IMG/VR virus record: IMGVR_UViG_3300049215_000771
Span: 62,001-126,000 of that record
DNA length: 64,000 nt
Reading direction: 5' to 3' (one strand)
Shown: piece by piece, positions 1 through 64,000 of the stretch
Layout: every line of letters starts with the position of its first letter
Numbering within the stretch: position 1 is the stretch's first letter
The notes under the pieces: model-generated
Told to the model about the DNA's origin: nothing
The model's input: the letters and a program-made list of their open reading frames with translations, nothing else
The model's database searches: none
Made by a program: the position numbers and the translations under genes

Positions 1-2
1 CG

Positions 3-425
3 ATTGGCGAGCCGGGTATCAAGTGCCCGAATGCCATCCTTCGTATCCCGACTGTTATTCGTCTGACCCGGTATGACAAGCTGCCGCAGGCGAAGATCAA
101 GTACAACCGTCGCACCATCTACCGCAGGGACAACAACACCTGCCAGTATTGTGGCGCACGACCGGGGACGAAGGAACTGTCGCTTGACCACGTTATTCCT
201 CGTGCCCAGGGCGGTAAGACCGTGTGGGAAAATATCGTGGTCGCTTGCACGGACTGCAACGCTCGGAAGGCAGACCGCACCCCGGCCCAGGCCGGTATGA
301 AGCTGCTCCGTCAGCCGAAGAAGCCGAAGTTCAACCTTTATTCTGGAGACATCCGGGTGAAGGATTGGGAAACTTGGCTGGGTGTGGCCTACTGGCTGAC
401 CGAACTCAAGAACGACGAGGAGTAA
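3..425 (+). CDS. HNH endonuclease (McrA-like), 5'-truncated by window edge
   Basis: Frame 3 is open from the window start: RRDNNTCQYCG...LSLDHVIPRAQGGKTVWENIVVACTDCNARK, i.e. CxxC-DH-N-CxxCN. Confidence 0.85.
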   Translation: MGEPGIKCPNAILRIPTVIRLTRYDKLPQAKIKYNRRTIYRRDNNTCQYCGARPGTKELSLDHVIPRAQGGKTVWENIVVACTDCNARKADRTPAQAGMKLLRQPKKPKFNLYSGDIRVKDWETWLGVAYWLTELKNDEE

Positions 426-431
426 CCCTTG

Positions 432-456
432 GCCGGGCGTATAGAATACGCCCGGC
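432..456 (+). terminator. GC-rich hairpin after HNH gene
   Basis: GCCGGGCGTAT-AGA-ATACGCCCGGC, 11-bp stem; weak U-tract. Confidence 0.45.
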
Positions 457-473
457 TATTTCTATATACAGGC

Positions 474-644
474 ATGAAACGTGTCACTTTCAAGGAATGG
501 CTGGAAAAACGGGAAGGCAAGGTCAAGATTGCCGGCAAACCCGTGCGCCGACTCCCGCCTCCAAAACCTGGCGAAGATTCCGTGAAGACCGTCGATGGCC
601 TTCACCAGTACAAGCCCATGTCCGAACTTCCTCCTGGGCTTTAG
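474..644 (+). CDS. hypothetical basic protein, 56 aa (TAG stop)
   Basis: ATG 474, MKRVTFKEWLEKREGK...; fills the gap between hairpin and promoter. Confidence 0.55.
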   Translation: MKRVTFKEWLEKREGKVKIAGKPVRRLPPPKPGEDSVKTVDGLHQYKPMSELPPGL

Positions 645-652
645 TTTTGATC

Positions 653-681
653 TTTACAACCAGTGTATTTCGAGATAGAAT
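653..681 (+). promoter_or_regulatory. sigma70-type promoter
   Basis: TTTACA-17-TAGAAT. Confidence 0.7.
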
Positions 682-714
682 CTGGTCATGACTGTTTTCT
701 AACCGAGAAGAACC

Positions 715-987
715 ATGACCACCAAAGTCACCCAAGCGGAATGCGAAGAGGCCAGGCCCGTTTGTGATCTGGTCTACACTGTCATCAAGGATCACCCGGA
801 AGGGATCAATTATCCCGACCTGATCCGTGAAATCAGGCTGCGGGGATGCACGATTTCTGATCTTTCGGAGCGTGTGCATTTTTCGCTGCACTGTATGGTT
901 TGTCACGGGGTTTGCGATAGGCTGGAAGCGCCGACCCTGGAGCGTATCTACCAACTTCCGGCACTGGAGAAGAAGTCCAATGAGTAA
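715..987 (+). CDS. hypothetical protein, possible winged-helix
   Basis: 90-aa ORF after the promoter; LVYTVIKDHPEGINYPDLIREI resembles a wHTH start. Confidence 0.55.
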   Translation: MTTKVTQAECEEARPVCDLVYTVIKDHPEGINYPDLIREIRLRGCTISDLSERVHFSLHCMVCHGVCDRLEAPTLERIYQLPALEKKSNE

Positions 988-1778
988 GCGCAAGAATCAG
1001 TGGTTCGAGGAACGCAAGGTCCAGCAGCCGGCGACTGTTTGTCTTTGAGGCAGCCAACACCCTTCTCGTCGAACTTCAGTTCGGCGAAGGCGGCACGGAC
1101 TCAAAGCTGTTCGTTGCTGACCTTCTACTCACCTACCAACGCTACGCCGCCATCAAAGGCTTCAAGACAGAACTCCTCTCCGAAGAAAATGGCAAAGCCA
1201 TGCTCAAGGTGATGGGGAAGAATGTCTGGACGGCCTTCAAGAATGAACCCGGCAAGCACGTTGTTCAGCGTGTGCCTCCGACCGAGCGTTCGGGGCGGTG
1301 GCAAACATCTGTGATTTCCGTCGCCGTCCTGCCGCTGCCCCCGGAAAACAAGCTGGTTCCACTCCAAGAAAAAGACTTGGAAATTACCACGCAAACCGGC
1401 AAGCAGAAGGCGGGCGGACAAAACGTCAACAAAGTCGCCAGCGCCGTCAGGATGAAGCATAAGCCTACGGGTCTGTCTGTATTCATCAACGGGCGGGACC
1501 AAGGCCAGAACAAGAAGGAAGCCCTGCATGTTCTGACGGCCAGGGTCAACCAGCTTCGTCTCGACAAGACCGCCTCCGATTACGACAATCTGAGGACGGG
1601 ACAGATGAAGGGAATCGGCGACAAACTCGGTGGTAGGGGCGACAAGATTCGTACCTACAACTTCATCAAGTCGAGGGTGGTGGATCACAGACTCGGCGTG
1701 AAGACCGGAAACATCAAGGAAGTGATGAAGGGAAACCTCACACTCCTGTTCGACAGTCAAGAAAAAGATGAAGAATAA
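980..1778 (+). CDS. prfA: class I peptide chain release factor, RF1-like, lacking domain 1; predicted +1 frameshift at 1043-1049 (about 265 aa)
   Basis: GGQ motif (AGGQNVNK), VQRVPPTE (PxT) and RTYNF..RVVDHR. RF homology (LVELQFGEGGTDSKLF) continues upstream of ATG 1200 to 1047 with no in-frame ATG/GTG/TTG. ATG 980 (GGAG upstream) opens a 22-codon frame ending CTT TGA. Confidence 0.85.
1043..1049 (+). other. candidate programmed +1 ribosomal frameshift site CUU-UGA
   Basis: CTT(1043-1045) TGA(1046-1048); the +1 codon GAG at 1047 is in the RF frame. Same core as the prfB shift site, but no Shine-Dalgarno 3 nt upstream. Confidence 0.6.
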
Positions 1779-1783
1779 CAAAG

Positions 1784-1821
1784 AAAAGGCCAGGCCGATT
1801 TGATTCGGCCTGGCCTTTTTT
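1784..1821. terminator. bidirectional intrinsic terminator
   Basis: AAAAGGCCAGGCCGA...TCGGCCTGGCCTTTTTT between convergent genes. Confidence 0.8.
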
Positions 1822-1833
1822 CCCTTTTTTGTT

Positions 1834-2610
1834 TCAATTAGCCTTGAATCGGACATATTTGTGGGCTGTCCAGAAGTCGGAAGCGAGTTCCGGGTTCTCG
1901 ATGTAAGCGTAAGGCATTTCAAAGTAACCACTCATGCCCCAGCTTGCGCCCCAGGAATTGCGGACCTTGACCATCTTCGTGGCGTCGTTATAGCCAACTG
2001 CACATACAGCGTGACCACCAACAACCTGCTCGCCAGGCTTCGGCATCGGCATGATGCCAGTGTTGGCAACAGCGTCAGACTCGAAACTTTCGTATACGAC
2101 GAAACCGAAAATGAAAGGGTAGCCCTGCGCCAAGCACTGCTTCATGGCGGTCAAATTGCCATCGCCAATCTGCAAGCCCTTGTCAATGCTGTGCCAGTAA
2201 CCATCAGACCAAACAGGCTTAGATGGTTTTTCGGCGAACTTGTTGCCCTGGTCGGTGTACGGCCACAGGCTTTCGTGAGGAACGCCAAATCGAACAAGGG
2301 TGTTCATGGCATGAGCCAGGGTAGAACCATCATCCGATTGGGTGGTTCCATCCTGAAGGCGGTTCCACCAGTAGATTGCCAAACGAGATGGTACAAACTC
2401 GCCCAGCTTCAATTTCATCATGAGGAATTCAGCGAAACCAGCGGCAGAGTTGCCGGTGCAGGAACCAAGCTGCCCCTGGTCGTAGACAGCCGGACATTGC
2501 GGCGTCAGGTCAACTTCTGCGGGAAGGTTTGCTGCCTCGATTTCGGGCAGGAACTTGTGAGGGTGGTCAATGACCGGACCCTTCTTCCAACCATATGCGT
2601 ATTTTCCCAT
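1834..2610 (-). CDS. papain-family (C1A) cysteine peptidase
   Basis: QGQLGSCTGN, GGHAVCAVGY and VRNSWG catalytic motifs. Confidence 0.9.
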   Translation of the reverse strand: MGKYAYGWKKGPVIDHPHKFLPEIEAANLPAEVDLTPQCPAVYDQGQLGSCTGNSAAGFAEFLMMKLKLGEFVPSRLAIYWWNRLQDGTTQSDDGSTLAHAMNTLVRFGVPHESLWPYTDQGNKFAEKPSKPVWSDGYWHSIDKGLQIGDGNLTAMKQCLAQGYPFIFGFVVYESFESDAVANTGIMPMPKPGEQVVGGHAVCAVGYNDATKMVKVRNSWGASWGMSGYFEMPYAYIENPELASDFWTAHKYVRFKAN

Positions 2611-2674
2611 AAGCCTCCATTCAAAACTGAGAGAAGAAAAGACATGAGTATGTATTCCTCAACAACAAGTTTCG

Positions 2675-3238
2675 ATGTACAATGACCATATGCAGCACGA
2701 CAAACTCACGAATCTGGTGAAAGAATTCGCCTTGTCATTTGGCGATTTCACCCTCTCTAGTGGCGCAAAATCCCCATATTTTGTGGATATGAGCAAGGTC
2801 ACAAACCACGGTGAAGGTTTGGATGTCATCACCCTGGAATTTTCCCGAATGATAGGAGATGCCGATGCCATTGGCGGTCCAGTTTTGGGCGCAGCCCCTC
2901 TTGTAGCTGGAACTATCTTGGCTCATCGCCGGGATCATTTCGGTATGGCGAAGCCATTGCGAGGTTTCCTGGTTCGTAAAGAGCCGAAAGATGGGGAATA
3001 TATTGAAGGTTTCCTGAAGAAAGGCGACAAAGTGGTAGTCGTTGAGGATGTTGTTACCACGGGGACGCAAACCTTCAATGCCATCAAGCACGTTGAGGCC
3101 GCAGGAGGCCGAGTTGTGGGTGTTCTGGCGGTTCTGGATCGTCTCGCCGGGGCCAAGGGGAAGCTGGCCGATTACCACTTCCGGGCGCTGCTCACGATAG
3201 AAGATTTGGGAATTTCTGCGAACCTAACGGCCCCTTGA
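2675..3238 (+). CDS. pyrE: orotate phosphoribosyltransferase
   Basis: GDFTLSSGAKSPYFVD, LVRKEPK and VVVVEDVVTTG PRPP-binding loop. Confidence 0.88.
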   Translation: MYNDHMQHDKLTNLVKEFALSFGDFTLSSGAKSPYFVDMSKVTNHGEGLDVITLEFSRMIGDADAIGGPVLGAAPLVAGTILAHRRDHFGMAKPLRGFLVRKEPKDGEYIEGFLKKGDKVVVVEDVVTTGTQTFNAIKHVEAAGGRVVGVLAVLDRLAGAKGKLADYHFRALLTIEDLGISANLTAP

Positions 3239-3258
3239 CGGGTCTTACTGGAGGCGAC

Positions 3259-3735
3259 ATGCACGTTGGCGATTTTTTCCGGGGTGTGGCCCGGTTTATT
3301 GACGAGAAGTTTGTACACTACGCTGGCAGGCCGCTGGTACACTACAGGCTCCTGCCGGTCAGTGTCAAACATGATGCGGACGGGTTGTATTACCCTGAGT
3401 CCACCGAGAAGAAGTGGGAAAACAAACCTACCTTTCTGCGAGGTTTTTACGAGATTCCTGTCTCGACAGCGACCGGCCAGTTTGGTATTGATGCACCAGA
3501 CGAAATGCTTGTTGAGTTGGGATTTAACGACACTGTGAAGGCGCTCGGCAAAGTTCCTGGCATCGGCGATCTCTTCCTGGATTGCAACCATGACAAGTGG
3601 ATTGTCGTCCAAAGAAGCAGAAAAGATGACATGGTGCGAGGCCAAAACCGCCTGATTTTGACAGTTTGTCGGTTCCAGGAGTCTGTGACTACGGGAGGCA
3701 AGCAAGATGTCGAACATCATCAAGGAACTGTATGA
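3259..3735 (+). CDS. hypothetical protein, resembles T4 gp14-like neck/head-completion proteins
   Basis: ATG 3259 after GGAGG; LYYPE...QFGID..DE...GKVPGIGDLF pattern recalled from neck proteins. Confidence 0.4.
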   Translation: MHVGDFFRGVARFIDEKFVHYAGRPLVHYRLLPVSVKHDADGLYYPESTEKKWENKPTFLRGFYEIPVSTATGQFGIDAPDEMLVELGFNDTVKALGKVPGIGDLFLDCNHDKWIVVQRSRKDDMVRGQNRLILTVCRFQESVTTGGKQDVEHHQGTV

Positions 3736-4846
3736 CAAGGGACTGGCAAGCTGTGGCGGACATCACTGGATGCCCGACAACATGCACTACATCACGATGA
3801 TGGGTTCGGTCGCCTACGGCGTCAGCAACGACACATCCGACACCGACATTTACTCCTTCTGCATCCCGCCGAAGGACAACTTGTTCCCGCACCTTCGGGG
3901 CGAGATCGTCGGGTTCGGCGATGCCAAGCACGCCAACAACAGGTTCCGCAACCATCAGCAGCATCACGTCAAGGATGTTGGCGCTGAGAAGGAGTACGAT
4001 CTCAACGTCTACAACATCGTTGACTACTTCCAGTTGGTGATGGAAAACAACCCGAACATGATCGACAGTTTGTTCACTCCGCAGTTCTGTGTTCTGCACA
4101 GTACCCGGATCGGCCAGATGGTTCGTGAGGCTCGGAAAACTTTCCTTCACCGTGGCGCATGGCACGCCTTCAAGGGCTACAGCTATGCTCAACTGAAAAA
4201 GATGAGGCCGGGCGAGGAATTGGTCTGCCCGGAGTGTGAGCAGATCAGCAAGGGGTGGCATTCCAAGGACAACAAGTTCGAGGTTGCCTACGCCTTGATG
4301 CTCGACTTGTGGGCAGCCCTGGAGCGTGACCAGGGAACTTTGACGGACGAGGAACTGGACAAGTATTGCTTTTACTGTGCCAAGTCCAGGAAGGTTTCCA
4401 AGCTGGAGAAGCAGAAGGTCAACCGGCGTGTCGGGAAGCGAAAGGAATCTGTCGAGAAGTACGGATTCGACCCGAAATTCGCCTACCACGTTGTTCGGCT
4501 CCTGGGTGAAATCGAACAGATTCTCACCGAGGGTGACATCGACCTGCAACGGAACCGTGAGCAACTGAAGTCCATCCGGCGTGGCGAATGGACTCTCGAA
4601 CAAATCGAGAGTTACTTCGCCGACAAGGAACCCCAGCTTGAAACTCTCTACAACGAGAACAAGGCTGGGTTGCCGTGGGGTCCGAAGGACGGGGACTTGC
4701 AGAAGAACGTCAAGCAGCTTCTTTTCCATTGCCTGGAAGAACACTACGGTTCGCTTGACAAGTGTGTGGTCAATGTCGATGCCGCCGCAAACGCCCTTCG
4801 GGAGATCGAGGGAATCGTCGCTCGTTACAGAAAGGCGCTTGCATGA
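3707..4846 (+). CDS. Pol-beta superfamily nucleotidyltransferase (RlaP/PF10127-like)
   Basis: GSVAYGVSNDTSDTDI, NNPNMIDSLF, KFAYHVVRLL. Confidence 0.8.
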   Translation: MSNIIKELYDKGLASCGGHHWMPDNMHYITMMGSVAYGVSNDTSDTDIYSFCIPPKDNLFPHLRGEIVGFGDAKHANNRFRNHQQHHVKDVGAEKEYDLNVYNIVDYFQLVMENNPNMIDSLFTPQFCVLHSTRIGQMVREARKTFLHRGAWHAFKGYSYAQLKKMRPGEELVCPECEQISKGWHSKDNKFEVAYALMLDLWAALERDQGTLTDEELDKYCFYCAKSRKVSKLEKQKVNRRVGKRKESVEKYGFDPKFAYHVVRLLGEIEQILTEGDIDLQRNREQLKSIRRGEWTLEQIESYFADKEPQLETLYNENKAGLPWGPKDGDLQKNVKQLLFHCLEEHYGSLDKCVVNVDAAANALREIEGIVARYRKALA

Positions 4847-5478
4847 GGATGTTGGCAACAAGCCTCAAGGACGTTTCGGTCGTCGAGATGCCTCGTCATC
4901 TCGACGACCGAGGCTTCTTTCAGGAAGTCTACAGTCATCGTTGGGCATTTTCCATGCCCATGTACACCATCGGCTATGGCTATCTTGATTGGAAGCAAGT
5001 GAATTGGTCGTTCAGTGCCCCAGGAGTAATCCGGGGCATTCATGTCGCCCCATACGCCAAGTTTGTTACCTGCGTTGGTGGCCATGTTTTTGATGTGGTT
5101 GTTGATTTGCGGCCCGAATCGCCGACCTATCTGAAATGGGAAGGTTTCAACCTAATTTTCACCGAGCCAAGAAGCATCGTTGTTCCTCCAGGCTGTGGGC
5201 ATGGGTTTGCCGTTATCGAGCCTGCGTCTGTTATGTACCTTCAGTCCGACGTTTTTGGCCCCGACAAGGAATGGACAGTTCGCTGGGATGACCCGGAGAT
5301 CGCTGTTCAGTGGCCGCTTCCTGGTGCGCCCGTGTTGTCAGAAAGGGATGCCCTGGCGAAAACCCTGGCCGAGATCAAACAAGCACGAAGTCAGCAAACT
5401 GTATCTGCATCGCCTCATGGGGGAACTTCTTCCCGGAAGCGAGATCAGGGTCCGCTGACCCCCACCAGTTCTCCTTGA
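4843..5478 (+). CDS. rmlC: dTDP-4-dehydrorhamnose 3,5-epimerase
   Basis: DDRGFFQE, GVIRGIH, VFDVVVDLRPESPTY, PPGCGHGF, RWDDPEIAVQWP; ATG overlaps the upstream TGA. Confidence 0.9.
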   Translation: MRMLATSLKDVSVVEMPRHLDDRGFFQEVYSHRWAFSMPMYTIGYGYLDWKQVNWSFSAPGVIRGIHVAPYAKFVTCVGGHVFDVVVDLRPESPTYLKWEGFNLIFTEPRSIVVPPGCGHGFAVIEPASVMYLQSDVFGPDKEWTVRWDDPEIAVQWPLPGAPVLSERDALAKTLAEIKQARSQQTVSASPHGGTSSRKRDQGPLTPTSSP

Positions 5479-6265
5479 TTCGCCGCACGATGGTTGGCCG
5501 GGTTGTGAAGAAGGTTTCAACATCTTGCTTGATGGTCGATTCCACAACAATCTCTAGCCCGGCCTGTTTGAACCATTCTTTGTAGGTTTTGATCGGGTCG
5601 ATTAGCCTGGTTGTTTTGTCCCCCTTCAGCCCCATTCCAAGCAATTCCTGGGGCGTGAATATCAGTTGTAGGTAGGCTTTGTTTAGTTTTCGGTACAGGT
5701 GCGTGCCATGCCTGGATGTCCAGGGGTGGCAGCGTACATGCACTTCCCCCTCAGTTTTCTTGAAGCGGTTGATTAGCTTCAGAATCGTCACCGGGTCATC
5801 TGTGTGATCCAACACGTCGTACAGCAACACTACGTCGAAGTCCCCTTCGGTCAGTGGTTTACTTGTCAGAATAAGGCCAGGTGTCGAAAAATCCTTCACA
5901 ATGGGGTCGTACCCGACTGAAAGAACCGCCCCGTGGTCAACGGCTCGGCGGGCCACATGGCCTTCGCCGCACCCGTAGTCCAAGAATTTTTTGCCTTTCA
6001 AGTTGGCATTCATGAATTCGATGATGCCTTCGGCTCGGTTGTTCTTACCTTCTTCTGTGTCGCTGGCAACAAGAGCTTCTTCGATGGCTTCCGGCCAGAT
6101 GTTGCTTTTCGTCAACATGCGCAGGTCGGTTAGCTCGGCGAGTTTTTCGTCGGGAGTGGCTGGGGCTGGGGTGACACGTTTTTCTTCATCCAGGATGGAT
6201 TTGAAGTAAGCGAGCATGTGTTCAAGGGCACGGATATATTCTTTGACGTTTTTCAGGTTAGTCAT
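5375..6265 (-). CDS. class I SAM-dependent methyltransferase
   Basis: FLDYGCGEG motif I; FDVVLLYDVLDH. Confidence 0.8.
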   Translation of the reverse strand: MTNLKNVKEYIRALEHMLAYFKSILDEEKRVTPAPATPDEKLAELTDLRMLTKSNIWPEAIEEALVASDTEEGKNNRAEGIIEFMNANLKGKKFLDYGCGEGHVARRAVDHGAVLSVGYDPIVKDFSTPGLILTSKPLTEGDFDVVLLYDVLDHTDDPVTILKLINRFKKTEGEVHVRCHPWTSRHGTHLYRKLNKAYLQLIFTPQELLGMGLKGDKTTRLIDPIKTYKEWFKQAGLEIVVESTIKQDVETFFTTRPTIVRRIKENWWGSADPDLASGKKFPHEAMQIQFADFVLV

Positions 6266-6291
6266 CGCTTCCTCACTCTAATATGTAGTTA

Positions 6292-6837
6292 TTGTACCTG
6301 GAGCATCAAATGATCCATTTTGATCGACAAATCGTTGTTGGAATAGTGTTGGATATTTCCATCCAGCATCGCAACGGCAGCAGACACATTGATATAGTGA
6401 AGTCGGGATTAGTTGATTTTTCAACTAAGTTGGGCCTGAACTGTGGCATTTATGTCGCTCATCCCAACAAACACGAAATGCCAAGACAACAAGGAGAAAG
6501 TGTGGCGGGCATCTTCTCTTATAGTGAGCCACTTGGTTTCCGTCCCGCTGATGCGTTTCTTCAGGCGACGGAGATGATCGCCGCTCAGGAAGCAGACGAG
6601 AAGTATGTGGTCCTGATTACCGACCGTTTCAGGCCGAGCAACCAGTACCTCAAACCTTTGTCGCTTAACGAAAGCAGGAAATATGGGTGTAAGTTCCTGT
6701 TTCTTGGTATAGGCGATACATATGACAGAAGTGACCTCAACAAGTTCAAGGAACATAAAGATTGCAGCGTCTATCATTTCGATGACCCGGCTCAGGTGGC
6801 ACAAAAAATTACCGAAACCATCATCATAGGTGTATAA
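6292..6837 (+). CDS. degenerate vWA-like domain protein
   Basis: IVLDIS, VVLITD and FLFLGIG strand pattern; MIDAS incomplete; start uncertain. Confidence 0.45.
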   Translation: MYLEHQMIHFDRQIVVGIVLDISIQHRNGSRHIDIVKSGLVDFSTKLGLNCGIYVAHPNKHEMPRQQGESVAGIFSYSEPLGFRPADAFLQATEMIAAQEADEKYVVLITDRFRPSNQYLKPLSLNESRKYGCKFLFLGIGDTYDRSDLNKFKEHKDCSVYHFDDPAQVAQKITETIIIGV

Positions 6838-7629
6838 ATGGCGGAAAACCACAAGGCGAGGCCGTATCAGAACATGCCCTTTCACATGAAAGCAGTTGAC
6901 ATCATTGTTCCTTTCCACGGCGAGCATGATCGTGTAGCGAAACTGTTGGAAAGTATCTTCTTCACGGTGCGAACAAATCGCTACCGGGTGACGCTGGTGG
7001 ATGATGCCTCGCCTAACAGCGTTTTCCACACACAATTCAGCAAGGTTCCAGGTGTGTATGCGATTCGCAATGACAAGCAAATTGGTTTCGGTGCATCTGT
7101 CAACAAGGCTATTGCTCACACCGCCGCTCCCATCATTTCTGCCAAGGGCCAGAAGATTTTGCCACCAAACTACATCTGTATCATCCAGTCAGACGTGGTT
7201 GTTGAATCCAACACCTGGCTCTCGAAACTTGGAGAAACTTTGCAGGAGTTGAAAGATCATGGCGTCAAGATGGTTAGCCCGCTCACTGATAATCCAGTAG
7301 TCAACGACGACAGGCTCAAGGCCGGCAAAAACGAGTTGAGAGAAGACACAGTTGCCCTCTCCAGTGGGTTTTTGCCGATGTACTGCGTCCTGTGTCATCG
7401 AGAGCTATTCAAGCGAATTGGCAAGCTGAAGGAACTTCCTTACGCTGGCGGGGAGGCTGAGGAATTTGCGTTCAGGATGAAGCAAAATGGTTTCCGACAG
7501 GCTGTTTGTGGTCAAAGCTGGGTCCACCATGATGGGCGGGCCACGCTCTCGAAGTACGATAACGATAAGAAAGTACAAGAAATCTTGCGAAAAGCTGCCT
7601 ATCAAGTTCCGCAGCAACCCAAAAAATGA
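6838..7629 (+). CDS. glycosyltransferase family 2
   Basis: VDIIVPFH, LVDDAS, IGFGASVN, IQSDVVV, WVHHDG. Confidence 0.85.
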   Translation: MAENHKARPYQNMPFHMKAVDIIVPFHGEHDRVAKLLESIFFTVRTNRYRVTLVDDASPNSVFHTQFSKVPGVYAIRNDKQIGFGASVNKAIAHTAAPIISAKGQKILPPNYICIIQSDVVVESNTWLSKLGETLQELKDHGVKMVSPLTDNPVVNDDRLKAGKNELREDTVALSSGFLPMYCVLCHRELFKRIGKLKELPYAGGEAEEFAFRMKQNGFRQAVCGQSWVHHDGRATLSKYDNDKKVQEILRKAAYQVPQQPKK

Positions 7630-7684
7630 GATGGGGTTTCTACATATCATTGAAAGTTGTCAAACATTCACGGAGGACAATCTC

Positions 7685-7834
7685 ATGAGATGCAAGAAAC
7701 CAAATGGTTCCTTTACCACCGTCACCTGGCGGTTTTTCTACCCGCAGTGCGAGGTAGGTGATCTTCACTGCAACGGTCTGGCCGGTGCTTGGGTAGCGGC
7801 TGTTACCATCTGCAATCAGCAGTTGTTCTTCTAA
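7685..7834 (+). CDS. small Cys-rich hypothetical protein, 49 aa
   Basis: GGAGG RBS then ATG 7685 (MRCKKPNG...); followed by a terminator. Confidence 0.45.
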   Translation: MRCKKPNGSFTTVTWRFFYPQCEVGDLHCNGLAGAWVAAVTICNQQLFF

Positions 7835-7845
7835 GACAACTGAAT

Positions 7846-7878
7846 GAAAAAAGCGGGGATTATTTCCCCGCTTTTTTC
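7846..7878. terminator. bidirectional intrinsic terminator
   Basis: GAAAAAAGCGGGGA-TTATT-TCCCCGCTTTTTTC. Confidence 0.8.
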
Positions 7879-8323
7879 ATGCGCAGAATTTGGCGTACAT
7901 TTCCTTGGCGATGGCCTCGTACACGGCGTCAGTCGGCTTGCCGGCCTCGCTGTGGTAGTGAGTTTTCCCGCCAGCGTCGGCGCTGATGCTAAATTGCTTG
8001 TCGAAGACTTCCCACACCATTTGTTGGATTGTTTCGATGGTGCGGGGTTTCAGGTCGGCGAGCCGTCGAAGGATCATTCTTCCTTCATTCTCATATTCAT
8101 CTTTGGGAACTTCACAAGGCACGAGCCGGATGGGGTCGTGTTTGTAGAGAGTTTCCACCATCCAGTCGTAGTCGCTGCCGAACTGGAGGCGATCTTCCAT
8201 TTTCTCGATCTGGTGGAATTGTTGAAGTTCTTTACGCTCCTCGTCGCTGAGTTGCGACCCATAGGGCCGGGTGCGGAAGCGTTGTTTGAGTTCGGCAAAC
8301 TTTTCCTGTTGCTGTTTGTTCAT
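7877..8323 (-). CDS. hypothetical protein with DEYExE motif (DUF1871-like)
   Basis: MNKQQQEKF... after GGAG; DEYENEGRMIL. Confidence 0.55.
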   Translation of the reverse strand: MNKQQQEKFAELKQRFRTRPYGSQLSDEERKELQQFHQIEKMEDRLQFGSDYDWMVETLYKHDPIRLVPCEVPKDEYENEGRMILRRLADLKPRTIETIQQMVWEVFDKQFSISADAGGKTHYHSEAGKPTDAVYEAIAKEMYAKFCA

Positions 8324-8471
8324 GGCAGTCTCCGCATAACCCGCAATGCGGGCATTTGTCAATTGGTTCCCCGATCACCCGTAGGAACATTTCATCGTCC
8401 AGCAACATGATCGGGTAGTAATAGCACAGGTTGCAACACGGGCAGTATTCAACTTCGGCGAGGACGCTCAT
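8232..8471 (-). CDS. small Cys-rich protein (CxxC pairs)
   Basis: MSVLAEVEYCPCC...KCPHCGLC; overlaps the next gene by about 90 nt. Confidence 0.35.
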   Translation of the reverse strand: MSVLAEVEYCPCCNLCYYYPIMLLDDEMFLRVIGEPIDKCPHCGLCGDCHEQTATGKVCRTQTTLPHPALWVATQRRGA

Positions 8472-8478
8472 GCCATAT

Positions 8479-9108
8479 TTACGGCAGGAGCGCTTTGATT
8501 CGAGGGAGTAGATTGAACAGTTCGTCATCGCTGGCGTCCTTTCCATCCCACGGCGATATTTGAATGTGTCGCTCCGTGGGATACACCAGGTCGTAGTTTT
8601 TCGGGTCGTAGGAACGAGGCTCCTTGGTGGGCTGAAAGCCCAATGCCTTCATCTTCTCCTGCACACCAGCCGTTCTCGGCCCCAGGTCATCCACCAACAA
8701 GTTGTGTGGATGTGACGGGATTTTTCCGAAGTCTTCCCGTCCATATAACTCTACATCAGGCAGGCCGAGGCGTCGAGCCAACTTCCATTGCCAAGTGGCC
8801 TTGCCGGACGTGAGGATGGCGGTGGTTGGGTCCAGGGCGAGGCACGCTTGCACGAACTCGATGGTCCTGGGGCGGGCGAAAGCAACAACGGTGTAGCCGT
8901 CCCGATCTTCCTGAATGACGCCGCCCCGGTCAAGCCAGAACTGGATTTGTTGCATTCGGGACATGGCTTTGAAGCGGTCGCCATGAATGCGGCGAGCCTC
9001 GAAGCGTTCTTTCAAAGTTTCCGCTTCGGGCATGGGAATGAAACCAGAAAAGGCGGTGTCCAGTGCATGGACAACCGCCAATGTTCCGTCGAAGTCAATG
9101 TGTATCAC
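8479..9108 (-). CDS. HAD-superfamily hydrolase
   Basis: GTG start gives MIHIDFDGT (DxDGT); ILTSG; LLVDD. Confidence 0.7.
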   Translation of the reverse strand: MIHIDFDGTLAVVHALDTAFSGFIPMPEAETLKERFEARRIHGDRFKAMSRMQQIQFWLDRGGVIQEDRDGYTVVAFARPRTIEFVQACLALDPTTAILTSGKATWQWKLARRLGLPDVELYGREDFGKIPSHPHNLLVDDLGPRTAGVQEKMKALGFQPTKEPRSYDPKNYDLVYPTERHIQISPWDGKDASDDELFNLLPRIKALLP

Positions 9109-9242
9109 AGCAGCACCTTGCACAAAATGGCAGGGACAAGAAGGCTCACGCCGGCCCAACCAACAGGATGAAATGACGTGAATTTTTTGTTGGCGTACCA
9201 GCCAAGCGTGAGACACACGGCATAGATGCCAATTGCGGTCAT
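9105..9242 (-). CDS. small membrane protein, 45 aa
   Basis: GGAGG RBS; MTAIGIYAVCLTLGWYANKK...SLLVPAILCKVLL; GTGA overlap with the HAD gene. Confidence 0.55.
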   Translation of the reverse strand: MTAIGIYAVCLTLGWYANKKFTSFHPVGWAGVSLLVPAILCKVLL

Positions 9243-9280
9243 GTTTTGGTCCTCCTGTCAGGAAGACCGGCAATCCGGCT

Positions 9281-10459
9281 TTAGGTTCGGGATTCTTTCC
9301 GAATGTTGCTGCTGCTCATGTCGCTGGGTGGCAGCACTTCATCCGGGATCGGTTTCGCCAGGTTGTTGAGATAGTGCGGGCACTTCTCGATGATCTCCAC
9401 CAGCGAAGTCTTCACGCCGTTGATGATCCGGTTGAACACCAGGAAGCGACAGTTGGCCTTTCTGATGCTGTCAATGGCATCGAAACGCTTCTTCTCATCG
9501 TTGCCGTAATACTTCAGGTCGCCGATACGGATGAAGGTGTCCATGCCGACGATGAAGGTGCAGCCGGGGAACAGTTGGGCTTTCTCGGCGAAGGTGGGCG
9601 TCGTGGTGAAATGCAGGTTGCCGGCCCAGGCCGCTCCTTGGATTTGTTCCCACACTTGGTCTTCACGAGTCTTCATGTCGTAGTAGCTGATCGGTGGCTT
9701 GTCCACGTTCCTGATGCACAACTCGAAATCCACCGACTCGCCGTGAAGTTCGTGGACCTTCTGAGCGATTTCCTTGTGGCGGGTGTGCATCGGGTTCCAG
9801 GCACCGGGCATCAGGTACTTCACACTTCCATCAGTCGGCTGACGATTCATGATGAGGGTGAATAGCTGGCGTTTGTCCTGAACCAGTTCCCTCCATTCGG
9901 GGCGGCTCAGGGTGACTTCGCTTCTGCATTCGGCGGGGATGGAGTTGTGCAGGAAACCGAGGACACCTTCTTGCTCGAAGCCGGCCACGAGAGCGTCGAT
10001 AATGCGCTCGGCGGCGAAAGTTTCTTCATCCTCACGGGTCGTTCGGCCACGATGGTCGATTTCGTAGGCGTAGCTGCCGGTGCGGTCTTTGTTCTGGATT
10101 GCTACGAAAACTTGATGTTGACGACCGGCACGCTCATTGCCATCCTTCTTCAAGGAACAAGAAGCGCCGACGCCGACGACATCATAGTTGCCGGCCAGTT
10201 TTGCGGCCCGGATATAGGCAGCCATCGCCAGGGTGCGGGCCGCTTCGATAGAGCAGTATTTGTCGGGTTTGCCCTTCACGAAGTCGTCGAAGGCGTGCTG
10301 GTCATAAGGAACAACGGCTTCCAGGAGCGTATTCGAGCCGCCGCCGTGACGGAGCAACATTCCGATGACTTCAGCGCCGCCGCCCGTGATGGCGAGAACA
10401 GCTTTATGCTGCCCAGGAAGGGCGTGCAGCTTGCGGACCAATTCTTCTGTGTGGTTCAT
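9281..10459 (-). CDS. CinA/PncC-like domain fused to NMN/NaMN adenylyltransferase-like domain
   Basis: N-terminal VLAITGGG...LLEAVVPY...CSIEAARTLA; C-terminal PGAWNPMHTRH (HxxH) and FIVGMDTFIRI. Confidence 0.7.
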   Translation of the reverse strand: MNHTEELVRKLHALPGQHKAVLAITGGGAEVIGMLLRHGGGSNTLLEAVVPYDQHAFDDFVKGKPDKYCSIEAARTLAMAAYIRAAKLAGNYDVVGVGASCSLKKDGNERAGRQHQVFVAIQNKDRTGSYAYEIDHRGRTTREDEETFAAERIIDALVAGFEQEGVLGFLHNSIPAECRSEVTLSRPEWRELVQDKRQLFTLIMNRQPTDGSVKYLMPGAWNPMHTRHKEIAQKVHELHGESVDFELCIRNVDKPPISYYDMKTREDQVWEQIQGAAWAGNLHFTTTPTFAEKAQLFPGCTFIVGMDTFIRIGDLKYYGNDEKKRFDAIDSIRKANCRFLVFNRIINGVKTSLVEIIEKCPHYLNNLAKPIPDEVLPPSDMSSSNIRKESRT

Positions 10460-10478
10460 GGTTTCTCCTTTGCAGTAG

Positions 10479-10507
10479 ATAGTACCACGACAAATTCTGA
10501 TTGTAAA
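10479..10507 (-). promoter_or_regulatory. sigma70-type promoter (divergent pair, leftward)
   Basis: Minus strand TTTACA-17-TACTAT. Confidence 0.65.
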
Positions 10508-10519
10508 TCGAAAAGGCAC

Positions 10520-10548
10520 TTTACAGTTGGGCGTTTTCGGGCTACAAT
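10520..10548 (+). promoter_or_regulatory. sigma70-type promoter (divergent pair, rightward)
   Basis: TTTACA-17-TACAAT. Confidence 0.7.
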
Positions 10549-10578
10549 CATGTGCCTTACCTGATTCTAGGACTTTGT

Positions 10579-10812
10579 ATGGCTAAACCCCGAAGCTGCC
10601 CTTACTGCCAGCGCACCCTCCCCATTGGACAAGGATATAGGTTCGACGAACAGATCAATATGATTTGCGAAGGTTGTGGGAAAGTTATATTTCCGACAAC
10701 CGCCGCCCACGAACCCCCGCCTCCCCGAAATCAGTGGGATCAGCAGCATTTGCAGGTGAGGCCGCAACAATATGGCCCGCTCAAAGACCCTGATGCCGAA
10801 ATCTACCAGTAA
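10579..10812 (+). CDS. zinc-ribbon protein
   Basis: CPYC...CEGC. Confidence 0.6.
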   Translation: MAKPRSCPYCQRTLPIGQGYRFDEQINMICEGCGKVIFPTTAAHEPPPPRNQWDQQHLQVRPQQYGPLKDPDAEIYQ

Positions 10813-10821
10813 GAGGAAGAC

Positions 10822-11523
10822 ATGAGCGACAAACCCGCCATCTTGACGGAACTGGAGCGTGTGTACGAACTGTTGAATGAAAAGTTGTTCGATGGCAAGC
10901 TGAGTCCTGTCAATATCGTCATCGGTCGTGGCGCTGATTACCCGAAGAAGAAGGTGACACTGCGTTACTTCAACGAGTCGAAAAGCCTGGTCGTGGGAGC
11001 CGATTTCCCCGGCCTGGAATACGGCGATCTGCCGCTTGCGCTCCTGCACGAGATGATTCATATCAGGAATGCCCAGGCCGAAGTCGTCGATTGCACCACC
11101 AACCATTACCACAACAAGGCTTTCCTGACTGCGGCGCTTGCTGTGGGCCTCGTGGTCATCAAGCACAAGACCCAAGGGTGGTCGCTTACCACGACGATGT
11201 ATCCGAGGAACGTCGTCCAGAAAAAATACATCATGAAGCCCACCAGGGATGCCGCCACACGCCTTGGTGAAGTTTTCGCCCTCATCAAGTTCGACAAAAC
11301 GATCTTCAAACAAGCCAAGTCGGAAATCCGCCAACAAGCCAAAGAAGACAAGCCCAGCAAAACGTACTTCCTCAAGTACGTTTGCAACTGCCCTCCACCC
11401 CACAACAGCATTCGCAGCGGTCGCCGGCCCGATGGCCCCAATGCCCTCAATATCCAGTGCCAGAACTGTCATTCTACTTTCGTGTGCGTGACGGAACTGG
11501 ACCCCGATGATGAACAGGAGTAG
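10822..11523 (+). CDS. SprT-like zinc metalloprotease with C-terminal Zn ribbon (TAG stop)
   Basis: LLHEMIH (HExxH), YHNKAF; C-terminal YVCNC...IQCQNC. Confidence 0.75.
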   Translation: MSDKPAILTELERVYELLNEKLFDGKLSPVNIVIGRGADYPKKKVTLRYFNESKSLVVGADFPGLEYGDLPLALLHEMIHIRNAQAEVVDCTTNHYHNKAFLTAALAVGLVVIKHKTQGWSLTTTMYPRNVVQKKYIMKPTRDAATRLGEVFALIKFDKTIFKQAKSEIRQQAKEDKPSKTYFLKYVCNCPPPHNSIRSGRRPDGPNALNIQCQNCHSTFVCVTELDPDDEQE

Positions 11524-11526
11524 TCT

Positions 11527-11772
11527 GTGCCGCAGTCTGATGAAAGCATCCTCGCCCATATTCGGAGCGAACTCGCTACCAGTCCGCATGTGAAACAGTA
11601 CAAACTGACCGTTTCCTACACTGGTTGCGGAAGCATCAGCATCACCGGCACCGTCCGAAGCTACTTCCACAAGCAGATAGCGAACGAGGCCGTCAGAAAA
11701 GTTTTGCAAAATACCAAGACCACTATCTTATTCAAGAACGATATTGATGTGGTGTCGGAAAGTCATGGCTGA
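11527..11772 (+). CDS. BON-domain-like protein
   Basis: SISITGTVRSYFHKQIANEAV. Confidence 0.6.
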   Translation: MPQSDESILAHIRSELATSPHVKQYKLTVSYTGCGSISITGTVRSYFHKQIANEAVRKVLQNTKTTILFKNDIDVVSESHG

Positions 11773-11792
11773 CAATAATTTGCGGCCACTAC

Positions 11793-11821
11793 TTTACAAC
11801 TCACGGTTTGCGGGGTATCAT
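11793..11821 (+). promoter_or_regulatory. sigma70-type promoter
   Basis: TTTACA-17-TATCAT. Confidence 0.7.
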
Positions 11822-11858
11822 CCCCGTGTCAAAATTGTGAAGATGAGGAGAGTGGTCC

Positions 11859-12497
11859 ATGCCGCAAGTGATCTTTCCACCCCGTCCGAAGGGCCGGATG
11901 AATCCGAAGGATTTGCCGTTCTACGAGGAGAGCGGCCTGTGGTGTGCCCAGCGCAAGTTCAACGGCACCAGGAACTTGATCCATATTGAGGCCACCGGCA
12001 AGGTCAGCGTGTGGGGTCGGCATGGCGAGCCGCACAAGAAGTTTTCTTTCAACAACACCTACCGGGACGAATTATTGTCCTGCCTCAAATTGGACAAGGG
12101 CGTTGAGTATTGGCTTGACTCCGAAGTGATGAACAAGCAGGCCAACGCCACCAACGAAATCATCCTTTACGACGTTCTTCAGGTGGGTCGCTATTTCTTC
12201 GGCAGCCCTGACCAGATGCAGCGCCTCGAAATTCTCAAGGGCATTTGTGGTGATCCACAAGACCTTGAGCCGGGCGGACTTGCACTTCGCCTGACAGACC
12301 GGGTGTGGATGGCGCAGACTTTCCCGGACCATTTCGTTGATCGGTTCAACGAGTCCCTTTCAAATCCCAAATTGGAGGGTTTGGTACTACGCAAGCGCAA
12401 GGCAGCCCTCGATCATTTCGGCAATGTCGAATACGAAACCGGCAACCTGATCCGGTGTCGCAAGCCATTTGCCGAAGACAAGGGATATAACCTGTAA
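11859..12497 (+). CDS. ATP-dependent ligase-like adenylation domain (no OB domain)
   Basis: AQRKFNGTR (motif I), WLDSEV, LYDVL, EGLVLRK; only 212 aa. Confidence 0.7.
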   Translation: MPQVIFPPRPKGRMNPKDLPFYEESGLWCAQRKFNGTRNLIHIEATGKVSVWGRHGEPHKKFSFNNTYRDELLSCLKLDKGVEYWLDSEVMNKQANATNEIILYDVLQVGRYFFGSPDQMQRLEILKGICGDPQDLEPGGLALRLTDRVWMAQTFPDHFVDRFNESLSNPKLEGLVLRKRKAALDHFGNVEYETGNLIRCRKPFAEDKGYNL

Positions 12498-12502
12498 CGG
12501 GC

Positions 12503-12531
12503 TTGACGCCGAGCAGTTGCCAGGATATTCT
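12503..12531 (+). promoter_or_regulatory. sigma70-type promoter
   Basis: TTGACG-17-TATTCT. Confidence 0.5.
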
Positions 12532-12580
12532 TGTCAGATGGGGCTGGGCGTATGAACATCGTATTTTGAGGAGAGCAAGC

Positions 12581-13882
12581 ATGTCTTCGGACAAAAACGA
12601 AGCCGGCGTGGAATTGCCGGATGGCATTACGCATCTGCATGGTGCCATGTATCTGGTCCGGTTCAACTTGCTGCAAGTGCCGGACCCGGACGCCAAGTGC
12701 GGCGACGAGGCCAACAAGGAGTACGAATTCCGCAACCCCAGGACGCTCACCGAGAAGGGCCAATCGGTCCTGTTCGATAAGCAGAAGTCGCAGGAGATGC
12801 GGGATTCCATCAGGGAGAAGACTCTGCTCACGCCTTTCATCTGCCGCTGGAAGAACAAGGCGGTCCAGATGGTTGGGGGCGAGCGGCGGCATCGGGCGGT
12901 GTCGTGGCTGATCCACAAGAAGGAGATGGTCAAAGACCCCCGCTCGCTCAAGTTCAACGACGACATGGAGCCGCAGTACGATTACAGTCCTGCGGACCAG
13001 GTGTACGAATTCGTCCTGTGTCAAATCTACCATGCCTCCAACGATCTGGATGCTTTGGCTCTCGCTTACACGGAGAATGACTGCCGTGTGAATCAGGGGC
13101 CGGGGCACGACATCGCTATGGTGTTGGAACTCCGCAAGTGCGGTGCTTCCGACGAGAAGATCATGGGGGTGATGTCGAAGGACGAGAAGTGGTTGCGGGA
13201 TACCGACAACCTCATCGCCGGCCTCGACGAGTCCACGTTGCGTGACGTGATCGAGGACACCATCGACCGTGAAGCCGCCCTCGAACTCCTTCCCATCAAG
13301 GAGAAGTTCAATGAGGAAGTCACGGCGAAGGTGAAGGAAGTCGCCAAAGACCTGGCCGACAAAGACTACAAGAAGCGATTCGAGCGTCTGACCAAGCGTC
13401 TGACCGAGGCCCGTGACGAACAGGAGATCGCCGAAGGCAATGTCGCTGATTCTTCTTTCCGCTCCGATGCCCAACAAGCTGAGGATCAGGAGAGCCTGAC
13501 GGAAGCTACGGCCAAGGTGCAACGCATCGCCAAAGACCGTGCCGGCGACAAGCCCAAGGTGACGCCTGGCAATGTCCGCAGTGGTCTGCGGGTCATTGTC
13601 GGCGAAGGTGAGTCCGAGGACGGCGAAGGGACTGCCGCTCCTTCTGGTGGTGCCCGCCCGCCGACTCAACCCAAGGCGTTGCGATACGCCAAGATCAAGG
13701 AAGCCTATATCGACGTTCTGGATGATCTGGTGAAGAAGGGCGGCAAACACCCGGAGTTCAAGGAATTCACCGCTTCGCCTGATGCCTGCAAGCTGGCGAA
13801 GAAGCTGATCTCGGCGCTGGCGACGGGAGACAGCGAGTGCATCGAGATCATTCGCCTTCACTACAAGGGGCTTTCTGGATGA
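12581..13882 (+). CDS. ParB/Srx-like N-terminal domain protein with coiled-coil C-terminus
   Basis: SIREKTLLTPFICR...QMVGGERRHRAV; GAGGAG RBS. Confidence 0.65.
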   Translation: MSSDKNEAGVELPDGITHLHGAMYLVRFNLLQVPDPDAKCGDEANKEYEFRNPRTLTEKGQSVLFDKQKSQEMRDSIREKTLLTPFICRWKNKAVQMVGGERRHRAVSWLIHKKEMVKDPRSLKFNDDMEPQYDYSPADQVYEFVLCQIYHASNDLDALALAYTENDCRVNQGPGHDIAMVLELRKCGASDEKIMGVMSKDEKWLRDTDNLIAGLDESTLRDVIEDTIDREAALELLPIKEKFNEEVTAKVKEVAKDLADKDYKKRFERLTKRLTEARDEQEIAEGNVADSSFRSDAQQAEDQESLTEATAKVQRIAKDRAGDKPKVTPGNVRSGLRVIVGEGESEDGEGTAAPSGGARPPTQPKALRYAKIKEAYIDVLDDLVKKGGKHPEFKEFTASPDACKLAKKLISALATGDSECIEIIRLHYKGLSG

Positions 13883-13934
13883 GGCTTCCTTCGCAAGAAG
13901 GGAGTGGTGTGCCACCCTGTTCTACAGGGCACAG

Positions 13935-13969
13935 CCCCGGTGGGAGTAAAATCCCACCGGGGTTTTTTT
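13935..13969 (+). terminator. intrinsic terminator
   Basis: CCCCGGTGGGA-GTAAAA-TCCCACCGGGG followed by T7. Confidence 0.85.
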
Positions 13970-13993
13970 GTTTTGGCGGGATACATATCTGCA

Positions 13994-14302
13994 ATGATCT
14001 ACACCTGCCCCAACTGCGGTTTTCAGCTTGAAGAAAAACTGAACGATGGGCTGACCCATTGTTCGCATTGTCAAAGGGTGTTCGACAGCAGCGATTACAA
14101 CAGGCTCCTCTCCGCTGCCTGGCTGGTTCGTCGGCACAATCAAACCAAAGAACAACTAATGTTCCAGATGAATATGCCCGAAGACGAGGCTATACTCGTA
14201 TGCACCTTCGTTGGTGACTATGGATATAACCACGAGGAATTCCAAAGGGTATTGAAGAAGCTGGGCGTTGCGCAGCGGGCATATATGAATTACTCGGCCT
14301 GA
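13994..14302 (+). CDS. zinc-ribbon protein
   Basis: YTCPNCG...HCSHC. Confidence 0.65.
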   Translation: MIYTCPNCGFQLEEKLNDGLTHCSHCQRVFDSSDYNRLLSAAWLVRRHNQTKEQLMFQMNMPEDEAILVCTFVGDYGYNHEEFQRVLKKLGVAQRAYMNYSA

Positions 14303-14360
14303 CCGATATTGATATTGATCCTTTGCCGCCACTGCGATATTATCTGCTAAGGAGGGGCAA

Positions 14361-14990
14361 ATGAGAATCAATTTCTTCGGCGGGCCTGGCTGCGGCAAAA
14401 GTACCATTGCCGCCAAAATCTTCTCCGAACTGAAGATCAGGAACTACAGCATCGAAATCGTTCATGAGTACATCAAGAAATGGGCGTACATGAAGCGGGT
14501 GCCGCAATCGTTCGATCAGGTGTACATTTTTGGCCAGCAGTTGCACGCTGAAGACCTGGTGTGTCAAAGCGGCGTGCAACACCTTGTCACGGACTCGCCT
14601 CTCTACATGCAACCGTTCTACGCAAGAACCTACAATGTGCCGATCTGGAACGAGTTGATGATGATCGCCAAGCAGTACGAAAGGATTCACCCTTCTCTCA
14701 ACATCTTTCTGAATCGGGCTGTTACCTATCAGCAGAACGGGCGCTATGAGACGCCCGAAGTAGCGCTGGACCGTGATGCCAAAATGCGAGAATTTCTGGA
14801 ACAGCAATGTATCCCCTTTGTCGTTTTCAAACCGACAGATTATACTGACATTCTCAATTATGTTGATCTCTACCTTTCCTCGCCGGATACCAAGGCCGAG
14901 GATTTGGTGAAGAAAGAACTCAAGAAAAAGCCCAAGCGAAAACGTCGTGACCCTGAAGTTGTGGATTACACGGAGTACAGTTGCTCATGA
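14361..14990 (+). CDS. P-loop kinase, NadR/AAA_28-like
   Basis: INFFGGPGCGKST, VHEYIK, LVTDSPL. Confidence 0.75.
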   Translation: MRINFFGGPGCGKSTIAAKIFSELKIRNYSIEIVHEYIKKWAYMKRVPQSFDQVYIFGQQLHAEDLVCQSGVQHLVTDSPLYMQPFYARTYNVPIWNELMMIAKQYERIHPSLNIFLNRAVTYQQNGRYETPEVALDRDAKMREFLEQQCIPFVVFKPTDYTDILNYVDLYLSSPDTKAEDLVKKELKKKPKRKRRDPEVVDYTEYSCS

Positions 14991-15859
14991 GTTGCCAGAT
15001 CATTGACGGGAATGCCATCAGCGAAGCTATCCGGGCCGAACTTGCTGTTGAAGTTGCCAAGTTCAAAGAAGATTACAACGTCCAGCCCAGGCTGGCGGTC
15101 GTGTTGATTGGCGATGACCCGGCCAGCCAAATCTACGTCAAGAAGAAACGACAGGCGTGCGAGGAAGTCGGTATTGCCAGTTGTGTTGTTAGCCCACATT
15201 TGGGGCATATGCCTCAAAGAAGACTTGAAGAATCTATCCAGCATCTTGATGAGAACGAAGATATTCATGGTATCTTGGTGCAGCTTCCGCTGCCCAAGGA
15301 AATCAACGTGATGAGAATCTTCGACATGATTGACCCGCTCAAAGATGTGGATGTTTTTACGCCCTACAACGTCGGCTTGCTTGTGCAGGGAAGACCCAGG
15401 TACAAGCCTTGCACGCCTCACGCCGTCCAGCAACTTCTTGCCAGGTCTGGCATCCCGATTGCTGGACAGCATGTTGTGGTCATCAACCGCAGCAATGTCG
15501 TGGGCAAGCCCTTGTCCTCGATGCTGATTCAGGATTGCGATGATTTTGCCAACGCCACGGTCACAGTTTGCCACGACCGGACCCCGCCCGAAATGCTGGA
15601 GGAACTGACCAGGATGGCCGACATCGTTGTTGTGGCAGTTGGTCAGCCCGGCTTTCTCACCAGCAAGATGCTCAAACCTGGTGCAGTCGTTGTGGACGTT
15701 GGGATTACCAGAATCGACGACAAGGTGTACGGCGATGCCGATCCATCTTGCTATGAGGTTGCGAGCTATATTACCCCTGTGCCGGGCGGCGTCGGCCCCA
15801 TGACCGTTACCATGCTTTTGGAAAATACCCTCGCCGCCGCAAAACTGCTTCAGTTGTGA
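14987..15859 (+). CDS. folD: methylenetetrahydrofolate dehydrogenase/cyclohydrolase
   Basis: IHGILVQLPLP, KDVD, PCTPHA, GKPL, ITPVPGGVGPMTVTML. Confidence 0.95.
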   Translation: MSCQIIDGNAISEAIRAELAVEVAKFKEDYNVQPRLAVVLIGDDPASQIYVKKKRQACEEVGIASCVVSPHLGHMPQRRLEESIQHLDENEDIHGILVQLPLPKEINVMRIFDMIDPLKDVDVFTPYNVGLLVQGRPRYKPCTPHAVQQLLARSGIPIAGQHVVVINRSNVVGKPLSSMLIQDCDDFANATVTVCHDRTPPEMLEELTRMADIVVVAVGQPGFLTSKMLKPGAVVVDVGITRIDDKVYGDADPSCYEVASYITPVPGGVGPMTVTMLLENTLAAAKLLQL

Positions 15860-15888
15860 TTTACAACCAGACTAGATGCTGGTATTAT
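15860..15888 (+). promoter_or_regulatory. sigma70-type promoter
   Basis: TTTACA-17-TATTAT. Confidence 0.7.
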
Positions 15889-15895
15889 GGAAATC

Positions 15896-16930
15896 ATGGC
15901 ATCGTTTCTAACGAAAAAGGGGGCCACAGTGGACTTACGGGTGTTTGGTCTTGGGCAGTCACAGGAGTACGCCGACCAGGTGTGCCGGTCGATAGGGTTC
16001 AAGCGTACACCACACACTGAGGAGTTCCAGGATGACGGTGAGCCGTATGTCCTCTCGAAAGAAAACGTCCGGGGCTGTGATGTTTTTGTCGTTTCTTCTC
16101 TCTACAGTTGTGAGAAGGAACGGCTGGCCGACAAGTTCATCAAGTTGTTGTTTTTTGCTCGATCTCTCCGGGATGCCAGCGCTGGCAGATTGACGTTGGT
16201 GGTTCCCTACCTGGCCTACCAACGACAAGACCGGAAAACGGAATCGAGAGCGCCTGTTTACACCAAGTATGTCCCGGAGATGGTGGAAGGTTTGCTGGGG
16301 AAGGACGCTCGCATTTTGACGATGGATGCCCATAATCTTTCCGCCTTCCAGTCCGGCTTCCGCATGATGATCGACCATCTGGAGGCGAAGCCTTTGGTTG
16401 GCGACTGGTTCAGTAGAAACTACAAGGATTTCGACGAATTGGACGTTGACAACCTCGTGGCTTGTTCGCCGGACGAGGGTGGGGTGAAACGTACTGGCTA
16501 CTACCGTGACGAACTTTCGTCGAACCTGAAGGTTGATGTCGGCGTGGCGGCGGTTTACAAGGAGCGACGGGGCAAGAAGGTCCATTCACACGGCGTCATG
16601 GGTCACGTCAAGGGCAAGGACGTGATCTTGTTTGACGACTTGATCTCCAGCGGCAAAACGCTGATGGTCGCCACACAGGAGGTTGAGAAGGCCGGGGGCA
16701 GGGTTCGGGCGGCGGTTTGCACCCACGGTTTGTTTGTGGGCAACGCCAACGAGAACATTGGACACTTGATCGAGAAGGGGGTTAAGGTCGTGGTGACGGA
16801 CACGGTTGAACCGTTCCGGCTCGCCCCCGCTTTGAGGGAGAAGTTGGCGGTCATTCCAACTGCCAAACTGTTCGGGGAGGCCATTCGCTGTATTCACAAC
16901 GAGGAGTCCTTGAGCCGATTGTTGGGATAA
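15896..16930 (+). CDS. prs: ribose-phosphate pyrophosphokinase family protein
   Basis: FQDDGE, VPYLAYQRQDR, MDAH, SPDEGG, ILFDDLISSGKT. Confidence 0.9.
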   Translation: MASFLTKKGATVDLRVFGLGQSQEYADQVCRSIGFKRTPHTEEFQDDGEPYVLSKENVRGCDVFVVSSLYSCEKERLADKFIKLLFFARSLRDASAGRLTLVVPYLAYQRQDRKTESRAPVYTKYVPEMVEGLLGKDARILTMDAHNLSAFQSGFRMMIDHLEAKPLVGDWFSRNYKDFDELDVDNLVACSPDEGGVKRTGYYRDELSSNLKVDVGVAAVYKERRGKKVHSHGVMGHVKGKDVILFDDLISSGKTLMVATQEVEKAGGRVRAAVCTHGLFVGNANENIGHLIEKGVKVVVTDTVEPFRLAPALREKLAVIPTAKLFGEAIRCIHNEESLSRLLG

Positions 16931-16940
16931 TGCCAAGGAA

Positions 16941-16965
16941 ACGGGGCGGGAAAGTCCCGCCCCGT
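16941..16965. terminator. hairpin between convergent prs and csrA
   Basis: ACGGGGCGGGA-AAG-TCCCGCCCCGT. Confidence 0.65.
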
Positions 16966-16975
16966 GATGGCTGCT

Positions 16976-17173
16976 TTAGACGACAGCTTCAAGATGCTGT
17001 TCTTCAACCGGCTCGGCGAGTTCTGACCGAAGGACGGTAATATCCTTCTCGGCCTCGATTCCGATGCGGACCTTGTTGCGGTTGTCAATCCTAACAACTG
17101 TGATACGAATATCCTGCATGTTTGGTCCCTTGAGGATGATCGTTTCGTCTTTCTTCCGAGATAGCACAAGCAT
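16976..17173 (-). CDS. csrA: carbon storage regulator CsrA/RsmA
   Basis: MLVLSRKKDETIIL...VRIGIEAEKDITVLRSEL. Confidence 0.88.
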   Translation of the reverse strand: MLVLSRKKDETIILKGPNMQDIRITVVRIDNRNKVRIGIEAEKDITVLRSELAEPVEEQHLEAVV

Positions 17174-17270
17174 GGGTACTTCCTTTCTTGCAATAGTGCC
17201 GATTCGTTATCTACAAGAGTACCCTGCAACTTTTTTTCCGAAGGACGCCAGAAAATTCTGATACGATGGC

Positions 17271-17298
17271 TTTACAACCAGATATTTTGGCGTACCAT
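17271..17298 (+). promoter_or_regulatory. sigma70-type promoter
   Basis: TTTACA-16-TACCAT; downstream 8-bp leader hairpin at 17312-17338. Confidence 0.55.
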
Positions 17299-17377
17299 CT
17301 GAATAGAGCGTATACGGCAACTGTGGCCCCTGCCGTATTGAATCTCACGATATTGGGGTCAGTCGAGGAGTGAACCG

Positions 17378-17836
17378 ATGAGCATGTCACTCGAAAAAGC
17401 GCAGCGAGTCGCTGAACTCGCTCAGGAAAGGGTCGGCCTCCTGGAGCGGCTGGCCGACGTGAACCGAGAAATTGCCGCAGCGATGGCTGATGAGCCTGGA
17501 GCCGTCTCCGATACCACTGTGGTTCGCAGCACAGCCCCCGCTCCGAAGAAAGCGAAGAAGACCGGCATCACTGTGATCGGCAAGGGCGTCCCTCGCAAAA
17601 CGGACGACGGCAAGCAGCCCGATCTCCCAACCCTTCTGGCGCAGATCGCCGCCGAGCAACAGCGTCCGCTCAAGATCGCCGACTTCGTGTCCCTGGCACG
17701 GGCGGCAGGCTACCAGACCGACGCCAAGGACTTCCCCAACATGGTCTACCAGGCGCTCCTCAAGCTGGTCAAGCGGGGTATCCTCGAAAAAGACCAGGAG
17801 AGCCGGGACTACCATTACGTTGGCCAGGCGGCGTAA
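17378..17836 (+). CDS. coiled-coil plus winged-helix DNA-binding protein
   Basis: Basic linker KKAKK; C-terminal MVYQALLKLVKRG; GAGGAG RBS. Confidence 0.6.
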   Translation: MSMSLEKAQRVAELAQERVGLLERLADVNREIAAAMADEPGAVSDTTVVRSTAPAPKKAKKTGITVIGKGVPRKTDDGKQPDLPTLLAQIAAEQQRPLKIADFVSLARAAGYQTDAKDFPNMVYQALLKLVKRGILEKDQESRDYHYVGQAA

Positions 17837-17854
17837 CCCGCTATCTCGATACAC

Positions 17855-17885
17855 AAACGGCCCGCCTTCTTTGGCGGGCCGTTTT
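17855..17885 (+). terminator. intrinsic terminator
   Basis: AAACGGCCCGCC-TTCTTT-GGCGGGCCGTTTT. Confidence 0.8.
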
Positions 17886-17886
17886 C

Positions 17887-17915
17887 TTTACAACCACACA
17901 CATTCGTAGTATCAT
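17887..17915 (+). promoter_or_regulatory. sigma70-type promoter
   Basis: TTTACA-17-TATCAT. Confidence 0.7.
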
Positions 17916-17954
17916 CCTACGGGCAAACCTTCCTCAAACCTGAAAGGAACTAGA

Positions 17955-18290
17955 ATGCAGCAGCCCAAGGTCAAAATCGTTGCGCAAGTCCTGAATGAAA
18001 TGGGCTTGTGCCGGGAACCCGACACGAACAAGCTGCCGGATGGCTGGCGGCAGCGTGTCGAGAAGGCACTTGCCAAGCAAGGTGTCAAATGCCATATGAC
18101 GACCATTTACGAGGTTCGTCGTAAGGAAGTGGCCCGCCTTCAGGAAGAAGCGAGGCGTGTGACCTTGCCTCAGCCGGCTCGCCTGCAACCAGTCACGGTC
18201 CATGCTCCTCCGGTGACGGGGCAATTTCAGGAAGCCCCGGCCAACAACACGCCGGCGCAGGAGCCTGACCTGACGCAAAAGTCAAGATGA
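17955..18290 (+). CDS. hypothetical protein
   Basis: 111-aa ORF with AAGGA RBS. Confidence 0.6.
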   Translation: MQQPKVKIVAQVLNEMGLCREPDTNKLPDGWRQRVEKALAKQGVKCHMTTIYEVRRKEVARLQEEARRVTLPQPARLQPVTVHAPPVTGQFQEAPANNTPAQEPDLTQKSR

Positions 18291-18291
18291 A

Positions 18292-18747
18292 GTGGGGGTC
18301 TACCTCGCTGACCGGGCGCTGGCGATGGTCGCCGAGGACTTCCACACGGGCATGGAGTTGCTGAAGATCGAGAAGGATCAACTCGCCGAGTACGTCATCG
18401 ACTTAGCGAAGCAACTCCGAGAGAAAGAACAACAGGAGAGCAAACCCAAACTCTCCATGCCGACGCCCAAGGTCTTGAAGAAGGTGACGGTTGTTGGTTT
18501 GTTGCCGGACCAGGCTCGCAACCTGGAAGAAAAACTGGCGGGCCTAGCCGAGTTGAACTTCATCGACAAGAACCGGCGCTCACCAACAGCCATTCCGCCA
18601 GTTCAAGACATTTTGGTGCTTGCAGCGGAATTCGTCAGCGTTCCGATGAAGATCGAAGCCAAGAAGCGAGCCGAGAACGGCACCCAGGTCATCTTGCACC
18701 GGGGCGGGGTTGGCCTGATGGCACAGAAACTCAAAGAAATCCTATGA
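18292..18747 (+). CDS. hypothetical protein
   Basis: 151-aa ORF containing VTVVGLLPDQ; start uncertain. Confidence 0.55.
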   Translation: MGVYLADRALAMVAEDFHTGMELLKIEKDQLAEYVIDLAKQLREKEQQESKPKLSMPTPKVLKKVTVVGLLPDQARNLEEKLAGLAELNFIDKNRRSPTAIPPVQDILVLAAEFVSVPMKIEAKKRAENGTQVILHRGGVGLMAQKLKEIL

Positions 18748-18836
18748 TTTTCAAGCCGGGTGATAAAGTCATGTGCATCAGCACCGACGCCCCCGCTCAT
18801 TTTCTGGCGTACCATTGACGAAGGATAGATACACCT

Positions 18837-18930
18837 GGAAGCGAATGCCGTCTGGTGTAGGCCGCAGTCTTCAAAACTGTTGTAGGGTGTGAACAACACT
18901 CTAGGAGGGTTCGATTCCCTTTCGCTTCCG
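18837..18930 (+). tRNA. selC: tRNA-Sec-like, anticodon UCA
   Basis: 8-bp acceptor GGAAGCGA/TCGCTTCC, 5-bp T stem with TTCGATT loop, TGGT D-loop, loop CTTCAAA (TCA at 18871-18873), 8-bp variable arm, G73; no encoded CCA. Confidence 0.85.
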
Positions 18931-19407
18931 TTCAACATACTCGGCGGCTTTTCTTAACAAGTCTGGATTGTCTTCAAATAAACCTAGAGCAGTGTTGCAA
19001 GTCCGACACAATAAACCACGAACATGCCCCTCAGCATGGCAGTGGTCAACAGCAAGTCGTTTGCCATCAGGATCGGGTTTTCCGCACAGGGCACACACGC
19101 CATTCTGTGATTCAAGTAACAAGTTGTAGTCATCAACTGATAAGCCAAATTCACGCCGAAGTTTGTTTTTCCAAACTACTTCGGCGTGATGTTTTTTGTC
19201 ACAGGTGGCATACCGTTTCTTGCAGTATGTTTTGTGCCATTCTTTGTTATTTTCGTAGCGGTCGCCGTATTTGTGACTGTTGTTTTTCCAGTAGTTTTGC
19301 TTGTACTTACGCTGGCAATCTCGACATTTGGTGTGCCGACGTTTTCCGCCATCACGGGGAGCGAATTCTTCAATCGGTTTGTCTATTTCGCAGGTGTTAC
19401 AAATCAT
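18901..19407 (-). CDS. endonuclease VII-like HNH (homing) endonuclease
   Basis: CNTC/CRDC Zn motifs; CALC...LAVDHCH..GHVRGLLCRTCNTALG. Confidence 0.85.
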   Translation of the reverse strand: MICNTCEIDKPIEEFAPRDGGKRRHTKCRDCQRKYKQNYWKNNSHKYGDRYENNKEWHKTYCKKRYATCDKKHHAEVVWKNKLRREFGLSVDDYNLLLESQNGVCALCGKPDPDGKRLAVDHCHAEGHVRGLLCRTCNTALGLFEDNPDLLRKAAEYVERKRKGIEPS

Positions 19408-19973
19408 AGTTTGGCGGTACTCTCCATAAGGGCTTTTACGTTCTCACGACAAAACCCGAATTCGTCCCTTTCAATGAACTCATAGATCACTCCTGTCAGC
19501 AAAGAAGGTTTCGTGAACACCTGGGTCAATCCAGGACACTTCATTGGTTCGTCGGACGTAAATTCGGCGTACCCCTTCTGCTTCCAATCTTCCATTGTTT
19601 GTTGAACGCTATCTACCTGATAGGCGATATGGTGGATTCCTCCAACGCCGCCACGGGCAGCAACCCAATCTCCTACAATGGAACCAGGGGAGCCATCCGA
19701 AACAAAAATTTCAGGTGCAAGATGGTAATTTTGCATCACTTCACGCACAAGGCCGGCAGGTTCTTCGGGCATGTAGTTTACTCCACCGTAAACCCAATGA
19801 ACCTGAGTGCCAGCTTTCTTCTCAGGCGGCTCCAGGGCAATGCACTTGGCGGTTTGTCCTTCGCCAAAGTCAATGTCGAATTCCTGCTGAACGTGGTAGC
19901 CCAGGGCGTCGATGAAAAACTTCGCCGACTTCCAACGGTCGGCTACTCGATAGGCAATATGATCTAGTCGCAT
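19404..19973 (-). CDS. VOC/glyoxalase-fold protein (HPPD-like)
   Basis: MRLDHIAYRV, GGIHHIAYQV, IYEFIER. Confidence 0.75.
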   Translation of the reverse strand: MRLDHIAYRVADRWKSAKFFIDALGYHVQQEFDIDFGEGQTAKCIALEPPEKKAGTQVHWVYGGVNYMPEEPAGLVREVMQNYHLAPEIFVSDGSPGSIVGDWVAARGGVGGIHHIAYQVDSVQQTMEDWKQKGYAEFTSDEPMKCPGLTQVFTKPSLLTGVIYEFIERDEFGFCRENVKALMESTAKL

Positions 19974-20010
19974 GATTTCTCCTTGTAGCAACACTCAACT
20001 AAGGTAGTTT

Positions 20011-20853
20011 ATGATTCCAGATTTGAATCCCGTCACCCGTGTTTGTTCGTTTCCATCAGAAATCAAGAATGAACTTCTGATGATGAACAAGTATCAGCCT
20101 GTTGATAAAGACATCTTAATTGTTGTCCACAACCAACTGCCGTACTTGAAGAATTGCGTCGAATCAATTCGTGAGAATACTGATAACTACAAGTTGTATA
20201 TATGGGACAATGCTTCTGGTGAGGAAATGAAAGATTGGTTAGCCGAGCAGAAAGACATTCAGGTTCATGGCTCGACGGCAAACCAGGGTTTCATTCTGCC
20301 GAACAACAAGCTGGCCTGGTACAGTCGCTCGCCTTATTTGGTCTTGCTCAACTCGGATACCAAGGTGTACCCTGGATGGGACAAGGCCATGATCGCCTTT
20401 CTCCAGGCCGGCTACGCCCAGGCCGGGTACTTAGGCGGTTTCCTTGATTGGCGTGGGTTCGGGCACAAATTCGGCTTCGGCGAGAATGTTGAGTACATCT
20501 GTGGCTGGTGTTTCGCCATGCCCAGGGATGTTTTTCAGCAGCATGGACTGTTTGACGCTCATCATCTGACCTTCGCCTATTGCGAGGACGCTGACCTTTC
20601 TTTGAGGCTCCGAGAGGCCAATTTGCGACTCTATGCCCTGCATTTGGGGTTAGTTTCGCACTACCAGAACAAGACCATCGAGGAGGTTTCCAAGGTTCTG
20701 GATTGCTCTAAAGCCATAGAAGCTAACCACTTGTACATGCGCAAACGGTGGGAAAAGTACCTGCCGAAAAAACCGGCTGATGCGCCGAAATCTGGTGCTG
20801 ACAACGGGTTATTGGTTTACAACACTGGCAGTCGTGGGGTAGAATCTGCGTAA
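20011..20853 (+). CDS. glycosyltransferase family 2
   Basis: ILIVVHNQ, IWDNAS, LLNSDT, YCEDADLSLR; start uncertain. Confidence 0.85.
   Translation: MIPDLNPVTRVCSFPSEIKNELLMMNKYQPVDKDILIVVHNQLPYLKNCVESIRENTDNYKLYIWDNASGEEMKDWLAEQKDIQVHGSTANQGFILPNNKLAWYSRSPYLVLLNSDTKVYPGWDKAMIAFLQAGYAQAGYLGGFLDWRGFGHKFGFGENVEYICGWCFAMPRDVFQQHGLFDAHHLTFAYCEDADLSLRLREANLRLYALHLGLVSHYQNKTIEEVSKVLDCSKAIEANHLYMRKRWEKYLPKKPADAPKSGADNGLLVYNTGSRGVESA
20816..20845 (+). promoter_or_regulatory. sigma70-type promoter for clpX
   Basis: TTTACA-18-TAGAAT. Confidence 0.55.
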
Positions 20854-20883
20854 CGGCTGCCGTCAACGGGAAGAGGTAAAAAC

Positions 20884-22230
20884 ATGGCAAAGAAAGACAA
20901 GGGTTCGTCGGTCTGTGACTACTGTGGCAAAAGCAGCAAGCAGGCTGGCGTCTTGGTCGAAGGACCGCCAGCGAAAAATGAAGTGAACGGTCGTCCACCT
21001 GGATCGAGGCCGTACATTTGTCCTGGCTGCATCGAACTGTGTGCTGACGTGGTGAAGCAGAAGATGATGAAGCAGGGAACCGCTGATGTCATCCCCAAGA
21101 ACCTGCCGACTCCACGGCAGATCGTGGAGGAACTGGATCAGTACATTGTCGGCCAGGATCGAGCCAAGCGTGTCCTGGCCGTTGCCGTCCACAACCACTA
21201 CAAGCGGCTCAGGGACGATGCCGAGCGGCTGGACACCTACGACCCGGAAGATGAGTTGGCGAACACGACCATCGAGAAGGCGAACGTGCTGCTGGTCGGT
21301 CCTACGGGGTGTGGCAAGACATTGCTGGCCCGGACGCTGGCCCGCATTGTTGGTGTTCCTTTCGCAATCGGAGACGCCACGACGCTCACGGAAGCTGGTT
21401 ATGTCGGCGAAGATGTTGAGAACCTGGTTCTGAAGCTGGTTCGCAACGCCGAATTCAATGTCGAACTGGCCCAGCAGGGTATCATCTACCTGGACGAAGT
21501 TGACAAGATCGGGCGCACTACCTCGAACGTCTCGATTACTCGTGACGTATCAGGAGAAGGGGTCCAGCAAGCCCTGCTGAAGATGCTGGAAGGCACTGTC
21601 TGCAACGTGCCGCCGCAAGGTGGGCGCAAGCACCCGGAACAGCAGTACATCCAGGTGGACACGACCAACATCTTGTTCATCTGTGGTGGAACCTTCGTGG
21701 GCCTGGATCAGATCGTGAAACGCCGCACCGGAAAAAGTGGTATGGGTTTTGGCCAGGTCCGGCCTGCCGGCCTGACCGACCAGAAAGAAAAAAACCAACT
21801 CATCGAGCAGGTTTCGACGGACGACCTGGTGGAATTTGGCATCATCCCGGAGTTTGTTGGTCGGTTGCCGGTCATCGCTCCACTGATGGAGATGGACGAG
21901 GATGCCCTGGTGGACGTGCTGACGAAGCCCAAGGACGCCATCGTAAAACAGTACAAGAAGCTGTTCCGCATGGATGAAGTGAAACTGGAATTTACTGACA
22001 AGGCAATCCGTGAAATCGCCAAACTCGCCATCGAGAAGGGTACTGGCGCTCGTGGTCTTCGCAGCGTGGTGGAAGGTTTCATGACCGACACCATGTACGT
22101 TCTCCCGGAGCATAGCGGAGAAACCATCGTGATCGACGAAAGTATGGTCAAGGGCGAACGTCCGATCTTCGAGAAGCCCAAGGCTGTGGAAATCGTGGAA
22201 CCGCCCAAAGAAGAAGAAAAGGCAGCCTGA
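20884..22230 (+). CDS. clpX: ATP-dependent Clp protease ATP-binding subunit ClpX
   Basis: C4 Zn finger, [41 protein letters not shown]; loop SGMGF at the IGF position. Confidence 0.95.
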
Positions 22231-22538
22231 TGTTTGATGGCGTCTACTTCATTCAGAATGTGCCTGGCTTTGAATTGCTGCACGGCCCATTGCTGGCGCT
22301 GTGGACGCCGGTAGACACTCACGGCAAGTTCTTCGCACTTACGGGAGGGGAGGTAGTAAATTACCTCCTCTCCCTTCATCAGCCACACCTTGATGGTTTT
22401 GGTCCTACCCCCGACGCAGCCGAAGCCGACCTGTTTGCCAAGATTAACAAGGAATACGACAACTCGCCCGTTCTGCAAAGCCTATTAAGGAGAGTCGATG
22501 GCGCTGACGGTCTGCTTCAATTGCGACAAAACATATAA
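22230..22538 (+). CDS. hypothetical protein
   Basis: 102-aa ORF; start overlaps the clpX stop. Confidence 0.5.
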   Translation: MFDGVYFIQNVPGFELLHGPLLALWTPVDTHGKFFALTGGEVVNYLLSLHQPHLDGFGPTPDAAEADLFAKINKEYDNSPVLQSLLRRVDGADGLLQLRQNI

Positions 22539-22677
22539 CCACAGACAGGTTTCTTGTCCTTACTGCGGAACCCACAATTTCTTCTCGGACACGGACACAA
22601 TCCCGGAAGCGGTTGAATACTTGTGTCAGAACATGGAGACGAAAGCCGAGCGGGAAAAACAGATTAAGTTGAAGTAA
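22498..22677 (+). CDS. small zinc-finger protein, 59 aa
   Basis: AAGGAG RBS; CFNC...CPYCG. Confidence 0.6.
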   Translation: MALTVCFNCDKTYNHRQVSCPYCGTHNFFSDTDTIPEAVEYLCQNMETKAEREKQIKLK

Positions 22678-22750
22678 CTGCGTCGTGTGCAACGAGAATT
22701 GAACCCGCCCTGGTGGGTGAGGTTCTACCGCTGGCTGAAGGAAAAATACG

Positions 22751-23173
22751 ATGAGTGAACCACTGGACCTCCTGAAAACCTACCACGATCACATCTCTCG
22801 GTCCATCGACGAGAAGGGTGTGTACCCCCATCAGATGATGTGTGAGGACGACGATGGAAAGCTGGGCGTTTACGCCCTGATGTTGAACAAACCTCACGAA
22901 GTTCTCCAGGCAGTGCTGAAAGCGCTGATGGAACACAAGCCGAAGCAACTCATTTATGGCCTGGACCGTTTCTGCAAGTCGGGCCAGGGGACTACCCTGG
23001 GCGACTGCATCGCCGGGTTGTATTGGAATGGTGAAGCATGGCGTCCCTTCATCATCGAGTACCAACATGAGCCGAGGGTCGTGAAGCCAATCGACTTCGA
23101 CAACCAGTGGTGGAAGAAATCGCTCCAACAGGAGTGGACGGACTTCCTGAAGCGGGCGCTCTTGCAAGAATAA
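22751..23173 (+). CDS. hypothetical protein
   Basis: 140-aa ORF with typical codon usage. Confidence 0.6.
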   Translation: MSEPLDLLKTYHDHISRSIDEKGVYPHQMMCEDDDGKLGVYALMLNKPHEVLQAVLKALMEHKPKQLIYGLDRFCKSGQGTTLGDCIAGLYWNGEAWRPFIIEYQHEPRVVKPIDFDNQWWKKSLQQEWTDFLKRALLQE

Positions 23174-23181
23174 GGATAATA

Positions 23182-23895
23182 ATGGGAAAACCTATTTTTC
23201 GTGTCATTGGTGACGTTCATGGTCACTACAACGCCTACGTCAATATCGCCAAGCAAGCTGAGAACAGTTTGCAGATTGGCGACTTGGGCTTTGAGTACGA
23301 TTGTTTGAAGCAATTGGACCCGGAGCATCACAAAGTTTTGGCCGGCAATCACGACAACTACGACAAGTGGGGGACGGAGAAGTTCATCCATATGCAGACC
23401 GGCCACTGGCTCGGCGATTATGGCGTGTACACTGTGCCTGGTTTTGGGGACATCTTCTTTGTTCGGGGTGGTTACTCTATTGACTGGAGATACCGGATGC
23501 CCGGTCGAAGCTGGTGGAAGGATGAGGAACTGACCTACGAAGAAATGCAGAAGGCTTTGGAACTTTACAACCAAGTGAAACCGGAGTATGTTTTCACTCA
23601 TGAGTGTCCTGGCGAGATCATCGACGCCGCCTTCGGTCAGAAAACATGGGATGGGGAGTTGTTGAAGCCCAGCATGACGGCGAAGTTGTTGGATACCATG
23701 TGGGGTAATCACGCCCCGAAGTATTGGTTGTTCGGCCATCATCACAAAACATGGACTGCGGAGTTGCGGGGTACGATCTTCCGTTGTCTCCCGGAGTTGG
23801 GGTTTGTGGATTTCGACAAGGATCGGGAGATCGTGTACGCAGAAAGTCCGGGAGGCAAGGCGTTGGCGAAACTTCAATCACAGGAATGGGATTAG
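23182..23895 (+). CDS. calcineurin-like metallophosphoesterase (TAG stop)
   Basis: GDVHG, GDLG, GNHD, THECP, FGHHH. Confidence 0.88.
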   Translation: MGKPIFRVIGDVHGHYNAYVNIAKQAENSLQIGDLGFEYDCLKQLDPEHHKVLAGNHDNYDKWGTEKFIHMQTGHWLGDYGVYTVPGFGDIFFVRGGYSIDWRYRMPGRSWWKDEELTYEEMQKALELYNQVKPEYVFTHECPGEIIDAAFGQKTWDGELLKPSMTAKLLDTMWGNHAPKYWLFGHHHKTWTAELRGTIFRCLPELGFVDFDKDREIVYAESPGGKALAKLQSQEWD

Positions 23896-23902
23896 GGGGT
23901 CT

Positions 23903-24490
23903 ATGCAAAAATTCGTAGCAACAGTGTTCGATGGCGAATCGTGGGATAAGCACGGTTTGCCGTGGGTGCGAGCAGCAAAATCAACAGGCTATCATGGCCT
24001 GATAATCGACAATGGTTTGTCGGAAGAAGCAAAAAGCAAGGTGTTGGAACTGAAATTCCGACTGGTTCCCCAGGGAAGCGCCAAGACTAGGCATTTCGCC
24101 GCCTTGGTAGACAGCCTGAAAGAAGGTGAGCAATGCTTTTTGTGTCCCGTCGATCACGATTTCAAGTCCGCCGACTTGGACTCGTATTTCGCCGGTCCCG
24201 GTTTGGTTTGCGCCTGCGAAGGCGAATGGCATTTGCCCAACGCCGTTCTGCCAATCGCTAACATCTACAGGCGGGCCGATGCGACTCGCTTGATTGAGGA
24301 GAAGGTGATTCCTGTTTATGGTTCCACGCTGGACACCAGGCTGATGTGTGGCGATTTGGAGGCATGGGCGGGATTCGTGGGATATTACAATTTCCTGCTT
24401 CATTCGGCTTTTCTGGAGGCATGGCTTGAGGTTGATAGGATGGCACTCAACCTGTACGCTGCGCATTTTCCAGGCCGGGTGAGGGTGTGA
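23903..24490 (+). CDS. hypothetical protein, possibly glycosyltransferase-like
   Basis: LIIDNGLS; weak resemblance only. Confidence 0.45.
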   Translation: MQKFVATVFDGESWDKHGLPWVRAAKSTGYHGLIIDNGLSEEAKSKVLELKFRLVPQGSAKTRHFAALVDSLKEGEQCFLCPVDHDFKSADLDSYFAGPGLVCACEGEWHLPNAVLPIANIYRRADATRLIEEKVIPVYGSTLDTRLMCGDLEAWAGFVGYYNFLLHSAFLEAWLEVDRMALNLYAAHFPGRVRV

Positions 24491-24493
24491 CCT

Positions 24494-24775
24494 ATGTGCT
24501 TTCAAGACCCAGGTGGTACAATGCTGATGAAGCTGATGATTCCCAAAGGGAAGAGTCTTTACGACGACGCTCCCTTCGACGTGCGGAGGCGTCTGTTTGA
24601 GACTTTCAAACGCTTCAAAGTCATCGACTCTCGTGAGATCGTTGGCGAGAGCCTGCTTCGACTGGAACGGGTGTGTCGGAAGACCAAACGGCATCAACAG
24701 AAGCCGCCGACGCCCACTGACCAGCAAAGCAGGACGCTGTTTGAAATGCTCCGATACTACAAGTCACTGAAATGA
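24494..24775 (+). CDS. hypothetical protein
   Basis: 93-aa ORF, in frame with the upstream gene across one TGA. Confidence 0.45.
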   Translation: MCFQDPGGTMLMKLMIPKGKSLYDDAPFDVRRRLFETFKRFKVIDSREIVGESLLRLERVCRKTKRHQQKPPTPTDQQSRTLFEMLRYYKSLK

Positions 24776-25002
24776 ACAACCGCTGGAACCCCGACATCCT
24801 CAACGACGTAATAGTGGAGGAAGAACCCGAAAACCCGTTCGACTTCGATGACAAGCCCCACCTGAGAACGGATAACTATCATCAGCACCGGAACCTGATG
24901 GGTATTTATGCCCTTCTCATCACGCTTGGCCTGTTTGTTTTTGTTTCGGTTTTTCTGGTCGGCATTGTTCATATAGTTGACCTGATTAAAACCATGAAAT
25001 GA
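24772..25002 (+). CDS. small membrane protein
   Basis: C-terminal hydrophobic helix; ATGA overlap. Confidence 0.55.
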   Translation: MNNRWNPDILNDVIVEEEPENPFDFDDKPHLRTDNYHQHRNLMGIYALLITLGLFVFVSVFLVGIVHIVDLIKTMK

Positions 25003-25011
25003 AAGGCAAAT

Positions 25012-25449
25012 ATGGCTAACAAGCATCTATTGTTCGTGTATGGCTCCCTGAAGCAAGGAATGATGCGGAACGTGGCGCTGCGTGGTCAGCGATACATCGG
25101 TATTGCTACCACGCAGCCCCATTACGCTATGTATCAACTCGCTGGCTACCCGGCCCTCATCAAGAACGACCATCCCGAAGCGGAAACATTGTTGAAAGAA
25201 GGCGAGGAAATCTACGGCGAGTTGTATGAACTTGACAACGCCTGTGTTATGGAACTTGACAAGATCGAGGCGTGTGACCAGGGTTTGTACGAAAGGCGTA
25301 ATGTGGACCTGAAGGAAATTTGGCCGTCATTCCTTCCTTCTTGTCAGGAAGTCTTTGGAGCATTTCACCAGAAGCGGGCCGAGACTTACTTCTACAAGAA
25401 ACCAATCGGTGGCGCACGCAACTGCGGCCATTTCTGGAGTCCACGCTGA
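25012..25449 (+). CDS. gamma-glutamylcyclotransferase (AIG2-like)
   Basis: LFVYGSLK, IYGELY, LDKIE...YER. Confidence 0.8.
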   Translation: MANKHLLFVYGSLKQGMMRNVALRGQRYIGIATTQPHYAMYQLAGYPALIKNDHPEAETLLKEGEEIYGELYELDNACVMELDKIEACDQGLYERRNVDLKEIWPSFLPSCQEVFGAFHQKRAETYFYKKPIGGARNCGHFWSPR

Positions 25450-25455
25450 TCCTGG

Positions 25456-25484
25456 TTTACATCCGTGCAAAAACGGAGTAAAAT
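25456..25484 (+). promoter_or_regulatory. sigma70-type promoter
   Basis: TTTACA-17-TAAAAT. Confidence 0.7.
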
Positions 25485-25490
25485 CAGGAC

Positions 25491-26084
25491 ATGGACAAGC
25501 TGAAAGTGCTGCAACTGCTGGTCAAACACGCACGCCCGGAAATCCTCAAGGAATACCGGCGTGATTCGTGTATTGCGTCTAGCGGCGTTGGCCTGGATGT
25601 CCTCGATCATTTCGGCATCCTGGGCGAGCCATTGGCTGTCAAGGTAATGATTTGGAACCCGGCCTTCGTTAAGCGTATTGAGGCCGGTCATCCGTTCCCC
25701 AAAGATCGAGCCGAGTTGGATGTTTGGGTAAAGGAGGATGGTGCTTGGAACGTCGGCCTTGGGCTAGGCGGCGATCCTGAACCGATGAAGTGGCCTGGGC
25801 ACCTTGTCATCATCGGCGAGCGACGATACTTGTTGGATTTGTCGCTCGATCAGGCTAGTCGTCCCCAACATAACATCAACTTGGATGTCCTGGGGGCGGA
25901 AATTACGGATGATTTCTTGTCTGGCAAAGAGCCTCGTATCGTGGAGATCGGTGGCAGTATCATAAGATTCATTGCATGGCCGGACAACTTGGGGTATACT
26001 AATTCACCAGACTGGATGTTTCGCACCCGACGAAACAGGATTGTCCAACGGGTGATTCGGAGCATCGAGGAGGAATTAGGATGA
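25491..26084 (+). CDS. hypothetical protein
   Basis: 197-aa ORF directly after the promoter. Confidence 0.65.
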   Translation: MDKLKVLQLLVKHARPEILKEYRRDSCIASSGVGLDVLDHFGILGEPLAVKVMIWNPAFVKRIEAGHPFPKDRAELDVWVKEDGAWNVGLGLGGDPEPMKWPGHLVIIGERRYLLDLSLDQASRPQHNINLDVLGAEITDDFLSGKEPRIVEIGGSIIRFIAWPDNLGYTNSPDWMFRTRRNRIVQRVIRSIEEELG

Positions 26085-26455
26085 ACCCTGTTATCGGCAT
26101 TGTGTTGCTGTCACTATTCATGGCGCTGTCGCTTGGTGCCCTGGCAACACTGGTCGTGAAATATAGAAACCGCTGGCTGACCCTCAAGGCCCGCCAAGAA
26201 GCGAATTTGGCTGTGGACTTGGACTTGGCGACAAGCGACCAACTCCTCGCCGAAATGCGTAAACGCCCAAGAACTTATCTCCTGTTGTTGCCCGTAAACA
26301 ACATGGAGGAAGGTTGCTTCGGCCTCTCGGTCGAAGTTCACAATATCGACGCCGTTCCTGCTGCTGGCATTCTCAAAGTGGCGGCTGCAATGGCTGAGAA
26401 GGAACTGCGTAAACAAGGTGTCGAACTACCCGATATGCCCGATCTACCGGAGTAA
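26081..26455 (+). CDS. membrane-anchored hypothetical protein
   Basis: N-terminal TM helix; ATGA overlap. Confidence 0.6.
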   Translation: MNPVIGIVLLSLFMALSLGALATLVVKYRNRWLTLKARQEANLAVDLDLATSDQLLAEMRKRPRTYLLLLPVNNMEEGCFGLSVEVHNIDAVPAAGILKVAAAMAEKELRKQGVELPDMPDLPE

Positions 26456-26458
26456 GTC

Positions 26459-26668
26459 ATGGCAGAACTATGGGGCGACAAAGATGACCCCGATCCGGGT
26501 CCGAACCCGATCTGGTCCATTGTCCGTATCGCTATTTTCACAGCCATCATCTTGGTTTTTTACTTCTTCTTTCTTCGCCCTACATTCGTTCGAGGGGCTG
26601 ATGTCGAACAAAATGTGCGAAAGCTGCCCGTGGAATCCAACATCGTACTGCCATCACAGGATGAATGA
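26459..26668 (+). CDS. small membrane protein
   Basis: Single hydrophobic segment. Confidence 0.5.
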   Translation: MAELWGDKDDPDPGPNPIWSIVRIAIFTAIILVFYFFFLRPTFVRGADVEQNVRKLPVESNIVLPSQDE

Positions 26669-26819
26669 TTGGGCATCACTTCTTGACGAACAAGGTTACA
26701 TCCGGCCTCACGGGTGTCATGAGCGGGAAGATACCGACACGCCTGCTCCCGAAAATGAATGTGTTGGTCACACCCTACATCTCAGAAAGCGAGACTGTCA
26801 TGGGGAACAAGTGGGTTGA
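26601..26819 (+). CDS. small Cys/His-rich protein (CxxCPW...CH...C)
   Basis: GAGGGG RBS; MSNKMCESCPW...HGCHE...ECVG. Confidence 0.5.
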   Translation: MSNKMCESCPWNPTSYCHHRMNDWASLLDEQGYIRPHGCHEREDTDTPAPENECVGHTLHLRKRDCHGEQVG

Positions 26820-27165
26820 CATTCACAACGATCCTGACTGGCAGCGCTACGAAAAACACGTTCGAGAGAACGTCGTCCCGAACCTCAAAGACAGTTCCAT
26901 CTTCATCTCCATCACGCCCAACGATGGAAAGCCGGACGTGAAATTCGCCGTGGAATTGGGTTTTGCCATTATGTATGATAAACCCATCATCCTCGCCATC
27001 CCGCCCGGCACGAAGGTTCCCGACAGGTTGGTGAAAGTTGCCGACCGGATCGTGGAAATCGACATGAACGACGAAGACAGCCGCAACCGCCTGATGGAAA
27101 CCATCATGGAGATGAGGGCGGAATTCGGCGAGCAGGATGGCGAACATCGTCACGGGGAAGAGTAA
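26800..27165 (+). CDS. hypothetical protein
   Basis: MGNKWVDI...FAVELGFAIMYDKPIIL, resembling part of the nucleoside deoxyribosyltransferase fold. Confidence 0.55.
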   Translation: MGNKWVDIHNDPDWQRYEKHVRENVVPNLKDSSIFISITPNDGKPDVKFAVELGFAIMYDKPIILAIPPGTKVPDRLVKVADRIVEIDMNDEDSRNRLMETIMEMRAEFGEQDGEHRHGEE

Positions 27166-27407
27166 TGAGTCGCATTGTTTTCGGCCTTGACATCGACAAA
27201 CATCTCCAAGATGTGAGAGATACCGTCAATGAGTTCCTTAGCATCGTTTTGATGTGCGGTCATTGGCCTCTTGAACTCAATCCGAGGCCCGCCAGTTTCA
27301 AGACGCTGAACAAGTACATGGAACTCAAATTCAGGATGGTGGACATGGAGATGTGGAAGGAATGGCTGGAGAAGGAATTTCCCAACATTTTCGATTTCGA
27401 CAACTGA
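27165..27407 (+). CDS. hypothetical protein
   Basis: 80-aa ORF, TAATG overlap. Confidence 0.55.
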   Translation: MSRIVFGLDIDKHLQDVRDTVNEFLSIVLMCGHWPLELNPRPASFKTLNKYMELKFRMVDMEMWKEWLEKEFPNIFDFDN

Positions 27408-27408
27408 A

Positions 27409-27492
27409 GGGACCGTAGCTCAATGGTAGAGCAGGGGATTTGAATTGTGTCTCATAATCCCTTGGTTGCTGGTTCGAGTCCAGCCGGTCCCA
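27409..27492 (+). tRNA. tRNA(CAU), Ile2-like, with 12-nt insertion in the anticodon arm
   Basis: Acceptor GGGACCG/CGGTCCC, D stem GCTC/GAGC, T arm GCTGG-TTCGAGT-CCAGC; anticodon stem GGGGA/TCCCT encloses 19 nt instead of 7 (extra TTTGAATTGTGT, 27439-27450) before CTCATAA. Confidence 0.8.
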
Positions 27493-27503
27493 CAGGAGAT
27501 ACC

Positions 27504-27713
27504 ATGAAGAAATTCTTCAAGTGGTATTGGGAACATATCAAGTCCGCCTATAGCTTCGGCGGCTATCCCCACCCATTGAATTGCCAGGGGAAAGAATTCT
27601 GGCGTGCCGAGTGGCGACATACCAAGTCCCTTTTTATCGTCGCCATGTTGCCGCAAGCCATTTTGTTCGGCTTGCTGGCGCTGGCGATCTTGGGGTGTCT
27701 GATCTTCCAATGA
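27504..27713 (+). CDS. small membrane protein
   Basis: AGGAG RBS; C-terminal TM helix. Confidence 0.55.
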   Translation: MKKFFKWYWEHIKSAYSFGGYPHPLNCQGKEFWRAEWRHTKSLFIVAMLPQAILFGLLALAILGCLIFQ

Positions 27714-28201
27714 ACCTCGAAGTTGTTCTGAAAGAAGTCTGCGGCGGCAACCTTGATGATTTTGGACGGTTGCTTCGTCGTGAGTTTCAATACAGGCATC
27801 CGACACTGGAGAAACACATGCGACCATTGGTTATCGACAACGACGCCAAGGCTAAAATCGCCGAAGTCATCGCCTACGCCGAGAATCACAAATACAACAA
27901 AGATTACATGGCGTTGCGCATGACAGGGAAGGCTGGCGTGCCTGGCGATATGGACTCCTACATCTGCTACCTCCAGGTTGGATACAAGTGCGTCTACACC
28001 ATCGAGGAGCAACCCGAACCGCTGGGCTGGTGTCATCACCTGTCAGTTTCGGTGGACAACCCGGCGAGAGTTCCCAGCATTCCTGCGGTCGAGTTGTTGA
28101 TGCAGGAATTCGGCATCACTCGCAAGCTGAAGGAAGAAGGGGTTCATGTGTGGATCGAGGATGTTACTCCGAAGGCGGTGAATATATTGGCGAAAATATG
28201 A
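27710..28201 (+). CDS. hypothetical protein
   Basis: ATGA overlap; WCHHLSVSV motif. Confidence 0.6.
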   Translation: MNLEVVLKEVCGGNLDDFGRLLRREFQYRHPTLEKHMRPLVIDNDAKAKIAEVIAYAENHKYNKDYMALRMTGKAGVPGDMDSYICYLQVGYKCVYTIEEQPEPLGWCHHLSVSVDNPARVPSIPAVELLMQEFGITRKLKEEGVHVWIEDVTPKAVNILAKI

Positions 28202-28259
28202 AGTCGATATTGAGTGAGCCAATATCCTGGCGTATAATCGTTCCACGGAGGGAAGAAAT

Positions 28260-29228
28260 ATGCGCATCACACAACGTATCCCCAGCCCTACAGAACAACG
28301 TGCCCGGAAAATACTCGAACGTCCTTTCCGGTTCATTTTCAATGCGGATTTCGATAACCCGAAGAAACGGAAGGAAATCCTTGGCGAGATGCCAGATATT
28401 GAAAAGTTCAACGAACAAAGAAAGAAGGTGGTTCAGCTTCGCAACGGAGACAAGATTGCCCCGGAAATGCGTCCATGCTACGAGGAACCATTGCTCACAC
28501 GAGAACAGGAGTACCATCTTTTCAGGAAGATGAATTACTTCAAGTATCGGGCCAAGAAGTTGATGGCGGACCTGAATCCGAGACGATGCAGCGATAAGCG
28601 CCTTGATAAAATCGAGTCGCTGCTGGAGGAAGCCAACAAGATCAGGAACCAGATCGGCAACTCCAACTTCCGGCTCGCTACCCAACTGCTCCGCAAGCAG
28701 TCCAGTTTCTACAGGGAACACAGTTTGACGGACGGCCTCCTGAGTGATGCCTACTTTGATGTGTTGAAGGCTATTGACTACTTCAACTTCAACCTGGGCA
28801 ACAAGTTCTCGACGTATTGCACCTGGGTACTGCGGAAGAATTTCAGCAGGGATTTGAAAAATCAGGCGAAGTATCAGGAACGCTTCACGACGGGAATGGA
28901 AGACCCGCTGAACGAAATCAAAGATGATGGTGATGGCTACAAGGAAGAAATCACTTACGAGAACAACCGCAAACTGGTTGACAAATTGTTGGAACTTCTG
29001 GCTGAAAGCGACTGCAACGGTGACGTGCAGCGCCAGGTGTATGCGATTGAGGAGTGGTTCGGACTACACGGAAAAGAACACCGCACCCTCGACGCCATCA
29101 GTCAAGATATGGACGTTACCAAAGAAAGAGTCCGACAACTCAAGGAGAAGGGGTTGCAGGTGATTCGGGAAAAAGTGAAGGAACTTGGAATCGTATTTGA
29201 GGAAGCTGATGAAGAAGAAGTGGCCTGA
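28260..29228 (+). CDS. sigma-70 family RNA polymerase sigma factor
   Basis: Region 2 SNFRL...LKAIDYFN...KFSTYCTW; region 4 RTLDAISQDMDVTKERVRQL; LFRKMNYFK. Confidence 0.88.
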   Translation: MRITQRIPSPTEQRARKILERPFRFIFNADFDNPKKRKEILGEMPDIEKFNEQRKKVVQLRNGDKIAPEMRPCYEEPLLTREQEYHLFRKMNYFKYRAKKLMADLNPRRCSDKRLDKIESLLEEANKIRNQIGNSNFRLATQLLRKQSSFYREHSLTDGLLSDAYFDVLKAIDYFNFNLGNKFSTYCTWVLRKNFSRDLKNQAKYQERFTTGMEDPLNEIKDDGDGYKEEITYENNRKLVDKLLELLAESDCNGDVQRQVYAIEEWFGLHGKEHRTLDAISQDMDVTKERVRQLKEKGLQVIREKVKELGIVFEEADEEEVA

Positions 29229-30189
29229 AGGCACGCAACTGACCGTCAATGAGAATTCTTGTGATTGGCCCAGCACCAAGGACAAGAAGGAGTGGCTGTG
29301 TTCGGCGGCATTCCCGGCACCTGACAGTGCCGGGATTCGTCCTTTGTACATCACTGGTCGGGGCCGGGTAAAATCTACCTGGTTCGCATCCGGGTACGGA
29401 CCCACGGCCCTGGAAGCGGAAGATGCCTGTTGGGAAAATTACAACAGCATCATCAACTGCAAGCATGATCTTGAGAGGATCGCTCACGTCGATCTTCCCG
29501 ACGACCAGCCCAAGGTTTACTTGTTGGATGGTGATGCTGTTTGTAAAACGTGTCAATTGTATCTTCCTTTCTACTACATGGATGACCGGCTGCATAAGTC
29601 GATGTGCCTGGCCCATCGTGGACATGAACACCAGAAGCGGAAGTATGGCGACCGCCCTTACATCGTGCATCCCCGCCAGGTCTACACGAAAACTGCATTC
29701 TGGAAGCCGAAACGCCCGGAAGAAGAGCGCATCGTGATGGGTTGCGCCGCCTGGATGCACGACCTGAAAGAAGATTGTCAAAGCAAGGACTCCAACCCTT
29801 TCATCTCGGATGATGAGATGAGGGAAGCAGGCGGCGATCAATCGTTTCAGTTGGTGTACTGGCTCACGAACCCATCGAAAGGCGTGAAGAAGCCGAGGGC
29901 TTACCGGAAGCAGATGGATCGGGAGCATATCGCTGTTGCCCCGCACCCGGCGAAGATCATCAAGATGTTCGACCGTATCTGCAATCTGAATGATTTGTAC
30001 GAATGCAACGACATGGATTTCTTGGCTCTCTACGCCAGCGAGAGCCGGCTGTTGTGGGATGTCCTCAAGGATGCAGACGAGAAGCTGGCACGGGACATGC
30101 TCGCTGTGATCGAGCAAGTCGAGAGGAGAGCGCAAAATGGCATCAACACCAGGAGTTCGCAAGACCCACAAAATCTATCACAAGACTAA
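29209..30189 (+). CDS. HD-domain hydrolase, RelA/SpoT (Mesh1/SAH)-like, with extra N-terminal domain
   Basis: HQKRKYGDRPYIVHP, AAWMHDLKED, KMFDRICNL. Confidence 0.8.
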   Translation: MKKKWPEGTQLTVNENSCDWPSTKDKKEWLCSAAFPAPDSAGIRPLYITGRGRVKSTWFASGYGPTALEAEDACWENYNSIINCKHDLERIAHVDLPDDQPKVYLLDGDAVCKTCQLYLPFYYMDDRLHKSMCLAHRGHEHQKRKYGDRPYIVHPRQVYTKTAFWKPKRPEEERIVMGCAAWMHDLKEDCQSKDSNPFISDDEMREAGGDQSFQLVYWLTNPSKGVKKPRAYRKQMDREHIAVAPHPAKIIKMFDRICNLNDLYECNDMDFLALYASESRLLWDVLKDADEKLARDMLAVIEQVERRAQNGINTRSSQDPQNLSQD

Positions 30190-31348
30190 CCCCAACAGCT
30201 TGCCGAATCCCTACAATTGGGAACTTCGCATCAGGTTGTTGGACCAGGCCGGCGAATTTATCGAGATGGTCAGCCAGATCGCTGCATTCCGTCTCCTGAA
30301 AGGTGATGCCGCCGAACTGGTTCTTGTGAAGGAACCAACCATCCAGTTGAAGGTTCCTACTGAGGAGTGGCGACCCTTCGCTAAAGGTGCGCCTCAAAAG
30401 CACCAAGCGAAGTGGCACAACTGGTTGCACGCCCGCCGCACCATCTTGTACGGCAATTATCACATCTTGTCTCCTGAAGGCCATCTGATGTTCCATTGCA
30501 ACAATCAGAAGGCTTTGTGGTATCTCAACCGTGACCTGGTTGAGATCGTCGCCCACGATCCGCCCACCCTCCAGTTGAAGTTTATTCCTGGCGGGCCGGG
30601 GCACGTCGGCGATGACTACTACCTGACTCCGAAGATCAATCGCTGTGTGGTCTGTGGTGGTACGAACGGCCTGAATCGCCATCACGTTGTTCCGAGTTGC
30701 TACAGACGCTACATGGGATTGGACATCAAAAGCCATTCCTACCACGACGTTTTGTTGTTGTGCCTGGATTGCCACGAGTCCTACGAGGTCGAGGCCAATA
30801 GGCTGAAACATGAGATCGGGGTGGAGTACAACTGCCCGACGCATTGCATCTACGACCGACAAACAGGCGAGATGGTGTTGTACGATCATGACAACGGCAG
30901 GGCCGTTCAAGCCGCCATCGCCCTGGTCCGCAACGGAGAACGGATTCCTGAACCCCGCCGCCAGGAGTTGATGTCCCATATCTCGTCATGGCTAGGCCGA
31001 GAGGCTACCCACGATGACGTGCTGGAAATTTCCAAGCGGGGGCATCGCCACAGGAAGATGGAAGGCTGCTACGACCACGGTGAATACATCGTCCGCCAGA
31101 TGAAAAATCTGGCAGATGTACAAAAATTCATCGAGCGATGGCGACATCACTTCCTGGCGGTGATGCAGCCCAAGTACCTGCCGGCGAATTGGGACGTGGA
31201 GAAGGCAATTCTGCCGGAAGATTACGAACCTATCGGCGGTTCGCTGAGTCTTCACCATGAGCGGAGCCGAGAGTACGAGGGTCCGAAGCGTCCTTATTGG
31301 AGGAATCCTGATGGGGATGGTCAAACACTACCTGATGGAATACTGTGA
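30137..31348 (+). CDS. HNH-like protein resembling the C-terminal domain of eukaryotic EXD2
   Basis: LYGNY.ILSPEG...KALWYL...YYL...CVVCG...HHVVP.CYRR...SHSYHDVLLLCLDCH; RWRHHFL..MQPKYLP. Confidence 0.7.
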   Translation: MASTPGVRKTHKIYHKTNPNSLPNPYNWELRIRLLDQAGEFIEMVSQIAAFRLLKGDAAELVLVKEPTIQLKVPTEEWRPFAKGAPQKHQAKWHNWLHARRTILYGNYHILSPEGHLMFHCNNQKALWYLNRDLVEIVAHDPPTLQLKFIPGGPGHVGDDYYLTPKINRCVVCGGTNGLNRHHVVPSCYRRYMGLDIKSHSYHDVLLLCLDCHESYEVEANRLKHEIGVEYNCPTHCIYDRQTGEMVLYDHDNGRAVQAAIALVRNGERIPEPRRQELMSHISSWLGREATHDDVLEISKRGHRHRKMEGCYDHGEYIVRQMKNLADVQKFIERWRHHFLAVMQPKYLPANWDVEKAILPEDYEPIGGSLSLHHERSREYEGPKRPYWRNPDGDGQTLPDGIL

Positions 31349-31526
31349 GGCGACCTGTCCCGGCGACTACGACGCCCAGGATGAGTTGTTCGAGCAGATC
31401 GTCAGCGGCGAGGTCAAGGTGTCGCTGGAGGAAATGAAGGTGGTGGTTGACCGTTACAGGGGGAGGGATCATGTACAAGAAATACCCAAGAACCCTCCAC
31501 CTTCCGTGGAGTCCGGGCCGCAGTGA
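31311..31526 (+). CDS. small acidic hypothetical protein
   Basis: GGAGGA RBS. Confidence 0.5.
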   Translation: MGMVKHYLMEYCEATCPGDYDAQDELFEQIVSGEVKVSLEEMKVVVDRYRGRDHVQEIPKNPPPSVESGPQ

Positions 31527-32109
31527 CGACGACAAGGTTCTCGACGGAGTTGAACACTTCGTCGGGAAGGAAATCATCGTTACTGAGAAGCTGGATGGGG
31601 AAAACACCACCATGTACCGGGATCATATTCACGCCCGGTCGATTGATTCCAAGCATCACCCTTCCCGGACCTGGGTGAAAGCCGAGCATGGTCGTATTCA
31701 ATCCGACATTCCAGAAGGATGGCGGATTTGTGGCGAGAACGTGTACGCCAAGCATTCGATTCATTATCGAGGCTTGACGGCGTACTTCTATGTTTTCGGC
31801 ATCTACAACGACCAAGACCTGTGCTTGTCGTGGAACGACACGGAGGAATACGCCACCCTTCTCGGCCTGCAAATGGCCCCGGTTTTATACCGTGGCTCGT
31901 GGGACGAGAAGGAAGTGAGGGATTGTTGGACGGGCGAATCTTGCTACGACGCAGAACAGGAAGGCTACGTTGTTCGTTTGGCGAGTTCCTTCAAATACGA
32001 GGACTTTGCCATCTCCGCAGCGAAATTCGTCAGGGCGCATCATGTCCAGACCGACGAGTTCTGGATGTCGCAACCTGTGGTTCCCAACCTGCTCGCCCCG
32101 ATGGAGTAA
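31471..32109 (+). CDS. RNA ligase family protein
   Basis: KYPRTLHLPWS, TEKLDGEN, ICGENV, EGYVVR, AKFVR. Confidence 0.85.
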   Translation: MYKKYPRTLHLPWSPGRSDDDKVLDGVEHFVGKEIIVTEKLDGENTTMYRDHIHARSIDSKHHPSRTWVKAEHGRIQSDIPEGWRICGENVYAKHSIHYRGLTAYFYVFGIYNDQDLCLSWNDTEEYATLLGLQMAPVLYRGSWDEKEVRDCWTGESCYDAEQEGYVVRLASSFKYEDFAISAAKFVRAHHVQTDEFWMSQPVVPNLLAPME

Positions 32110-32115
32110 CCCATC

Positions 32116-32610
32116 ATGCCAATGCAACAACTGAGGGATTACGTTCGCTCCCACACTGACCGCACCGCTTGTAGGTGTGGTCAGTGTATCACTTCCGGCC
32201 CCGACCATCTGCCCGGCGACGATAATGAGTGGTCGGTGGGTGCTTTCCGTCCCCATACCGCCGACATGGTGTTCTTTGAAGTGTCGGCAACCAACAATCC
32301 CGATCCCGACACTCTTCGGCGTCTTCTTCAGGAGAACGTCCAGGGTGAGTTTGGCGATCTCAACATGCTCGACAACCAGGAACATTCCTACATCGAAGTC
32401 GGCGGCTGGATCGGCGATCAGGGGCTTGCTATGCAGTTGATGGGCCTGGGCTGGCTCCTGGGCCTGTGGCAGTGCATGACCCCCAAGTTGATCGGGCTGG
32501 ATGGCGATCTGGCGATGCAAATGGCCGGCGCAGGCTATGTTTCGCTTGTTCCGCACCCGCCCGGCCAGGAAATTCGTTATCACCCGATTGGGACTTTACA
32601 ACCCAAGTGA
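32116..32610 (+). CDS. hypothetical protein
   Basis: 164-aa ORF; HSYIEVGGWIGDQGLA. Confidence 0.6.
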   Translation: MPMQQLRDYVRSHTDRTACRCGQCITSGPDHLPGDDNEWSVGAFRPHTADMVFFEVSATNNPDPDTLRRLLQENVQGEFGDLNMLDNQEHSYIEVGGWIGDQGLAMQLMGLGWLLGLWQCMTPKLIGLDGDLAMQMAGAGYVSLVPHPPGQEIRYHPIGTLQPK

Positions 32611-32623
32611 GTTGGGGTATTAT
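32595..32623 (+). promoter_or_regulatory. sigma70-type promoter
   Basis: TTTACA-17-TATTAT. Confidence 0.7.
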
Positions 32624-32630
32624 TCCACGC

Positions 32631-32888
32631 ATGAGCAAGGTGATCGACAGTTTGTTCAACCATCACGCCGACCATCGCCCCGTCATGTTTTGGGAGTTGG
32701 ATGGTGTGATGGTGCTGGTGTTGGTGGTTCTGGCGGGATATTTCCTTCTGGAACACTGGCAGTTCATCACCTTGCAGCGGCGCAATAAGCTGGTGCTGTG
32801 GACGATCTTCGTGTACGGCATTTACATCCTGGTTCTGCTGCTTACGCTCGGCAGCCTGGTGCTGTGGGAACACTATGCCACGTCCTGA
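32631..32888 (+). CDS. small two-TM membrane protein
   Basis: Two hydrophobic segments. Confidence 0.55.
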   Translation: MSKVIDSLFNHHADHRPVMFWELDGVMVLVLVVLAGYFLLEHWQFITLQRRNKLVLWTIFVYGIYILVLLLTLGSLVLWEHYATS

Positions 32889-33300
32889 ATTTACGCCCGA
32901 CTATCTGGCGAAGCTGGAGGAACATTACCAGGAATTTCTGGACGATCCTCCTGAAGACACCAGGATCATCCCCGGCCTTCACGACAGCGAACCTTTCAAG
33001 CAGGTGTTCATGGCCGGCGACTGGCTTGCCGACCGCCTGCACGATTCCGGGGCGACGGACGATGAGATTCACAATATCACGTTCGCTCTCGGTCAGCGTT
33101 GTTTCGGTCAGTCTGACCCCTGGGAAGTTGCCAAGGCCAGTCTTCGTCGTTATTGGGAGGGGAAGGCTGACAAGCCTGGAATGAAGCTGGCGGAAGAAAT
33201 TTGTGCTGAAGTTTTTGGCGGCGACATGAAGGAACATATCGACACTCGCCAGCAACGCCGCAATGAGTTGTACGCCAAGTACAGCAAGTTTGTGGAGTGA
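32875..33300 (+). CDS. hypothetical protein
   Basis: 141-aa ORF. Confidence 0.6.
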   Translation: MPRPEFTPDYLAKLEEHYQEFLDDPPEDTRIIPGLHDSEPFKQVFMAGDWLADRLHDSGATDDEIHNITFALGQRCFGQSDPWEVAKASLRRYWEGKADKPGMKLAEEICAEVFGGDMKEHIDTRQQRRNELYAKYSKFVE

Positions 33301-33302
33301 CC

Positions 33303-33614
33303 ATGTTTTCCGCCGAAGATTTCACCGTTCAAAACTCGGAATTTCTCATCCGGCGTGGCTGGCGCATGTGGAGTCGTTCGGACTTGTTCGAGGGCAAGAT
33401 GTTGTTGCTTTGCCCGGTGGATGATTTCAAGAACATCCCCAAGGGAACCAGGATGACGCATATTTGCGGTGGACATGCGGTGAAGGGCAAAGACAAGATC
33501 ACAATGGACCACAAGGGCGGCGTGCTGGCTTACGGCATTTTGCTGGAAGACATCATTGTTCCCGACGAGAACAAGAAGTACCGAAGCATCGACGATTTTT
33601 CCGAACCTGGCTAA
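33303..33614 (+). CDS. hypothetical protein with C-terminal YRSIDD motif
   Basis: Ends ...NKKYRSIDDFSEPG; motif at 33579-33596. Confidence 0.65.
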   Translation: MFSAEDFTVQNSEFLIRRGWRMWSRSDLFEGKMLLLCPVDDFKNIPKGTRMTHICGGHAVKGKDKITMDHKGGVLAYGILLEDIIVPDENKKYRSIDDFSEPG

Positions 33615-33694
33615 TCGGCTAAAGTCCCGCCCAGCTTTGGTCGATATTACTGTAGAACGACAACGTAACTTTCAACAACGAACAGGAAACCATC

Positions 33695-35356
33695 ATGGGA
33701 CGTAAACTCGAAAAGTCCACCTACCCATCCGGCCACGGCCCGAACGATTTCCAGTGTTTCGGCCCGCCCGCCACCGAAGACGGGAATTTCGACACCTGCA
33801 AGATCGCCGACATGGGTTCCTTCTCCCAAGAGGAGAAAGATTCCAACAAGTATTATCACGCCGCCGTCGTCAAGTCGAAGATCAACGGCAACTACTACAC
33901 CTACTTCGAGTGGGGCCGGGTCGGGGCGTCCAAACCTGCTTTCCAGTTTGTCGAGTGTGGCAGCGAGGCCGACGCCCAGCGGGAATTCGCCGATCAGTGC
34001 CACGAGAAGAACGACAAGCGTGGCGTTTGGACAACCGTGGCGGGCCATCGCACGCTGACGGCCAAACCCAAGAAGGACGTGTATCTCGTCCGCCAACTCG
34101 CCACCCGTTCCACGGGTCTGCCCGATGCCAAAACCATCAAGCACACTGAGGGCGCAAAGCCGAAGCCGAAGCCCGGCAAGCCCGACGATGCCAGCGCTAC
34201 CGACAAGCCGACGAAGAAGGAAGCGAAACCAGCGGCCCCAGCCCGTCGTGCCGATCCAGTCACCAGTAAATTGCTTCAGGATTTGATCGGCGGCACGATC
34301 TCCTACACCCGTGGGAGCATGGCCGACGACTCGATTCCGACGCAAAATGCCATCGACATCGCTCGTGATGTTCTCACCGAGGCCGAGAAGCGACTGTTGA
34401 AGGTCGGCAACAGCCTCGATGACCAGATCGCCGACAAGGAACTTCGCCAGTTGTCCGGGGAACTGTACCGTCGCATCCCGAAGAAGAAGCCGGTTGGGAC
34501 GCCGGACAAGGTGTGGATTCTGTCCAGCGAGAATATCTTCTCCTGGCGGAACGACCTGGACGCCTTCGAGTCGGCGTTGTCGGCCCAGGCCGGCATTGAC
34601 GAACAGGCCGGTCAGGTTGCCGATCCCTTCCACGGCCTGCCCCTCACGATGGAATACATCGACCCGAAAACGGAACTCGGCAAGTTCCTCTACTTCTGGT
34701 GGCCGAAGGCGACGGCCAATCGCCACTACCACCTGAAAGACATGAAGATCAAGAATATGTGGAAGGTGGACCGCTTCGGCGACCCGGAGAAGGTTCGCCG
34801 CTCGCAGGACCGCATCGCCACCGAGATCGGCAAGGCGGCGCTGAAGGAACGGCCCTTGTTCCAGCCGTCCGAACGCTACGATGTTCCCGACATCAACGAG
34901 CGCAAGCTGTTCGGTCAGACCAACACGGCGCTGTTGTTTCACGGCACCCGTTCCGTCAACGTGAAGGGCATCTTGGAGAAGTCGCTGTTGCTGCCGAAGC
35001 AACTGGTCGGCGTTTCCATCAACGGGGCCATGTTTGGCCCTGGTCTGTATTGGGCCGATGACTGGAAGAAGTCGGCAGGCTACACCAGCTTGTCGGGTTC
35101 GCTCTACTCGGCGGGCTATGGCGGGGTTGCCGGTCGCCATGCCTTCATGTTCGCCGCCGATGTCGTCGTGGGGCAGCCACACGTTGCTCCTGGGCCGCAC
35201 GGTTATACCAGCCCGCCGAAGGGCCATCACTGTGTCTTCGGTATGGGCCGCAACCACACCAGCAGCCGCCAGAACAGCGGCGTGGAGAACAACGAGTGGA
35301 TCGTGTTCTCCGGTGAACAGTGCCGTCTCCGCTACCTGGCGGAATTCACGGCGTAA
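33695..35356 (+). CDS. WGR-domain poly(ADP-ribose) polymerase-like ADP-ribosyltransferase
   Basis: FEWGRVG (WGR); helical regulatory segment LSGELYRRIP; catalytic LLFHGT (H), MFGPGLYWAD (Y), NNEWIVF (E). Confidence 0.9.
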   Translation: MGRKLEKSTYPSGHGPNDFQCFGPPATEDGNFDTCKIADMGSFSQEEKDSNKYYHAAVVKSKINGNYYTYFEWGRVGASKPAFQFVECGSEADAQREFADQCHEKNDKRGVWTTVAGHRTLTAKPKKDVYLVRQLATRSTGLPDAKTIKHTEGAKPKPKPGKPDDASATDKPTKKEAKPAAPARRADPVTSKLLQDLIGGTISYTRGSMADDSIPTQNAIDIARDVLTEAEKRLLKVGNSLDDQIADKELRQLSGELYRRIPKKKPVGTPDKVWILSSENIFSWRNDLDAFESALSAQAGIDEQAGQVADPFHGLPLTMEYIDPKTELGKFLYFWWPKATANRHYHLKDMKIKNMWKVDRFGDPEKVRRSQDRIATEIGKAALKERPLFQPSERYDVPDINERKLFGQTNTALLFHGTRSVNVKGILEKSLLLPKQLVGVSINGAMFGPGLYWADDWKKSAGYTSLSGSLYSAGYGGVAGRHAFMFAADVVVGQPHVAPGPHGYTSPPKGHHCVFGMGRNHTSSRQNSGVENNEWIVFSGEQCRLRYLAEFTA

Positions 35357-35417
35357 CCATCACGATGATCTAACGGAGTGGGATGGAAAATTCCCACTCC
35401 GTTACTTGGAGGAAACC

Positions 35418-36668
35418 ATGAGAAACGAAGAACAGGCCAAGCAACTCTACATCCCGGAGAAGTTGGCAGTCGGGTTCCAGAAACGTGAAGGAACCTACAA
35501 CGGGATGCTGGCCTACGTCATCTACTACGACAAGACCGGGACGCTTCGGAAAGAAAAATCCTGGCAGTCGTGGCGTGACAAGAAGATCAAGGCGCAGGAG
35601 ATCGAGAACAAGCCCACCGAAGGCTTCGTCCTCAACAAGAAGGTCGGCGGCTACAAGTCGCACTGGAACTTCCGGGACGCCCACGTTCGGGTGTACGATC
35701 CCAGGGGTTTCGAGTTCGAGATTTCAGTCCCGAACCTGTTGTTCATCCTCCGTGAAGGGGCTTGCTCGCCCGGCAAGGGGTTGGAAGGCCAGTTCGTGTA
35801 CGCCTGGGAAGGCACCGAGTTGGTGTTGCTGCCCTGCCATTCGGTGGACTACAAGAACAGCCAGAACTTCACCGACCTTCAGGGCAAGTCGGTCGGGGCG
35901 AAGGAACTGAAGGAAGGGGTGACGTACCTCACGAAAAAGCAGGAGGAACTGACCTACCTGGGCAAGTTCGACTACCACTTCCAGTACAATATCGCCCGCA
36001 ACCACTACTACGGGATGCAGTCGTATGCTCACTACAGGGGCTATGACGTGAACGAGGAGTGGAAGCACCCGCCCAAGAAGGACCAGAAGGGCGTCGTCAA
36101 GCGCTACGTTTTCTGGAATGGCAAGGAATTCGTCTACCTGAACGATCTCAAGTCGCTCGGTACGGCCAAGGACGACGGCGTTCATCCCGACTTCGCCGAG
36201 TTGGTGGACAAGTACAACAAATCCCCGCACGGCAGCAAGGTGGTGAAACTCTTCTTGAAGGAAGTCCCCGGCAAGAAGAACCCCGACCACTGGCAGAACC
36301 AGGAAGAAGACTGGTTCTACGAGGACTCGGACGGCACGTTTGTCGAATGCCAGACCTATTACGCCTGGAACAGCGCCCGCAACAAGCGTGACGTGATCGA
36401 ATACATCCAGGCACAGGCCAAGTGGTATATCGACGAGAAGACCGGCCTGCTGACCAGGAAGGAATACAACGCCATCTGTTATTCCAAGGACGTGGAACAG
36501 AAAAACAGGCAGGAGTACAACCACAAGACCGGGCGATACGAAACCATCAAGAACACGATGGAATGGCGTGAGCCGACGAACTTCCGCCTGTTCGCCCAAA
36601 CCGAGAACGGCGGCAAGCATCGGGCTTGTGGGCCGAGCTACAAGAACGCTTTCGAGAAGGAAAAATAA
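35418..36668 (+). CDS. hypothetical phage protein
   Basis: GGAGG RBS; RVYDPRGFEFEISVPNLLFIL; strong codon bias. Confidence 0.7.
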   Translation: MRNEEQAKQLYIPEKLAVGFQKREGTYNGMLAYVIYYDKTGTLRKEKSWQSWRDKKIKAQEIENKPTEGFVLNKKVGGYKSHWNFRDAHVRVYDPRGFEFEISVPNLLFILREGACSPGKGLEGQFVYAWEGTELVLLPCHSVDYKNSQNFTDLQGKSVGAKELKEGVTYLTKKQEELTYLGKFDYHFQYNIARNHYYGMQSYAHYRGYDVNEEWKHPPKKDQKGVVKRYVFWNGKEFVYLNDLKSLGTAKDDGVHPDFAELVDKYNKSPHGSKVVKLFLKEVPGKKNPDHWQNQEEDWFYEDSDGTFVECQTYYAWNSARNKRDVIEYIQAQAKWYIDEKTGLLTRKEYNAICYSKDVEQKNRQEYNHKTGRYETIKNTMEWREPTNFRLFAQTENGGKHRACGPSYKNAFEKEK

Positions 36669-36785
36669 TGGCCCATCGTGGCTATTACGGTGGCCGAAAG
36701 TCTCGTCTGAAACATTTGACGGGCGAGACTTTCGACACCGCTGCGAAGAAAAAACCAAAACGGCATCCAAACAAGGAGAAAGATC

Positions 36786-37229
36786 GTGGCAAAGACCGAC
36801 AAAAAGACACTCGAACTGATCGAGCAAGTGAAACGGGATCGGGCTGAAATCGCCAAGCTGGACAAGCCCAGCTACAAGACCAACTGCTCGTTCACCTACA
36901 TCGAAGGGAACCGGGGCAGCGCAACCAACATTCACGTCGAAACGGACGTGAAGAAACTGATCCTGATGGCGGCGTTCCTGACGGAGAAGGAAAATTCCTA
37001 CAAGGGAGCGGCCAAGCTGCTCGGTGTGGAGAAGATTCCTGATTTCACCTGGGACGGCTACACCGTCGCCGAATGGCTGCAAGACCTGAAGACCCGCATC
37101 AGCAAGGTTCAGATTTCCAGCAAGAAAGCGAAGCTGGAGGCGCTGGAAGCCCGGCTGAAGAAGATCATCAGCCCGGAACTTCAGGCCGAACTGGAACTGG
37201 CCGATATTGAGAAGGAGTTGGGGGACTAA
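36786..37229 (+). CDS. coiled-coil hypothetical protein
   Basis: AAGGAG RBS; 147 aa. Confidence 0.65.
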   Translation: MAKTDKKTLELIEQVKRDRAEIAKLDKPSYKTNCSFTYIEGNRGSATNIHVETDVKKLILMAAFLTEKENSYKGAAKLLGVEKIPDFTWDGYTVAEWLQDLKTRISKVQISSKKAKLEALEARLKKIISPELQAELELADIEKELGD

Positions 37230-37238
37230 TCTTGCCGC

Positions 37239-37270
37239 ACGACTGCCTGGGGAATTCCCCAGGCAGTCGT
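37239..37270. repeat. 32-bp perfect palindrome
   Basis: ACGACTGCCTGGGGAATTCCCCAGGCAGTCGT; no U-tract. Confidence 0.85.
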
Positions 37271-37352
37271 ATACCCCCTGCGAAAATATGCGAGTTTCCG
37301 AACCTAGTGGATATTCGCCGGTCTTCTGAGTAGAAAGGGGGTTACGTTACCC

Positions 37353-37559
37353 ATGAAAAGCAAGATCGTTCTGGAGCAGCACGGAGCTACGATTAGCCCT
37401 GTGCCAGCGGGCAAGGCACAATATGATGTCGTTGCCCTTCACAACCGCACTCGTCCCTTGATCGGCGAGACTCTGACCGAGGAAGACGTGAAGAAGCTGC
37501 TGGCCGATGCCCGTGGCAACTTGACCGTCGAGATCAAGCCGTCCAAGAAGCGGCGCTAA
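37353..37559 (+). CDS. hypothetical protein
   Basis: 68-aa ORF. Confidence 0.6.
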   Translation: MKSKIVLEQHGATISPVPAGKAQYDVVALHNRTRPLIGETLTEEDVKKLLADARGNLTVEIKPSKKRR

Positions 37560-37602
37560 CCAACACCTTCAACCACCATCCAACAAAAAAGGAACCATCA
37601 AC

Positions 37603-38391
37603 ATGGCTACCGCAGGAGTCCGCCCCGTTGTCGAACAGGTCTGTGATGAGCAGGTCCACAACGGCGGCATGTTCACCGCCCACGATATTACCCTGGAGGT
37701 CCGCAACCGGGGGCATCGTGTGGGGCATCACGAAGTTCGAGACGCCGTTCACGACTATTTCGCTCGTGGCGGTATGGGTGTCGCATATACCCGCACCACT
37801 ATCAGCGTTCCCGCAGGTGGCACGCCCTTCCTGTATCACCGCACCGCCGACGATCCGGCCACTTACGGCAATATCCGTGGCGTCGGCCTGGTCCCCAATC
37901 CGTCCGTCAATACGATCTCCGTTCCGCCCCCGTCCAGTATCGCCAGCACCGATGACGACGAGGAAGACGACGAAGAAGATGAAGACGATGAAGACGACGA
38001 CGTGGTGGACCCCAGCGCCCTGGGCTTGCCCAATTCCGTTGCAGGCGTGGCCGTCGCAAGCCGGCCCAAGACTCACCACAAGTCCAAGTCGGCCAACAAG
38101 AACAAGCTGGTCGGTCGCACTGTTGATGGCCGTGCAACGCTGTCGTTGCCCTCGCCGTTGGTTCGGGCTGCTGGGTTCAATCCTGGCGACAAGGTGTACG
38201 CTACCGGCGTCCCTGATGGCGTGGAAGTCACCTTACACCCGACCAGTGCCGCCCTGTGTCGCAAATACACCGTGGACAACCACGGCCATATCCGCCTGAC
38301 GCAAGGTCTGTTGAAGCGTGCCGGCATTCCTGGTGGCGCTTACGATGTGTCGGGCGACAATACCAAGATCACGGTCAAACTTCACAAGTAA
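37603..38391 (+). CDS. protein with acidic linker and tandem AbrB/MraZ-like C-terminal domains
   Basis: RTVDGRATLSLP..LVRAAGFNPGDKV and YTVDNHGHIRLT..LLKRAGI. Confidence 0.55.
   Translation: MATAGVRPVVEQVCDEQVHNGGMFTAHDITLEVRNRGHRVGHHEVRDAVHDYFARGGMGVAYTRTTISVPAGGTPFLYHRTADDPATYGNIRGVGLVPNPSVNTISVPPPSSIASTDDDEEDDEEDEDDEDDDVVDPSALGLPNSVAGVAVASRPKTHHKSKSANKNKLVGRTVDGRATLSLPSPLVRAAGFNPGDKVYATGVPDGVEVTLHPTSAALCRKYTVDNHGHIRLTQGLLKRAGIPGGAYDVSGDNTKITVKLHK
37951..38001 (+). repeat. low-complexity Asp/Glu tract (17 codons)
   Basis: DDDEEDDEEDEDDEDDD. Confidence 0.85.
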
Positions 38392-38404
38392 CCAGAAAAC
38401 GGGC

Positions 38405-38433
38405 TTTACAACCAGGCTTTGCCGAAGTAATAT
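38405..38433 (+). promoter_or_regulatory. sigma70-type promoter
   Basis: TTTACA-17-TAATAT. Confidence 0.7.
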
Positions 38434-38487
38434 CTGAGCATTGACAGCGAGCCTGGTTGTTATCCCAAATCACAACGGAGGATAGTG

Positions 38488-40164
38488 ATGAGCGACACCG
38501 TTACCCTGACCCTGGAAGAGTTGGAAGAAATCAAGGCCCAACTCGTCGAAATGGATGCCGTTCTCACTCGGCTCCTGGCCCAGCCCCTTGTTTATGCAAC
38601 GGTCGTGAAGGCCGACAACAAGTTTCATCTGGACGCCTTCGAGCAGGGCGACCGGATGTTGGTGATCGACAAGAACCTTCGCAAGCAGAAGAAGTTCTAC
38701 GGCAAGATCGCCAGCCAGGGCGTCGATGACGAGGGCTGGGTCATCTTGGAATATCCCACGGGCGGGCGTGACCGGCTCAACATCGGCCTCAACGGGGAAT
38801 TGCCGCAGGTGAAACTGATCGGCAAGGACGACGGCACCAACGTCGTCATCGCCCATGACGGCAAGCTGTTCGAGGTTCACGGCTTGCCGGGGAAGGAATT
38901 CCATCCGTCGTCCACCGTCAAGGTGGATATGGAAACGAAGCAAATCCACGACGATGCTGGCGTCAGCGCCGCTGGTGACGTGGCCTACATCAAGACCATC
39001 GTGGACGAGGAACACGTCGAAGTGGAGAGCAACGGCCACAGCCGGGTCGTCATCCACGGCGTCAAGGACGAGGAAGGCGAATCCGTCAAGATCGAGCCGG
39101 GCGACCGGGTGATGTTGGATCACACCAACACCATCACCGTCCGTGTTCTCGAAAAGGACAACGCCGACCGCTTCAACCTGATCGAGCAGCAGAACGTCAC
39201 CTGGGACCAGATCGCCGGCCTGGGCGACGTGAAGGAATCGCTCGTCGAAGCGCTGGAACTGCCCTACCAGCACCCGGACATCTTCAAGTTCTACAACAAG
39301 AAGCCGCCGAAGGGCGTGTTGCTCTACGGCCCTCCGGGTTGTGGCAAGACCCTGTGTGCCAAGGCCGCTGCCAACAGCATGGCCCGCATCCACGGCAAGG
39401 AAAACTACCAGTCCGGGTTCATTTACGTCAAAGGCCCGGAATTGTTGAGCAAGTGGGTCGGCCAGACCGAGGCCGAAATCCGCCAACTGTTCGTCCGTGG
39501 CCGGGAACACTACAAGAAGCACGGCTATCCCGCCTTGCTGTTCATCGACGAAGCCGACGCCATCCTCCCGATGAGGGGTTCCGGCAAGTCGTCGGACGTG
39601 GAAAATACCATCGTTCCGATGTTCCTGTCGGAAATGGACGGCCTGGAGGAAGCACACCTGATGGTGTTGCTCGCCACCAACCAGCCGAAGCGTCTGGACC
39701 CCGCCGTGACTCGTGAAGGTCGTGTGGACCGGAAGGTTCGTGTCGGTCGTCCGACCGCCAAGAACGCACACGAATACTTCAACCTGCACATGAAGGGGAT
39801 TCCGGTCGCCGAGGGGTTCGAGGCGGAAGAACTGACGGCCCTGACGATCCGTGACCTGTTCAGCGAGAAGCGGGGTCTGTACACCGTCCAGTACAAGAAG
39901 CAGACCCATCTGTTCAAGCTGGGCGATGCCGTCAGCGGCTCGATGATCGCAACCATCGTGGATCACGCCACGAGCCAGGCCATGAAGCGTGACCTGCACG
40001 CCGGCACGCAAACGGGTGTGAACCACACCGACTTCCAGGACGCCGTGAACGGAATCTTCAAGCATCACGTCGAACTCAACCCGACGTTCGATCTCGAAGA
40101 ATTCTGTGATGCCAACAGCATCAACCGGAACGAGGCGACGTTCTCGAAACTGGTTCACGCATAA
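38488..40164 (+). CDS. AAA+ ATPase, ARC/Mpa (proteasome ATPase)-like
   Basis: N-terminal coiled coil and OB-like region (IEPGDRVMLD), GPPGCGKT, VKGPELLSKWVG, FIDEAD, SSDVENTIVP.FLSEMDG, LDPAVTREGRVD. Confidence 0.8.
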   Translation: MSDTVTLTLEELEEIKAQLVEMDAVLTRLLAQPLVYATVVKADNKFHLDAFEQGDRMLVIDKNLRKQKKFYGKIASQGVDDEGWVILEYPTGGRDRLNIGLNGELPQVKLIGKDDGTNVVIAHDGKLFEVHGLPGKEFHPSSTVKVDMETKQIHDDAGVSAAGDVAYIKTIVDEEHVEVESNGHSRVVIHGVKDEEGESVKIEPGDRVMLDHTNTITVRVLEKDNADRFNLIEQQNVTWDQIAGLGDVKESLVEALELPYQHPDIFKFYNKKPPKGVLLYGPPGCGKTLCAKAAANSMARIHGKENYQSGFIYVKGPELLSKWVGQTEAEIRQLFVRGREHYKKHGYPALLFIDEADAILPMRGSGKSSDVENTIVPMFLSEMDGLEEAHLMVLLATNQPKRLDPAVTREGRVDRKVRVGRPTAKNAHEYFNLHMKGIPVAEGFEAEELTALTIRDLFSEKRGLYTVQYKKQTHLFKLGDAVSGSMIATIVDHATSQAMKRDLHAGTQTGVNHTDFQDAVNGIFKHHVELNPTFDLEEFCDANSINRNEATFSKLVHA

Positions 40165-40183
40165 AAAATGCCGAACCAAACAC

Positions 40184-40224
40184 AAAGACCCGGCGTCTCT
40201 CATGTAGACGCTGGGTCTTTTGTG
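40184..40224 (+). terminator. intrinsic terminator
   Basis: AAAGACCCGGCGTCT...AGACGCTGGGTCTTTTGTGT. Confidence 0.75.
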
Positions 40225-40253
40225 TTTACAAGGCATGATTCTTGGGGTATGAT
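40225..40253 (+). promoter_or_regulatory. sigma70-type promoter
   Basis: TTTACA-17-TATGAT. Confidence 0.7.
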
Positions 40254-40259
40254 ACAGCC

Positions 40260-41489
40260 ATGTTCAATCTCTCCGAGGCGCTGGAGGCTCTGAAGGGCCA
40301 CGACGAGTTTGCAATCAAGGCTTATGACGGCCTGGTTACGCTTGACTACATTTTATGCTTCCCAGGCTCGTTCGATGCCGCAGAAGCCGAAATCGTGGCT
40401 CGTGGAGAGGCACAGGCTCACCGGGATGCAGAAATTCGCCGGAACTGTCGAGGGGTGACTTTCGACGAAAAGACTGGCGAGATCGTGTCTTTGCCGCTGC
40501 ACAAGTTTTTCAACATCGGCCAGACCGAGCAAACGCAGTTCCGCCACTTAACGTCCTGCAAGGCACGGATTTACGAGAAGATGGATGGTTCGATGATCCA
40601 CTTCTTCGTCCACCCGCACCGTCAGGAGTTGCTGGCGTCCACCTGCCGCTCGACGCAAACGCCCCAGGCGCAGGAGTCGCTGGGGCTGGCGAAGAAGAAC
40701 CAGCTTGTCTACGGCAAGATTCTCGCTATCATCGGTGAGGGTTGGACTCCGGTTTTCGAGTACGTCGCTGCACACAACCAGATCGTGGTGCAATATCCAC
40801 GTCCCCGGTTGGTGTATCTGATCTCTCGTCACCGGAAGACGGGCGAGTATAAGTTCCACGAAGGGTTCCCGGATACGGCAACGTATTTTGAGTTTCCCTT
40901 CCAGGACATCAACAACTACTTGGACCGCAAGGAATTCGAGGGCTACGTTTGCCACCTGGAATTCACGGAAGATGTTTCGTGCATCAAGGCGAAGAAGGGT
41001 GACAAGACGATTGTGAAGGCCAAGACGCCCTGGTACTTGGAGCGTCACCGGGCAGTGGATGCCCTGATGAGGCCGACCTACAAGTTGTACCAGGTCGTGT
41101 TCGATGGTGTCATGGACGACCTGTTGCCAACGGCTCCTGATCGGTTCAAGCCGAAGCTGGTTGGAATCTACGAAGAGGCGCAGCGTGATCTACTGAACGA
41201 GCAGCGCCGTGTTGAGAAGTTGTTCGATCTTTCGTTGGCGGCAGTGGAATCCGTTTGGAGCAGGACGTTCTCTCACGGAAAGCTGCCGGAACGCAAGATG
41301 GATCGGGTTCTCCGCAAGGCGTTCGTTGAGTACATCCAGCAGCACTACAAGTCGGATTTCTCTCTGCTGATGGCCCTGTATCTCGGCAATGACCCGTCTC
41401 CCACCATCAAGGACCGATTGATGGAAGGGTACAAGCTAAAGTACCCAAATCGGCTTTTTGCTGATTTGGAAGAAGAAGCTGTCGCATGA
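40260..41489 (+). CDS. T4 Rnl1-like RNA ligase
   Basis: CRGVTFD, LHKFFN, YEKMDGSMI, VFEY, EGYV, KAKTPWY. Confidence 0.88.
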   Translation: MFNLSEALEALKGHDEFAIKAYDGLVTLDYILCFPGSFDAAEAEIVARGEAQAHRDAEIRRNCRGVTFDEKTGEIVSLPLHKFFNIGQTEQTQFRHLTSCKARIYEKMDGSMIHFFVHPHRQELLASTCRSTQTPQAQESLGLAKKNQLVYGKILAIIGEGWTPVFEYVAAHNQIVVQYPRPRLVYLISRHRKTGEYKFHEGFPDTATYFEFPFQDINNYLDRKEFEGYVCHLEFTEDVSCIKAKKGDKTIVKAKTPWYLERHRAVDALMRPTYKLYQVVFDGVMDDLLPTAPDRFKPKLVGIYEEAQRDLLNEQRRVEKLFDLSLAAVESVWSRTFSHGKLPERKMDRVLRKAFVEYIQQHYKSDFSLLMALYLGNDPSPTIKDRLMEGYKLKYPNRLFADLEEEAVA

Positions 41490-41782
41490 AGCTATTTTCG
41501 CCCACGGATGGGCCTTCTTCACAACTAGGGGAAACGGACATGCCTGTATTCCGAGTTTGCAGTGGCGACCTGGATGTTACATTGACCCGGCAAACGCATC
41601 AGGAGGCGGCATCAGACGCTTTCGGTACTCTGCGTAGCGGAAACTTCGACAAGATGAAGCTAGGGGTGATGACCAGCGTGCTGGAGCTAGGCGACCCCGA
41701 CGAGTTGCCAGTGTTCATCGAAACCATGCACCTGGTCAAACTGAATGGACTGAACTACACCAACGCCGCAAGAAAGGGCTAA
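41486..41782 (+). CDS. hypothetical protein
   Basis: 98-aa ORF; start may be 41540. Confidence 0.5.
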   Translation: MKLFSPTDGPSSQLGETDMPVFRVCSGDLDVTLTRQTHQEAASDAFGTLRSGNFDKMKLGVMTSVLELGDPDELPVFIETMHLVKLNGLNYTNAARKG

Positions 41783-41783
41783 C

Positions 41784-42512
41784 ATGCCAATCCAGATTGG
41801 AAACATCGAGAAGAAAACCGACTCCCGCTGGCTCAACCTGTTTGAAGTCGATTATATCGGCATGACAGGCAAACCCGGCAAATGGCAGTTCGCCTCACGC
41901 AATCCCAACCCACAGCCCGGCCCCAATCCCATCACATCCAACGCCGTCATCATCGTTCCCCTCCTCAAAGATGGGCGCAAGCGGAAACTCGTCGTCATCA
42001 AGGAATTTCGCATTCCCCTGGGTGATTACGAGTATGCCGTCCCTGCCGGCCTGTTCGATCCGGGCGAGGAACTTGTCAAAACCGTCAAGCGGGAACTGAA
42101 GGAAGAAACGGGCTTGAAAGGGACGAAGATTCTCGTCACCAGCCCCGCCGTGGTTTCCAGCGCTGGCCTTTCCGATGAAGCCGTCAACTACGTTTTCGTC
42201 GAATGCACTGGCATCCCTGACAACAGTGGCAACGAGGGTACTGAAGACATCACCATCGAAGTTCTGGACATCGAAGGCGTGGCGAAACTCCGACGCTCCG
42301 GGGCCAAGATGTCTTCCAAGTTGTGGCCCATCCTCCTCATGTTCGAGGCGATGGGAAAAATCGCCATTCCCAGGAGCATCAGAGATGAAAATCGTAAGGC
42401 ATTACAACGAGGAAGAACTGAAGCAACTGCTGACCAAAGCGGTGGAGTTTCCGCAGAAGAACCGGCAGTTGAAGGTGAAGGAGATCAAGTTCCGAGTCAC
42501 GGAGCAGCGTGA
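41784..42512 (+). CDS. Nudix hydrolase, ADP-ribose pyrophosphatase-like
   Basis: KEFRIP...PAGLFDPGE.......RELKEETG; SSAGLSDE. Confidence 0.85.
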   Translation: MPIQIGNIEKKTDSRWLNLFEVDYIGMTGKPGKWQFASRNPNPQPGPNPITSNAVIIVPLLKDGRKRKLVVIKEFRIPLGDYEYAVPAGLFDPGEELVKTVKRELKEETGLKGTKILVTSPAVVSSAGLSDEAVNYVFVECTGIPDNSGNEGTEDITIEVLDIEGVAKLRRSGAKMSSKLWPILLMFEAMGKIAIPRSIRDENRKALQRGRTEATADQSGGVSAEEPAVEGEGDQVPSHGAA

Positions 42513-42582
42513 CGCCCACGACCGGCCTGGATTCGGGAACGTCGTCGAAGCGGAGATCGAAGTGGAGGAAGAAGAAAGATGA
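42385..42582 (+). CDS. small hypothetical protein
   Basis: AGGAG RBS; overlaps the Nudix tail; ATGA overlap with the next gene. Confidence 0.5.
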   Translation: MKIVRHYNEEELKQLLTKAVEFPQKNRQLKVKEIKFRVTEQRDAHDRPGFGNVVEAEIEVEEEER

Positions 42583-43580
42583 ACCTAAAAGACAAAGTAC
42601 GAGGAACCTTCCTGGGCCTCGCCATTGGCGATGCCCTGGGGAAAGCTACGGAATCGCTGTCGTTCAACACCATCATGGAGAAGTTCGGCAGGATTACCGA
42701 CTACATCAGCAATCCCCACCACAAGTATTTCGATGGCGCTCCCGTTGGCTCCTGGACTGACGACACTCAGCTTTCTCTTGCTGTGGCTCGTGGCATTGCC
42801 CACAAAGGCGAATTCGACCTGGATGCCATTGCCGAGGAACATTGTGTTGAGTTCATGAAAACTGTGGCTGGTTGGGGCAACACTACCAGAGAAGCCATCG
42901 CCAAGATCGTGGACGGTGGGCACTGGTCCCAGGCCAGCCTCACAGACCAACCCAACCGAGGCGTCGGCAATGGCGTGGCAATGAAGGTTGCCCCTGTTGG
43001 TTGCTACATGGCCTTGACCAACCCCGAATGCAACAACCCGCAGTGGGGCGAGGATGTGAAAAAGCTGATGAAGCTGGCGACTATGACGCACTTCACCAGC
43101 ATGGCGATTACTTCGGGATTCGCCCAAACCTTCGCCGTGTTCAAGTGCATGATGTCGGACCCCGAAAACTTCGATGTCAAGTCCTTCATCCGAACCATCA
43201 ACGGCGCAGGCATGATGGGGCGGCGGTACTTGTTCAAGACCATTACCCAGGATGACATTGCCAACAGGTTCGGCCTGTTGGAAAAATACGACGAGTACCC
43301 GCCCGAACGCATCATCGCCGAGTTGAAGGGTAGCTGCTACGTCTACGAGTCGCTGCCGTTCACCTTCATGTTCTTCGTCCGTAACCCACACAGTATTGAA
43401 ACGCTGTACGATGTGGTGACGGCGGGCGGGGACACGGACACCAATGGCTCCATGCTCGGCGCTCTCCTGGGCGCTCTGCACGGCACAGACATCTTTCCCG
43501 AACATCTGGTTGACGGCCTCCGTGAACGTGAGATGGTCATGGAAGTCGCCGACAGGATGTACGACAAGTTGAAGGGCTAA
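42579..43580 (+). CDS. ADP-ribosylglycohydrolase (DraG/ARH family)
   Basis: GLAIGDALG, WTDDTQ, GNGVAMK.AP, GGDTDT. Confidence 0.92.
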   Translation: MNLKDKVRGTFLGLAIGDALGKATESLSFNTIMEKFGRITDYISNPHHKYFDGAPVGSWTDDTQLSLAVARGIAHKGEFDLDAIAEEHCVEFMKTVAGWGNTTREAIAKIVDGGHWSQASLTDQPNRGVGNGVAMKVAPVGCYMALTNPECNNPQWGEDVKKLMKLATMTHFTSMAITSGFAQTFAVFKCMMSDPENFDVKSFIRTINGAGMMGRRYLFKTITQDDIANRFGLLEKYDEYPPERIIAELKGSCYVYESLPFTFMFFVRNPHSIETLYDVVTAGGDTDTNGSMLGALLGALHGTDIFPEHLVDGLREREMVMEVADRMYDKLKG

Positions 43581-43581
43581 C

Positions 43582-43977
43582 ATGGGCGTTGCCACCACGC
43601 ATTACTGCATCTTCGGCGTCATGGAAACCGACAAGAAGAAAGTCAAGGAATTCTTCTCCCTGAACGAGAAGCACCTGGACTTCATGGATGGTTATGATGA
43701 CAATGGCTACAAGGATGAAGTTACGCCGAATGAAAGCGGCATCCACGTTATCGTGGACGGCATGAATGGCGGCTACGTCGTGATCGGGAAGATCATGTTC
43801 AAAAGCCTGGAGGGTTTCCCTCTCGAAGAAATGCTGAAGATCAAACAGCCCAAGGCCAAGGAAGCGGTCAAAATCGCCAAGGAAATTACCAAGATAGACC
43901 AGAAGTTGGGAACGAATTTCATGGTTGAGCAGGAGTTTCCGACATTTGGATTGTACTTTTTTACACACTGGCACTGA
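43582..43977 (+). CDS. hypothetical protein
   Basis: 131-aa ORF. Confidence 0.6.
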   Translation: MGVATTHYCIFGVMETDKKKVKEFFSLNEKHLDFMDGYDDNGYKDEVTPNESGIHVIVDGMNGGYVVIGKIMFKSLEGFPLEEMLKIKQPKAKEAVKIAKEITKIDQKLGTNFMVEQEFPTFGLYFFTHWH

Positions 43978-43978
43978 T

Positions 43979-44170
43979 ATGTCAAACTGGACTCTAGGCC
44001 ACTGTATTATGTGGCTCCCCTTGCTCATTCTCGCCCTGGCTGTCGGTTATTTCGAGACAACCGGGCAGCCCCAACCATCCTGGCTGGTGGTCCCGGTCGG
44101 CCTGCCAATTTGTGGTATTTGCTTCATTGGCGGGTTGTTCATTCGCAGCAGCAGGAAAAACGAACCATGA
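43979..44170 (+). CDS. small membrane protein
   Basis: Two hydrophobic segments. Confidence 0.5.
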   Translation: MSNWTLGHCIMWLPLLILALAVGYFETTGQPQPSWLVVPVGLPICGICFIGGLFIRSSRKNEP

Positions 44171-44337
44171 AGATGGAACAGAAGGTTGTTACAGCTACTT
44201 CGGCGGCTGCCTTCAAGGAAGCCGTCGATAGTGCCCTGAAGGAAGGCTGGCGGGTTATTCCCGGCACGGTTGCTGTAGGCGGTTGTGGCTACGTTTGCTT
44301 CATGGAAAAACCCCAGCAAGGCCCGGCCAGAATTTGA
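44167..44337 (+). CDS. small DUF1737-like protein
   Basis: FKEAVDSALKEGWRVIPG. Confidence 0.55.
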   Translation: MKMEQKVVTATSAAAFKEAVDSALKEGWRVIPGTVAVGGCGYVCFMEKPQQGPARI

Positions 44338-44405
44338 AAAAGTTCCGAACCTTGCTCCAGGAGCAGGGTCTTCTATGCGAAGGATGAAAAAGCATCTAAC
44401 CTGAC

Positions 44406-44434
44406 TTTACAACAGGCCGGATGCGAAGTAGAAT
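44406..44434 (+). promoter_or_regulatory. sigma70-type promoter
   Basis: TTTACA-17-TAGAAT. Confidence 0.7.
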
Positions 44435-44522
44435 CCTCCTCAGTAGTTGCAGCCCACCCCCGCATTGTGCTGGAAGGGTCGGAACCTAGTTGCAACGACT
44501 CTAGCAGAAAGGCTTTACGCCA

Positions 44523-45440
44523 ATGGCCGCAAAGAAACCCGCCGCTCCCGCTTCCACTGCTTCCGCCGCTGACCTGCTCAACGAGTTGAGCGATCTGGTC
44601 CCCAAGACGGAGAAGCCGAAGGCCGGGGCCAAGCAGAAGTGGGAAGTGGTCCTGACGGGCTACCAGGCCGAGGTTTTCGGTCGCTGGATCAGCGCCAAGA
44701 ACGTGTCCGAGGTCGTGGACACTCGGTTGGAGAACAGCAAGGAAGAACTGTGTGAGTTCGCCCTGGGCGTGGTCGCCGAGGCGATGTTCAAGTCCAAGAC
44801 CCGGCCCATCAACCCGACGCTGGTGGTCAAGAAGGCCGGCTCGCAGCAGGTGGACAGCCAGGCCGTCTACTTGTTCTCCGACAAGTTCAAGTACCGCTTC
44901 CCGGAAGTCCCGGACGGCGTGAAGGCTCGTGATTTCTTCGTCCAGACCTTCGAGGGGCTGGGGCTGACGAAGGGAGACGCCGAGAAGCTGGTCGATCAGG
45001 AACTCGATCTGAACCCGGTCGTCGGCCTCCGTCCGCTGACGGAACTGACCCAGGGCAAGTACGGCGAGAAGCGCCAGTACATCGAGTCCACCGCCGAAGA
45101 GAAGGAAGCGGGCCGCAAGCTGATGCTGTTCCTCACCGGCAAGCCGGACGAGAACGGCCAATGCACGGTCGAGGCGCTGACGCCGCAGGAACGGGCGCTC
45201 ATCATCAAGCGTGACCCCGGCATCAAGGTGAAGGCGGGCTTCTACGGGCGGGTCTGCAACTACGCTCACTCGGTCGATCAGTTGAAGGCCATCTTCAAGG
45301 TGATCGTTCCCATCGCTTACCCGGCACACCAGAAGTTCGGCCTCAACGACACGCCGGAAGTTCGGGCGAAGCGCCTGATCGACGCCACCGCCGACATCAT
45401 CGGTGTGGCCGTCGTTGACGACAAGGACAGCGACGACTAA
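44523..45440 (+). CDS. hypothetical protein, strongly codon-biased
   Basis: 305-aa ORF with almost all C/G third positions. Confidence 0.75.
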   Translation: MAAKKPAAPASTASAADLLNELSDLVPKTEKPKAGAKQKWEVVLTGYQAEVFGRWISAKNVSEVVDTRLENSKEELCEFALGVVAEAMFKSKTRPINPTLVVKKAGSQQVDSQAVYLFSDKFKYRFPEVPDGVKARDFFVQTFEGLGLTKGDAEKLVDQELDLNPVVGLRPLTELTQGKYGEKRQYIESTAEEKEAGRKLMLFLTGKPDENGQCTVEALTPQERALIIKRDPGIKVKAGFYGRVCNYAHSVDQLKAIFKVIVPIAYPAHQKFGLNDTPEVRAKRLIDATADIIGVAVVDDKDSDD

Positions 45441-45448
45441 GGTGCATT

Positions 45449-45519
45449 GGCGGGAGTGGGCTGGTCGATAGGAACCCCCTGGCAGCCCAGGGCGTTGTAA
45501 TCACAGGCTCACTCCCGCC
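45449..45519 (+). ncRNA. candidate structured RNA
   Basis: GGCGGGAGTG/CACTCCCGCC closing stem with internal hairpins, followed by a terminator. Confidence 0.3.
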
Positions 45520-45529
45520 TTCTTATGCG

Positions 45530-45555
45530 AGGCGGGCCTTTGGCTCGCCTTTTTT
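45530..45555 (+). terminator. intrinsic terminator
   Basis: AGGCGGGCC-TTT-GGCTCGCCT-TTTTT. Confidence 0.75.
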
Positions 45556-45570
45556 CGTTGGGAGAATACG

Positions 45571-46002
45571 ATGATGGACGTTTGCAACAACCGGAAGGCC
45601 CGCTATGATTACCATATCCTCGATACTGTCGAGGCGGGGATCGTATTGCAGGGCACTGAAGTCAAGGCTCTCCGGGCCAAACTTGCCTCATTGGAAGGTT
45701 CTTACGCCGTCATTCGTGACGGCGAAGTGTGGATGATTGGCTCTCATGTTGAAGAGTACGACCACGGCAACCATCACAACCACAACCCCAAGCGGGAGCG
45801 GAAGCTGTTGGTCAAGCGACACGACATCAAGAAACTTTCTGGTGAGGTTCGTGTGAAGGGAAAAACCCTCGTGCCCCTTCGCATTTACTTCTCCGGGCGC
45901 TGGGCCAAGGTGGAACTGGCGCTGGCGCAGGGCAAGCAGACGCACGATAAACGGCAAACCCTGAAAGAAAGGGAGCAGCGTAAGGAAATGAAGGGCTATT
46001 GA
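45571..46002 (+). CDS. smpB: SsrA-binding protein
   Basis: NRKARYDY, EAGIVLQGTEVK, RKLL, LVPL.IYF, GKQTHDKR. Confidence 0.95.
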   Translation: MMDVCNNRKARYDYHILDTVEAGIVLQGTEVKALRAKLASLEGSYAVIRDGEVWMIGSHVEEYDHGNHHNHNPKRERKLLVKRHDIKKLSGEVRVKGKTLVPLRIYFSGRWAKVELALAQGKQTHDKRQTLKEREQRKEMKGY

Positions 46003-46475
46003 TGGAGAATATGGATCGAATTGTCGAGGTATGTCAGCGCCTCAATTTTGAATCGGATAACTGGAATCTACGCTACGAATACGCTCAGTATTTTGAAGAT
46101 GCTGACATGGTGGAAGAATGCCTCGCCCAAAGGTGGATGGCCGACAATCAGAAATGTCCGGGTCCACCATGCGTTCAAGAAGCCCACCCAGGCGAGGCGA
46201 CCTGGTTTTCTGCGGAAAATAGGGAAGATATGCGGTGGTCTTTCCCTCATTTCGTTAAATGCGACAAGGTTGATAGGAAATGGTGTCTTCCTGTTGATAT
46301 TTTCAAAAGGCTGGATGGATTCATCACGGATCGGCGGGATGGAGGGTTTCACAACAAGTGGGCAAAATCTTGGAACAGTCGGACGGATGCGGAACTAGCC
46401 CTCGCTGCGGCCTTGCCACGAAGAAAAAGAAAGTTTCGGTCGATTGATGACAATTGGAGGGCGTCAGGTTGTTAG
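45999..46475 (+). CDS. hypothetical protein with C-terminal FRSIDD motif (TAG stop)
   Basis: Ends ...RKRKFRSIDDNWRASGC; motif at 46434-46451. Confidence 0.6.
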   Translation: MMENMDRIVEVCQRLNFESDNWNLRYEYAQYFEDADMVEECLAQRWMADNQKCPGPPCVQEAHPGEATWFSAENREDMRWSFPHFVKCDKVDRKWCLPVDIFKRLDGFITDRRDGGFHNKWAKSWNSRTDAELALAAALPRRKRKFRSIDDNWRASGC

Positions 46476-46529
46476 GAAATTACCATCAGCTACACTACCC
46501 TAATTAGTTCCTAATTATGGAGGTAGTAC

Positions 46530-47021
46530 ATGGCAAGGTATGGTAATATCTTTTTCCTTCCTGGCATTGTTAGGGTATCGTTTGAAGACCCAGCACCAGG
46601 CTTCTTAGAGGACAAGTTGACGAATGGTGAGGGCGTAACCATCACCACTGTCAACCAGCCCTGGGAAGATGGTGGTCAAGTGTTGGTTGTTTCTATGGCC
46701 CCTGGAGCGGGGTCTGGAAATGTTCTTACTTTGAGAACGCCTGGGGCGCAGGTTACTCCTGACGTTTCCACTGTTTTCATTGATGCGTCACAAGGGCCGG
46801 TCGAAGTGATCTTCCCTGAAGCTGCCGCATTCCTTGGTTCGTTTACCCTGGTTTGTTTGGATAACAGCAATCCCATCACGTTGCAATCTTCGTCGGGTTC
46901 GACGATTTTTGCCCCGGAGAACTTTGAGTTCCACACTGCTGGGGATGCTTTCATTTTCCAAAGCGACAGGGTTGGTGTCTGGTATGCAATATCCAGGTAC
47001 ACCGCAAACTGGTACGCATAA
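46530..47021 (+). CDS. beta-rich protein, possibly virion-associated
   Basis: GGAGGT RBS, AT-richer codons; VFIDASQGPVEVIFP...NPITL repeat-like module seen in fibre proteins. Confidence 0.4.
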   Translation: MARYGNIFFLPGIVRVSFEDPAPGFLEDKLTNGEGVTITTVNQPWEDGGQVLVVSMAPGAGSGNVLTLRTPGAQVTPDVSTVFIDASQGPVEVIFPEAAAFLGSFTLVCLDNSNPITLQSSSGSTIFAPENFEFHTAGDAFIFQSDRVGVWYAISRYTANWYA

Positions 47022-47663
47022 ATGAAGGAATATCCGAAGATTCTTGGTCCCTACGATGCAGCCCACGGACAACCGTGCATCGCATTCTACAAACTGGACG
47101 GCTCGAATCTTCGGTTTGAATGGAACCCGAAGTCGGGCTGGTACAAATTTGGAACCCGCCGACAATTGTTCCATCCCACTGATCCGGTCTATGGGTCGGC
47201 TGTGGAAATCTTTCTCCGAAAGTACGGCGATGGCTTAATCAAAGTCATACGAGAAAACTCCGCATATCGGAAGGTTGATGGCTTGATCGCTTATGCCGAG
47301 TTCTTCGGCCCGCATAGTTTCGCCGGCAAGCACGATGCCGAGTTTTTGGGTGTTGAATCCAATGACCCCAAAGATGTGGTGTTGTTCGACATCAATATCA
47401 ACAAGAAGGGTTTTGTCTCTCCAGAAAAATTTGTTGAGCATTTTGGGCATTTGCATATTCCCGAAGTGGTCTACCGTGGCCCATTTGACCGGGATTTCAC
47501 CGAGTCAATTCGCAACAATACCCTGGGCGTTCCACTCGTCGAGGGCGTCGTCGCTAAGGGCGGCGAAGGGCATAAACTCTGGATGAGGAAGGTCAAAACC
47601 CTCGCATATCTCAAAGAACTCAAAGAACGCCTGGGAACTGGCTGGGAGCAGTATTGGGAATGA
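47022..47663 (+). CDS. RNA ligase-like covalent nucleotidyltransferase
   Basis: FYKLDGSN, AYAEFFG, VLFDI, EGVVAK, KVKT. Confidence 0.75.
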   Translation: MKEYPKILGPYDAAHGQPCIAFYKLDGSNLRFEWNPKSGWYKFGTRRQLFHPTDPVYGSAVEIFLRKYGDGLIKVIRENSAYRKVDGLIAYAEFFGPHSFAGKHDAEFLGVESNDPKDVVLFDININKKGFVSPEKFVEHFGHLHIPEVVYRGPFDRDFTESIRNNTLGVPLVEGVVAKGGEGHKLWMRKVKTLAYLKELKERLGTGWEQYWE

Positions 47664-47664
47664 C

Positions 47665-47693
47665 TTTACAACCAGCCTCCGGGGTGGTACAAT
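47665..47693 (+). promoter_or_regulatory. sigma70-type promoter
   Basis: TTTACA-17-TACAAT. Confidence 0.7.
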
Positions 47694-47723
47694 CGGCCCT
47701 AGAATGGCGTTTTCGAGGTTCCC

Positions 47724-48074
47724 ATGCAACTGCTTTCCCTCCACCAACTGAGACAACTGCACACCAAACGGCTGTATTGGCTGTTTCGGCACGTCAGGTC
47801 CGTGGTGGAGTGTATGTGTGTTCCCGACTGGTCGGACGAGGAGCCTGATATTCGCTTGCCGGCCTACAAAGCCTACCTGGGCCGGATCAAGCAGGTGATT
47901 CAGGAGCGGCCCTACGTCAGCTTCAGCAAAAGCGCTGTGGCTCGCCGCCATCGTGAGAAACTTTCCAACCTCAAGGGCAACCGCAACCGGCCTCGAAACA
48001 AACAACACCGCAAGGCTGTGAAGTTTTCTCATGAGGAAACTTTCACGGCCTGGACTGATTCCTGGGGGATTTGA
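47724..48074 (+). CDS. basic hypothetical protein
   Basis: 116-aa ORF after the promoter. Confidence 0.55.
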   Translation: MQLLSLHQLRQLHTKRLYWLFRHVRSVVECMCVPDWSDEEPDIRLPAYKAYLGRIKQVIQERPYVSFSKSAVARRHREKLSNLKGNRNRPRNKQHRKAVKFSHEETFTAWTDSWGI

Positions 48075-48704
48075 ATGAACAGCATCACCTACGGCGAGAG
48101 CAACGTCGCCATCGTATGTCTGCCTGGCTCGTCACTCCCGGAGTTGGCTTTCGCCCTGGAATTTGCTTCCAACAACTTCTGTGGGCGTGGCATCTATCGC
48201 TGGGACGTTGAGCGAGAGCGTGGCGAAAGTGGAGCCTGTATCGTCAATCTTGTTTCCCTGATGCCAGACAACAAGCCTCGCCCGCTGAAGATCAGCCAGG
48301 TTGCCCAACTCGGTGGCGCAGTGCAGCAAGGCATCATCCCGGCCACTTTGCCGTTGAAGGAATCTTTCCGATTCGACAAGGAATCTCCCCGGCTCGCCAA
48401 GGATGGCCAACATCGGCAACGCAAGTTGTTCAGTTTCGTCAGCCCTGATGTTGGCTGGGCGGAAAGCATCATCGAGTCCCATGATATTGACCCCCACCAG
48501 ACCCTTTCGACATACTCCTTCGGGTTTGCTGATATGGTGGTGGGATTGTTCGCCCTGGGCGTCAAGAATCTGAAATATCAGATGACTCGTGGCACGACTC
48601 AGCTTTACATCAAACACAAGCTGACTGACGAGCAACTGATTCGTTACTTCCAGGCCAACGGGAACGATTATCCGATTGGCTGGACTGTTGAGAAACTTCC
48701 ATGA
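48075..48704 (+). CDS. hypothetical protein
   Basis: 209-aa ORF. Confidence 0.6.
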   Translation: MNSITYGESNVAIVCLPGSSLPELAFALEFASNNFCGRGIYRWDVERERGESGACIVNLVSLMPDNKPRPLKISQVAQLGGAVQQGIIPATLPLKESFRFDKESPRLAKDGQHRQRKLFSFVSPDVGWAESIIESHDIDPHQTLSTYSFGFADMVVGLFALGVKNLKYQMTRGTTQLYIKHKLTDEQLIRYFQANGNDYPIGWTVEKLP

Positions 48705-48982
48705 GGCTCAAGCCTGCTGGGAACGTGCTGATTAAGGTCGGCATCGTTCTTTTGATGATGTCGTTTGTCAACGCAACAATCGCCACGCTCCTTGGGATCG
48801 AAATTCCCTATTGGAAAGCCATCATTTACAACATCGGCCATTTTGCCACTGGTGGTCTTGTTGTTTATTTCGTCCTGATGGGTTCCATGAAGCAAATCGT
48901 TAGCAGGGAAGTGGATGAACTTCGTTGTAAGGGTTGTACACACCCGGCCTGTTACAAGAAGCAGAAGTACGAGTTGAATTGA
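48701..48982 (+). CDS. membrane protein
   Basis: Hydrophobic segments; ATGA overlap. Confidence 0.55.
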   Translation: MRLKPAGNVLIKVGIVLLMMSFVNATIATLLGIEIPYWKAIIYNIGHFATGGLVVYFVLMGSMKQIVSREVDELRCKGCTHPACYKKQKYELN

Positions 48983-49446
48983 TGAAACCTCGTTTCGACA
49001 TCGGCGAGAAGGTTGTGTGGGCTGTTGGTGAATCCGATCACACTTTTCGGCTCACCTACACTTCCCAGCCAATGATTGTTGCTGATATGTATTACCAGCA
49101 TCCGGTCCCAATCCCCAAGAATGGGGTGCAGAAGAAATTCCATGACGCTGGTTTCTGGCCACTGCTTCCTCCTGATTCTGCCGGCCTGATTTACGTTCTG
49201 CGGTACTGGAACGACAATCATAAGGAAACCTACAAATTCGTGATGCGGCCCGATTTGCAGGATGTCGATTACAACGAGTGTTTGATTCACGAAAAATGGC
49301 TTTGGCCGTATGAACACGAAGTAAAATTGTTGGCTTGTATCTTGTGGGAACGAGCCGGCAAACCAGAAGGTAGGGATTGGGAATTTTGGTTTGCCGCTGA
49401 AGCGTGGCAACAAGAACGGCGCATCCCATACACGGGGAGGAAATAA
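48982..49446 (+). CDS. hypothetical protein with C-terminal DUF2934-like motif
   Basis: LWERAGKPEGRDWEFWFAAE. Confidence 0.6.
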   Translation: MKPRFDIGEKVVWAVGESDHTFRLTYTSQPMIVADMYYQHPVPIPKNGVQKKFHDAGFWPLLPPDSAGLIYVLRYWNDNHKETYKFVMRPDLQDVDYNECLIHEKWLWPYEHEVKLLACILWERAGKPEGRDWEFWFAAEAWQQERRIPYTGRK

Positions 49447-49715
49447 TGGATCAGAATCCGATTTCGTACCACAGGTCGCCAGGCCGACGAGGGGAACCTT
49501 TGTTGGTTTTTGCTGCGCTCACCCAGGAATCTCCATCGCCGCCGCCCATCGACGACGCCCCGCCCTTGCACGTTTTCACCCTTTCCATCGGCATGATGAT
49601 CGGCAAGTTGTTGGAGCAGAAGAAATTCGCTCCGCAAGATGCCGTCGCCGCTGCCAATTGGATTGCCGGCAAGGAAACAGCCGAGGAAGTCATCAAACTT
49701 ATATGGAATCAGTGA
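49446..49715 (+). CDS. hypothetical protein
   Basis: GGAGG RBS; TAATG overlap. Confidence 0.55.
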   Translation: MDQNPISYHRSPGRRGEPLLVFAALTQESPSPPPIDDAPPLHVFTLSIGMMIGKLLEQKKFAPQDAVAAANWIAGKETAEEVIKLIWNQ

Positions 49716-49948
49716 TGAAGAAACGGGTCAAAGCACTGTTGTTGAGGTACTGGACTTGGTACAATAACTTGAACGAACCTTGGCGAATGTTGATGATGCT
49801 TCTGATGTGTTTGCCCTTGTTTGCTTCAACTATTGTCTCCGAGTTTGTCGAGATGCCGTACAGACCGTTCGTGATGATCGGGTGCGTTCTCGTCCCATTC
49901 GGCCTGATCTGTACCAGGTGGTGGGCACACTCTAAGGACAATCCATGA
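49715..49948 (+). CDS. membrane protein
   Basis: Two hydrophobic segments. Confidence 0.5.
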   Translation: MKKRVKALLLRYWTWYNNLNEPWRMLMMLLMCLPLFASTIVSEFVEMPYRPFVMIGCVLVPFGLICTRWWAHSKDNP

Positions 49949-50490
49949 AGAAGCCGAAGAAGAAAAAGACCAAGGTGACTACCAAGAAGACGCCTGCCTT
50001 TGCAAAGGCAAAGGCGACGGTGAAAGCAAAGGCCGCAGCCGCCAAGATTGTACCGATGGTGGGTGACGCTGAACTGCTGAAGCTGGCCTGTGAGTTCGAC
50101 CTGGGGCCATTTCCCATCAGCAACGGACGCTACAAGTGGTGGGAGAAGTTTCCCAGGGAAGCCCACAGGAACCATGTTTACGTCAAGAACATGGGCAACC
50201 CCAACAAGGAAGACGATCCTGCTGCGCCCGACCGCTGGGGCATTTTCATGGAGGGCATGTCTTCCTGTCTCAACAAGGAAGGCGAGTGGCAGCACCAGGG
50301 GATGCCGAGCGGTCGTCCCGACGACTTCTACGATAAGTGCCGGTACGATACCGTCCACGAGGCCATCGCCTACTACCGGCGCTGGTGCAAGGCGATCTGT
50401 GAGTGGGCGGAACAGAAAGTGGCAAGCGCTCCCAACAAGGACAAGGTGATCCTGAATTGGGACGAGTGCCCGGACATGCCGAAGTTCTAA
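49945..50490 (+). CDS. hypothetical protein with Lys/Ala-rich N-terminus
   Basis: MKKPKKKKTK...; ATGA overlap. Confidence 0.6.
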   Translation: MKKPKKKKTKVTTKKTPAFAKAKATVKAKAAAAKIVPMVGDAELLKLACEFDLGPFPISNGRYKWWEKFPREAHRNHVYVKNMGNPNKEDDPAAPDRWGIFMEGMSSCLNKEGEWQHQGMPSGRPDDFYDKCRYDTVHEAIAYYRRWCKAICEWAEQKVASAPNKDKVILNWDECPDMPKF

Positions 50491-50507
50491 CCCGAAAGGA
50501 ACGTCCA

Positions 50508-51317
50508 ATGGACGAGAAAACTCCCGATACGACAACTGAAATGAAGGCGAACCTGGGCAAGCCCACGGCCATCGTCTTCTCGTTCGACACCACCGGCTCG
50601 ATGCAGCCCTGTATCCAACAGGTCAGGCAGAAGTTGCGTGACCTTGTTGAGATGATGCGACAGGACATCCCTGACCTGCGCATCGGCCTCATCAGCCACG
50701 GCGACTACTGCGACGGCCCCAACGCCATCCACGTCCTCGATCTGACGACGGACCTGGAAAAGATCATGCAGTTCATCAACGAGACGCCCAACACGGGCGG
50801 CGGGGACGCCCCGGAATGCTACGAGTTGGCGCTGAACCGGGCCAACAGCATGTCCTGGCCCGCCGAGGGCGGCAGCCTGGTGTTGATCGGCGACGACGAG
50901 CCGCACGATCCCAACTACCCACAGAACACCGATCATCTGGACTGGCGGGAGGAAGTGAAGGCATTGAAGGCGAAGAAGGTCAACGTCTTCCCCCTGCAAT
51001 GCCTTCAGGCCGACTACAAGAAGGGTGCGAACCTGTTTTGGGAACAGGTTTCTGGCGAGGCTGGCACGCCGCTCCTGATCCTCGAAAACTTCAAGGATTC
51101 CGCCAGTACGCTGGAAGCCGCTGCCTATGCCGCTGGTTCGGCTGCGACAGGGGATGCCGCTTTGTACAAGGGCTACCTGGGCAAGTATGCCGCCGCCCCA
51201 GCCTGTGCTTTCGATGGCGAATCCGTGGGCAGTGCCGAGAATCTGTGTTCCAACCGTGGCAAGCTGGATGCCTGGACGGAGACGAACACCACAACGGATT
51301 CCAGCAAGACCGAGTAA
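50508..51317 (+). CDS. von Willebrand factor A domain protein
   Basis: FSFDTTGSM (MIDAS DxTxS), GDYCD, GGGDAPE, LIGDDEPH. Confidence 0.85.
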   Translation: MDEKTPDTTTEMKANLGKPTAIVFSFDTTGSMQPCIQQVRQKLRDLVEMMRQDIPDLRIGLISHGDYCDGPNAIHVLDLTTDLEKIMQFINETPNTGGGDAPECYELALNRANSMSWPAEGGSLVLIGDDEPHDPNYPQNTDHLDWREEVKALKAKKVNVFPLQCLQADYKKGANLFWEQVSGEAGTPLLILENFKDSASTLEAAAYAAGSAATGDAALYKGYLGKYAAAPACAFDGESVGSAENLCSNRGKLDAWTETNTTTDSSKTE

Positions 51318-51321
51318 GTGC

Positions 51322-51350
51322 TTTACAATCGTGGCACTTCGGGGTAGTAT
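51322..51350 (+). promoter_or_regulatory. sigma70-type promoter
   Basis: TTTACA-17-TAGTAT. Confidence 0.7.
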
Positions 51351-51356
51351 AGGCTC

Positions 51357-51995
51357 ATGATTGAGCGTTACCACTTCCCGAAGTGCCACCTGAATATCGG
51401 GCAGCACAAGACAATCGACGCTTCACTCCACCTGGAAGTGAAGACGAAAGTGGAAGATGAATACGCCGAACCCGACCCCACCGACAAGTCGGAAGATTAC
51501 ACTGACGGGGTTCGTGTGACAGGCGAGTTGGCGTTCGATTCCTGGCCTGTGGATATGAAACACCCCATCAGGAAGAACGCCATCGGCCAAATCACGATCA
51601 ATGACGCAGGGGACTCGACAAGGTTTAACGTGCTGTTCGTCGAAAAGAACGGCGAGAACACCCTGCTCAAAGATCACAACGTCATCAAGTTGAAAAGGTA
51701 CTTCTGGTTGGTTTTTGCCATCGGCAGGCCGGTCTGTGACGGGTTGGAAATCTTCCCGGACTGGTACAGGGGAAAACTCGTGAACAAAGTCTTCACTTGC
51801 ACCGACTTCCGTGGCATCTGGCCCATCGGTGTTTCTTCCGTTGTCGTGGCGAAGGACAAGATTCAGGGCAAGCATATGCTCATCGACGCCCTCAAAGCAG
51901 CAGGCGTCGATCAACCCGAAATCAATGACCTGACACTGCAAGAACTGGACCTGTCTCGTCCTGGCGCTGTGGTGTTGAACAGCGGCACCTACTGA
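51357..51995 (+). CDS. hypothetical protein
   Basis: 212-aa ORF; C-terminal FTCTDFRGIWPIGVSSVVVA module. Confidence 0.6.
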   Translation: MIERYHFPKCHLNIGQHKTIDASLHLEVKTKVEDEYAEPDPTDKSEDYTDGVRVTGELAFDSWPVDMKHPIRKNAIGQITINDAGDSTRFNVLFVEKNGENTLLKDHNVIKLKRYFWLVFAIGRPVCDGLEIFPDWYRGKLVNKVFTCTDFRGIWPIGVSSVVVAKDKIQGKHMLIDALKAAGVDQPEINDLTLQELDLSRPGAVVLNSGTY

Positions 51996-52357
51996 TGAAG
52001 CGTGAAAACGATCCTGTTAATTACACCTTCATCGACCCGAACATTCGTGGTCTGGTGAAAGTTCTCAACAGCCTGGAAGGTGTTCGGACGATGGGCTGTT
52101 GTGGCGGGCACAAGAACCCCGGCCCTACACAGCGACCCGCAGGACATTGGTTTGTGACGTTTTGGGTCTACAAACGTGGTCGTGCTACCACGCTTCCGAT
52201 GATCGAGGCATTTTGCAAACGCTACAAGTCCCTCAAACTGGATGGGCCGTACTTGTCGGGCATCAAGGCACAAAGGGGCTGGTATGCAATGGAGGGCACA
52301 GGCAATCCACAAGTAACAGAAGCAAGACTGCTTAGGGAGATCGGCGATGGACGATAA
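51995..52357 (+). CDS. hypothetical protein, Tyw3-like motif
   Basis: IDPNIRGLVKVLNSLEGVRTMGCCGGH. Confidence 0.5.
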   Translation: MKRENDPVNYTFIDPNIRGLVKVLNSLEGVRTMGCCGGHKNPGPTQRPAGHWFVTFWVYKRGRATTLPMIEAFCKRYKSLKLDGPYLSGIKAQRGWYAMEGTGNPQVTEARLLREIGDGR

Positions 52358-52739
52358 GGCTGGGGCCAACCCTTACTTTGGCAAGGCGTGGAATTGCAAC
52401 ATCGAAAAATACCACCCGCAGACGGAAACGCCTGTTGGGACGCCTTGCTCGTATTGTGACGAAGAAATCGTGGAGGGCGACCAGGGATTCATCATCCCGC
52501 ATGGTGAAGCCATTACGCAAAACCAAGAAGGTGTCTTCGATCAGATGGTTGCGGTGTTCCGCCCCGTCCATCTCGATTGCTTCCTCCGACAAATCTTCGG
52601 GTCTGTTGGGCATCAGAAGAAAACCTGTTCGTGTTTCGGCGGCACTGAAGAAGACCCGCCCGGCATGACGAAACGTGAAGCAGCTTCGGCGGCAGTGAGA
52701 ATGTACGAGTCCCAATATCTGCGAGGAGTTCCACAGTGA
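52347..52739 (+). CDS. Cys/His-containing hypothetical protein
   Basis: CSYC, HLDC, CSC. Confidence 0.6.
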   Translation: MDDKAGANPYFGKAWNCNIEKYHPQTETPVGTPCSYCDEEIVEGDQGFIIPHGEAITQNQEGVFDQMVAVFRPVHLDCFLRQIFGSVGHQKKTCSCFGGTEEDPPGMTKREAASAAVRMYESQYLRGVPQ

Positions 52740-54817
52740 ACAGCGTGAAATTGTACAGCAACGGCACGGCGGTCATTTCCCGGCAATACAAGCTGGAGAA
52801 AGGTCCGAACAAGATTTCCATCCCCGTCCGCAAGGACGACCTGGATGAAGTCGTCGCCAGTGTGGGCGTGTTCGGCAACGTCACCACGCCTGTCCCGCCG
52901 AGCTACACCCCCGTCAACGCCAAGGACACGAAGCTGGACATCAACCCGGCCAGTGCCCTGAAGGACACGGCCACCAAGCTGGCCGGCAGTCAGGTCGGCA
53001 TCACCAAGGCCAGCGGTCCCGCCGTTTACGGCACGCTCGTCGGTGTCCACACCTACGAGGAAACCAACGCCAACGGCATGACGACCGAGCGCCTGAAGGT
53101 CGTTGTGCAGACCGAGAACGGCATCCAGATGGTCGCCGAGAACGACATCAGCTTCCTCAAGTTCACGGACCCGGCCACGCAGGACGAGTACAACAAGGCG
53201 CTGGCGGCTTCTTACCAGAAGATCAAGCCCGACAGCAGCTTCGTGGACCTGACCATCGTGCCGAACGAGGACAACGTGAAGTCGGCGGTGGTCGGCTACG
53301 CCACGCCGGTCGCCGCCTGGAAGCCCCGCTATCAGTTGCGGTCCACCAACGGCGTGTGGGAACTTCAATCCGAGGCGGTCGTGGACAACGACACGGACGA
53401 TGCCTGGCTGGATTCCATCATCTCCGTCATCACGGGCGAACCCATCACCTTCCAGACCGATCTGGCGGAAATCCGTCGTCCGGCTCGCACCAGGGTCAAC
53501 GTCGTCAGCGATCAGGCCCAGGGCGCTGTTGGCGTCGAAGACACCGTGGCCCGTGCCAAGGTCGCCAACGTCCGTGCCCGTGGTGGGGCGGCGATGAGGC
53601 TCCAGTCGCTCGGTGCCCCCGTGCCGGCAGCGGCGATGGGGTTTGCTGCCGAGTCCCTGGAAGACGGCGAGTACGAAGCAGCAGGTGGCAGCGCCAACTA
53701 CTGTGCCGATTCCATCGAAGTGAAGCGACAGGCCGACGCTCCGCAGGCCGAGGTTCGGGAGAGCGGCGATTTCTCCATCTTCACGTCGCCGAATCCCGTC
53801 AGCATCGCCTCCAAGAAGTCGGGCATCATCCCGATGTTCCGTGCTTTCTTGCAGGAGGCGAAAACCGTCCTGGTCTACAACAAGAAGAACCATCCGACCC
53901 GTCCGTTCCGGGCGCTGGAAATCGTCAACGAGACGAAGCACCCGCTCGGCAAGGGCGTGTGTGAAATCTACCTGGACGGCGATTTCCAGGGCAAGTCCAT
54001 CCTGGAAGCCACAGGACCGGGCCAGCCCGCTTTCCTGGTTCACGCCAAGGAAACCGGCGTGAAGTGCCACGCCACTGAGGGCCAGGTGGAGAGCCGGCGT
54101 GTCGGCATCAAGATCAAGGATGGCGTCGTGACCTGTGAGCAGGCCAGCCGCACCGAGACGACTTACACCGTCACCAACAACAAGAACGAGCCGTTCACCT
54201 ACAACATCGAACACGCTCGTCGGCTGCCCCACTCCAAGTGTGGCGTCGAGGTCAGCGAAGGTGAAGCGAAGGTTTCCGACACGCCTTCCGGCTGGCGGAT
54301 CACCCTTTCGCTGCCGGCCTTCACTGGCCCGAAAACGGGCGAAGTCGAAGTGACCATCACCGAGAACTCCGTCGATGCCCAGGCGTGGGGTATCAACAAC
54401 GGCAACGGCCCGCTGTGGATTCAGCAGAACATCATCGCCGTCAAGAACCCGCTGTCCCGCAACGGCGGCATCAAGAAGATCATCGACTTGCAGGCGAAGG
54501 TGGACGATCTCGACAGCCAGATCGAGGAGGCCGAGGAACGGGAGGAGACGCTGACGAAGGAGCAGGAGAACTTGCTCAAGCTGATCCCGAACGGCCACGC
54601 TGACCAGGCCAACGAGTGGAAAACGGAACTCGGCACCAACAAGGCCGATCTGAAGACCCTCCAGCGGGAGACGCTGCCGGGCCTGAAGAAGCAACAGCGT
54701 GAGGCGACTCAGGCCGTTCAGGAAGCCTTGAACGATCTCGTCGCCAACTGGTCCGAGAAGGTCAAGGACAACGGCAACAACGAGCCGGTTGGGGCCGGCG
54801 CTGCTTCCGAGCAGTAA
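52736..54817 (+). CDS. DUF4139/DUF4140-like protein with C-terminal coiled coil
   Basis: VKLYSNG, AAWKPRYQL, AVVDNDT.DAW....SVITGEP, PVSIASKKSGIIP. Confidence 0.7.
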   Translation: MNSVKLYSNGTAVISRQYKLEKGPNKISIPVRKDDLDEVVASVGVFGNVTTPVPPSYTPVNAKDTKLDINPASALKDTATKLAGSQVGITKASGPAVYGTLVGVHTYEETNANGMTTERLKVVVQTENGIQMVAENDISFLKFTDPATQDEYNKALAASYQKIKPDSSFVDLTIVPNEDNVKSAVVGYATPVAAWKPRYQLRSTNGVWELQSEAVVDNDTDDAWLDSIISVITGEPITFQTDLAEIRRPARTRVNVVSDQAQGAVGVEDTVARAKVANVRARGGAAMRLQSLGAPVPAAAMGFAAESLEDGEYEAAGGSANYCADSIEVKRQADAPQAEVRESGDFSIFTSPNPVSIASKKSGIIPMFRAFLQEAKTVLVYNKKNHPTRPFRALEIVNETKHPLGKGVCEIYLDGDFQGKSILEATGPGQPAFLVHAKETGVKCHATEGQVESRRVGIKIKDGVVTCEQASRTETTYTVTNNKNEPFTYNIEHARRLPHSKCGVEVSEGEAKVSDTPSGWRITLSLPAFTGPKTGEVEVTITENSVDAQAWGINNGNGPLWIQQNIIAVKNPLSRNGGIKKIIDLQAKVDDLDSQIEEAEEREETLTKEQENLLKLIPNGHADQANEWKTELGTNKADLKTLQRETLPGLKKQQREATQAVQEALNDLVANWSEKVKDNGNNEPVGAGAASEQ

Positions 54818-54826
54818 TACCCAGGT

Positions 54827-54867
54827 AACACCCTGGCTGCGCCGCCTTCGCAGCCAGGGTGTTTTTG
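54827..54867 (+). terminator. intrinsic terminator
   Basis: AACACCCTGGCTGCG...CGCAGCCAGGGTGTTTTTG. Confidence 0.85.
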
Positions 54868-54883
54868 TTTCTGGAGTTTCAAC

Positions 54884-55579
54884 ATGCAAGTCTGGCTTGA
54901 ACCTATTGAGATGGTCGGGGCATCAGTTCCGATCCCCGCCGTTCTCACACGAATTCAACTGGCGTGTTGTGATGCCGGGTTTCAAAGTCAGAAACTCAAC
55001 CAAATTCTCAATGAAGCCTGCATGGTCATGCCCGGCAATCTCGAACAAGCCAAGGGCAACTACGATCCTAGCGTTTACGCTATGGAGGTTATACAAACCG
55101 AGCGTATTCGAGTGGGATTTTTCGACAGGCTCCGTGATGCTCTCGATGAAGTTGCCCAGGCCGCTGGGGACACGATTGATTGGTGTCTGTTATTCATGGA
55201 TTACGACATCCATTTCGCTCGGCATGACGCCTTCGTGAACGGCCTGAAATGTTTTCCGTACTTGGAATGCTATCTTGTTGTCGCCGACGCCGACTCGCCA
55301 TTGATGAACAACTGGAGGAATCCACGGAAATTATCGGTACAAGTTATCACAGAGGCCACACTGCAAACAATGGCCCCCTCGATGGGTTTCCAGAATCCGA
55401 TTGGAATTCAAGGCATATTTGCGCAACAACCATTGCCGGCCCCAGCAGCGAGTGGTAATATGCCCGCTGTCTCGCCTTCTGGTTGGCTGAATGACTATGA
55501 AGACCCTGAAGAAGTGGAAGAAGTGGTCAAGCCACAACCAAAGCCCAAGACAAAATATCGGAGCATCGACGACCCGTGA
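54884..55579 (+). CDS. hypothetical protein with C-terminal YRSIDD motif
   Basis: Ends ...PKTKYRSIDDP; motif at 55556-55573. Confidence 0.65.
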   Translation: MQVWLEPIEMVGASVPIPAVLTRIQLACCDAGFQSQKLNQILNEACMVMPGNLEQAKGNYDPSVYAMEVIQTERIRVGFFDRLRDALDEVAQAAGDTIDWCLLFMDYDIHFARHDAFVNGLKCFPYLECYLVVADADSPLMNNWRNPRKLSVQVITEATLQTMAPSMGFQNPIGIQGIFAQQPLPAPAASGNMPAVSPSGWLNDYEDPEEVEEVVKPQPKPKTKYRSIDDP

Positions 55580-55589
55580 GGATTATGTC

Positions 55590-56207
55590 ATGTGGCGAAA
55601 ATTTATCTGGCTGCTTCGACGATTGATCGGGCGGAAACTGCCTCCTGCCCCTGCTACGCTGCCAAAAGGCACCAGATACTACAATCCCAATATCGAAGCA
55701 GGACGTTTCGGCGTCCTGGTTGTGGAGAAGGAACCGACACCGAGGACAATTTTCGGAGCAAGGGGGACGACGCATTACTTGGCGTTTCCGTATATTGTAT
55801 TTATCATTCGATTTTCGGTGCAGCATCGGAGCGGCAAGCCGGTGTATATTTTCGATCACCTGCAAGTTGGTTTCTCGATGACTTCATTGACTTCTGCCAA
55901 TGATTATATTTCTGCATTGCCGCTCTCAAATTACGAGGGCAGTTTGCCCCTTGGTGTGTGTTTGGGAGAAGGGCCAGCAAGGTACAGGCACAGTTACTCC
56001 AGTTACGATTCGCCCGAAGAAATGGCGAACTCAATCATCGCTTACTACTGGTCCAGTAGCTTCACGAAACTGCAACCTGAAGAAATGAAACGCTGGGCCA
56101 AGAAATCACCAGACAAGTTGTCCAAGTTGTTCTACAACACCGACACGCTGCGGCGGATTGCAATGCTTCCAAAACACGAGGAGTTGGGCTATGGGACACA
56201 GCACTGA
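55590..56207 (+). CDS. prokaryotic E2 (family D)-like protein
   Basis: EPTPRTIF...LAFPYIVF...LPLSNY....GVCLG. Confidence 0.45.
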   Translation: MWRKFIWLLRRLIGRKLPPAPATLPKGTRYYNPNIEAGRFGVLVVEKEPTPRTIFGARGTTHYLAFPYIVFIIRFSVQHRSGKPVYIFDHLQVGFSMTSLTSANDYISALPLSNYEGSLPLGVCLGEGPARYRHSYSSYDSPEEMANSIIAYYWSSSFTKLQPEEMKRWAKKSPDKLSKLFYNTDTLRRIAMLPKHEELGYGTQH

Positions 56208-56691
56208 GCAGCATGTTCGAGTCGGCACGAGCATCATCGTGGTTCGTGAGGGCAAGGTGTTGGCGGGCCGGCGAAAAGGGTCGCACGCCGAAGGTTTGAT
56301 CTCTTTCCCTGGCGGGCATCTCGATTTTGGTGAGACTTGGGAAAAATGTGCCTTCCGAGAACTCGAAGAAGAATGTGGGGACCAGTTACAGGTAAAGTTG
56401 AGGCCGCAAGCTAACATTGCCTCGCTTGGTCAGTCGCCGCCTGTCGGCCCACTAAGCTGGCGGCTGGACTGGTTCACTACGAACGACATCATGCCTCAGT
56501 ACGGCAAGCACTACATCACGATCTTCATGGTCGCTGATTGGGTTTCCGGGGAGGCTATCAATACCGAGCCTGACAAGTGTGAGGGCTGGGAATGGATCAC
56601 CTTCGACGAACTGAAGGCGCTGGGTGATAAGGCCGCTCAGTGGATTCCCATCAACCTCATCGAAGCCTACCGAGGAAGGATTGGCATATGA
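56191..56691 (+). CDS. Nudix hydrolase (MutT-like)
   Basis: FPGGHLDFGETWEKCAFRELEEECG; EPDKCEGWEW. Confidence 0.88.
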   Translation: MGHSTEQHVRVGTSIIVVREGKVLAGRRKGSHAEGLISFPGGHLDFGETWEKCAFRELEEECGDQLQVKLRPQANIASLGQSPPVGPLSWRLDWFTTNDIMPQYGKHYITIFMVADWVSGEAINTEPDKCEGWEWITFDELKALGDKAAQWIPINLIEAYRGRIGI

Positions 56692-57248
56692 TGTTTGCTG
56701 ACGCTGAAGGGGTTATCTCGTCGATCCCCTGGGTTTTCGTCATTGTGGTTGTTGGCATTTTCCTCTTCATCAAGATCGGGTTGCCAATGATCCGTGGTTC
56801 TGCCGCAGGGCAGGCCAACAACATGACGTTCCACACGACGGAGCAACTGGAAGAAGAAATCCACAACTTCAATTACGATACCGCCGCCAAGAGCGCCACG
56901 CTCACGCCACACGAGATTTACTTGATGAAACAGGCTGGCTACGAGCCTGTGCAGATCGTGTTTGGCAACGTGGTTTACAGCATGGGCGTGGCTGGTTTGT
57001 TTCGCACTATTGTCCGTGCCTTCACTCGTGGTGAGATGTACGATTTCACCAGGCTCAACAAGGACGCCCGCCAGCTTGCCCGCAATCGCCTTCTGGCCGA
57101 GGCTCACGAACTCGGCGCTGACCATGTGTTCGGCGTGGTTTTCGACACGAAGGAATACGCCGATTTTATCGAGATCATCGCCACCGGCACTGCCTGCAAG
57201 AAGGTGAGTGAAGGTGTCGTCAACCAGCAAATCGCAGTGGGCGTATGA
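56688..57248 (+). CDS. membrane-anchored YbjQ (UPF0145)-like protein
   Basis: N-terminal TM; ARQLARNRLLAEAHELGADHVFGV...IATGTA. Confidence 0.7.
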   Translation: MMFADAEGVISSIPWVFVIVVVGIFLFIKIGLPMIRGSAAGQANNMTFHTTEQLEEEIHNFNYDTAAKSATLTPHEIYLMKQAGYEPVQIVFGNVVYSMGVAGLFRTIVRAFTRGEMYDFTRLNKDARQLARNRLLAEAHELGADHVFGVVFDTKEYADFIEIIATGTACKKVSEGVVNQQIAVGV

Positions 57249-57841
57249 GATTCAAACCGGAAGACATTGACCCGTTGTTGTTGAGATTGATTGTTGATCT
57301 CAACAACAACGGGCTTTTAACTACAGGTTGCTGCCAGGGCAGAAGGACCGCCGAAGAGTTTTATGTGGCCCAGGAACTATCCCAGCGAGGCATCCCTGCG
57401 TCCATAAAACGAAGCATCAAGCGTTTTCTCTCCATGAGAATCAGCGATTGGTTGTACCGTGTAGACCGGGCCACACGGGAAAAACAAGAACAAGAATACA
57501 AATACAGAAAACGATACCACTCACCGGAAGCCTATGTTGGTTTCTGGCCGGCTTTGCCTGCGTCAATCGAAGAATACGCTCGGTCGGTAGGGTTGTATGT
57601 CTATGGCGGCAATGACATGACAGGGATGGCGAGCATTCGTGTATGCTCTCCTCCAGGGGAGCCAGGAGCCGTTGTCGGTTACAAAGGCCCAAGATATAAC
57701 TTCATCGCCGAATCGTGGACCAAAGAAGGCATTGAACTGGTCATCAAGGCTAATGAAGCCTTCGGCGAGAAAATGTACAGGGTGTTGGAATATGCTACCA
57801 GTGTTCATCAAAGCCAGAAGGATTCATCGACGGCATACTAA
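57245..57841 (+). CDS. hypothetical protein, Tyw3-like motif
   Basis: IDPLLLRLIVDLNNNGLLTTGCCQG; same pattern as 51995..52357. Confidence 0.5.
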   Translation: MRFKPEDIDPLLLRLIVDLNNNGLLTTGCCQGRRTAEEFYVAQELSQRGIPASIKRSIKRFLSMRISDWLYRVDRATREKQEQEYKYRKRYHSPEAYVGFWPALPASIEEYARSVGLYVYGGNDMTGMASIRVCSPPGEPGAVVGYKGPRYNFIAESWTKEGIELVIKANEAFGEKMYRVLEYATSVHQSQKDSSTAY

Positions 57842-57860
57842 TCTAGTCACCGACAGTGGT

Positions 57861-58139
57861 ATGTTGTGTAGCTGGATTCACTGGCCCAAGAACTTCATCA
57901 AGAATTTGTTCACCGAAGGTTATCGTTTTCTCAAGAACGATATTTTCGGATGGAACCTGGGTGCTATGGCCTGGGTCCAGTGGTTCCTCGTATTGTCGCC
58001 GTTCGCCTTTCACGGCTGGAGCGGTGGCTGGGAACATTTGTGGAACCACAACGCTCCAGTCATTTTTATCCTGTTCCTGGCAGCGTTTTTCAGTCGGTCT
58101 AAATCAAGGCGCACCAGTTGTGGCAACGATGACGACTAG
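57861..58139 (+). CDS. membrane protein (TAG stop)
   Basis: Hydrophobic, Trp-rich. Confidence 0.5.
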   Translation: MLCSWIHWPKNFIKNLFTEGYRFLKNDIFGWNLGAMAWVQWFLVLSPFAFHGWSGGWEHLWNHNAPVIFILFLAAFFSRSKSRRTSCGNDDD

Positions 58140-58142
58140 GAC

Positions 58143-58171
58143 TTTACAACCATACCGAAACGGGGTATTAT
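58143..58171 (+). promoter_or_regulatory. sigma70-type promoter
   Basis: TTTACA-17-TATTAT. Confidence 0.7.
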
Positions 58172-58190
58172 GCGGGAGGAGGACAGACCG

Positions 58191-58745
58191 ATGGATTTTG
58201 AGGTTCCCGCCAACGTCGAGATTCATAAGCAAGCCATTCCGGGCGGGTGGTCTTACCCGCTCAAAACCAGCGAGATTGTGACCGCCCTTGACCTGGGCGA
58301 TCTGGATAAGAAGATCGACATTTTTTATATGAACGACCGTCCAGGTCCAACCCTTCCTCGCAACCAGAAGAAATACCGCTCCGAGGGGTGGTTCAACATT
58401 TTTTCCATCACCTGGTATGGGCATATGCGTAAGTCCGAGATGCACTTCTTCATGGGTGTGCATCTTTGCAAGCCCAAGTACCGGCAGCGGCTCAACAAAA
58501 TCATCACAGAAGAAGTGTTCCCGGTCATTAAGCCCTGGATGAAAGATGTTGGGAGATTACCAAACATCAACAGCATCTCCCTCGACTATCACACCTTCTT
58601 CCCCAAACCCGGCGTGTACCAAAAACTGGAATGGGGTTTGGAACTGCGAGAGAACAAGGACCACCGCAAGTGGTTCAAAGTCATCGACCTGGACAAGAAG
58701 GAAGGCGAAGATGAAGGCGCAGAAGGGACAGTTCTGGCGACGTAA
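58191..58745 (+). CDS. hypothetical protein
   Basis: GGAGGA RBS. Confidence 0.6.
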   Translation: MDFEVPANVEIHKQAIPGGWSYPLKTSEIVTALDLGDLDKKIDIFYMNDRPGPTLPRNQKKYRSEGWFNIFSITWYGHMRKSEMHFFMGVHLCKPKYRQRLNKIITEEVFPVIKPWMKDVGRLPNINSISLDYHTFFPKPGVYQKLEWGLELRENKDHRKWFKVIDLDKKEGEDEGAEGTVLAT

Positions 58746-59148
58746 TCACGAGTGTATTTGGGTCCGTTTCGTTTTTGGTATTGAGGATGATACCGTTCAC
58801 TTCTTGGAATATCAACCCAATGGTGTCGTGCCATACCGTGGTTCCGAGAAGATGTACGAAGAAGACGAAGATTACCCTTCCTGGGTTCAGATCAGCGCCC
58901 CGGAAGCGGAGTTGTTGATTGTCAACATGAAGGATCAGGACACCGAGTACAGCTATCGCCTGGGGAAGAAGGCTGACGCCGAAAAATTGGCCCAGGCGTT
59001 GAAGATACTGGAACGGAAGAAGGTATCGTCGGTTTGTATCCGTGACAACGTGGTTCGTATATCGACCGACAACGGGGCAGAATACGAGATCGCTTTGACG
59101 AGGGATGGGTATTCGAGCAGGCAGACTGGCCTGCCTGACCCGTGGTGA
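58711..59148 (+). CDS. hypothetical protein
   Basis: MKAQKGQFWRRN... Confidence 0.55.
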   Translation: MKAQKGQFWRRNHECIWVRFVFGIEDDTVHFLEYQPNGVVPYRGSEKMYEEDEDYPSWVQISAPEAELLIVNMKDQDTEYSYRLGKKADAEKLAQALKILERKKVSSVCIRDNVVRISTDNGAEYEIALTRDGYSSRQTGLPDPW

Positions 59149-59157
59149 GGAAAAGCC

Positions 59158-59388
59158 ATGCCGAGGATTAAGTCGGGCGTTCAGAAGAAGCGCAAAAACT
59201 TCGATATTGCTGTCAAGCATCTCGATATGCTTGAGTATATCAAGAAGAAGCACAACATGGATTCTGACACGGAAGCCGTGCGTTGGTGCATTGCTCACAC
59301 TTTCTCCGTTGAAAAAATGGAGGAAGACAGCATCCAAATGCGGTTCGTAGATAAAGAAGGGAAAATTCGTGGAGTGATCTTCCTTTAA
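59158..59388 (+). CDS. small ribbon-helix-helix-like protein
   Basis: KNFDIAVKHLDMLEYIKKKHNMDSDTEAVRWCI. Confidence 0.5.
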   Translation: MPRIKSGVQKKRKNFDIAVKHLDMLEYIKKKHNMDSDTEAVRWCIAHTFSVEKMEEDSIQMRFVDKEGKIRGVIFL

Positions 59389-59392
59389 GACT

Positions 59393-59463
59393 GCCCCGTT
59401 GGTACATTGGCTGTGCCGTGGCCTCTAAAGCCACAGAAGTCGGTTCGATTCCGGCACGGGGTA
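59393..59463 (+). tRNA. amber suppressor tRNA, anticodon CUA (copy 1)
   Basis: GCCCCGT/ACGGGGT acceptor, GTGGC-CTCTAAA-GCCAC (CTA at 59425-59427), GTCGG-TTCGATT-CCGGC, A73. Confidence 0.85.
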
Positions 59464-59466
59464 CAA

Positions 59467-59539
59467 GCCCTGGTAGCTCAGTGGTCAGAGCGGTTGACTC
59501 TAAATCAACGTGTCGTGGGTTCGATCCCCACCCAGGGCG
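59467..59539 (+). tRNA. amber suppressor tRNA, anticodon CUA (copy 2)
   Basis: GCCCTGG/CCAGGGC acceptor, GCTC/GAGC D stem, GTTGA-CTCTAAA-TCAAC (CTA at 59500-59502), GTGGG-TTCGATC-CCCAC, G73. Confidence 0.88.
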
Positions 59540-59560
59540 CTGCATATCATAGGGAGGTTC

Positions 59561-59656
59561 ATGATGAGACTTCGTTTCCACGAACAGGTTCCCACTATTG
59601 GCGGTTCCTACAGCGGGTATCACGGCGGTTGGCGAACTTCCGAGTCGCTTCTTTAA
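59561..59656 (+). CDS. 31-aa ORF starting MMRLRF
   Basis: GGGAGG RBS; in frame with the next gene, separated by TAA. Confidence 0.4.
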   Translation: MMRLRFHEQVPTIGGSYSGYHGGWRTSESLL

Positions 59657-59665
59657 GGTCGTCCG

Positions 59666-60262
59666 ATGAGACTGAGATTCCAACACGACAATGTGGAGGA
59701 TGGCCAGGGCTGCGGTACAATTCTAAGTTTGGAACCACAGTTCCGTACCATCTACACAATGGGTAACGGGTATAGCACACGCAGTAGGTACGATGGAAAC
59801 ATTGTTACCCTGCCGTGGCCACATTTGATCTTTGTGTTTCGCTACACGAAGGTTGAGGGCGGCTATATGTATGGTGGTTTGTACGGCAACGGCCTGCGGG
59901 TGTTGTTGAAATCGGAGCCACTGCGCTCTTTCGATGACCTGGTGGCATACGCTCCTACCGAACATCACGGTGGAGGGCTGGCGTGTACCGATCATGGATG
60001 GGATAATTCCTTGTTCAAAAACCCACAGGAGTTGATGGGAACGATTCTGGAGATTTGGTGGGGGAGCGCCCATCACATGCGTCCGCCTCTCGACATTTCT
60101 GCATGGAAGAAGATGTCGGTAGAAGAAGTCGTAACCTACAAGTGGGGAGAAGTTGCCAAACTTTCTACCTTGCTGCCGTTTTCTGGCGAACTTATCGACA
60201 AGGACGTTGGTATTCTTCCAAGTGTGTTGAAAAAAGGACCGAAATTGTATGGCCGCAGATGA
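59666..60262 (+). CDS. prokaryotic E2 (family D)-like protein, paralog of 55590..56207
   Basis: LEPQFRTIY...LPWPHLIFVFRY...LAC. Confidence 0.4.
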   Translation: MRLRFQHDNVEDGQGCGTILSLEPQFRTIYTMGNGYSTRSRYDGNIVTLPWPHLIFVFRYTKVEGGYMYGGLYGNGLRVLLKSEPLRSFDDLVAYAPTEHHGGGLACTDHGWDNSLFKNPQELMGTILEIWWGSAHHMRPPLDISAWKKMSVEEVVTYKWGEVAKLSTLLPFSGELIDKDVGILPSVLKKGPKLYGRR

Positions 60263-60599
60263 TTGGGTTGGGAAACGCTTTCCAGAACCGCCTGAACGCC
60301 TCACCCGTCCATACTTTGACCCTGACCATGTTGGTCGGGGTTATTGTATGTACTGCCGTGACGATCACGACAGTCCCGGACCAGTTTTCATGTGGCGAGA
60401 TAACAACACCCTTCTTCTCAAGCCAGGCCACATGAACTGTGTTTTGTGTGGGCAGCGGTACTTCGCCGAACTTGAAGACTTGGAATTGTTGTGTGGTTTT
60501 CCGCCCACGATGAACAACATCTACGATTTCGAGACGATCTACGCCCGGTGGAAGGCTCGCTACCGTTCCATTGACGACCCCTGGCAATCCAGTTCTTAG
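60249..60599 (+). CDS. Zn-binding hypothetical protein with C-terminal YRSIDD motif (TAG stop)
   Basis: CMYC, CVLC; ends ...KARYRSIDDPWQSSS; motif at 60561-60578. Confidence 0.65.
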   Translation: MAADDWVGKRFPEPPERLTRPYFDPDHVGRGYCMYCRDDHDSPGPVFMWRDNNTLLLKPGHMNCVLCGQRYFAELEDLELLCGFPPTMNNIYDFETIYARWKARYRSIDDPWQSSS

Positions 60600-60628
60600 T
60601 TTACAACCACGAAAATACGGAGTAGTAT
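60600..60628 (+). promoter_or_regulatory. sigma70-type promoter
   Basis: TTTACA-17-TAGTAT. Confidence 0.7.
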
Positions 60629-60634
60629 CTTATC

Positions 60635-61582
60635 ATGAACGACAGGCGCAAAGGAACACTGATCGGCCTGGCGATTGGCGATGCTCTTGGAGCCGCCGTC
60701 GAATTTCGTGATCCAGGCACTTTCGCCCCCGTCACCTGTTATCGCAGCGGCGGGCCGCACAGTCTTGCTCCTGGGCAATGGACTGATGACACCAGCATGG
60801 CCCTGGCGCTGGCTGACAGCATCGGCGAGATGGGTTGGAATCTGCACGATCAGATGACCCGTTATGTCAAGTGGTGGCAAGAAGGTGAGTACGCTGTCAA
60901 CGGCTGGTGTTTCGACATCGGCGGGACGACGGCTTCCTCTCTCAGCAACTTCATGGAAACCAATCAGGTTGAAGGTTGCTCCGACCCCGGCGAAGATATG
61001 AGTGGCAATGGGTCCATCATGAGGCTGGCTCCCGTCGCCATCAAGTATTACGACTACTTCCCCAATCGAATCAGGGAGTTGTCGATGATCGCCGATGACT
61101 CCAGCCGTACCACGCACGCCAGTCCGCAATGCCGTTCGGCGTGTCGTGCCCTGGCAGTGATGCTTGCCGGCCTCATCAACGGCGAGAAGAAGGAAGTGGT
61201 GTTGGATACCGACAGTGGTTGGTATTTTCTTGCTGAATTGCACAACATCGAACCGCTGCACCCGAAGATTCTGGATGTTCTGAAGGGCAGCTACAAGACG
61301 AAGAATCCGCCCGAAATCAAGGGATCGGGTTGGGTTGTGCAAAGCCTGGAGGCGGCATTGTGGGCTTTCTACAACTCTGGCAGTTTTGAGGAAGCGGTGC
61401 TGAAAGCCGTCAACCTGGGGGATGACGCTGATACAACTGGCGCTGTGTGTGGACAACTTGCCGGCGCTTGTTGGGGCGAGAGTGGCATTCCTACGTCACT
61501 GTTGACGGGATTGGCTCGTCACGACATGCTCAACAAGGCGCTGGTCAGCTTGATGGGAGCAGAGAATGTCATTTCAGGGTAA
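60635..61582 (+). CDS. ADP-ribosylglycohydrolase (DraG/ARH family), second copy
   Basis: GLAIGDALG, WTDDTSM, GNGSIMRLAP, GDDADTT. Confidence 0.92.
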   Translation: MNDRRKGTLIGLAIGDALGAAVEFRDPGTFAPVTCYRSGGPHSLAPGQWTDDTSMALALADSIGEMGWNLHDQMTRYVKWWQEGEYAVNGWCFDIGGTTASSLSNFMETNQVEGCSDPGEDMSGNGSIMRLAPVAIKYYDYFPNRIRELSMIADDSSRTTHASPQCRSACRALAVMLAGLINGEKKEVVLDTDSGWYFLAELHNIEPLHPKILDVLKGSYKTKNPPEIKGSGWVVQSLEAALWAFYNSGSFEEAVLKAVNLGDDADTTGAVCGQLAGACWGESGIPTSLLTGLARHDMLNKALVSLMGAENVISG

Positions 61583-62243
61583 GTTCCTTGTCGCCCGCCC
61601 GATTCTGAAAGACCCCGTGTTCGGCGGCAAGGTGGTGTTCATTACCCGTTCGGACAAGAACGGGTCCGAGGGGTTCATTCTCAATGGCCCTCAGTGTGGT
61701 CGTGTTGGTTTCGGCGAAATGAAGGGTGAGGAAGTCCCCCAAGATCGGGAACAAATGACCAAGATGGTCAACGAGGGTAAGATTGACTCGGCCCCTCTCT
61801 ACAGTGGTGGGCCTTGTCAAAGTCCATCCATCGTGATGTTCCACGGCTACCCGGATTTCATCGAATCTGCCGACAAGGACGAATTCCAGATTGGTTCGAC
61901 CCTGTTGGATGAAGTGAGTGGGGACAAAACCATCATTCCGGGCGTCTACTACGGCGAACCGTCAACGATGGCTCAGATCATCATGGGCAAGCGGGTTGTT
62001 GAAGGAAAATTTCGGTTCTTCAATAACCAGGCTGCCTGGAGCGCCGGCCAACTCGAACGTGAGATTGAAGCGGGAGCGTGGGATGTAGTGGAAGCCGACA
62101 TTGAGGCTGTCTTCGACCCGGCCAAGGCCGACAAAATCTGGTCTGAAAAATACAACTATCAGGCCAAAGATTTCATCAAGGACATGCTTCAAAATGACGA
62201 CGACCTGCCCCCGTTCCGAATGCCGGAACCTTCTGACAATTGA
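61566..62243 (+). CDS. YqgE/AlgH (UPF0301) family protein
   Basis: GKFLVARP.LKDP.F, SEGFILN, LYSGGPC, AWSAGQLEREIEAGAW. Confidence 0.8.
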   Translation: MSFQGKFLVARPILKDPVFGGKVVFITRSDKNGSEGFILNGPQCGRVGFGEMKGEEVPQDREQMTKMVNEGKIDSAPLYSGGPCQSPSIVMFHGYPDFIESADKDEFQIGSTLLDEVSGDKTIIPGVYYGEPSTMAQIIMGKRVVEGKFRFFNNQAAWSAGQLEREIEAGAWDVVEADIEAVFDPAKADKIWSEKYNYQAKDFIKDMLQNDDDLPPFRMPEPSDN

Positions 62244-62491
62244 GGCGACCGATGACGATTGCTGAACTGGCTGATGCCTTGACTCGTCCGACCCTGCTGC
62301 ATGAAATTTTGGGCGAGTACGAGGGCGACTTCTCGATTGGTGTGGCCGGTACTGTGGCGCAGCCGGCCATTTCTTTGCGTGTCCAGACAGGGAAACATTC
62401 TTTCCCTGAAAGTGTGGAAATTGATGGTGAGATTTTCCCACTTCACGTTGAGGAAGGATTTGTCTCACCAACACCATTGGGGAAGTCATGA
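62240..62491 (+). CDS. hypothetical protein
   Basis: 83-aa ORF; the start may be the ATG near 62252. Confidence 0.5.
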   Translation: MRRPMTIAELADALTRPTLLHEILGEYEGDFSIGVAGTVAQPAISLRVQTGKHSFPESVEIDGEIFPLHVEEGFVSPTPLGKS

Positions 62492-63606
62492 GTCACGACA
62501 CCATCATCAAGAATTTTGCCGAACAAAAGGTCAACAGCCGCCGCAAGGAAGTTGCCTGGGGCAGCGGCAACGTCTTCTGTGAAGATGGCTTGATCTACAG
62601 CTACGGGACGCATTTCCCGATGGCGAAGTTTCTTGGCCAACAGAAGGGCGAAAACTTCTTCATCAAGAACGGCGACAAGTACAGTTGCAGCACGGCCAGC
62701 CACCAAAGCAGTGTCCAACACGCCTGCAAGGGACCGACTGTTTCCCGTACTGCTATCGCCGCAGCCGGCTTCAGTTTCTTCGATCTGACGCTGGACGACA
62801 TCGTGTGCTACCGCCCGGACTACACGCATCATTGCTACTACGACCGGGACACGAAACGATATTTCGAGGAGCGCCATTACCGCCGTGGTGAAGGCTGGAG
62901 CAGCGACGACGCTCCCCGCACCGACAGTGAAGATGAGTTCTACGTCGGCGCTCTGGAAGGTGAACTGGTTGACGACCCCTGGACGCCGCCGAAGCAGGGC
63001 ATGTTCATCTCACACTACCGCCGTGAGGGGGACGCCAAGGAGCGTATCGTCAGCGGCTACTGGCACATCCTTGGGGCCGTCGTGTTGAGGAAACGACTCT
63101 ATCCGAACGGCAAGCCCCCGGAAGTCGAGCAACACTACCTTTGTTCCCTGGATGAAGGAAGCTACTTCGTTTCGCAACTTCCCATTCAGGTCAAAACTGT
63201 CGAGCAAGCCTTCAGGTGCCTCAAGCCGAAGGCTGTGCTGGCTGCCGAACGGAAGGGGATCGAAGTCAAGCGTCAGGGCGAATGGTTCTTCGTGCCGACT
63301 GGACTGAACAACACTGCAATGGCGAAGCTGGTCGGTTGCACCATCACCCAATTGAAGGCCAAGGCGTCGGAAAGTCCGCTGCCCCGGCCCACCAACCAGA
63401 ACAGCAACCTGCATATGTGTCGTCAGGTCACTGTCGGCGATGCCTTATACGCCAGGGGCAACGTCTACCACCGTTGGGCTTCGCAGATCGGTGGAAAGTT
63501 TCATTCCACCGGCCAGCACAAGACCATTCACTTGGGCGATGAGTGGCATACCGTTCATCGCAATACCGAAGTGGCAGCGTGGAGTCAGGGCGGGAGTTTC
63601 GACTGA
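62488..63606 (+). CDS. hypothetical phage protein
   Basis: IYSYGTHFP and KRQGEWFFVP motifs; 372 aa. Confidence 0.7.
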   Translation: MSHDTIIKNFAEQKVNSRRKEVAWGSGNVFCEDGLIYSYGTHFPMAKFLGQQKGENFFIKNGDKYSCSTASHQSSVQHACKGPTVSRTAIAAAGFSFFDLTLDDIVCYRPDYTHHCYYDRDTKRYFEERHYRRGEGWSSDDAPRTDSEDEFYVGALEGELVDDPWTPPKQGMFISHYRREGDAKERIVSGYWHILGAVVLRKRLYPNGKPPEVEQHYLCSLDEGSYFVSQLPIQVKTVEQAFRCLKPKAVLAAERKGIEVKRQGEWFFVPTGLNNTAMAKLVGCTITQLKAKASESPLPRPTNQNSNLHMCRQVTVGDALYARGNVYHRWASQIGGKFHSTGQHKTIHLGDEWHTVHRNTEVAAWSQGGSFD

Positions 63607-63615
63607 GAGGGAGCG

Positions 63616-64000
63616 ATGAAGAAGGTTCTCGCATTACTGACCATGTTGATCTTGCCCGCCGTCACCTTGGCAGGGCAATTGACGCAGGATCAGGTTGATA
63701 GCCTGAAGGTCTACCAGGCCGGGATCAGGTCCATCAACCAACTTCAAAGTGATGGCCTGCTCAATGAAGAGCAGGCCAATCACTATCGTCAGGAACACCT
63801 GCAACTGGCCGGCGTGATCGCCAAACAGCCTGTGCCTTCGACCGATGTGTTGGATGAACTGATCCACCAGAACGATACCAGTCGGTTTTGGGGATTTTTT
63901 ACCTTCATCAACATCATGAAGGTGTTCGCTGGTATTTTGTTGGCAATTGCCATCACCTGGCTGTTCGTGATCTACATCGGCCCGATCCTGGTGAAGATGC
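63616..64000 (+). CDS. signal-peptide membrane protein, 3'-truncated by window edge
   Basis: GAGGGAG RBS; MKKVLALLTMLILPAVTLA; open to the window end. Confidence 0.65.
   Translation, partial: MKKVLALLTMLILPAVTLAGQLTQDQVDSLKVYQAGIRSINQLQSDGLLNEEQANHYRQEHLQLAGVIAKQPVPSTDVLDELIHQNDTSRFWGFFTFINIMKVFAGILLAIAITWLFVIYIGPILVKM

Follow-up and report, generated by a model that had tools for sequence, protein, structure and literature searches.

A two-gene unit encoding a shortened, RF1-like class-I peptide release factor lies near the start of the window, a 64,000-nucleotide stretch (positions 62,001 to 126,000) of the 532,729-bp IMG/VR contig of a huge phage, IMGVR_UViG_3300049215_000771. A promoter-like site and a strong terminator bracket an unknown ORF, a short leader, and the release factor (RF) gene as one unit, the features of which are as follows (coordinates are those of the window).

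653 to 681, plus strand: candidate sigma-70-like promoter (TTTACA-17-TAGAAT; 10 of 12 matches in a consensus scan, a consensus match only), following a terminator-like hairpin at 430 to 458
715 to 987, plus strand: 90-aa ORF of unknown function, whose TAA (985 to 987) overlaps the leader start (ATGAGTAA)
966 to 969, plus strand: GGAG ribosome-binding site of the leader, 10 nt upstream of the ATG at 980
980 to 1048, plus strand: leader ORF (ORF0) of 22 codons (MSKRKNQWFEERKVQQPATVCL) plus TGA
1040 to 1049, plus strand: putative +1 shift site TGT CTT TGA G (E-site UGU, P-site CUU, A-site UGA, then G)
1047 to 1778, plus strand: RF body in the +1 frame, 243 codons plus TAA, corresponding to domains 2, 3, and 4 of a class-I release factor
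1083 to 1112, plus strand: helix-5 tip, GEGGTDSKLF
1275 to 1283, plus strand: PxT "tripeptide anticodon," present as PPT within QRVPPTE
1413 to 1421, plus strand: GGQ peptidyl-tRNA hydrolysis motif
1782 to 1821, found on both strands: strong bidirectional intrinsic terminator hairpin (17 pairs, followed by a T run)

The leader starts at ATG 980 to 982 (frame 2) and ends with CTT (1043 to 1045) and TGA (1046 to 1048). The RF frame (frame 0) is open from position 984, after a TGA at 981 to 983, to the TAA at 1776 to 1778, and yet its first ATG, GTG, or TTG is not found until position 1200. A +1 slip on CTT-T would place GAG (1047 to 1049) in the A site, and homology to RF1 begins at that very codon. 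The 90-aa ORF had no Pfam, NCBIfam, or PHROG hit and shows no similarity to RF domain 1, which argues against its being a split-off domain 1, although it is conserved upstream of the RF gene in two of the closest relatives, L141 (60% identity) and L140.

The 243-residue +1 product is a homologue of RF1 lacking domain 1. Its alignment to Thermotoga maritima RF1 pairs query residue 1 with chain residue 83, and the Pfam PCRF domain was matched only at profile positions 100 to 194, followed by the RF-1 domain. The NCBIfam scores were 212.6 bits on prfA (cut-off of 400; profile positions 105 to 338 only), 152.5 bits on prfB, and 46.6 bits on prfH (cut-off of 166.65), all below their cut-offs, and the search against PDB sequences matched RF1 with an E value of 2.5e-40. 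An AlphaFold (AF2) model (pLDDT 86.5) superposes on ribosome-bound RF1 with TM scores of 0.80 to 0.84 over about 239 columns. The protein carries PPT rather than the SPF tripeptide of RF2. GGQ is invariant in the family, whereas PPT is invariant in one alignment of close relatives (A1) and near-invariant in a second (A2; P78 at 90% or more), and PAT, PAS, and PDN also occur in the wider family. Downstream of PPT, RWQTS replaces RIHTS, such that the equivalent of His193 is Gln (Gln86); this position is Q or H in the family. Notably, Asp18 at the helix-5 tip replaces the universal Glu of RF1 and RF2 (E119 of Thermus thermophilus RF1). D18, S19, K20, L21, and F22 are invariant in A1 and A2, and GGxDSKLF is the predominant form among 110 homologous proteins, a few TAG-class sequences reading GGxDARSF, DSRLF, or DSKIF. 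The initial annotation regarded the GGT at this tip as an RF2-like trait; however, the Thr is a variable position in the family (T/E/D/Q/S), and the conserved feature is the Asp that follows it.

As a single CTTTGA hexamer is not remarkable by itself, we examined whether the site is conserved. The public protein set holds more than 120 close homologues (56 to 100% identity, 190 to 290 aa), many of them on contigs of 0.4 to 0.67 Mb. Their called N termini are either cut at an internal Met or extended in the RF frame with unconserved sequence ending in x-F-[E/D/S], which is the protein-level shadow of C-TTT-GA or C-TTT-AG; public gene calls for this family are thus systematically wrong at the 5' end. 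DNA was retrieved for 143 loci from viral, metagenome, and genome collections, and each locus was anchored on the RF homology by tblastn. Among 110 distinct complete genes, 97 carry CTT followed by a stop in the register from which a +1 slip enters the RF frame. Within 10 codons of the start of RF homology, 95 CTT-stop hexamers are in that register, against 2 and 1 in the other two, and CTTTGG never occurs there. In 77 of the 97 loci, the RF frame has no ATG, GTG, or TTG upstream of the site, and in 47 of them that frame is open for eight codons or fewer; in LR756511.1, a TAG lies three codons upstream. The base after the stop is C in 69% and G in 20% of loci, a termination context that may be poor, as in prfB. 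TGT precedes CTT in 45 of 77 loci, and the three positions before CTT are T, G, and T in 79%, 81%, and 64% of the 97 loci.

The four closest relatives, L140, L143, L141, and L142, whose RF bodies are 95%, 87%, 83%, and 77% identical to that of the window, all keep an ATG-initiated leader of 19 to 23 codons ending in CTT-TGA. These leaders are conserved in their own frame (MxKxxNQ...PATVCL), with an in-frame 3-nt indel in L140 and with substitutions falling at third positions of the leader frame, whereas the RF frame upstream of the site is unconserved and is closed by stops 3 to 8 codons upstream in L140 and in three further homologous loci (L002, L017, and L066). The CTG at 1035, a possible noncanonical start, is CCG in L140. 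Residues 1 to 51, upstream of the ATG at 1200 that public gene callers chose, are as conserved as the rest of the protein, include the most conserved helix-5 motif, and are 94% identical in L140. Two further loci, L006 and L037, encode proteins that are 98% identical, with 13 synonymous and 5 nonsynonymous codon differences, indicating purifying selection.

Interestingly, the family goes beyond the picture given in the initial annotation in several respects. First, the stop codon at the site next to the RF body is TGA in 48 loci, TAG in 48, and TAA in 1 and changes at least 15 times on the protein tree (shuffled labels give about 34); L006 carries TAA and L037 carries TAG. No decoding-motif residue separates the TGA and TAG classes, the top-ranking column being simply the first +1 codon, and neither does GC content (Mann-Whitney p = 0.25). 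A comparison with suppressor tRNAs near the RF gene gave only a few, mixed cases, the flanks being too short. Second, an SD-like element ends 0 to 4 nt upstream of CTT in about 35% of loci (36 of 97), against 3 to 10% at most control offsets, with a second rise at offsets 26 to 32 that probably marks the leaders' own ribosome-binding sites. Several loci read GGAGG-TAT-CTT-TAG, almost the Escherichia coli prfB cassette. The absence of an SD noted in the initial annotation therefore holds for the window (best anti-SD duplex of -2.1 kcal/mol) and its clade but not for the family as a whole.

Third, 31 to 32 of the 97 loci have two CTT-stop sites in tandem register, consisting of a short basic leader (MSKKNRRYL type, with the SD encoded by its Arg-Arg or Arg-Gly codons), a first shift site, 10 to 22 codons, and a second shift site; two such loci, L080 and L114, were checked by eye. 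Nearly all first sites of these two-site loci have an SD. The stop combinations (site 1/site 2) are TAG/TAG in 11 loci, TAG/TGA in 9, TAA/TAG in 4, TAA/TGA in 3, TGA/TGA in 3, and TGA/TAG in 1. The leader of the window (...NQ-WFE-ERK...) lines up with "W L | D/E" at the first site of such relatives, and we speculate that it may be a healed first site. Fourth, six loci instead have an in-frame TGA a few codons after the start, and about 11 start directly at an ATG two or three codons before the first strand; the leader is therefore not needed for function. Local ORF lengths gave no support for the in-frame-TGA relatives being code-4 phages. Finally, although the initial annotation treated the protein as a phage factor, the family is not only viral. 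Members also lie on contigs binned to Obscuribacterales/Melainabacteria (up to 1.1 Mb) and Pirellulaceae, where their neighbors are ordinary bacterial genes, such as an ECF sigma/anti-sigma pair, MsrAB, and HAD hydrolases. In phages, the gene often sits within tRNA arrays.

Based on this conservation, we consider a programmed +1 frameshift of the prfB type, as proposed in the initial annotation, to be very likely, although the slip itself is inferred from comparative data rather than directly observed. In the proposed sequence of events, ribosomes start at AUG 980, probably coupled to the upstream ORF, translate the basic leader, and arrive with peptidyl-tRNA-Leu on CUU and UGA in the A site. 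If termination at UGA-G is slow, tRNA-Leu(GAG) re-pairs on UUU, GAG 1047 is read, and the 265-residue product (leader plus RF body) is completed; if a release factor acts first, only the 22-residue peptide is released. UGA is a genuine stop here, as TGA ends 44 of 84 modelled genes and a self-trained codon model fits the window best with code 11, codes 15 and 4 adding only noncoding extensions. By the tripeptide rule, the PPT motif predicts that the product reads UAA and UAG. Hence, in this phage the site most likely reports host RF2 capacity, such that the factor would be an on-demand back-up terminator. Domain 1 is dispensable for peptide release but needed for RF3 interplay (PMC1586002), and the factor should therefore be independent of RF3. 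We regard this overall explanation as likely, but its regulatory part, which the initial annotation also raised (synthesis only when UGA termination is slow, through host-RF2 cross-regulation or altered specificity), remains a plausible hypothesis. The window lacks the SD that stimulates prfB shifting, the phage also carries a tRNA-Sec-like tRNA(UCA) and two tRNA(CUA) of unknown effect on the site, and the use of TAG or TAA at the same site by close relatives with no change in decoding motifs fits a factor of broadened specificity or a simple attenuator at least as well as an RF2 sensor.

An alternative that retains the same frameshift, and that we put forward only tentatively, is that the loop is truly autoregulatory because the short factor reads UGA as well as UAG and UAA, so that whichever stop sits in the shift site is a direct read-out of the factor's own activity. 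This would explain the free interchange of sensor codons, even between near-identical proteins, and the tandem sites combining TAG with TGA in 10 loci. The Asp at the helix-5 tip is a candidate cause, as the Glu that it replaces probably contacts U1 and orients the Thr of PxT, and many members additionally have Gln for His193. Omnipotent RF2 variants are known and are toxic (PMC7530605; PDB 8p16), which would explain the tight control by one or two shifts. However, PPT predicts RF1 specificity, TAA should then be as acceptable as TGA or TAG and yet is nearly absent next to the RF body, and weak-stop selection alone could explain the interchange. In its fullest and still more doubtful form, this reading would make the short factor a natural omnipotent bacterial-type class-I release factor, kept under one or two tandem autoregulatory shifts because it is dangerous, each able to use any stop codon as its sensor, which huge phages and some bacteria would deploy as an RF3-independent back-up when normal termination fails.

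Less likely, the frameshift is a fixed attenuator that sets a low, constant yield of a factor that is harmful in excess, with any stop read by a single host RF serving equally well. TGA and TAG are used equally and interchangeably, TAA, which is read by both host RFs, is avoided next to the RF body, tandem sites would multiply the attenuation, and overproduction of RFs is toxic in Bacillus subtilis (PMC12421855). Moreover, direct-ATG members exist, and direct-start, in-frame-TGA, and shift forms have interchanged about ten times in all on the tree. On the other hand, a weak RBS or start codon would attenuate more cheaply, the cassette keeps the features that make prfB shifting responsive to RF level (a stop in the A site, what may be a poor 3' context, and an internal SD in many members), and any stop-dependent shift is intrinsically sensitive to RF concentration. 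That there is no recoding at all (an assembly or sequencing indel, a pseudogene, or a start at CTG 1035 or ATG 1200), which a single window could not exclude by itself, is, even without read data, very improbable given the same break at the same codon in 97 independent loci from many samples, the conservation described above, RF bodies without internal stops, and a three-T run too short for transcriptional slippage.

The mechanistic model for this locus is the autoregulatory shift of prfB (CUU UGA C with an internal SD), which likewise has a short leader ORF, CUU in the P site and a stop in the A site, a +1 slip into the frame encoding the rest of a class-I release factor, and, as in about one-third of the family, an SD three nucleotides upstream; TAA is disfavored in both (PMC12421855). 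Here, however, the product is RF1-like, the leader is a free-standing basic peptide placed before domain 2 rather than the start of domain 1, the E-site codon is usually UGU rather than UAU, about one-third of loci have two sites, and TAG is as common as TGA, whereas it was never seen in 8,164 prfB motifs (PMC12421855). The closest conceptual precedent is the Mimivirus/Megavirus class-I RF gene (R726/mg280), whose synthesis requires a UGA readthrough plus a frameshift at UAG (Mimivirus) or UAA (Megavirus), in a motif that its authors called similar to the bacterial "CUU UGA C," and which was proposed to be autoregulatory (PMC3521657). Some phage relatives here likewise carry an in-frame UGA, but the giant-virus factor is a nonhomologous eRF1-type protein of eukaryotic viruses, whereas here the factor is bacterial-type RF1-like, the two events are both +1 shifts, and the family spans phages and bacteria. 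Large phages are known to carry RF1 and RF2 together with tRNAs, including suppressor tRNAs, as part of a translation module (Jade RF1 and Lak and Agate RF2 of recoded phages, and those of huge phages; bioRxiv 10.1101/2021.08.26.457843; PMC7162821), but those reports describe no frameshift and no missing domain 1, and the window shows no stop-codon reassignment. PrfH also lacks domain 1 and retains GGQ but has its own decoding residues and an obligatory upstream RtcB-like partner (PMC1586002), whereas the protein described here keeps the RF1 PxT region and has no RtcB neighbor, the upstream genes being the 90-aa ORF and an HNH endonuclease.

Programmed +1 frameshifting at CUU-stop has been treated as a signature of RF2, and a 2025 survey of more than 12,000 bacterial genomes found no convincing case in prfA (PMC12421855). 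The family described here, of which we found no prior report in the literature searched, appears to be a second, RF1-derived lineage using the same device, with UAG as often as UGA and often twice in series; likewise, we found no report in that literature of two obligatory tandem +1 shifts in a bacterial or phage gene. The cassette also offers compact stop-codon-responsive switches for synthetic biology. The interchange of stops represents a natural experiment on what the sensor codon must be, pointing either to cross-sensing of host RFs or to a factor with broadened stop specificity, and the locus suggests that huge phages carry an on-demand terminator within their translation module.

In 31-32 of the homologous loci (designated by L numbers), the relatives need two tandem +1 shifts, with a leader and a first CTT-stop site followed by 10-22 codons and a second CTT-stop site, as in L080 (2428-2492) and L114 (2416-2503); some of them mix TAG and TGA in one mRNA. 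Interestingly, the W-F-E of the leader in our window (1001-1009, TGG TTC GAG) lines up with “W L | D/E” (TGG CTT TGA) at the first shift site of two-site relatives such as L011, and it looks like a first site healed by a one-base loss. Other relatives (L010, L022, L061, L070, L083, and L092) have, in place of a shift site, an in-frame TGA 4-10 codons after the start in the RF frame, around locus position 2480-2520. As local ORF lengths give no sign of code 4 in these relatives, a readthrough requirement is possible. In L004 (LR756501.1, a 735-kb phage), the domain-1-less RF starts at a plain ATG, and yet an in-frame TGA (3097-3099) is located inside the RF body, which hints at TGA reassignment or another recoding event in that phage. 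Public gene calls of this family, including the protein records P0002, P0011, P0014, and P0015 and others, are wrong at the 5′ end, being either truncated at an internal Met or extended in the RF frame with unconserved Arg/Ser-rich sequence.

The window also encodes the following tRNAs and neighboring genes:
18837-18929 (+), a 93-nt tRNA with anticodon TCA
59393-59463 (+) and 59467-59539 (+), two adjacent tRNAs with anticodon CTA (amber suppressors)
1-425, an HNH endonuclease
1834-2610 (-), a papain-like C1 peptidase
2675-3238, a phosphoribosyltransferase
3707-4846, an RlaP-type nucleotidyltransferase

The tRNA with anticodon TCA matches Rfam tRNA-Sec at 76.5 bits (gathering score, 47) and is a selenocysteine-type tRNA in a huge-phage window. 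Despite the presence of the two amber suppressors, the genes in the window fit the standard code, and TAG ends only 7 of 84 modelled genes. The same order of the neighboring genes is seen in L140, and L141 has a HisRS fragment nearby. In L093, L098, and L111 (and also in L019, L022, L087, L088, L092, and L136), the RF gene is embedded in phage tRNA arrays; notably, tRNA-Leu(GAG), the tRNA that reads the slippery CUU, lies just upstream in three loci.

Family members with CTT-TAG or CTT-TGA sites were also observed on contigs of Obscuribacterales and Pirellulaceae MAGs (L119-L124, L126, L129, and L130; L115, L118, L125, L127, L128, L131, and L133-L135). As these members lie next to ordinary bacterial genes, cellular copies of the family exist.

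Follow-up and report, generated by a model that had tools for sequence, protein, structure and literature searches.

How does a giant phage make a release factor whose full reading frame appears to have no start codon, and does that factor belong to a larger system for altering what stop codons mean? Both questions are raised by the window analysed here, a stretch of 64,000 nucleotides (positions 62,001 to 126,000 of IMG/VR record IMGVR_UViG_3300049215_000771) from a giant phage whose contig measures 533 kb in IMG/VR and 673 kb in ENA. The first-pass annotation had listed five elements, a release factor behind a UGA shift site, a UCA tRNA, smpB and two CUA tRNAs, and proposed that they form one timed stop-codon switch. 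All five were recovered where they had been placed, by ARAGORN, Rfam, Pfam, NCBIfam and inspection of the sequence. The most striking is the release factor, a shortened RF1-type protein that apparently can be made only through a +1 frameshift at a stop codon. On balance we favour reading the window as an accessory region in the genome of a giant phage (~0.5-0.7 Mb), with many genes that serve translation, RNA repair or ADP-ribose metabolism; the five elements would be separate members of a toolkit and not a single module, and the RF1-type factor would be made via frameshift. Aminoacyl-tRNA synthetases and Pth2 are encoded by neighbouring genes, as are RNA ligases and enzymes that act on ADP-ribose.

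Anatomy and class of the release-factor gene

The release-factor gene and its surroundings are made up as follows.

715-987: upstream ORF, 90 aa, whose TAA stop (985-987) overlaps the leader ATG
980-1048, plus strand: leader ORF (ORF0), ATG, 22 sense codons and TGA, read directly from the sequence
1043-1049, plus strand: predicted +1 frameshift site CTT TGA G, with CTT and the stop conserved in homologous loci
1047-1778, plus strand: RF1-like release factor body, 243 codons and TAA, domains 2-4 only (Pfam, NCBIfam, PDB, AF2, Foldseek)
1275-1283, plus strand: PPT tripeptide of the release factor
1413-1421, plus strand: GGQ motif of the release factor
1776-1778, plus strand: TAA stop of the release-factor body

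The body consists of the second half of the PCRF domain (Pfam positions 100-194 of 194; E = 1.8e-23) and the RF-1 domain (E = 1.3e-21). Domain 1, about 100 N-terminal residues, is absent, and only the 22-codon leader lies upstream. Among the NCBIfam models prfA scores best (212.6 bits, under its equivalog cutoff of 400, over positions 105-338 of 347), ahead of prfB (152.5) and prfH (46.6), which together with the PPT tripeptide bears out the earlier assignment to the PxT (RF1) type. Comparison with the PDB gave 135-141 bits for RF1, against 86-105 for RF2 and 49 for the PrfH structure. The AF2 model is a confident fold (pLDDT 85.7) and matches ribosome-bound RF1 in Foldseek with TM-scores of 0.82-0.84. 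The closest phage match is the huge-phage genome LR756511, from the set of Al-Shayeb et al. 2020. Since both PxT and GGQ are kept, UAA and UAG are the stops at which the factor is expected to act in peptide release.

The body lies in the +1 frame relative to the leader, behind CTT TGA G, as the first-pass annotation had it. From the stop at 981 as far as ATG 1200, the release-factor frame contains no ATG, GTG or TTG, and judged from the sequence normal initiation seems impossible for the frame as a whole. The gene callers' version of the protein is a 192-aa ORF that starts from ATG 1200 only.

The predicted shift site across the release-factor family

In homologous loci drawn from huge phages, metagenomes and some bacterial MAGs, with identities of 34-87%, CTT stands directly 5' of the leader stop in 99 of 112 cases (79 of the 92 loci in one set and all 20 in a second; binomial p ~4e-135). 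Their leaders start with ATG and typically have 17-23 codons; when the loci are aligned the flanks diverge, leaving CTTT-stop as the only invariant block. Several loci carry a stop in the release-factor frame 3-5 codons 5' of the shift site, and the 13 family members without the site have an ordinary Shine-Dalgarno (SD) sequence and an ATG a few codons past the equivalent position. Family members scarcely differ in the residues encoded from the shift site to the first ATG (GEGGxDSKLF...Y..YA), which means that this stretch must be translated.

The family forms a single clade (SH-aLRT 98) that groups with RF1 references and not with RF2. GGQ is invariant, and PxT is found in most of the 103 unique family proteins, with conserved Gln and Thr around the tripeptide; some members have PxS, PxN or GxT in its place, so that codon specificity is not certain. 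The stop at the shift site is TGA in about half of the family, TAG in about half (40 of 85 unique sites) and TAA once; it varies among close relatives, and its type switches at least 20 times on the family tree. Directly after the stop comes C at 65 of the 85 unique sites, as in prfB, and G in the window. No clear SD-like stimulator is present at the window's site (upstream sequence CGGCGACTGTTTGT), and SD-like tetramers are not enriched upstream of the shift site (30/85 versus 27/85 in a control window), with AGGGGG or AGGAG found there in some relatives. This lack of a family-wide excess suggests that the details of the mechanism may not be those of prfB.

We infer the following course for the frameshift itself and for its physiological logic. 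Ribosomes would initiate at ATG 980, translate 22 codons and arrive at CUU UGA, where the UGA in the A site would await RF2 while the peptidyl-tRNA-Leu re-pairs. Fast recognition by RF2 would release a 22-residue peptide, with no further product, whereas slow recognition would let the peptidyl-tRNA-Leu slip from CUU to UUU, after which the 243-codon release-factor frame would be read. With a UGA shift site before it, the synthesis of the factor should depend on the efficiency of UGA termination and, because slippage would occur when UGA recognition is slow, output would rise as the termination capacity of the infected cell falls. RF2 reads the sensing codon whereas the product is of RF1 type, so the circuit would be cross-wired and not autoregulatory. 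The hallmark of autoregulation, a stop readable by the encoded factor, is absent here (UGA with a PxT factor) and present in those relatives whose shift site carries UAG or UAA; these would be true autoregulators. In the phage of the window, extra RF1-type activity could take UAA stops, leaving RF2 for the many UGA stops.

tRNAs, SmpB and the stop code of the phage

The remaining elements, and a further tRNA, are the following.

18837-18930, plus strand: Sec-type tRNA, anticodon UCA (ARAGORN; Rfam RF01852, 76.5 bits, gathering score 47)
27409-27493: fourth tRNA (ARAGORN and Rfam)
45571-46002, plus strand: smpB, 143 aa (Pfam SmpB, E = 1e-55; NCBIfam SmpB, 194 bits, cutoff 130)
59393-59464, plus strand: tRNA(CUA) copy 1, amber (ARAGORN; Rfam 50.2 bits)
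59467-59540, plus strand: tRNA(CUA) copy 2, amber, with a tRNA-Lys-like body (ARAGORN; Rfam 71.1 bits)

The Sec-type tRNA has an 8-bp acceptor stem, a long variable arm and a discriminator G (sequence and fold). In the ~130 kb of genome searched we saw neither SelA, SelB or SelD nor an in-frame TGA flanked by coding signal, as a selenocysteine system with its SECIS element would have; a single AIRS-family protein is encoded nearby, and it resembles PurM and is not SelD. The nearest tRNAs to the first CUA copy are just 65-73% identical, and the second copy shares 88.7% identity over 62 nt with an annotated phage tRNA-Lys and 72% with the CUA tRNA of relative L006. SmpB has a C-terminal tail that in alignment is 6-8 residues shorter than in bacterial SmpB and lacks the conserved Trp; its lineage has few phage relatives, on contigs different from those of the release factor. 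ARAGORN found no tmRNA in ~130 kb, and neither did Rfam in the window plus two flanking loci. A host tmRNA could serve the phage SmpB.

The simplest account of the amber tRNAs, the Sec-type tRNA and SmpB is that they were acquired independently. That account leaves unexplained an enrichment that is real: tRNAs with stop anticodons are 3 of 7 in ~130 kb of the phage, against 4 of 193 in the loci of relatives (Fisher p = 9e-4).

In the DNA covered, the code itself appears to be standard. Inside coding frames no in-frame TAG or TGA was found in ~130 kb of genome, a sample that excludes late and structural genes, and ORF coverage under the standard code amounts to 0.90-0.99. TAG serves there as a regular stop, terminating 8 of 64 well-patterned ORFs, and TGA terminates 44 of 85 rough gene calls. 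An RF1-type factor would fit TGA recoding, but TGA is, by that count, a common stop here.

Classical recoding of late genes is a possible reading, although we consider it unlikely: as is the case in Lak and crAss-like phages, the two CUA tRNAs would read in-frame TAG in structural and lysis genes located in other parts of the 673-kb genome, and the release factor would be unrelated. Recoded phages keep the standard code in their early region, which bears the suppressor tRNAs, and in jumbo phages recoded stops have been found in hallmark genes; two amber tRNAs in a standard-coded region would suit this picture, as would the phage-encoded synthetases, including a GluRS-like enzyme, 13-25 kb upstream. 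However, TAG-recoded phages encode RF2, whereas the RF1-type factor found here would cut TAG read-through short. Recoding modules have a release factor that leaves the reassigned codon alone; here an RF1-type factor and amber tRNAs occur together and oppose each other at UAG, as had been recognised at the outset. Two differing CUA tRNAs, one of them Lys-like, would moreover decode ambiguously, and TAG behaves as a stop throughout the 130 kb seen.

Equally doubtful, in our judgement, is a role for the short factor in ribosome rescue, like that of PrfH or ArfB, by which, with Pth2, SmpB and RNA-repair enzymes, it would sustain translation when host defences cut mRNA, tRNA or rRNA. Domain 1 is absent in PrfH too, Pth2 lies 4 kb upstream of the release-factor gene, and two RNA ligases, an RlaP-type nucleotidyltransferase and a Ro60-like protein share the region with SmpB. 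The altered tripeptides of some family members would be compatible with such a role, and induction by stalled termination would suit it. Against this stand the retained RF1 decoding elements (PxT in the majority of members, with Gln and Thr conserved around it), the low PrfH scores (46.6 bits for the model and 49 for the structure, versus 135-212 for RF1) and the lack of an RtcB partner among annotated neighbours.

A single programme run by the phage, as originally proposed, has less in its favour. UAG would be read through in one phase and termination restored in another, gated by the efficiency of UGA termination, with release factor, amber tRNAs and opal/Sec tRNA acting together and SmpB clearing stalled ribosomes. 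Every part does lie within one genome region, stop-anticodon tRNAs are enriched, synthesis of the factor should hinge on UGA termination, and a published model already proposes a timed code change for recoded phages. But the ~130 kb free of recoded codons, with TAG as a regular terminator, speak against it, as do the variability of the shift-site stop among near-identical relatives and one relative (L006) that joins a TAG shift site with a nearby CUA tRNA. The parts are dispersed, 17-41 kb apart with unrelated genes between, and the first-pass annotation was right to caution that they are not clustered. Nor do they travel as an integrated set: a stop-anticodon tRNA lies within 10 kb of the release-factor gene in only 4 of ~100 relatives' loci, SmpB is not co-inherited with the factor, and no tmRNA appeared in the DNA searched. 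The co-occurrence check that had been suggested thus found the elements independent in relatives, but it is a weak test because relatives are seen only as 20-kb pieces, reaching 10 kb to either side of the release-factor gene, and distances between the parts here run to 17-58 kb. Overall we find such a programme improbable. A related idea is no easier to credit, namely that the shift site is a cross-wired sensor that turns RF2 shortage at UGA into RF1-type factor and, with the amber and opal-type tRNAs, rebalances the three stop codons during infection, TAG-containing late genes lying elsewhere in the 673-kb genome. That the gene is a decaying remnant, a truncated and frameshifted pseudogene, as the short called ORF and the sub-cutoff prfA score might suggest, is scarcely credible for an architecture shared by more than 120 protein clusters with 52 invariant columns, with a confident predicted fold and with CTT and a stop at the same place in loci too divergent to be assembly copies of one sequence.

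Comparison with known systems

A toolkit of separate translation genes, with a frameshifted RF1-type factor among them, resembles several known systems in part. The catalogued translation genes of huge phages include RF1/RF2, SmpB, tmRNA, synthetases and tRNAs (Al-Shayeb et al. 2020), and that catalogue mentions neither the missing domain nor the frameshift site. The code-change modules of recoded phages also bring together, in DNA that follows the standard code, suppressor-type tRNAs, synthetases and a release factor; unlike them, the region here has no recoded codons in the ~130 kb, a factor type mismatched to the amber tRNAs, non-adjacent parts, and TAG and TGA both as stops. Like PrfH (RF-H, paired with RtcB2), the factor is without domain 1 and stands apart from the housekeeping factors; unlike PrfH, it scores far below that model's cutoff of 166.65 bits, keeps an RF1-type decoding motif and has no RtcB neighbour. 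With canonical RF1 (PrfA) it shares the PCRF and RF-1 domains, PxT, GGQ and its top sequence and fold matches, and it differs in the absence of domain 1, a score below the equivalog cutoff and the need for a frameshift.

In textbooks the prfB frameshift serves as the example of a gene gauging its own product on the ribosome. If a family of RF1-type factors uses the same device, the circuit is portable between release-factor types, accepts any stop codon (UAG and UGA about half each, UAA once) and can be cross-wired between both termination pathways. Current annotation mis-calls such genes as N-terminally truncated ORFs, as with the 192-aa call here. The family offers natural variants for probing +1 frameshift efficiency without an SD stimulator, and it raises the role of a release factor that lacks the RF3- and stalk-contacting domain in giant phages, Obscuribacterales and Pirellulaceae.

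A +1 frameshift at a stop has so far been described for RF2 only: a 2025 survey of more than 12,000 bacterial genomes reported no programmed frameshift site in prfA, and its prfB sites, in 8,164 genomes, were 98.6% TGA and never TAG. As in prfB, the gene described here has a short leader ORF (22 codons, against 25 in E. coli), a slippery CUU followed by a stop, and a class-I release factor body in the +1 frame, with C the usual base after the stop in the family. Unlike in prfB, the shift site immediately precedes domain 2, as there is no domain 1; the product is a PxT, RF1-type factor and not an SPF RF2; the family's sites are UGA, UAG or UAA, with no general SD-like stimulator; and in the window's phage the product should not read the codon that does the sensing.

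A shortened RF1-type release factor and its setting

The release-factor gene is divided between a short leader and a body in the +1 frame, with a hairpin close behind the predicted shift site:

Elements of the release-factor gene (window coordinates)
980: ATG of the leader ORF; 22 codons, ending CTT TGA G (1043-1049)
1047-1778: release-factor body, +1 frame from 1047; 243 codons, TAA at 1776-1778
1061-1090: hairpin, 9-bp core (12 pairs with the outer stem), starting 21 nt after the UGA of the shift site

The body contains an RF-1 domain and, of PCRF, the second half only; both PPT and GGQ are present. Since the match begins at position 105 of the prfA model, domain 1, the part of a release factor that touches the L11 stalk and RF3, is absent. 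The factor is RF1-type on all measures used: it scored 212.6 bits against the NCBIfam model for RF1, 152.5 against RF2 and 46.6 against PrfH, with corresponding values of 135-141, 86-105 and 49 bits against PDB sequences, and its AlphaFold model (pLDDT 85.7) superposes on ribosome-bound RF1 with a TM of 0.82-0.84. None of the NCBIfam models is dedicated to this family. After its stop at 981 the release-factor frame contains no ATG, GTG or TTG until the ATG at position 1200, and the residues encoded in this interval are nearly invariant among homologues; they must thus be translated, and the sole upstream start lies in the -1 frame.

The ORF is found with 100% identity on IMGVR_UViG_3300049215_000771 (532,729 bp), where window position 1 corresponds to about contig position 62,001, and an ENA scaffold (ERZ12294693 scaffold_68_c1; 673,178 bp) carries the same genes as the window. 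A near-identity DNA search of the window against the phage collection gave no match; the best phage match of the release factor itself, at 50% identity, is in the huge phage LR756511 (595 kb). The window has a G+C content of 54%, with most genes on the + strand, and also encodes FolD and a sigma-like factor. Exact-protein look-ups added ~66 kb and widened the view to ~130 kb (window -28.6 kb to +101 kb), about 20% of the genome; the late genes all lie outside this region, and no structural genes were met within it. The sequence offered no repeated 14-mers by which other parts of the genome could be located, and the protein search returned no HNH paralogues. Upstream of the release factor lies an island of translation genes:

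Translation genes of the upstream island (flanking loci L142, L140 and L136; window -28.6 kb to 0)
922-aa class I synthetase
class II synthetase core
GluRS-like enzyme
MetRS (477 bits)
Pth2
HisRS N-terminal fragment, 205 aa
Ro60-like vWA protein
tRNA-Met and tRNA-Val

As a serious alternative to the regulated termination factor that we propose below, the protein may act in rescue together with Pth2 and SmpB. A 95-aa ORF amid these translation genes (L136:5436-5723) has a recorded Pfam match to the T4 major capsid protein family (Gp23). Two further sets of enzymes were observed. One resembles an RNA-repair system (40260-41489, 47022-47663, 3707-4846, 23182-23895 and 29185-30189) and consists of an Rnl1-like RNA ligase, a second RNA ligase, an RlaP-type nucleotidyltransferase, a metallophosphoesterase and an HD phosphohydrolase. 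The other acts on ADP-ribose or NAD (33695-35356, 42579-43580, 60797-61582 and 41784-42512 in the window, and L136:2947-3465) and includes a PARP-like enzyme with a WGR domain, two ADP-ribosylglycohydrolases, NUDIX hydrolases and NADAR, with a PRPP synthetase and a phosphoribosyltransferase close by.

The shift site across the family

Both domains recurred in more than 120 protein-search clusters (190-290 aa), many of which lie on contigs of 0.2-0.67 Mb. Homologous-locus DNA was retrieved from viral contigs (28 loci), metagenomes (78) and species-representative genomes (20), and site positions were anchored by tblastn. In the -1 frame, CTT runs directly into a stop at 79 of the 92 phage and metagenome loci that could be evaluated and at 20/20 genome loci; by chance, CTT would precede the stop at about 1 locus in 64 (binomial p ~4e-135). 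The 13 members that lack the site have an ordinary SD and ATG start a few codons past the equivalent position. The site typically lies ~12 codons (range 4-14) ahead of the conserved GEGG, and at several loci a stop in the release-factor frame is found 3-5 codons 5' of it. When 26 diverse sites were aligned, the CTTT-stop block alone was fixed; the 85 unique sites have C as the base after the stop in 65 cases and TGT as the codon before the site in 37.

An SD-like stimulator was dropped as a family feature, since SD-like tetramers are not enriched upstream of the site (30/85, against 27/85 in a control window); none is evident at the site of the window. The hairpin, which lies in the codons of the conserved LVELQFGEGG, was likewise dropped, both as a SECIS element and as a stimulator of frameshifting, because the 81-nt stretch has a z-score of only -2.1. 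In several relatives (L010-L014, L012, L071, L131 and others) the tRNA genes closest to the release factor are those of tRNA-Leu (UAG, CAA, UAA or GAG). tRNA-Leu is the tRNA that would have to slip at CUU; this proximity may be coincidental.

The stop at the 85 unique sites is TGA in 44, TAG in 40 and TAA in 1. In a quick tree search of 92 unique family members with a few reference factors (E. coli RF1, E. coli RF2, Acinetobacter RF1 and Enterococcus RF1), for which a root on E. coli RF2 was chosen, the family formed a single clade (SH-aLRT 98) joining the RF1 references. The stop type changed at least 20 times on this tree, at least 7 of these changes being forced by well-supported branches, and the nearest relatives of the window carry TGA (L109, L031), TAG (L032, L034, L030) or TAA (L003). 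Judged from the sequences, the site appears to act as "a stop" and not as any particular stop codon. Of 103 unique proteins, 59 have PPT as the tripeptide and the rest have other PxT forms or, in a few cases, PxS, PxN or GxT, and stop type showed no link with the PxT variant among these 103 proteins.

The same gene occurs in MAGs of Obscuribacterales/Melainabacteria (on contigs of up to 1.1 Mb), of Pirellulaceae and of one cyanobacterium (L109-L128). The Obscuribacterales/Melainabacteria site reads AGA/CAC CTT TAG C, with the leader ATG 17-19 codons upstream, and the Pirellulaceae loci have TAG or TGA at the site and longer leaders. Neighbours at the MAG loci are cellular genes (e.g., MsrAB, a short-chain dehydrogenase, a SNF2 helicase or MetRS), none of them conserved across these loci. 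The gene's setting amid ordinary cellular genes makes the family a cellular one too; some other matches labelled as MAGs are probably misbinned phage contigs.

Stop-anticodon tRNAs, SmpB and stop-codon usage

The first-pass annotation had proposed that the release factor, a tRNA(UCA), SmpB and two tRNA(CUA) genes form one system that switches the meaning of stop codons. All these parts are present as it described them (ARAGORN, Rfam and ORF matches), and four tRNA genes in the window were called by both ARAGORN and Rfam:

tRNA genes and SmpB (window coordinates unless a locus is given)
18837-18930: selenocysteine-type tRNA(UCA); RF01852, 76.5 bits
27409-27493: tRNA with a 19-nt anticodon loop; Rfam 64.9 bits, ARAGORN Phe(GAA)
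45571-46002: SmpB
59393-59464: tRNA(CUA), copy 1; ARAGORN and Rfam
59467-59540: tRNA(CUA), copy 2; ARAGORN and Rfam
L136:2790-2871: tRNA-like gene with an 18-nt anticodon loop; Rfam 49.1 bits, ARAGORN four-base anticodon (aagg)

Integration of the proposed parts into one system is unsupported, as there are no recoded codons in ~130 kb and the parts rarely occur together in the relatives viewed. An alternative genetic code was dropped, since no TAG or TGA flanked by coding signal on both sides was found in the ~130 kb. Standard-code ORF coverage is 0.90-0.99, and the larger ORF totals obtained with TGA as sense are off-frame artefacts. Within this ~130 kb TAG is an ordinary stop, closing 8 of the 64 ORFs whose GC3 pattern is clear. 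The lone TAG with a long in-frame extension, at 11521-11523, ends gene 10822-11523; behind it a BON-like ORF of 82 codons continues in the same frame (together 10822-11772), so that amber suppression would fuse both. Read-through into this extension was dropped: the BON-like ORF has its own SD and a GTG at 11527, and the arrangement is therefore one of ordinary coupling.

Relatives were viewed as 20-kb pieces, within 10 kb of the release-factor gene, which often lies inside or beside large tRNA arrays. Stop-anticodon tRNAs are rare in this range, being found only at L006/L044 and L019 (CUA) and at L029 (UCA); at L006 the CUA tRNA occurs together with a TAG site. Of the 323 viral contigs with an SmpB, the best 80 include a single one with the release factor, that of the window itself, and the contigs of SmpB matches differ in size from those of release-factor matches. 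What counts toward integration is that three of the seven tRNAs of the ~130 kb have stop anticodons, an enrichment (Fisher p 9e-4) for which we offer no explanation.

By similarity, tRNA(CUA) copy 2 resembles tRNA-Lys, and copy 1 gave no amino-acid assignment. A SelD beside the selenocysteine-type tRNA was dropped, the upstream AIRS-family protein being PurM-like. An endonuclease VII-family ORF (18901-19407, - strand) ends within the 3' end of the same tRNA gene, with a 30-nt overlap, an arrangement typical of mobile nucleases beside phage tRNA genes. The tRNA at 27409-27493 has a 12-nt insert after position 37, without which its anticodon would be UGA in a class I (short variable arm) body. 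The tRNA-like gene of L136, ~6.5 kb upstream of window position 1 and directly after the MetRS gene, may be intron-bearing or a non-decoding tRNA.

The relatives of SmpB are a handful of phage-like proteins, followed by bacterial SmpBs of ~60% identity (Erythrobacter and other Sphingomonadales). In the phage protein and its few phage-like relatives the C-terminal tail is 6-8 residues shorter than in bacterial SmpB and lacks the conserved tail Trp. The window itself was the sole match in the single-protein SmpB scan, and no tmRNA was found by ARAGORN in ~130 kb or by Rfam in the window and two flanking loci.

Proposed regulation and comparison with known release factors

To the gene anatomy, site conservation, RF1 affinity and fold observed here we add a mechanism by analogy with prfB. 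When the ribosome waits at UGA, peptidyl-tRNA-Leu would slip from CUU to UUU and the release factor would be made, as a frameshift product of 265 residues; with fast RF2 termination at UGA, only the 22-residue leader would result. Falling termination capacity would thus lead the factor to accumulate, one possible cause being the loading of RF2 by phage messages (44 of 85 rough gene calls end in TGA). UAA is a stop for both RF1 and RF2, so that more RF1-type activity would leave RF2 available for UGA; a UGA-gated RF1-type factor could thus close a feedback loop that is indirect but sensible. In relatives whose site has UAG or UAA, the factor would be directly autoregulatory.

We found no report of frameshift in RF1-type or phage release factors in open-access papers and preprints; the huge-phage catalogue records RF1/RF2, SmpB and tmRNA and does not mention frameshift. 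In recoded phages, suppressor tRNAs are paired with RF2 (TAG-recoded) or RF1 (TGA-recoded). A 2025 survey of more than 12,000 bacterial genomes gives TGA in 98.6% of prfB sites and TAG in none, with no evidence of programmed frameshift in prfA. The prfB gene of E. coli K-12, read here as a control, has 25 codons and then CTT TGA C, the same architecture as the family site.

What the first reader, a model, noticed from the sequence alone, without database searches (positions are those of the whole stretch)
18837..18930. Phage-encoded selenocysteine tRNA (UCA)
Seen: an 8/5 acceptor/T-stem fold, extended D stem with UGGU loop, UCA anticodon, long variable arm and G73. Known: these features define tRNA-Sec, which needs SelA/SelB/SelD and SECIS elements. 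None of those genes, and no clear selenoprotein, is in this window. Inference: it may supplement host Sec decoding, titrate SelB, replace a cleaved host tRNA, or affect UGA handling together with the UGA-gated release factor.
Basis: partly seen in the sequence, partly recalled or inferred. Interest (0 to 1): 0.7.

Follow-up and report, generated by a model that had tools for sequence, protein, structure and literature searches.

The report
Selenocysteine tRNA gene in huge phage
A 533-kb phage from a moss microbiome carries a well-formed bacterial-type selenocysteine tRNA gene but none of the enzymes or target genes it needs, so it can only work through its host: a rare, already reported kind of phage tRNA whose role is untested.

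Summary
Window 18837-18930(+) is called tRNA-Sec(UCA) by ARAGORN. It scores 76.5 bits on Rfam RF01852 (cut-off 47) and 85.1 bits on a bacterial 8/5 model I built. The phage's own tRNA-Ser score 31-36 and no class II tRNA of related phages exceeds 46. Every helix is canonical except two inner D-stem pairs.

The window lies in a 532,729-bp phage with 56 tRNA genes, EF-Tu, an RF1-type release factor, synthetase-like genes, a CCA-adding-enzyme-like gene and RNA-repair genes. The genome has no selA, selB or selD. It uses the standard code, and my screens found no selenoprotein candidate.

The tRNA and an adjacent endonuclease VII gene are a ~620-bp insertion missing from the closest relative. None of 40 related records has a tRNA-Sec. 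No sampled sequence is more than 67% identical to it.

Most likely it is a host-dependent spare tRNA-Sec within the phage's translation kit. A neutral passenger of a homing endonuclease is the main rival. The proposed link to the UGA-gated release factor is not supported: relatives use TAA, TAG or TGA at that gate. Expression of the tRNA was not shown. A predicted tRNA-SeC was already reported in Bacillus phages, so this is a new member of a known kind.

The parts
18837..18930 (+). tRNA-Sec gene of 94 nt. Acceptor 18837-18844 pairs with 18922-18929. D arm 18847-18862, with loop UGGU. Anticodon arm 18864-18880, with UCA at 18871-18873. Variable arm 18883-18903. T arm 18905-18921. Discriminator G at 18930. 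No CCA is encoded.
   Evidence: ARAGORN. Rfam RF01852, 76.5 bits. Own bacterial 8/5 model R1, 85.1 bits, with only two non-canonical pairs, both inside the D stem. An identical copy lies in a contig of a second sample set.
18901..19407 (-). Endonuclease VII-type (homing-endonuclease-like) gene of 168 aa. Its last 9 codons and its stop codon are the reverse complement of the tRNA's variable-arm 3' strand, T arm and acceptor 3' strand.
   Evidence: Pfam PF02945, 87.6 bits. PHROG endonuclease VII families. Single copy in the genome. A 47%-identical homologue sits at the same intergenic site in relative L082, with no tRNA there.
18709..19328 (.). Segment of about 620 bp (tRNA-Sec plus most of the endonuclease gene) that has no counterpart in the closest relative. 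The borders are approximate.
   Evidence: tblastx synteny: window 18708 matches L003 8099 and window 19329 matches L003 8125. A DNA-level alignment was too diverged to fix the junctions. No tRNA lies at this site in L003, L004, L012, L016 or L082.
18292..18747 (+). Upstream ORF of 151 aa with no family match, on the same strand as the tRNA. A possible co-transcription unit.
   Evidence: No Pfam or PHROG match. No sigma-70-like promoter or terminator lies between it and the tRNA. A metatranscriptome contig covers 18559-18791, running 44 nt past the ORF's stop and ending 46 nt before the tRNA.

Best explanation
This is a genuine bacterial-type (8/5) selenocysteine tRNA gene carried by a ~533-kb phage as one piece of a large translation kit.

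Shown:
- The gene has every sequence and structure mark of tRNA-Sec except two weak inner D-stem pairs.
- It sits, with an endonuclease VII gene that overlaps its 3' end on the other strand, in a ~620-bp insertion that the closest relative lacks.
- The phage encodes no SelA, SelB or SelD.
- The phage shows no recoded UGA and no detectable selenoprotein gene.

Inferred:
- If active, the transcript is probably read through from the upstream ORF and trimmed by RNase P and RNase Z.
- It gets its CCA from the host or the phage CCA-adding enzyme.
- Host SerRS charges it with serine. It shares G1-G5/C68-C72, G73 and the long variable arm with the phage's four tRNA-Ser.
- Host SelA and SelD convert it to Sec-tRNA, and host SelB delivers it to SECIS-bearing host mRNAs.
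- Its most likely use is as a spare supply of tRNA-Sec. That would keep host selenoenzymes being made during a long infection in which host tRNAs are depleted or cleaved.
- It probably arrived and persists as cargo beside a homing endonuclease.
For: Identity.

Phage context:
- 56 tRNA genes covering most amino acids.
- EF-Tu and an RF1-type factor.
- ThrRS and a SerRS-like core.
- A CCA-adding-enzyme-like ORF.
- A T4 Rnl1-type RNA ligase and RlaP RNA-repair genes in the window.
- A terminase.

Assimilation into the phage: like all 56 phage tRNA genes it encodes no CCA, whereas 131 of 150 sampled tRNA-Sec genes do. Its GC is 0.53 against means of 0.60-0.65.

Structure kept despite divergence: it is at most 67% identical to any of about 190 sampled tRNA-Sec genes. 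Yet all acceptor, anticodon, T and variable-arm pairs are intact, and it matches the conserved (upper-case) consensus positions of the model.

Host plausibility:
- The phage comes from moss metagenomes.
- Its exact acceptor stem recurs mainly in Acidobacteriota (about 21 of 36 hits).
- Its EF-Tu, FolD and ClpX are each closest to a Pirellulaceae genome among five phyla tried.
- 109 of 151 sampled Planctomycetota genomes hold a tRNA-Sec.

The phage is active: metatranscriptome contigs cover neighbouring genes.

Precedent: a viral contig carries a tRNA-Sec inside a 16-tRNA array dotted with HNH and LAGLIDADG endonuclease genes. A predicted tRNA-SeC was reported in Basilisk-like Bacillus phages (PMC6145125).
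Against: - No transcript or mature tRNA was seen. Logan contigs of ordinary RNA-seq would rarely hold a 94-nt tRNA, so this is weak evidence.
- No promoter-like site lies upstream.
- The D stem, which by established knowledge SelA reads, has two non-canonical inner pairs. That is an outlier among 134 tRNA-Sec sequences.
- The gene occurs in this phage only: 0 of 40 related records have one. The only other copy seen is identical, so there is no evidence of selection from variation.
- The host is unknown, so its Sec machinery is assumed.
- tRNA-Sec is needed in very small amounts, so a benefit from an extra copy is not obvious.
Confidence: 0.45

Rival explanations
1. Neutral or decaying passenger. 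The tRNA-Sec gene was picked up by illegitimate recombination at a homing-endonuclease hotspot, does nothing useful for the phage and is starting to degrade.
For: - The insertion is absent from the closest relative, and the tRNA is absent from all 40 related records.
- The same intergenic site holds an endonuclease VII homologue without a tRNA in relative L082.
- The endonuclease ORF runs into the tRNA (sequence).
- Two D-stem mismatches make it an outlier.
- There is no promoter-like site.
- No Sec machinery or selenoprotein gene is in the phage.
Against: - Apart from the two D-stem pairs, all 26 other helix pairs are intact and it matches the model's conserved consensus positions, although it is at most 67% identical to any sampled tRNA-Sec.
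- It scores as high as chromosomal tRNA-Sec genes.
- It lacks an encoded CCA and has low GC, like the phage's own tRNAs. This argues against a fresh capture from the bacteria sampled.
- A recent capture from an unsampled donor cannot be excluded.
Confidence: 0.3
2. SECIS-independent UGA reader. The tRNA is serylated (and perhaps converted) and carried to ordinary UGA codons by EF-Tu, possibly the phage's own divergent EF-Tu. It would then act as a general or timed UGA suppressor.
For: - The phage encodes a divergent EF-Tu, 59-65% identical to bacterial EF-Tu of five phyla, and a SerRS-like catalytic core.
- It also carries three CUA-anticodon tRNAs and a release-factor gene gated by a stop codon. 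This shows that the phage tampers with stop-codon handling.
Against: - TGA is the commonest stop of the phage's long ORFs (65 of 147), with no sign of read-through or tandem back-up stops.
- No conserved in-frame TGA appears in genes shared with the closest relative.
- Every read-through candidate is a gene junction or an antisense shadow.
- The tRNA keeps the 13-bp acceptor/T helix typical of SelB clients and the G.U first T-stem pair. By established knowledge that pair is part of the E. coli anti-EF-Tu determinant.
- The SerRS-like protein lacks the N-terminal arm that binds the long variable arm.
- The release-factor gate codon varies among relatives.
Confidence: 0.07
3. Decoy or sponge. 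The RNA is made to bind and hold a host factor (SelB, SelA, SerRS or a tRNA-cleaving defence nuclease) rather than to decode.
For: - The phage carries RNA-repair genes (Rnl1-type ligase, RlaP), which suggests that its hosts attack tRNAs.
- The weakened D stem could fit a tRNA that binds its partners but is poorly converted.
Against: No known defence targets tRNA-Sec (own knowledge). No benefit from lowering host Sec decoding is evident. Nothing in the sequence separates a decoy from a working tRNA.
Confidence: 0.05
4. Integration-site remnant. The tRNA copy marks an attachment site for integration into a host selC gene, as with elements that insert at tRNA-Sec.
For: IMG/VR classes the record as 'provirus'. 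Most tRNA-Sec genes found in viral contigs are enterobacterial-type selC copies, and several lie at or near contig ends, as expected of prophage flanks.
Against: - The gene is full length and lies 80 kb inside a 533-kb genome.
- No integrase is among its neighbours.
- It shares no long identical stretch with any sampled bacterial tRNA-Sec.
Confidence: 0.02

Closest known systems
Bacterial selC tRNA-Sec (E. coli type, 8/5 fold; Rfam RF01852)
   Same: UCA anticodon in a CUUCAAA loop. 8-bp acceptor plus 5-bp T stem. 4-nt D loop (UGGU). Long variable arm. G73. G.U as the first T-stem pair. Model scores are in the range of chromosomal genes.
   Different: It is encoded by a phage that has no selA, selB, selD or selenoprotein gene. 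Two inner D-stem pairs are non-canonical. No CCA is encoded. GC is lower. It is at most 67% identical to any sampled bacterial gene.
Predicted tRNA-SeC of Basilisk-like Bacillus phages (PMC6145125)
   Same: A tRNA-Sec call in a phage genome that has no Sec machinery. Function unknown.
   Different: By that paper those phages carry only a few tRNA genes; that they are small siphoviruses is my own knowledge. Here the gene sits in a 533-kb phage with 56 tRNAs and many translation genes. No sequence similarity to any GenBank phage was found apart from one 76% partial hit in an unannotated 4.8-kb record.
Suppressor tRNAs and release factors of stop-codon-recoded phages (bioRxiv 10.1101/2021.08.26.457843; PMC13037316)
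   Same: A phage-encoded tRNA that reads a stop codon, alongside a phage release factor and, here, three CUA tRNAs.
   Different: Those phages have in-frame recoded stops and ordinary suppressor tRNAs. This genome shows the standard code, and this tRNA has the Sec architecture.
tRNA regions of T4-like phages with homing endonucleases such as SegB (own knowledge, not checked here)
   Same: A tRNA gene directly beside a free-standing endonuclease gene in a variable region. The same pattern appears in viral contig L168.
   Different: Here the endonuclease is of the endonuclease VII type, and the ORF overlaps the tRNA on the opposite strand. Homing was not tested.
allo-tRNAs, the tRNA-Sec-like tRNAs with 8/4 or 9/3 folds (own knowledge, not checked here)
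   Same: A long variable arm, serine identity elements and an unusually long acceptor helix.
   Different: This tRNA has the canonical 8/5 arrangement and the UCA anticodon, so it is not an allo-tRNA.

Membership tests
Bacterial tRNA-Sec (selC) | Anticodon UCA in a 7-nt loop | tested here: met
   Loop CUUCAAA, with UCA at 18871-18873.
Bacterial tRNA-Sec (selC) | 13-bp acceptor/T helix in the 8/5 arrangement | tested here: met
   8 Watson-Crick acceptor pairs and 5 T-stem pairs (G.U plus 4 Watson-Crick). No non-canonical pair is flagged there by the 8/5 model R1.
Bacterial tRNA-Sec (selC) | 6-bp D stem closing a 4-nt D loop | tested here: inconclusive
   The loop is UGGU, the commonest type (60 of 134). 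Only 4 of 6 stem positions pair canonically, with G.A and U.U inside. Among 134 sequences, 96 have 6/6 and 34 have 5/6.
Bacterial tRNA-Sec (selC) | Long variable arm and G73 (serine identity set) | tested here: met
   8-bp variable stem with a 5-nt loop, and G at 18930. G1-G5/C68-C72 and G73 are shared with the phage's four tRNA-Ser.
Bacterial tRNA-Sec (selC) | Score above the curated threshold of the family model and above other class II tRNAs | tested here: met
   RF01852 gives 76.5 bits against a cut-off of 47. Class II tRNAs of 40 related phage records reach at most 45.9 bits. R1 gives 85.1 bits against 31-46 for Ser, Leu and Tyr tRNAs.
Bacterial tRNA-Sec (selC) | Works with SelA, SelB, SelD and SECIS-bearing mRNAs in the same cell | not testable with these tools
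   None of these is in the phage genome and no selenoprotein candidate was found. They would have to be the host's, and the host is unknown. Candidate host phyla commonly hold tRNA-Sec.
Bacterial tRNA-Sec (selC) | Serylation by SerRS, conversion to Sec, rejection by EF-Tu, binding by SelB | not testable with these tools
   Biochemical properties. Only the sequence prerequisites could be read.
Phage suppressor tRNA of a stop-codon-recoded genome | In-frame copies of the matching stop codon (TGA) in the phage's own genes | tested here: not met
   No conserved in-frame TGA in genes shared with the closest relative. Coding-potential screens gave only gene junctions and antisense shadows. TGA ends 65 of 147 long ORFs.
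tRNA gene as prophage attachment site (selC-type integration) | tRNA or tRNA fragment at the element's end, next to an integrase, identical to the host tRNA over the core | tested here: not met
   The gene is internal, at 80.8 kb of 532.7 kb. Its neighbours are an endonuclease VII gene, a glyoxalase-family gene, a glycosyltransferase and ClpX. It is at most 67% identical to sampled bacterial tRNA-Sec genes.

The most novel reading that the evidence does not exclude
The tRNA-Sec works without the host's SelB/SECIS route. It would be charged with serine (or converted to Sec) and delivered by the phage's own divergent EF-Tu to chosen UGA codons. That would make it part of a phage-run system of stop-codon control, together with the three CUA tRNAs and the stop-gated RF1-type release factor.
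Probability: 0.06. Interest if true: 0.85.

Novelty: new member of a known kind. Interest (0 to 1): 0.45.

Why it matters
If the tRNA is active, a virus of bacteria supplies the adaptor for the 21st amino acid while relying on the host for everything else. That would show that huge phages protect even the rarest branch of host translation. It would also give a simple test system: complementation of a selC mutant. The test would show how far a tRNA-Sec with a weakened D stem is still accepted by SerRS, SelA and SelB.

If it is inactive, it is a clear example of a tRNA gene hitch-hiking beside a homing endonuclease.

Either way, it warns annotators that a tRNA-Sec call in a phage does not imply selenoproteins or recoding.

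Tried and rejected
- Alternative genetic code. Removing TGA as a stop lengthens ORFs, but that is expected at 53% GC. Stop usage, downstream frames and comparison with the closest relative show the standard code.
- Phage selenoprotein genes. Four screens were run: in-frame stops flanked by coding potential, long start-less ORF heads after TGA, Cys near TGA, and tblastx against a 340-kb relative. They gave only gene junctions with RBS+ATG, or antisense shadows of longer ORFs. One such shadow lies over an acidic-repeat gene at G000 294-299 kb. The thioredoxin gene has no internal stop and there is no glutaredoxin. Sensitivity is limited for short or orphan genes.
- Tracing the donor. Exact and gapped pattern scans of viral, genome and metagenome collections found no match above 67% identity. 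A 151-genome scan of Planctomycetota and a blastn of GenBank phages found none either.
- Origin from the phage's own tRNA-Ser. It is only 65-66% identical to them, although the T arm is 16/17 identical to tRNA-Ser(UGA). Inconclusive.
- Host identification. EF-Tu, FolD and ClpX are each closest to a Pirellulaceae genome among five phyla, but at only 53-65% identity. This is a lead, not a finding.
- Expression. Contigs of six RNA runs do not cover the tRNA. This is not evidence of absence.
- Exact insertion junctions. The DNA alignment with L003 is too diverged.
- Link with the release-factor gate. Rejected.
- MFE folding alone does not return the cloverleaf, though the z-score is -3.75. This is usual for tRNAs, so I relied on covariance models instead.

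Full report
**The observation**

The stretch 18837-18930(+) is called tRNA-SeC (anticodon tca) by ARAGORN. It matches Rfam RF01852 end to end at 76.5 bits, against a gathering score of 47. Chromosomal tRNA-Sec genes from diverse bacteria scored 64-82 bits in the same test.

I confirmed an 8/5 structure on them: 94.5% of cells are paired and 20 of 24 pairs show compensatory changes. I then built covariance model R1 from that alignment.
- The phage tRNA scores 85.1 bits.
- tRNA-Sec genes not used for training score 74.6-87.6.
- The phage's own four tRNA-Ser score 31-36.
- The best class II tRNA of related phages scores 46.

Only two pairs are non-canonical, both inside the D stem (G.A and U.U). 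That leaves 4 of 6 pairs, whereas 130 of 134 unique tRNA-Sec sequences have 5 or 6. No CCA is encoded.

**The genome around it**

The window is bases 62,001-126,000 of a single 532,729-bp virus record with 52.7% GC. It is a phage: it has a large terminase gene and many phage-family proteins.

It carries a large translation kit:
- 56 tRNA genes, mostly in arrays spanning the record's ends. The Sec gene lies apart from them.
- A divergent EF-Tu.
- An RF1-type release factor.
- ThrRS, a SerRS-like catalytic core without the tRNA-binding arm, and HisRS- and GlyRS-like fragments.
- A CCA-adding-enzyme-like ORF.
- Within the window, a T4 Rnl1-type RNA ligase and an RlaP RNA-repair protein.

There is no selA or selD. 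The only match to selB is EF-Tu.

**Genetic code and selenoproteins**

TGA is the most frequent stop of long ORFs (65 of 147), and nothing continues in frame behind it. A tblastx comparison with the closest relative (G001, 340 kb, covering 37% of this genome) found no conserved in-frame TGA or TAG in a true coding frame.

Three coding-potential screens returned only gene junctions followed by RBS+ATG, or antisense shadows of longer ORFs. The single thioredoxin gene has no internal stop. The phage therefore uses the standard code and shows no selenoprotein gene, within the limits of these screens.

**How it got there**

Relatives were found through the neighbouring ClpX-like gene. None of 40 related records reaches the tRNA-Sec threshold; seven of them are at least 90% complete.

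Gene order around the tRNA is conserved in the closest relative, L003. However, window ~18709-19328 (the tRNA plus an endonuclease VII gene) corresponds to about 25 bp there.

The endonuclease ORF (18901-19407, minus strand) ends inside the tRNA. Its last nine codons are antisense to the tRNA's 3' third. Another relative, L082, has a homologous endonuclease at the same intergenic site and no tRNA. The site is thus an insertion hotspot, and the tRNA is most simply cargo that arrived beside a mobile endonuclease.

**Where it came from**

I ran pattern scans of genome, viral and metagenome collections, an R1 scan of 151 Planctomycetota genomes, and a blastn of GenBank phages. No sequence found is more than 67% identical to it.

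Its exact acceptor stem recurs mainly in Acidobacteriota, about 21 of 36 hits. Unlike 131 of 150 sampled tRNA-Sec genes, it has no encoded CCA. This matches all 56 tRNA genes of the phage, and its GC is lower than theirs. These points argue for long residence in phage genomes, or for an unsampled donor.

**Habitat, host and expression**

The DNA occurs in moss metagenomes. A second sample set holds a contig with the identical tRNA. Metatranscriptome contigs cover neighbouring genes, and one runs to 46 nt before the tRNA. None covers the tRNA itself, which is uninformative for so small an RNA. No promoter-like site lies upstream, so co-transcription with the upstream ORFs is likely.

The host is unknown. 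Three phage proteins are each closest to a Pirellulaceae genome among five phyla tried, at 53-65% identity. In addition, 109 of 151 sampled Planctomycetota genomes have a tRNA-Sec. A Sec-using host is therefore plausible but not shown.

**Mechanism**

The best-supported reading is a host-dependent spare tRNA-Sec inside a phage translation and RNA-repair kit. It would be processed, CCA-tailed, serylated, converted and delivered entirely by host factors, to host SECIS-bearing mRNAs. I give this about 0.45.

The main rival is a neutral passenger of the endonuclease, at about 0.3. For it speak the weak D stem, the single occurrence and the lack of a promoter. Against it speak the otherwise perfect helices, despite deep divergence from every sampled tRNA-Sec.

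A SECIS-independent UGA reader, a decoy and an attachment-site remnant are each unlikely, for the reasons given under the rival explanations.

**The release factor**

The gene at window 980-1778 starts with a 22-codon leader that ends in TGT CTT TGA. It continues in the +1 frame as an RF1-type factor with a PPT motif and GGQ, and it lacks domain 1.

The shift site is conserved in relatives, but the gate codon varies: TAA in G001 and G029, TAG in G021 and G014, TGA in G026. None of those records has a tRNA-Sec. The proposed joint action with the tRNA-Sec is therefore not supported. The gated RF1-type gene is worth a study of its own.

**What is known**

A predicted tRNA-SeC was reported in Basilisk-like Bacillus phages as the first such case, with unknown significance (PMC6145125). 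I found a further viral contig with a tRNA-Sec inside a 16-tRNA array dotted with HNH and LAGLIDADG endonuclease genes. Work on recoded phages describes suppressor tRNAs and release factors, but not Sec-type tRNAs.

This case is a new member of a known kind. Its interest is moderate and would rise if activity or a SelB-independent use were shown.

Noticed in passing
window 980-1778 (+); relatives L356-L361: RF1-type release factor gene (PPT motif, GGQ, no domain 1) read through a prfB-like +1 shift. A 22-codon leader ends in TGT CTT TGA G, then the RF frame follows. The shift site is conserved in related huge phages, but with TAA, TAG or TGA as the gate codon. A UGA gate on an RF1-type factor cannot be self-regulating unless the factor's specificity is broader.
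   Followed up: partly
window 59393-59464 and 59467-59540 (+); G000 491736-491826 (-): Three CUA-anticodon (amber-reading) tRNA genes, two of them in tandem, in a genome that shows no in-frame TAG in genes shared with its closest relative. Their purpose in a standard-code phage that also encodes an RF1-type factor is unexplained.
   Followed up: partly
window 27409-27493 (+); G000 13184-13278 and 55504-55586: tRNA-Phe(GAA) with a 14-nt insertion in the anticodon loop, probably an intron. ARAGORN also calls two long tRNA-like genes with four-base 'anticodons', probably intron-bearing as well.
   Followed up: no
G000 46690-47694 (+) = L345:1285-2289: SerRS-like protein of 334 aa that matches only the catalytic core of serS (profile positions 151-397 of 418). 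It lacks the N-terminal arm that binds the long variable arm of tRNA-Ser and tRNA-Sec and has about 90 extra C-terminal residues. It is preceded by a cpYpsA SLOG-family gene.
   Followed up: partly
G000 ~489871-491052 (-) = L002:1246-2427: Phage-encoded EF-Tu of 393 aa, only 59-65% identical to EF-Tu of five bacterial phyla and closest to a Pirellulaceae genome. ThrRS and HisRS- and GlyRS-like fragments are also present, and a CCA-adding-enzyme-like ORF lies at G000 ~257 kb.
   Followed up: partly
window 40242-41489 (+) and 3707-4846 (+): T4 Rnl1-type RNA ligase and an RlaP-family RNA-repair nucleotidyltransferase. These suggest that the phage repairs cleaved tRNAs.
   Followed up: no
L168 (IMG/VR contig of 11,083 bp), tRNA-Sec at 8313-8411: A second phage-type tRNA array: 16 tRNAs with HNH, LAGLIDADG and endonuclease I-like genes and an R2K ATP-grasp gene. 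It includes a tRNA-Sec scoring 64.3 bits on Rfam and 74.6 bits on R1. Its tRNA-Sec is only 59% identical to this one, and a tblastx of the contig against this genome found no shared protein-coding similarity.
   Followed up: partly
G000 ~294,200-299,400: A very long, highly repetitive gene on the + strand, with acidic Asp/Pro/Ser/His-rich repeats. Its antisense frame looks strongly coding and carries regularly spaced in-frame TGAs, which is a trap for recoding screens.
   Followed up: no
window 1834-2610 (-), 41784-42512 (+), 42579-43580 (+), 14981-16930 (+): Papain-family cysteine protease, NUDIX hydrolase, ADP-ribosylglycohydrolase, FolD and ribose-phosphate pyrophosphokinase genes in the phage.
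   Followed up: no
151 Planctomycetota genomes (G042, G046-G195): 109 of 151 sampled Planctomycetota genomes hold a tRNA-Sec at E <= 1e-8 with model R1. Selenocysteine use appears widespread in that phylum.
   Followed up: no
G000 58694, 172903 and 179811; after tRNAs at G000 20500 and 482177; L356 upstream of the RF gene: A recurring TTTACA(AAT) motif just after stop codons and tRNA ends. In G001 it is followed 17 nt later by TAGAAT, so it may be the phage's sigma-70-like promoter. It is not present upstream of the tRNA-Sec.
   Followed up: no
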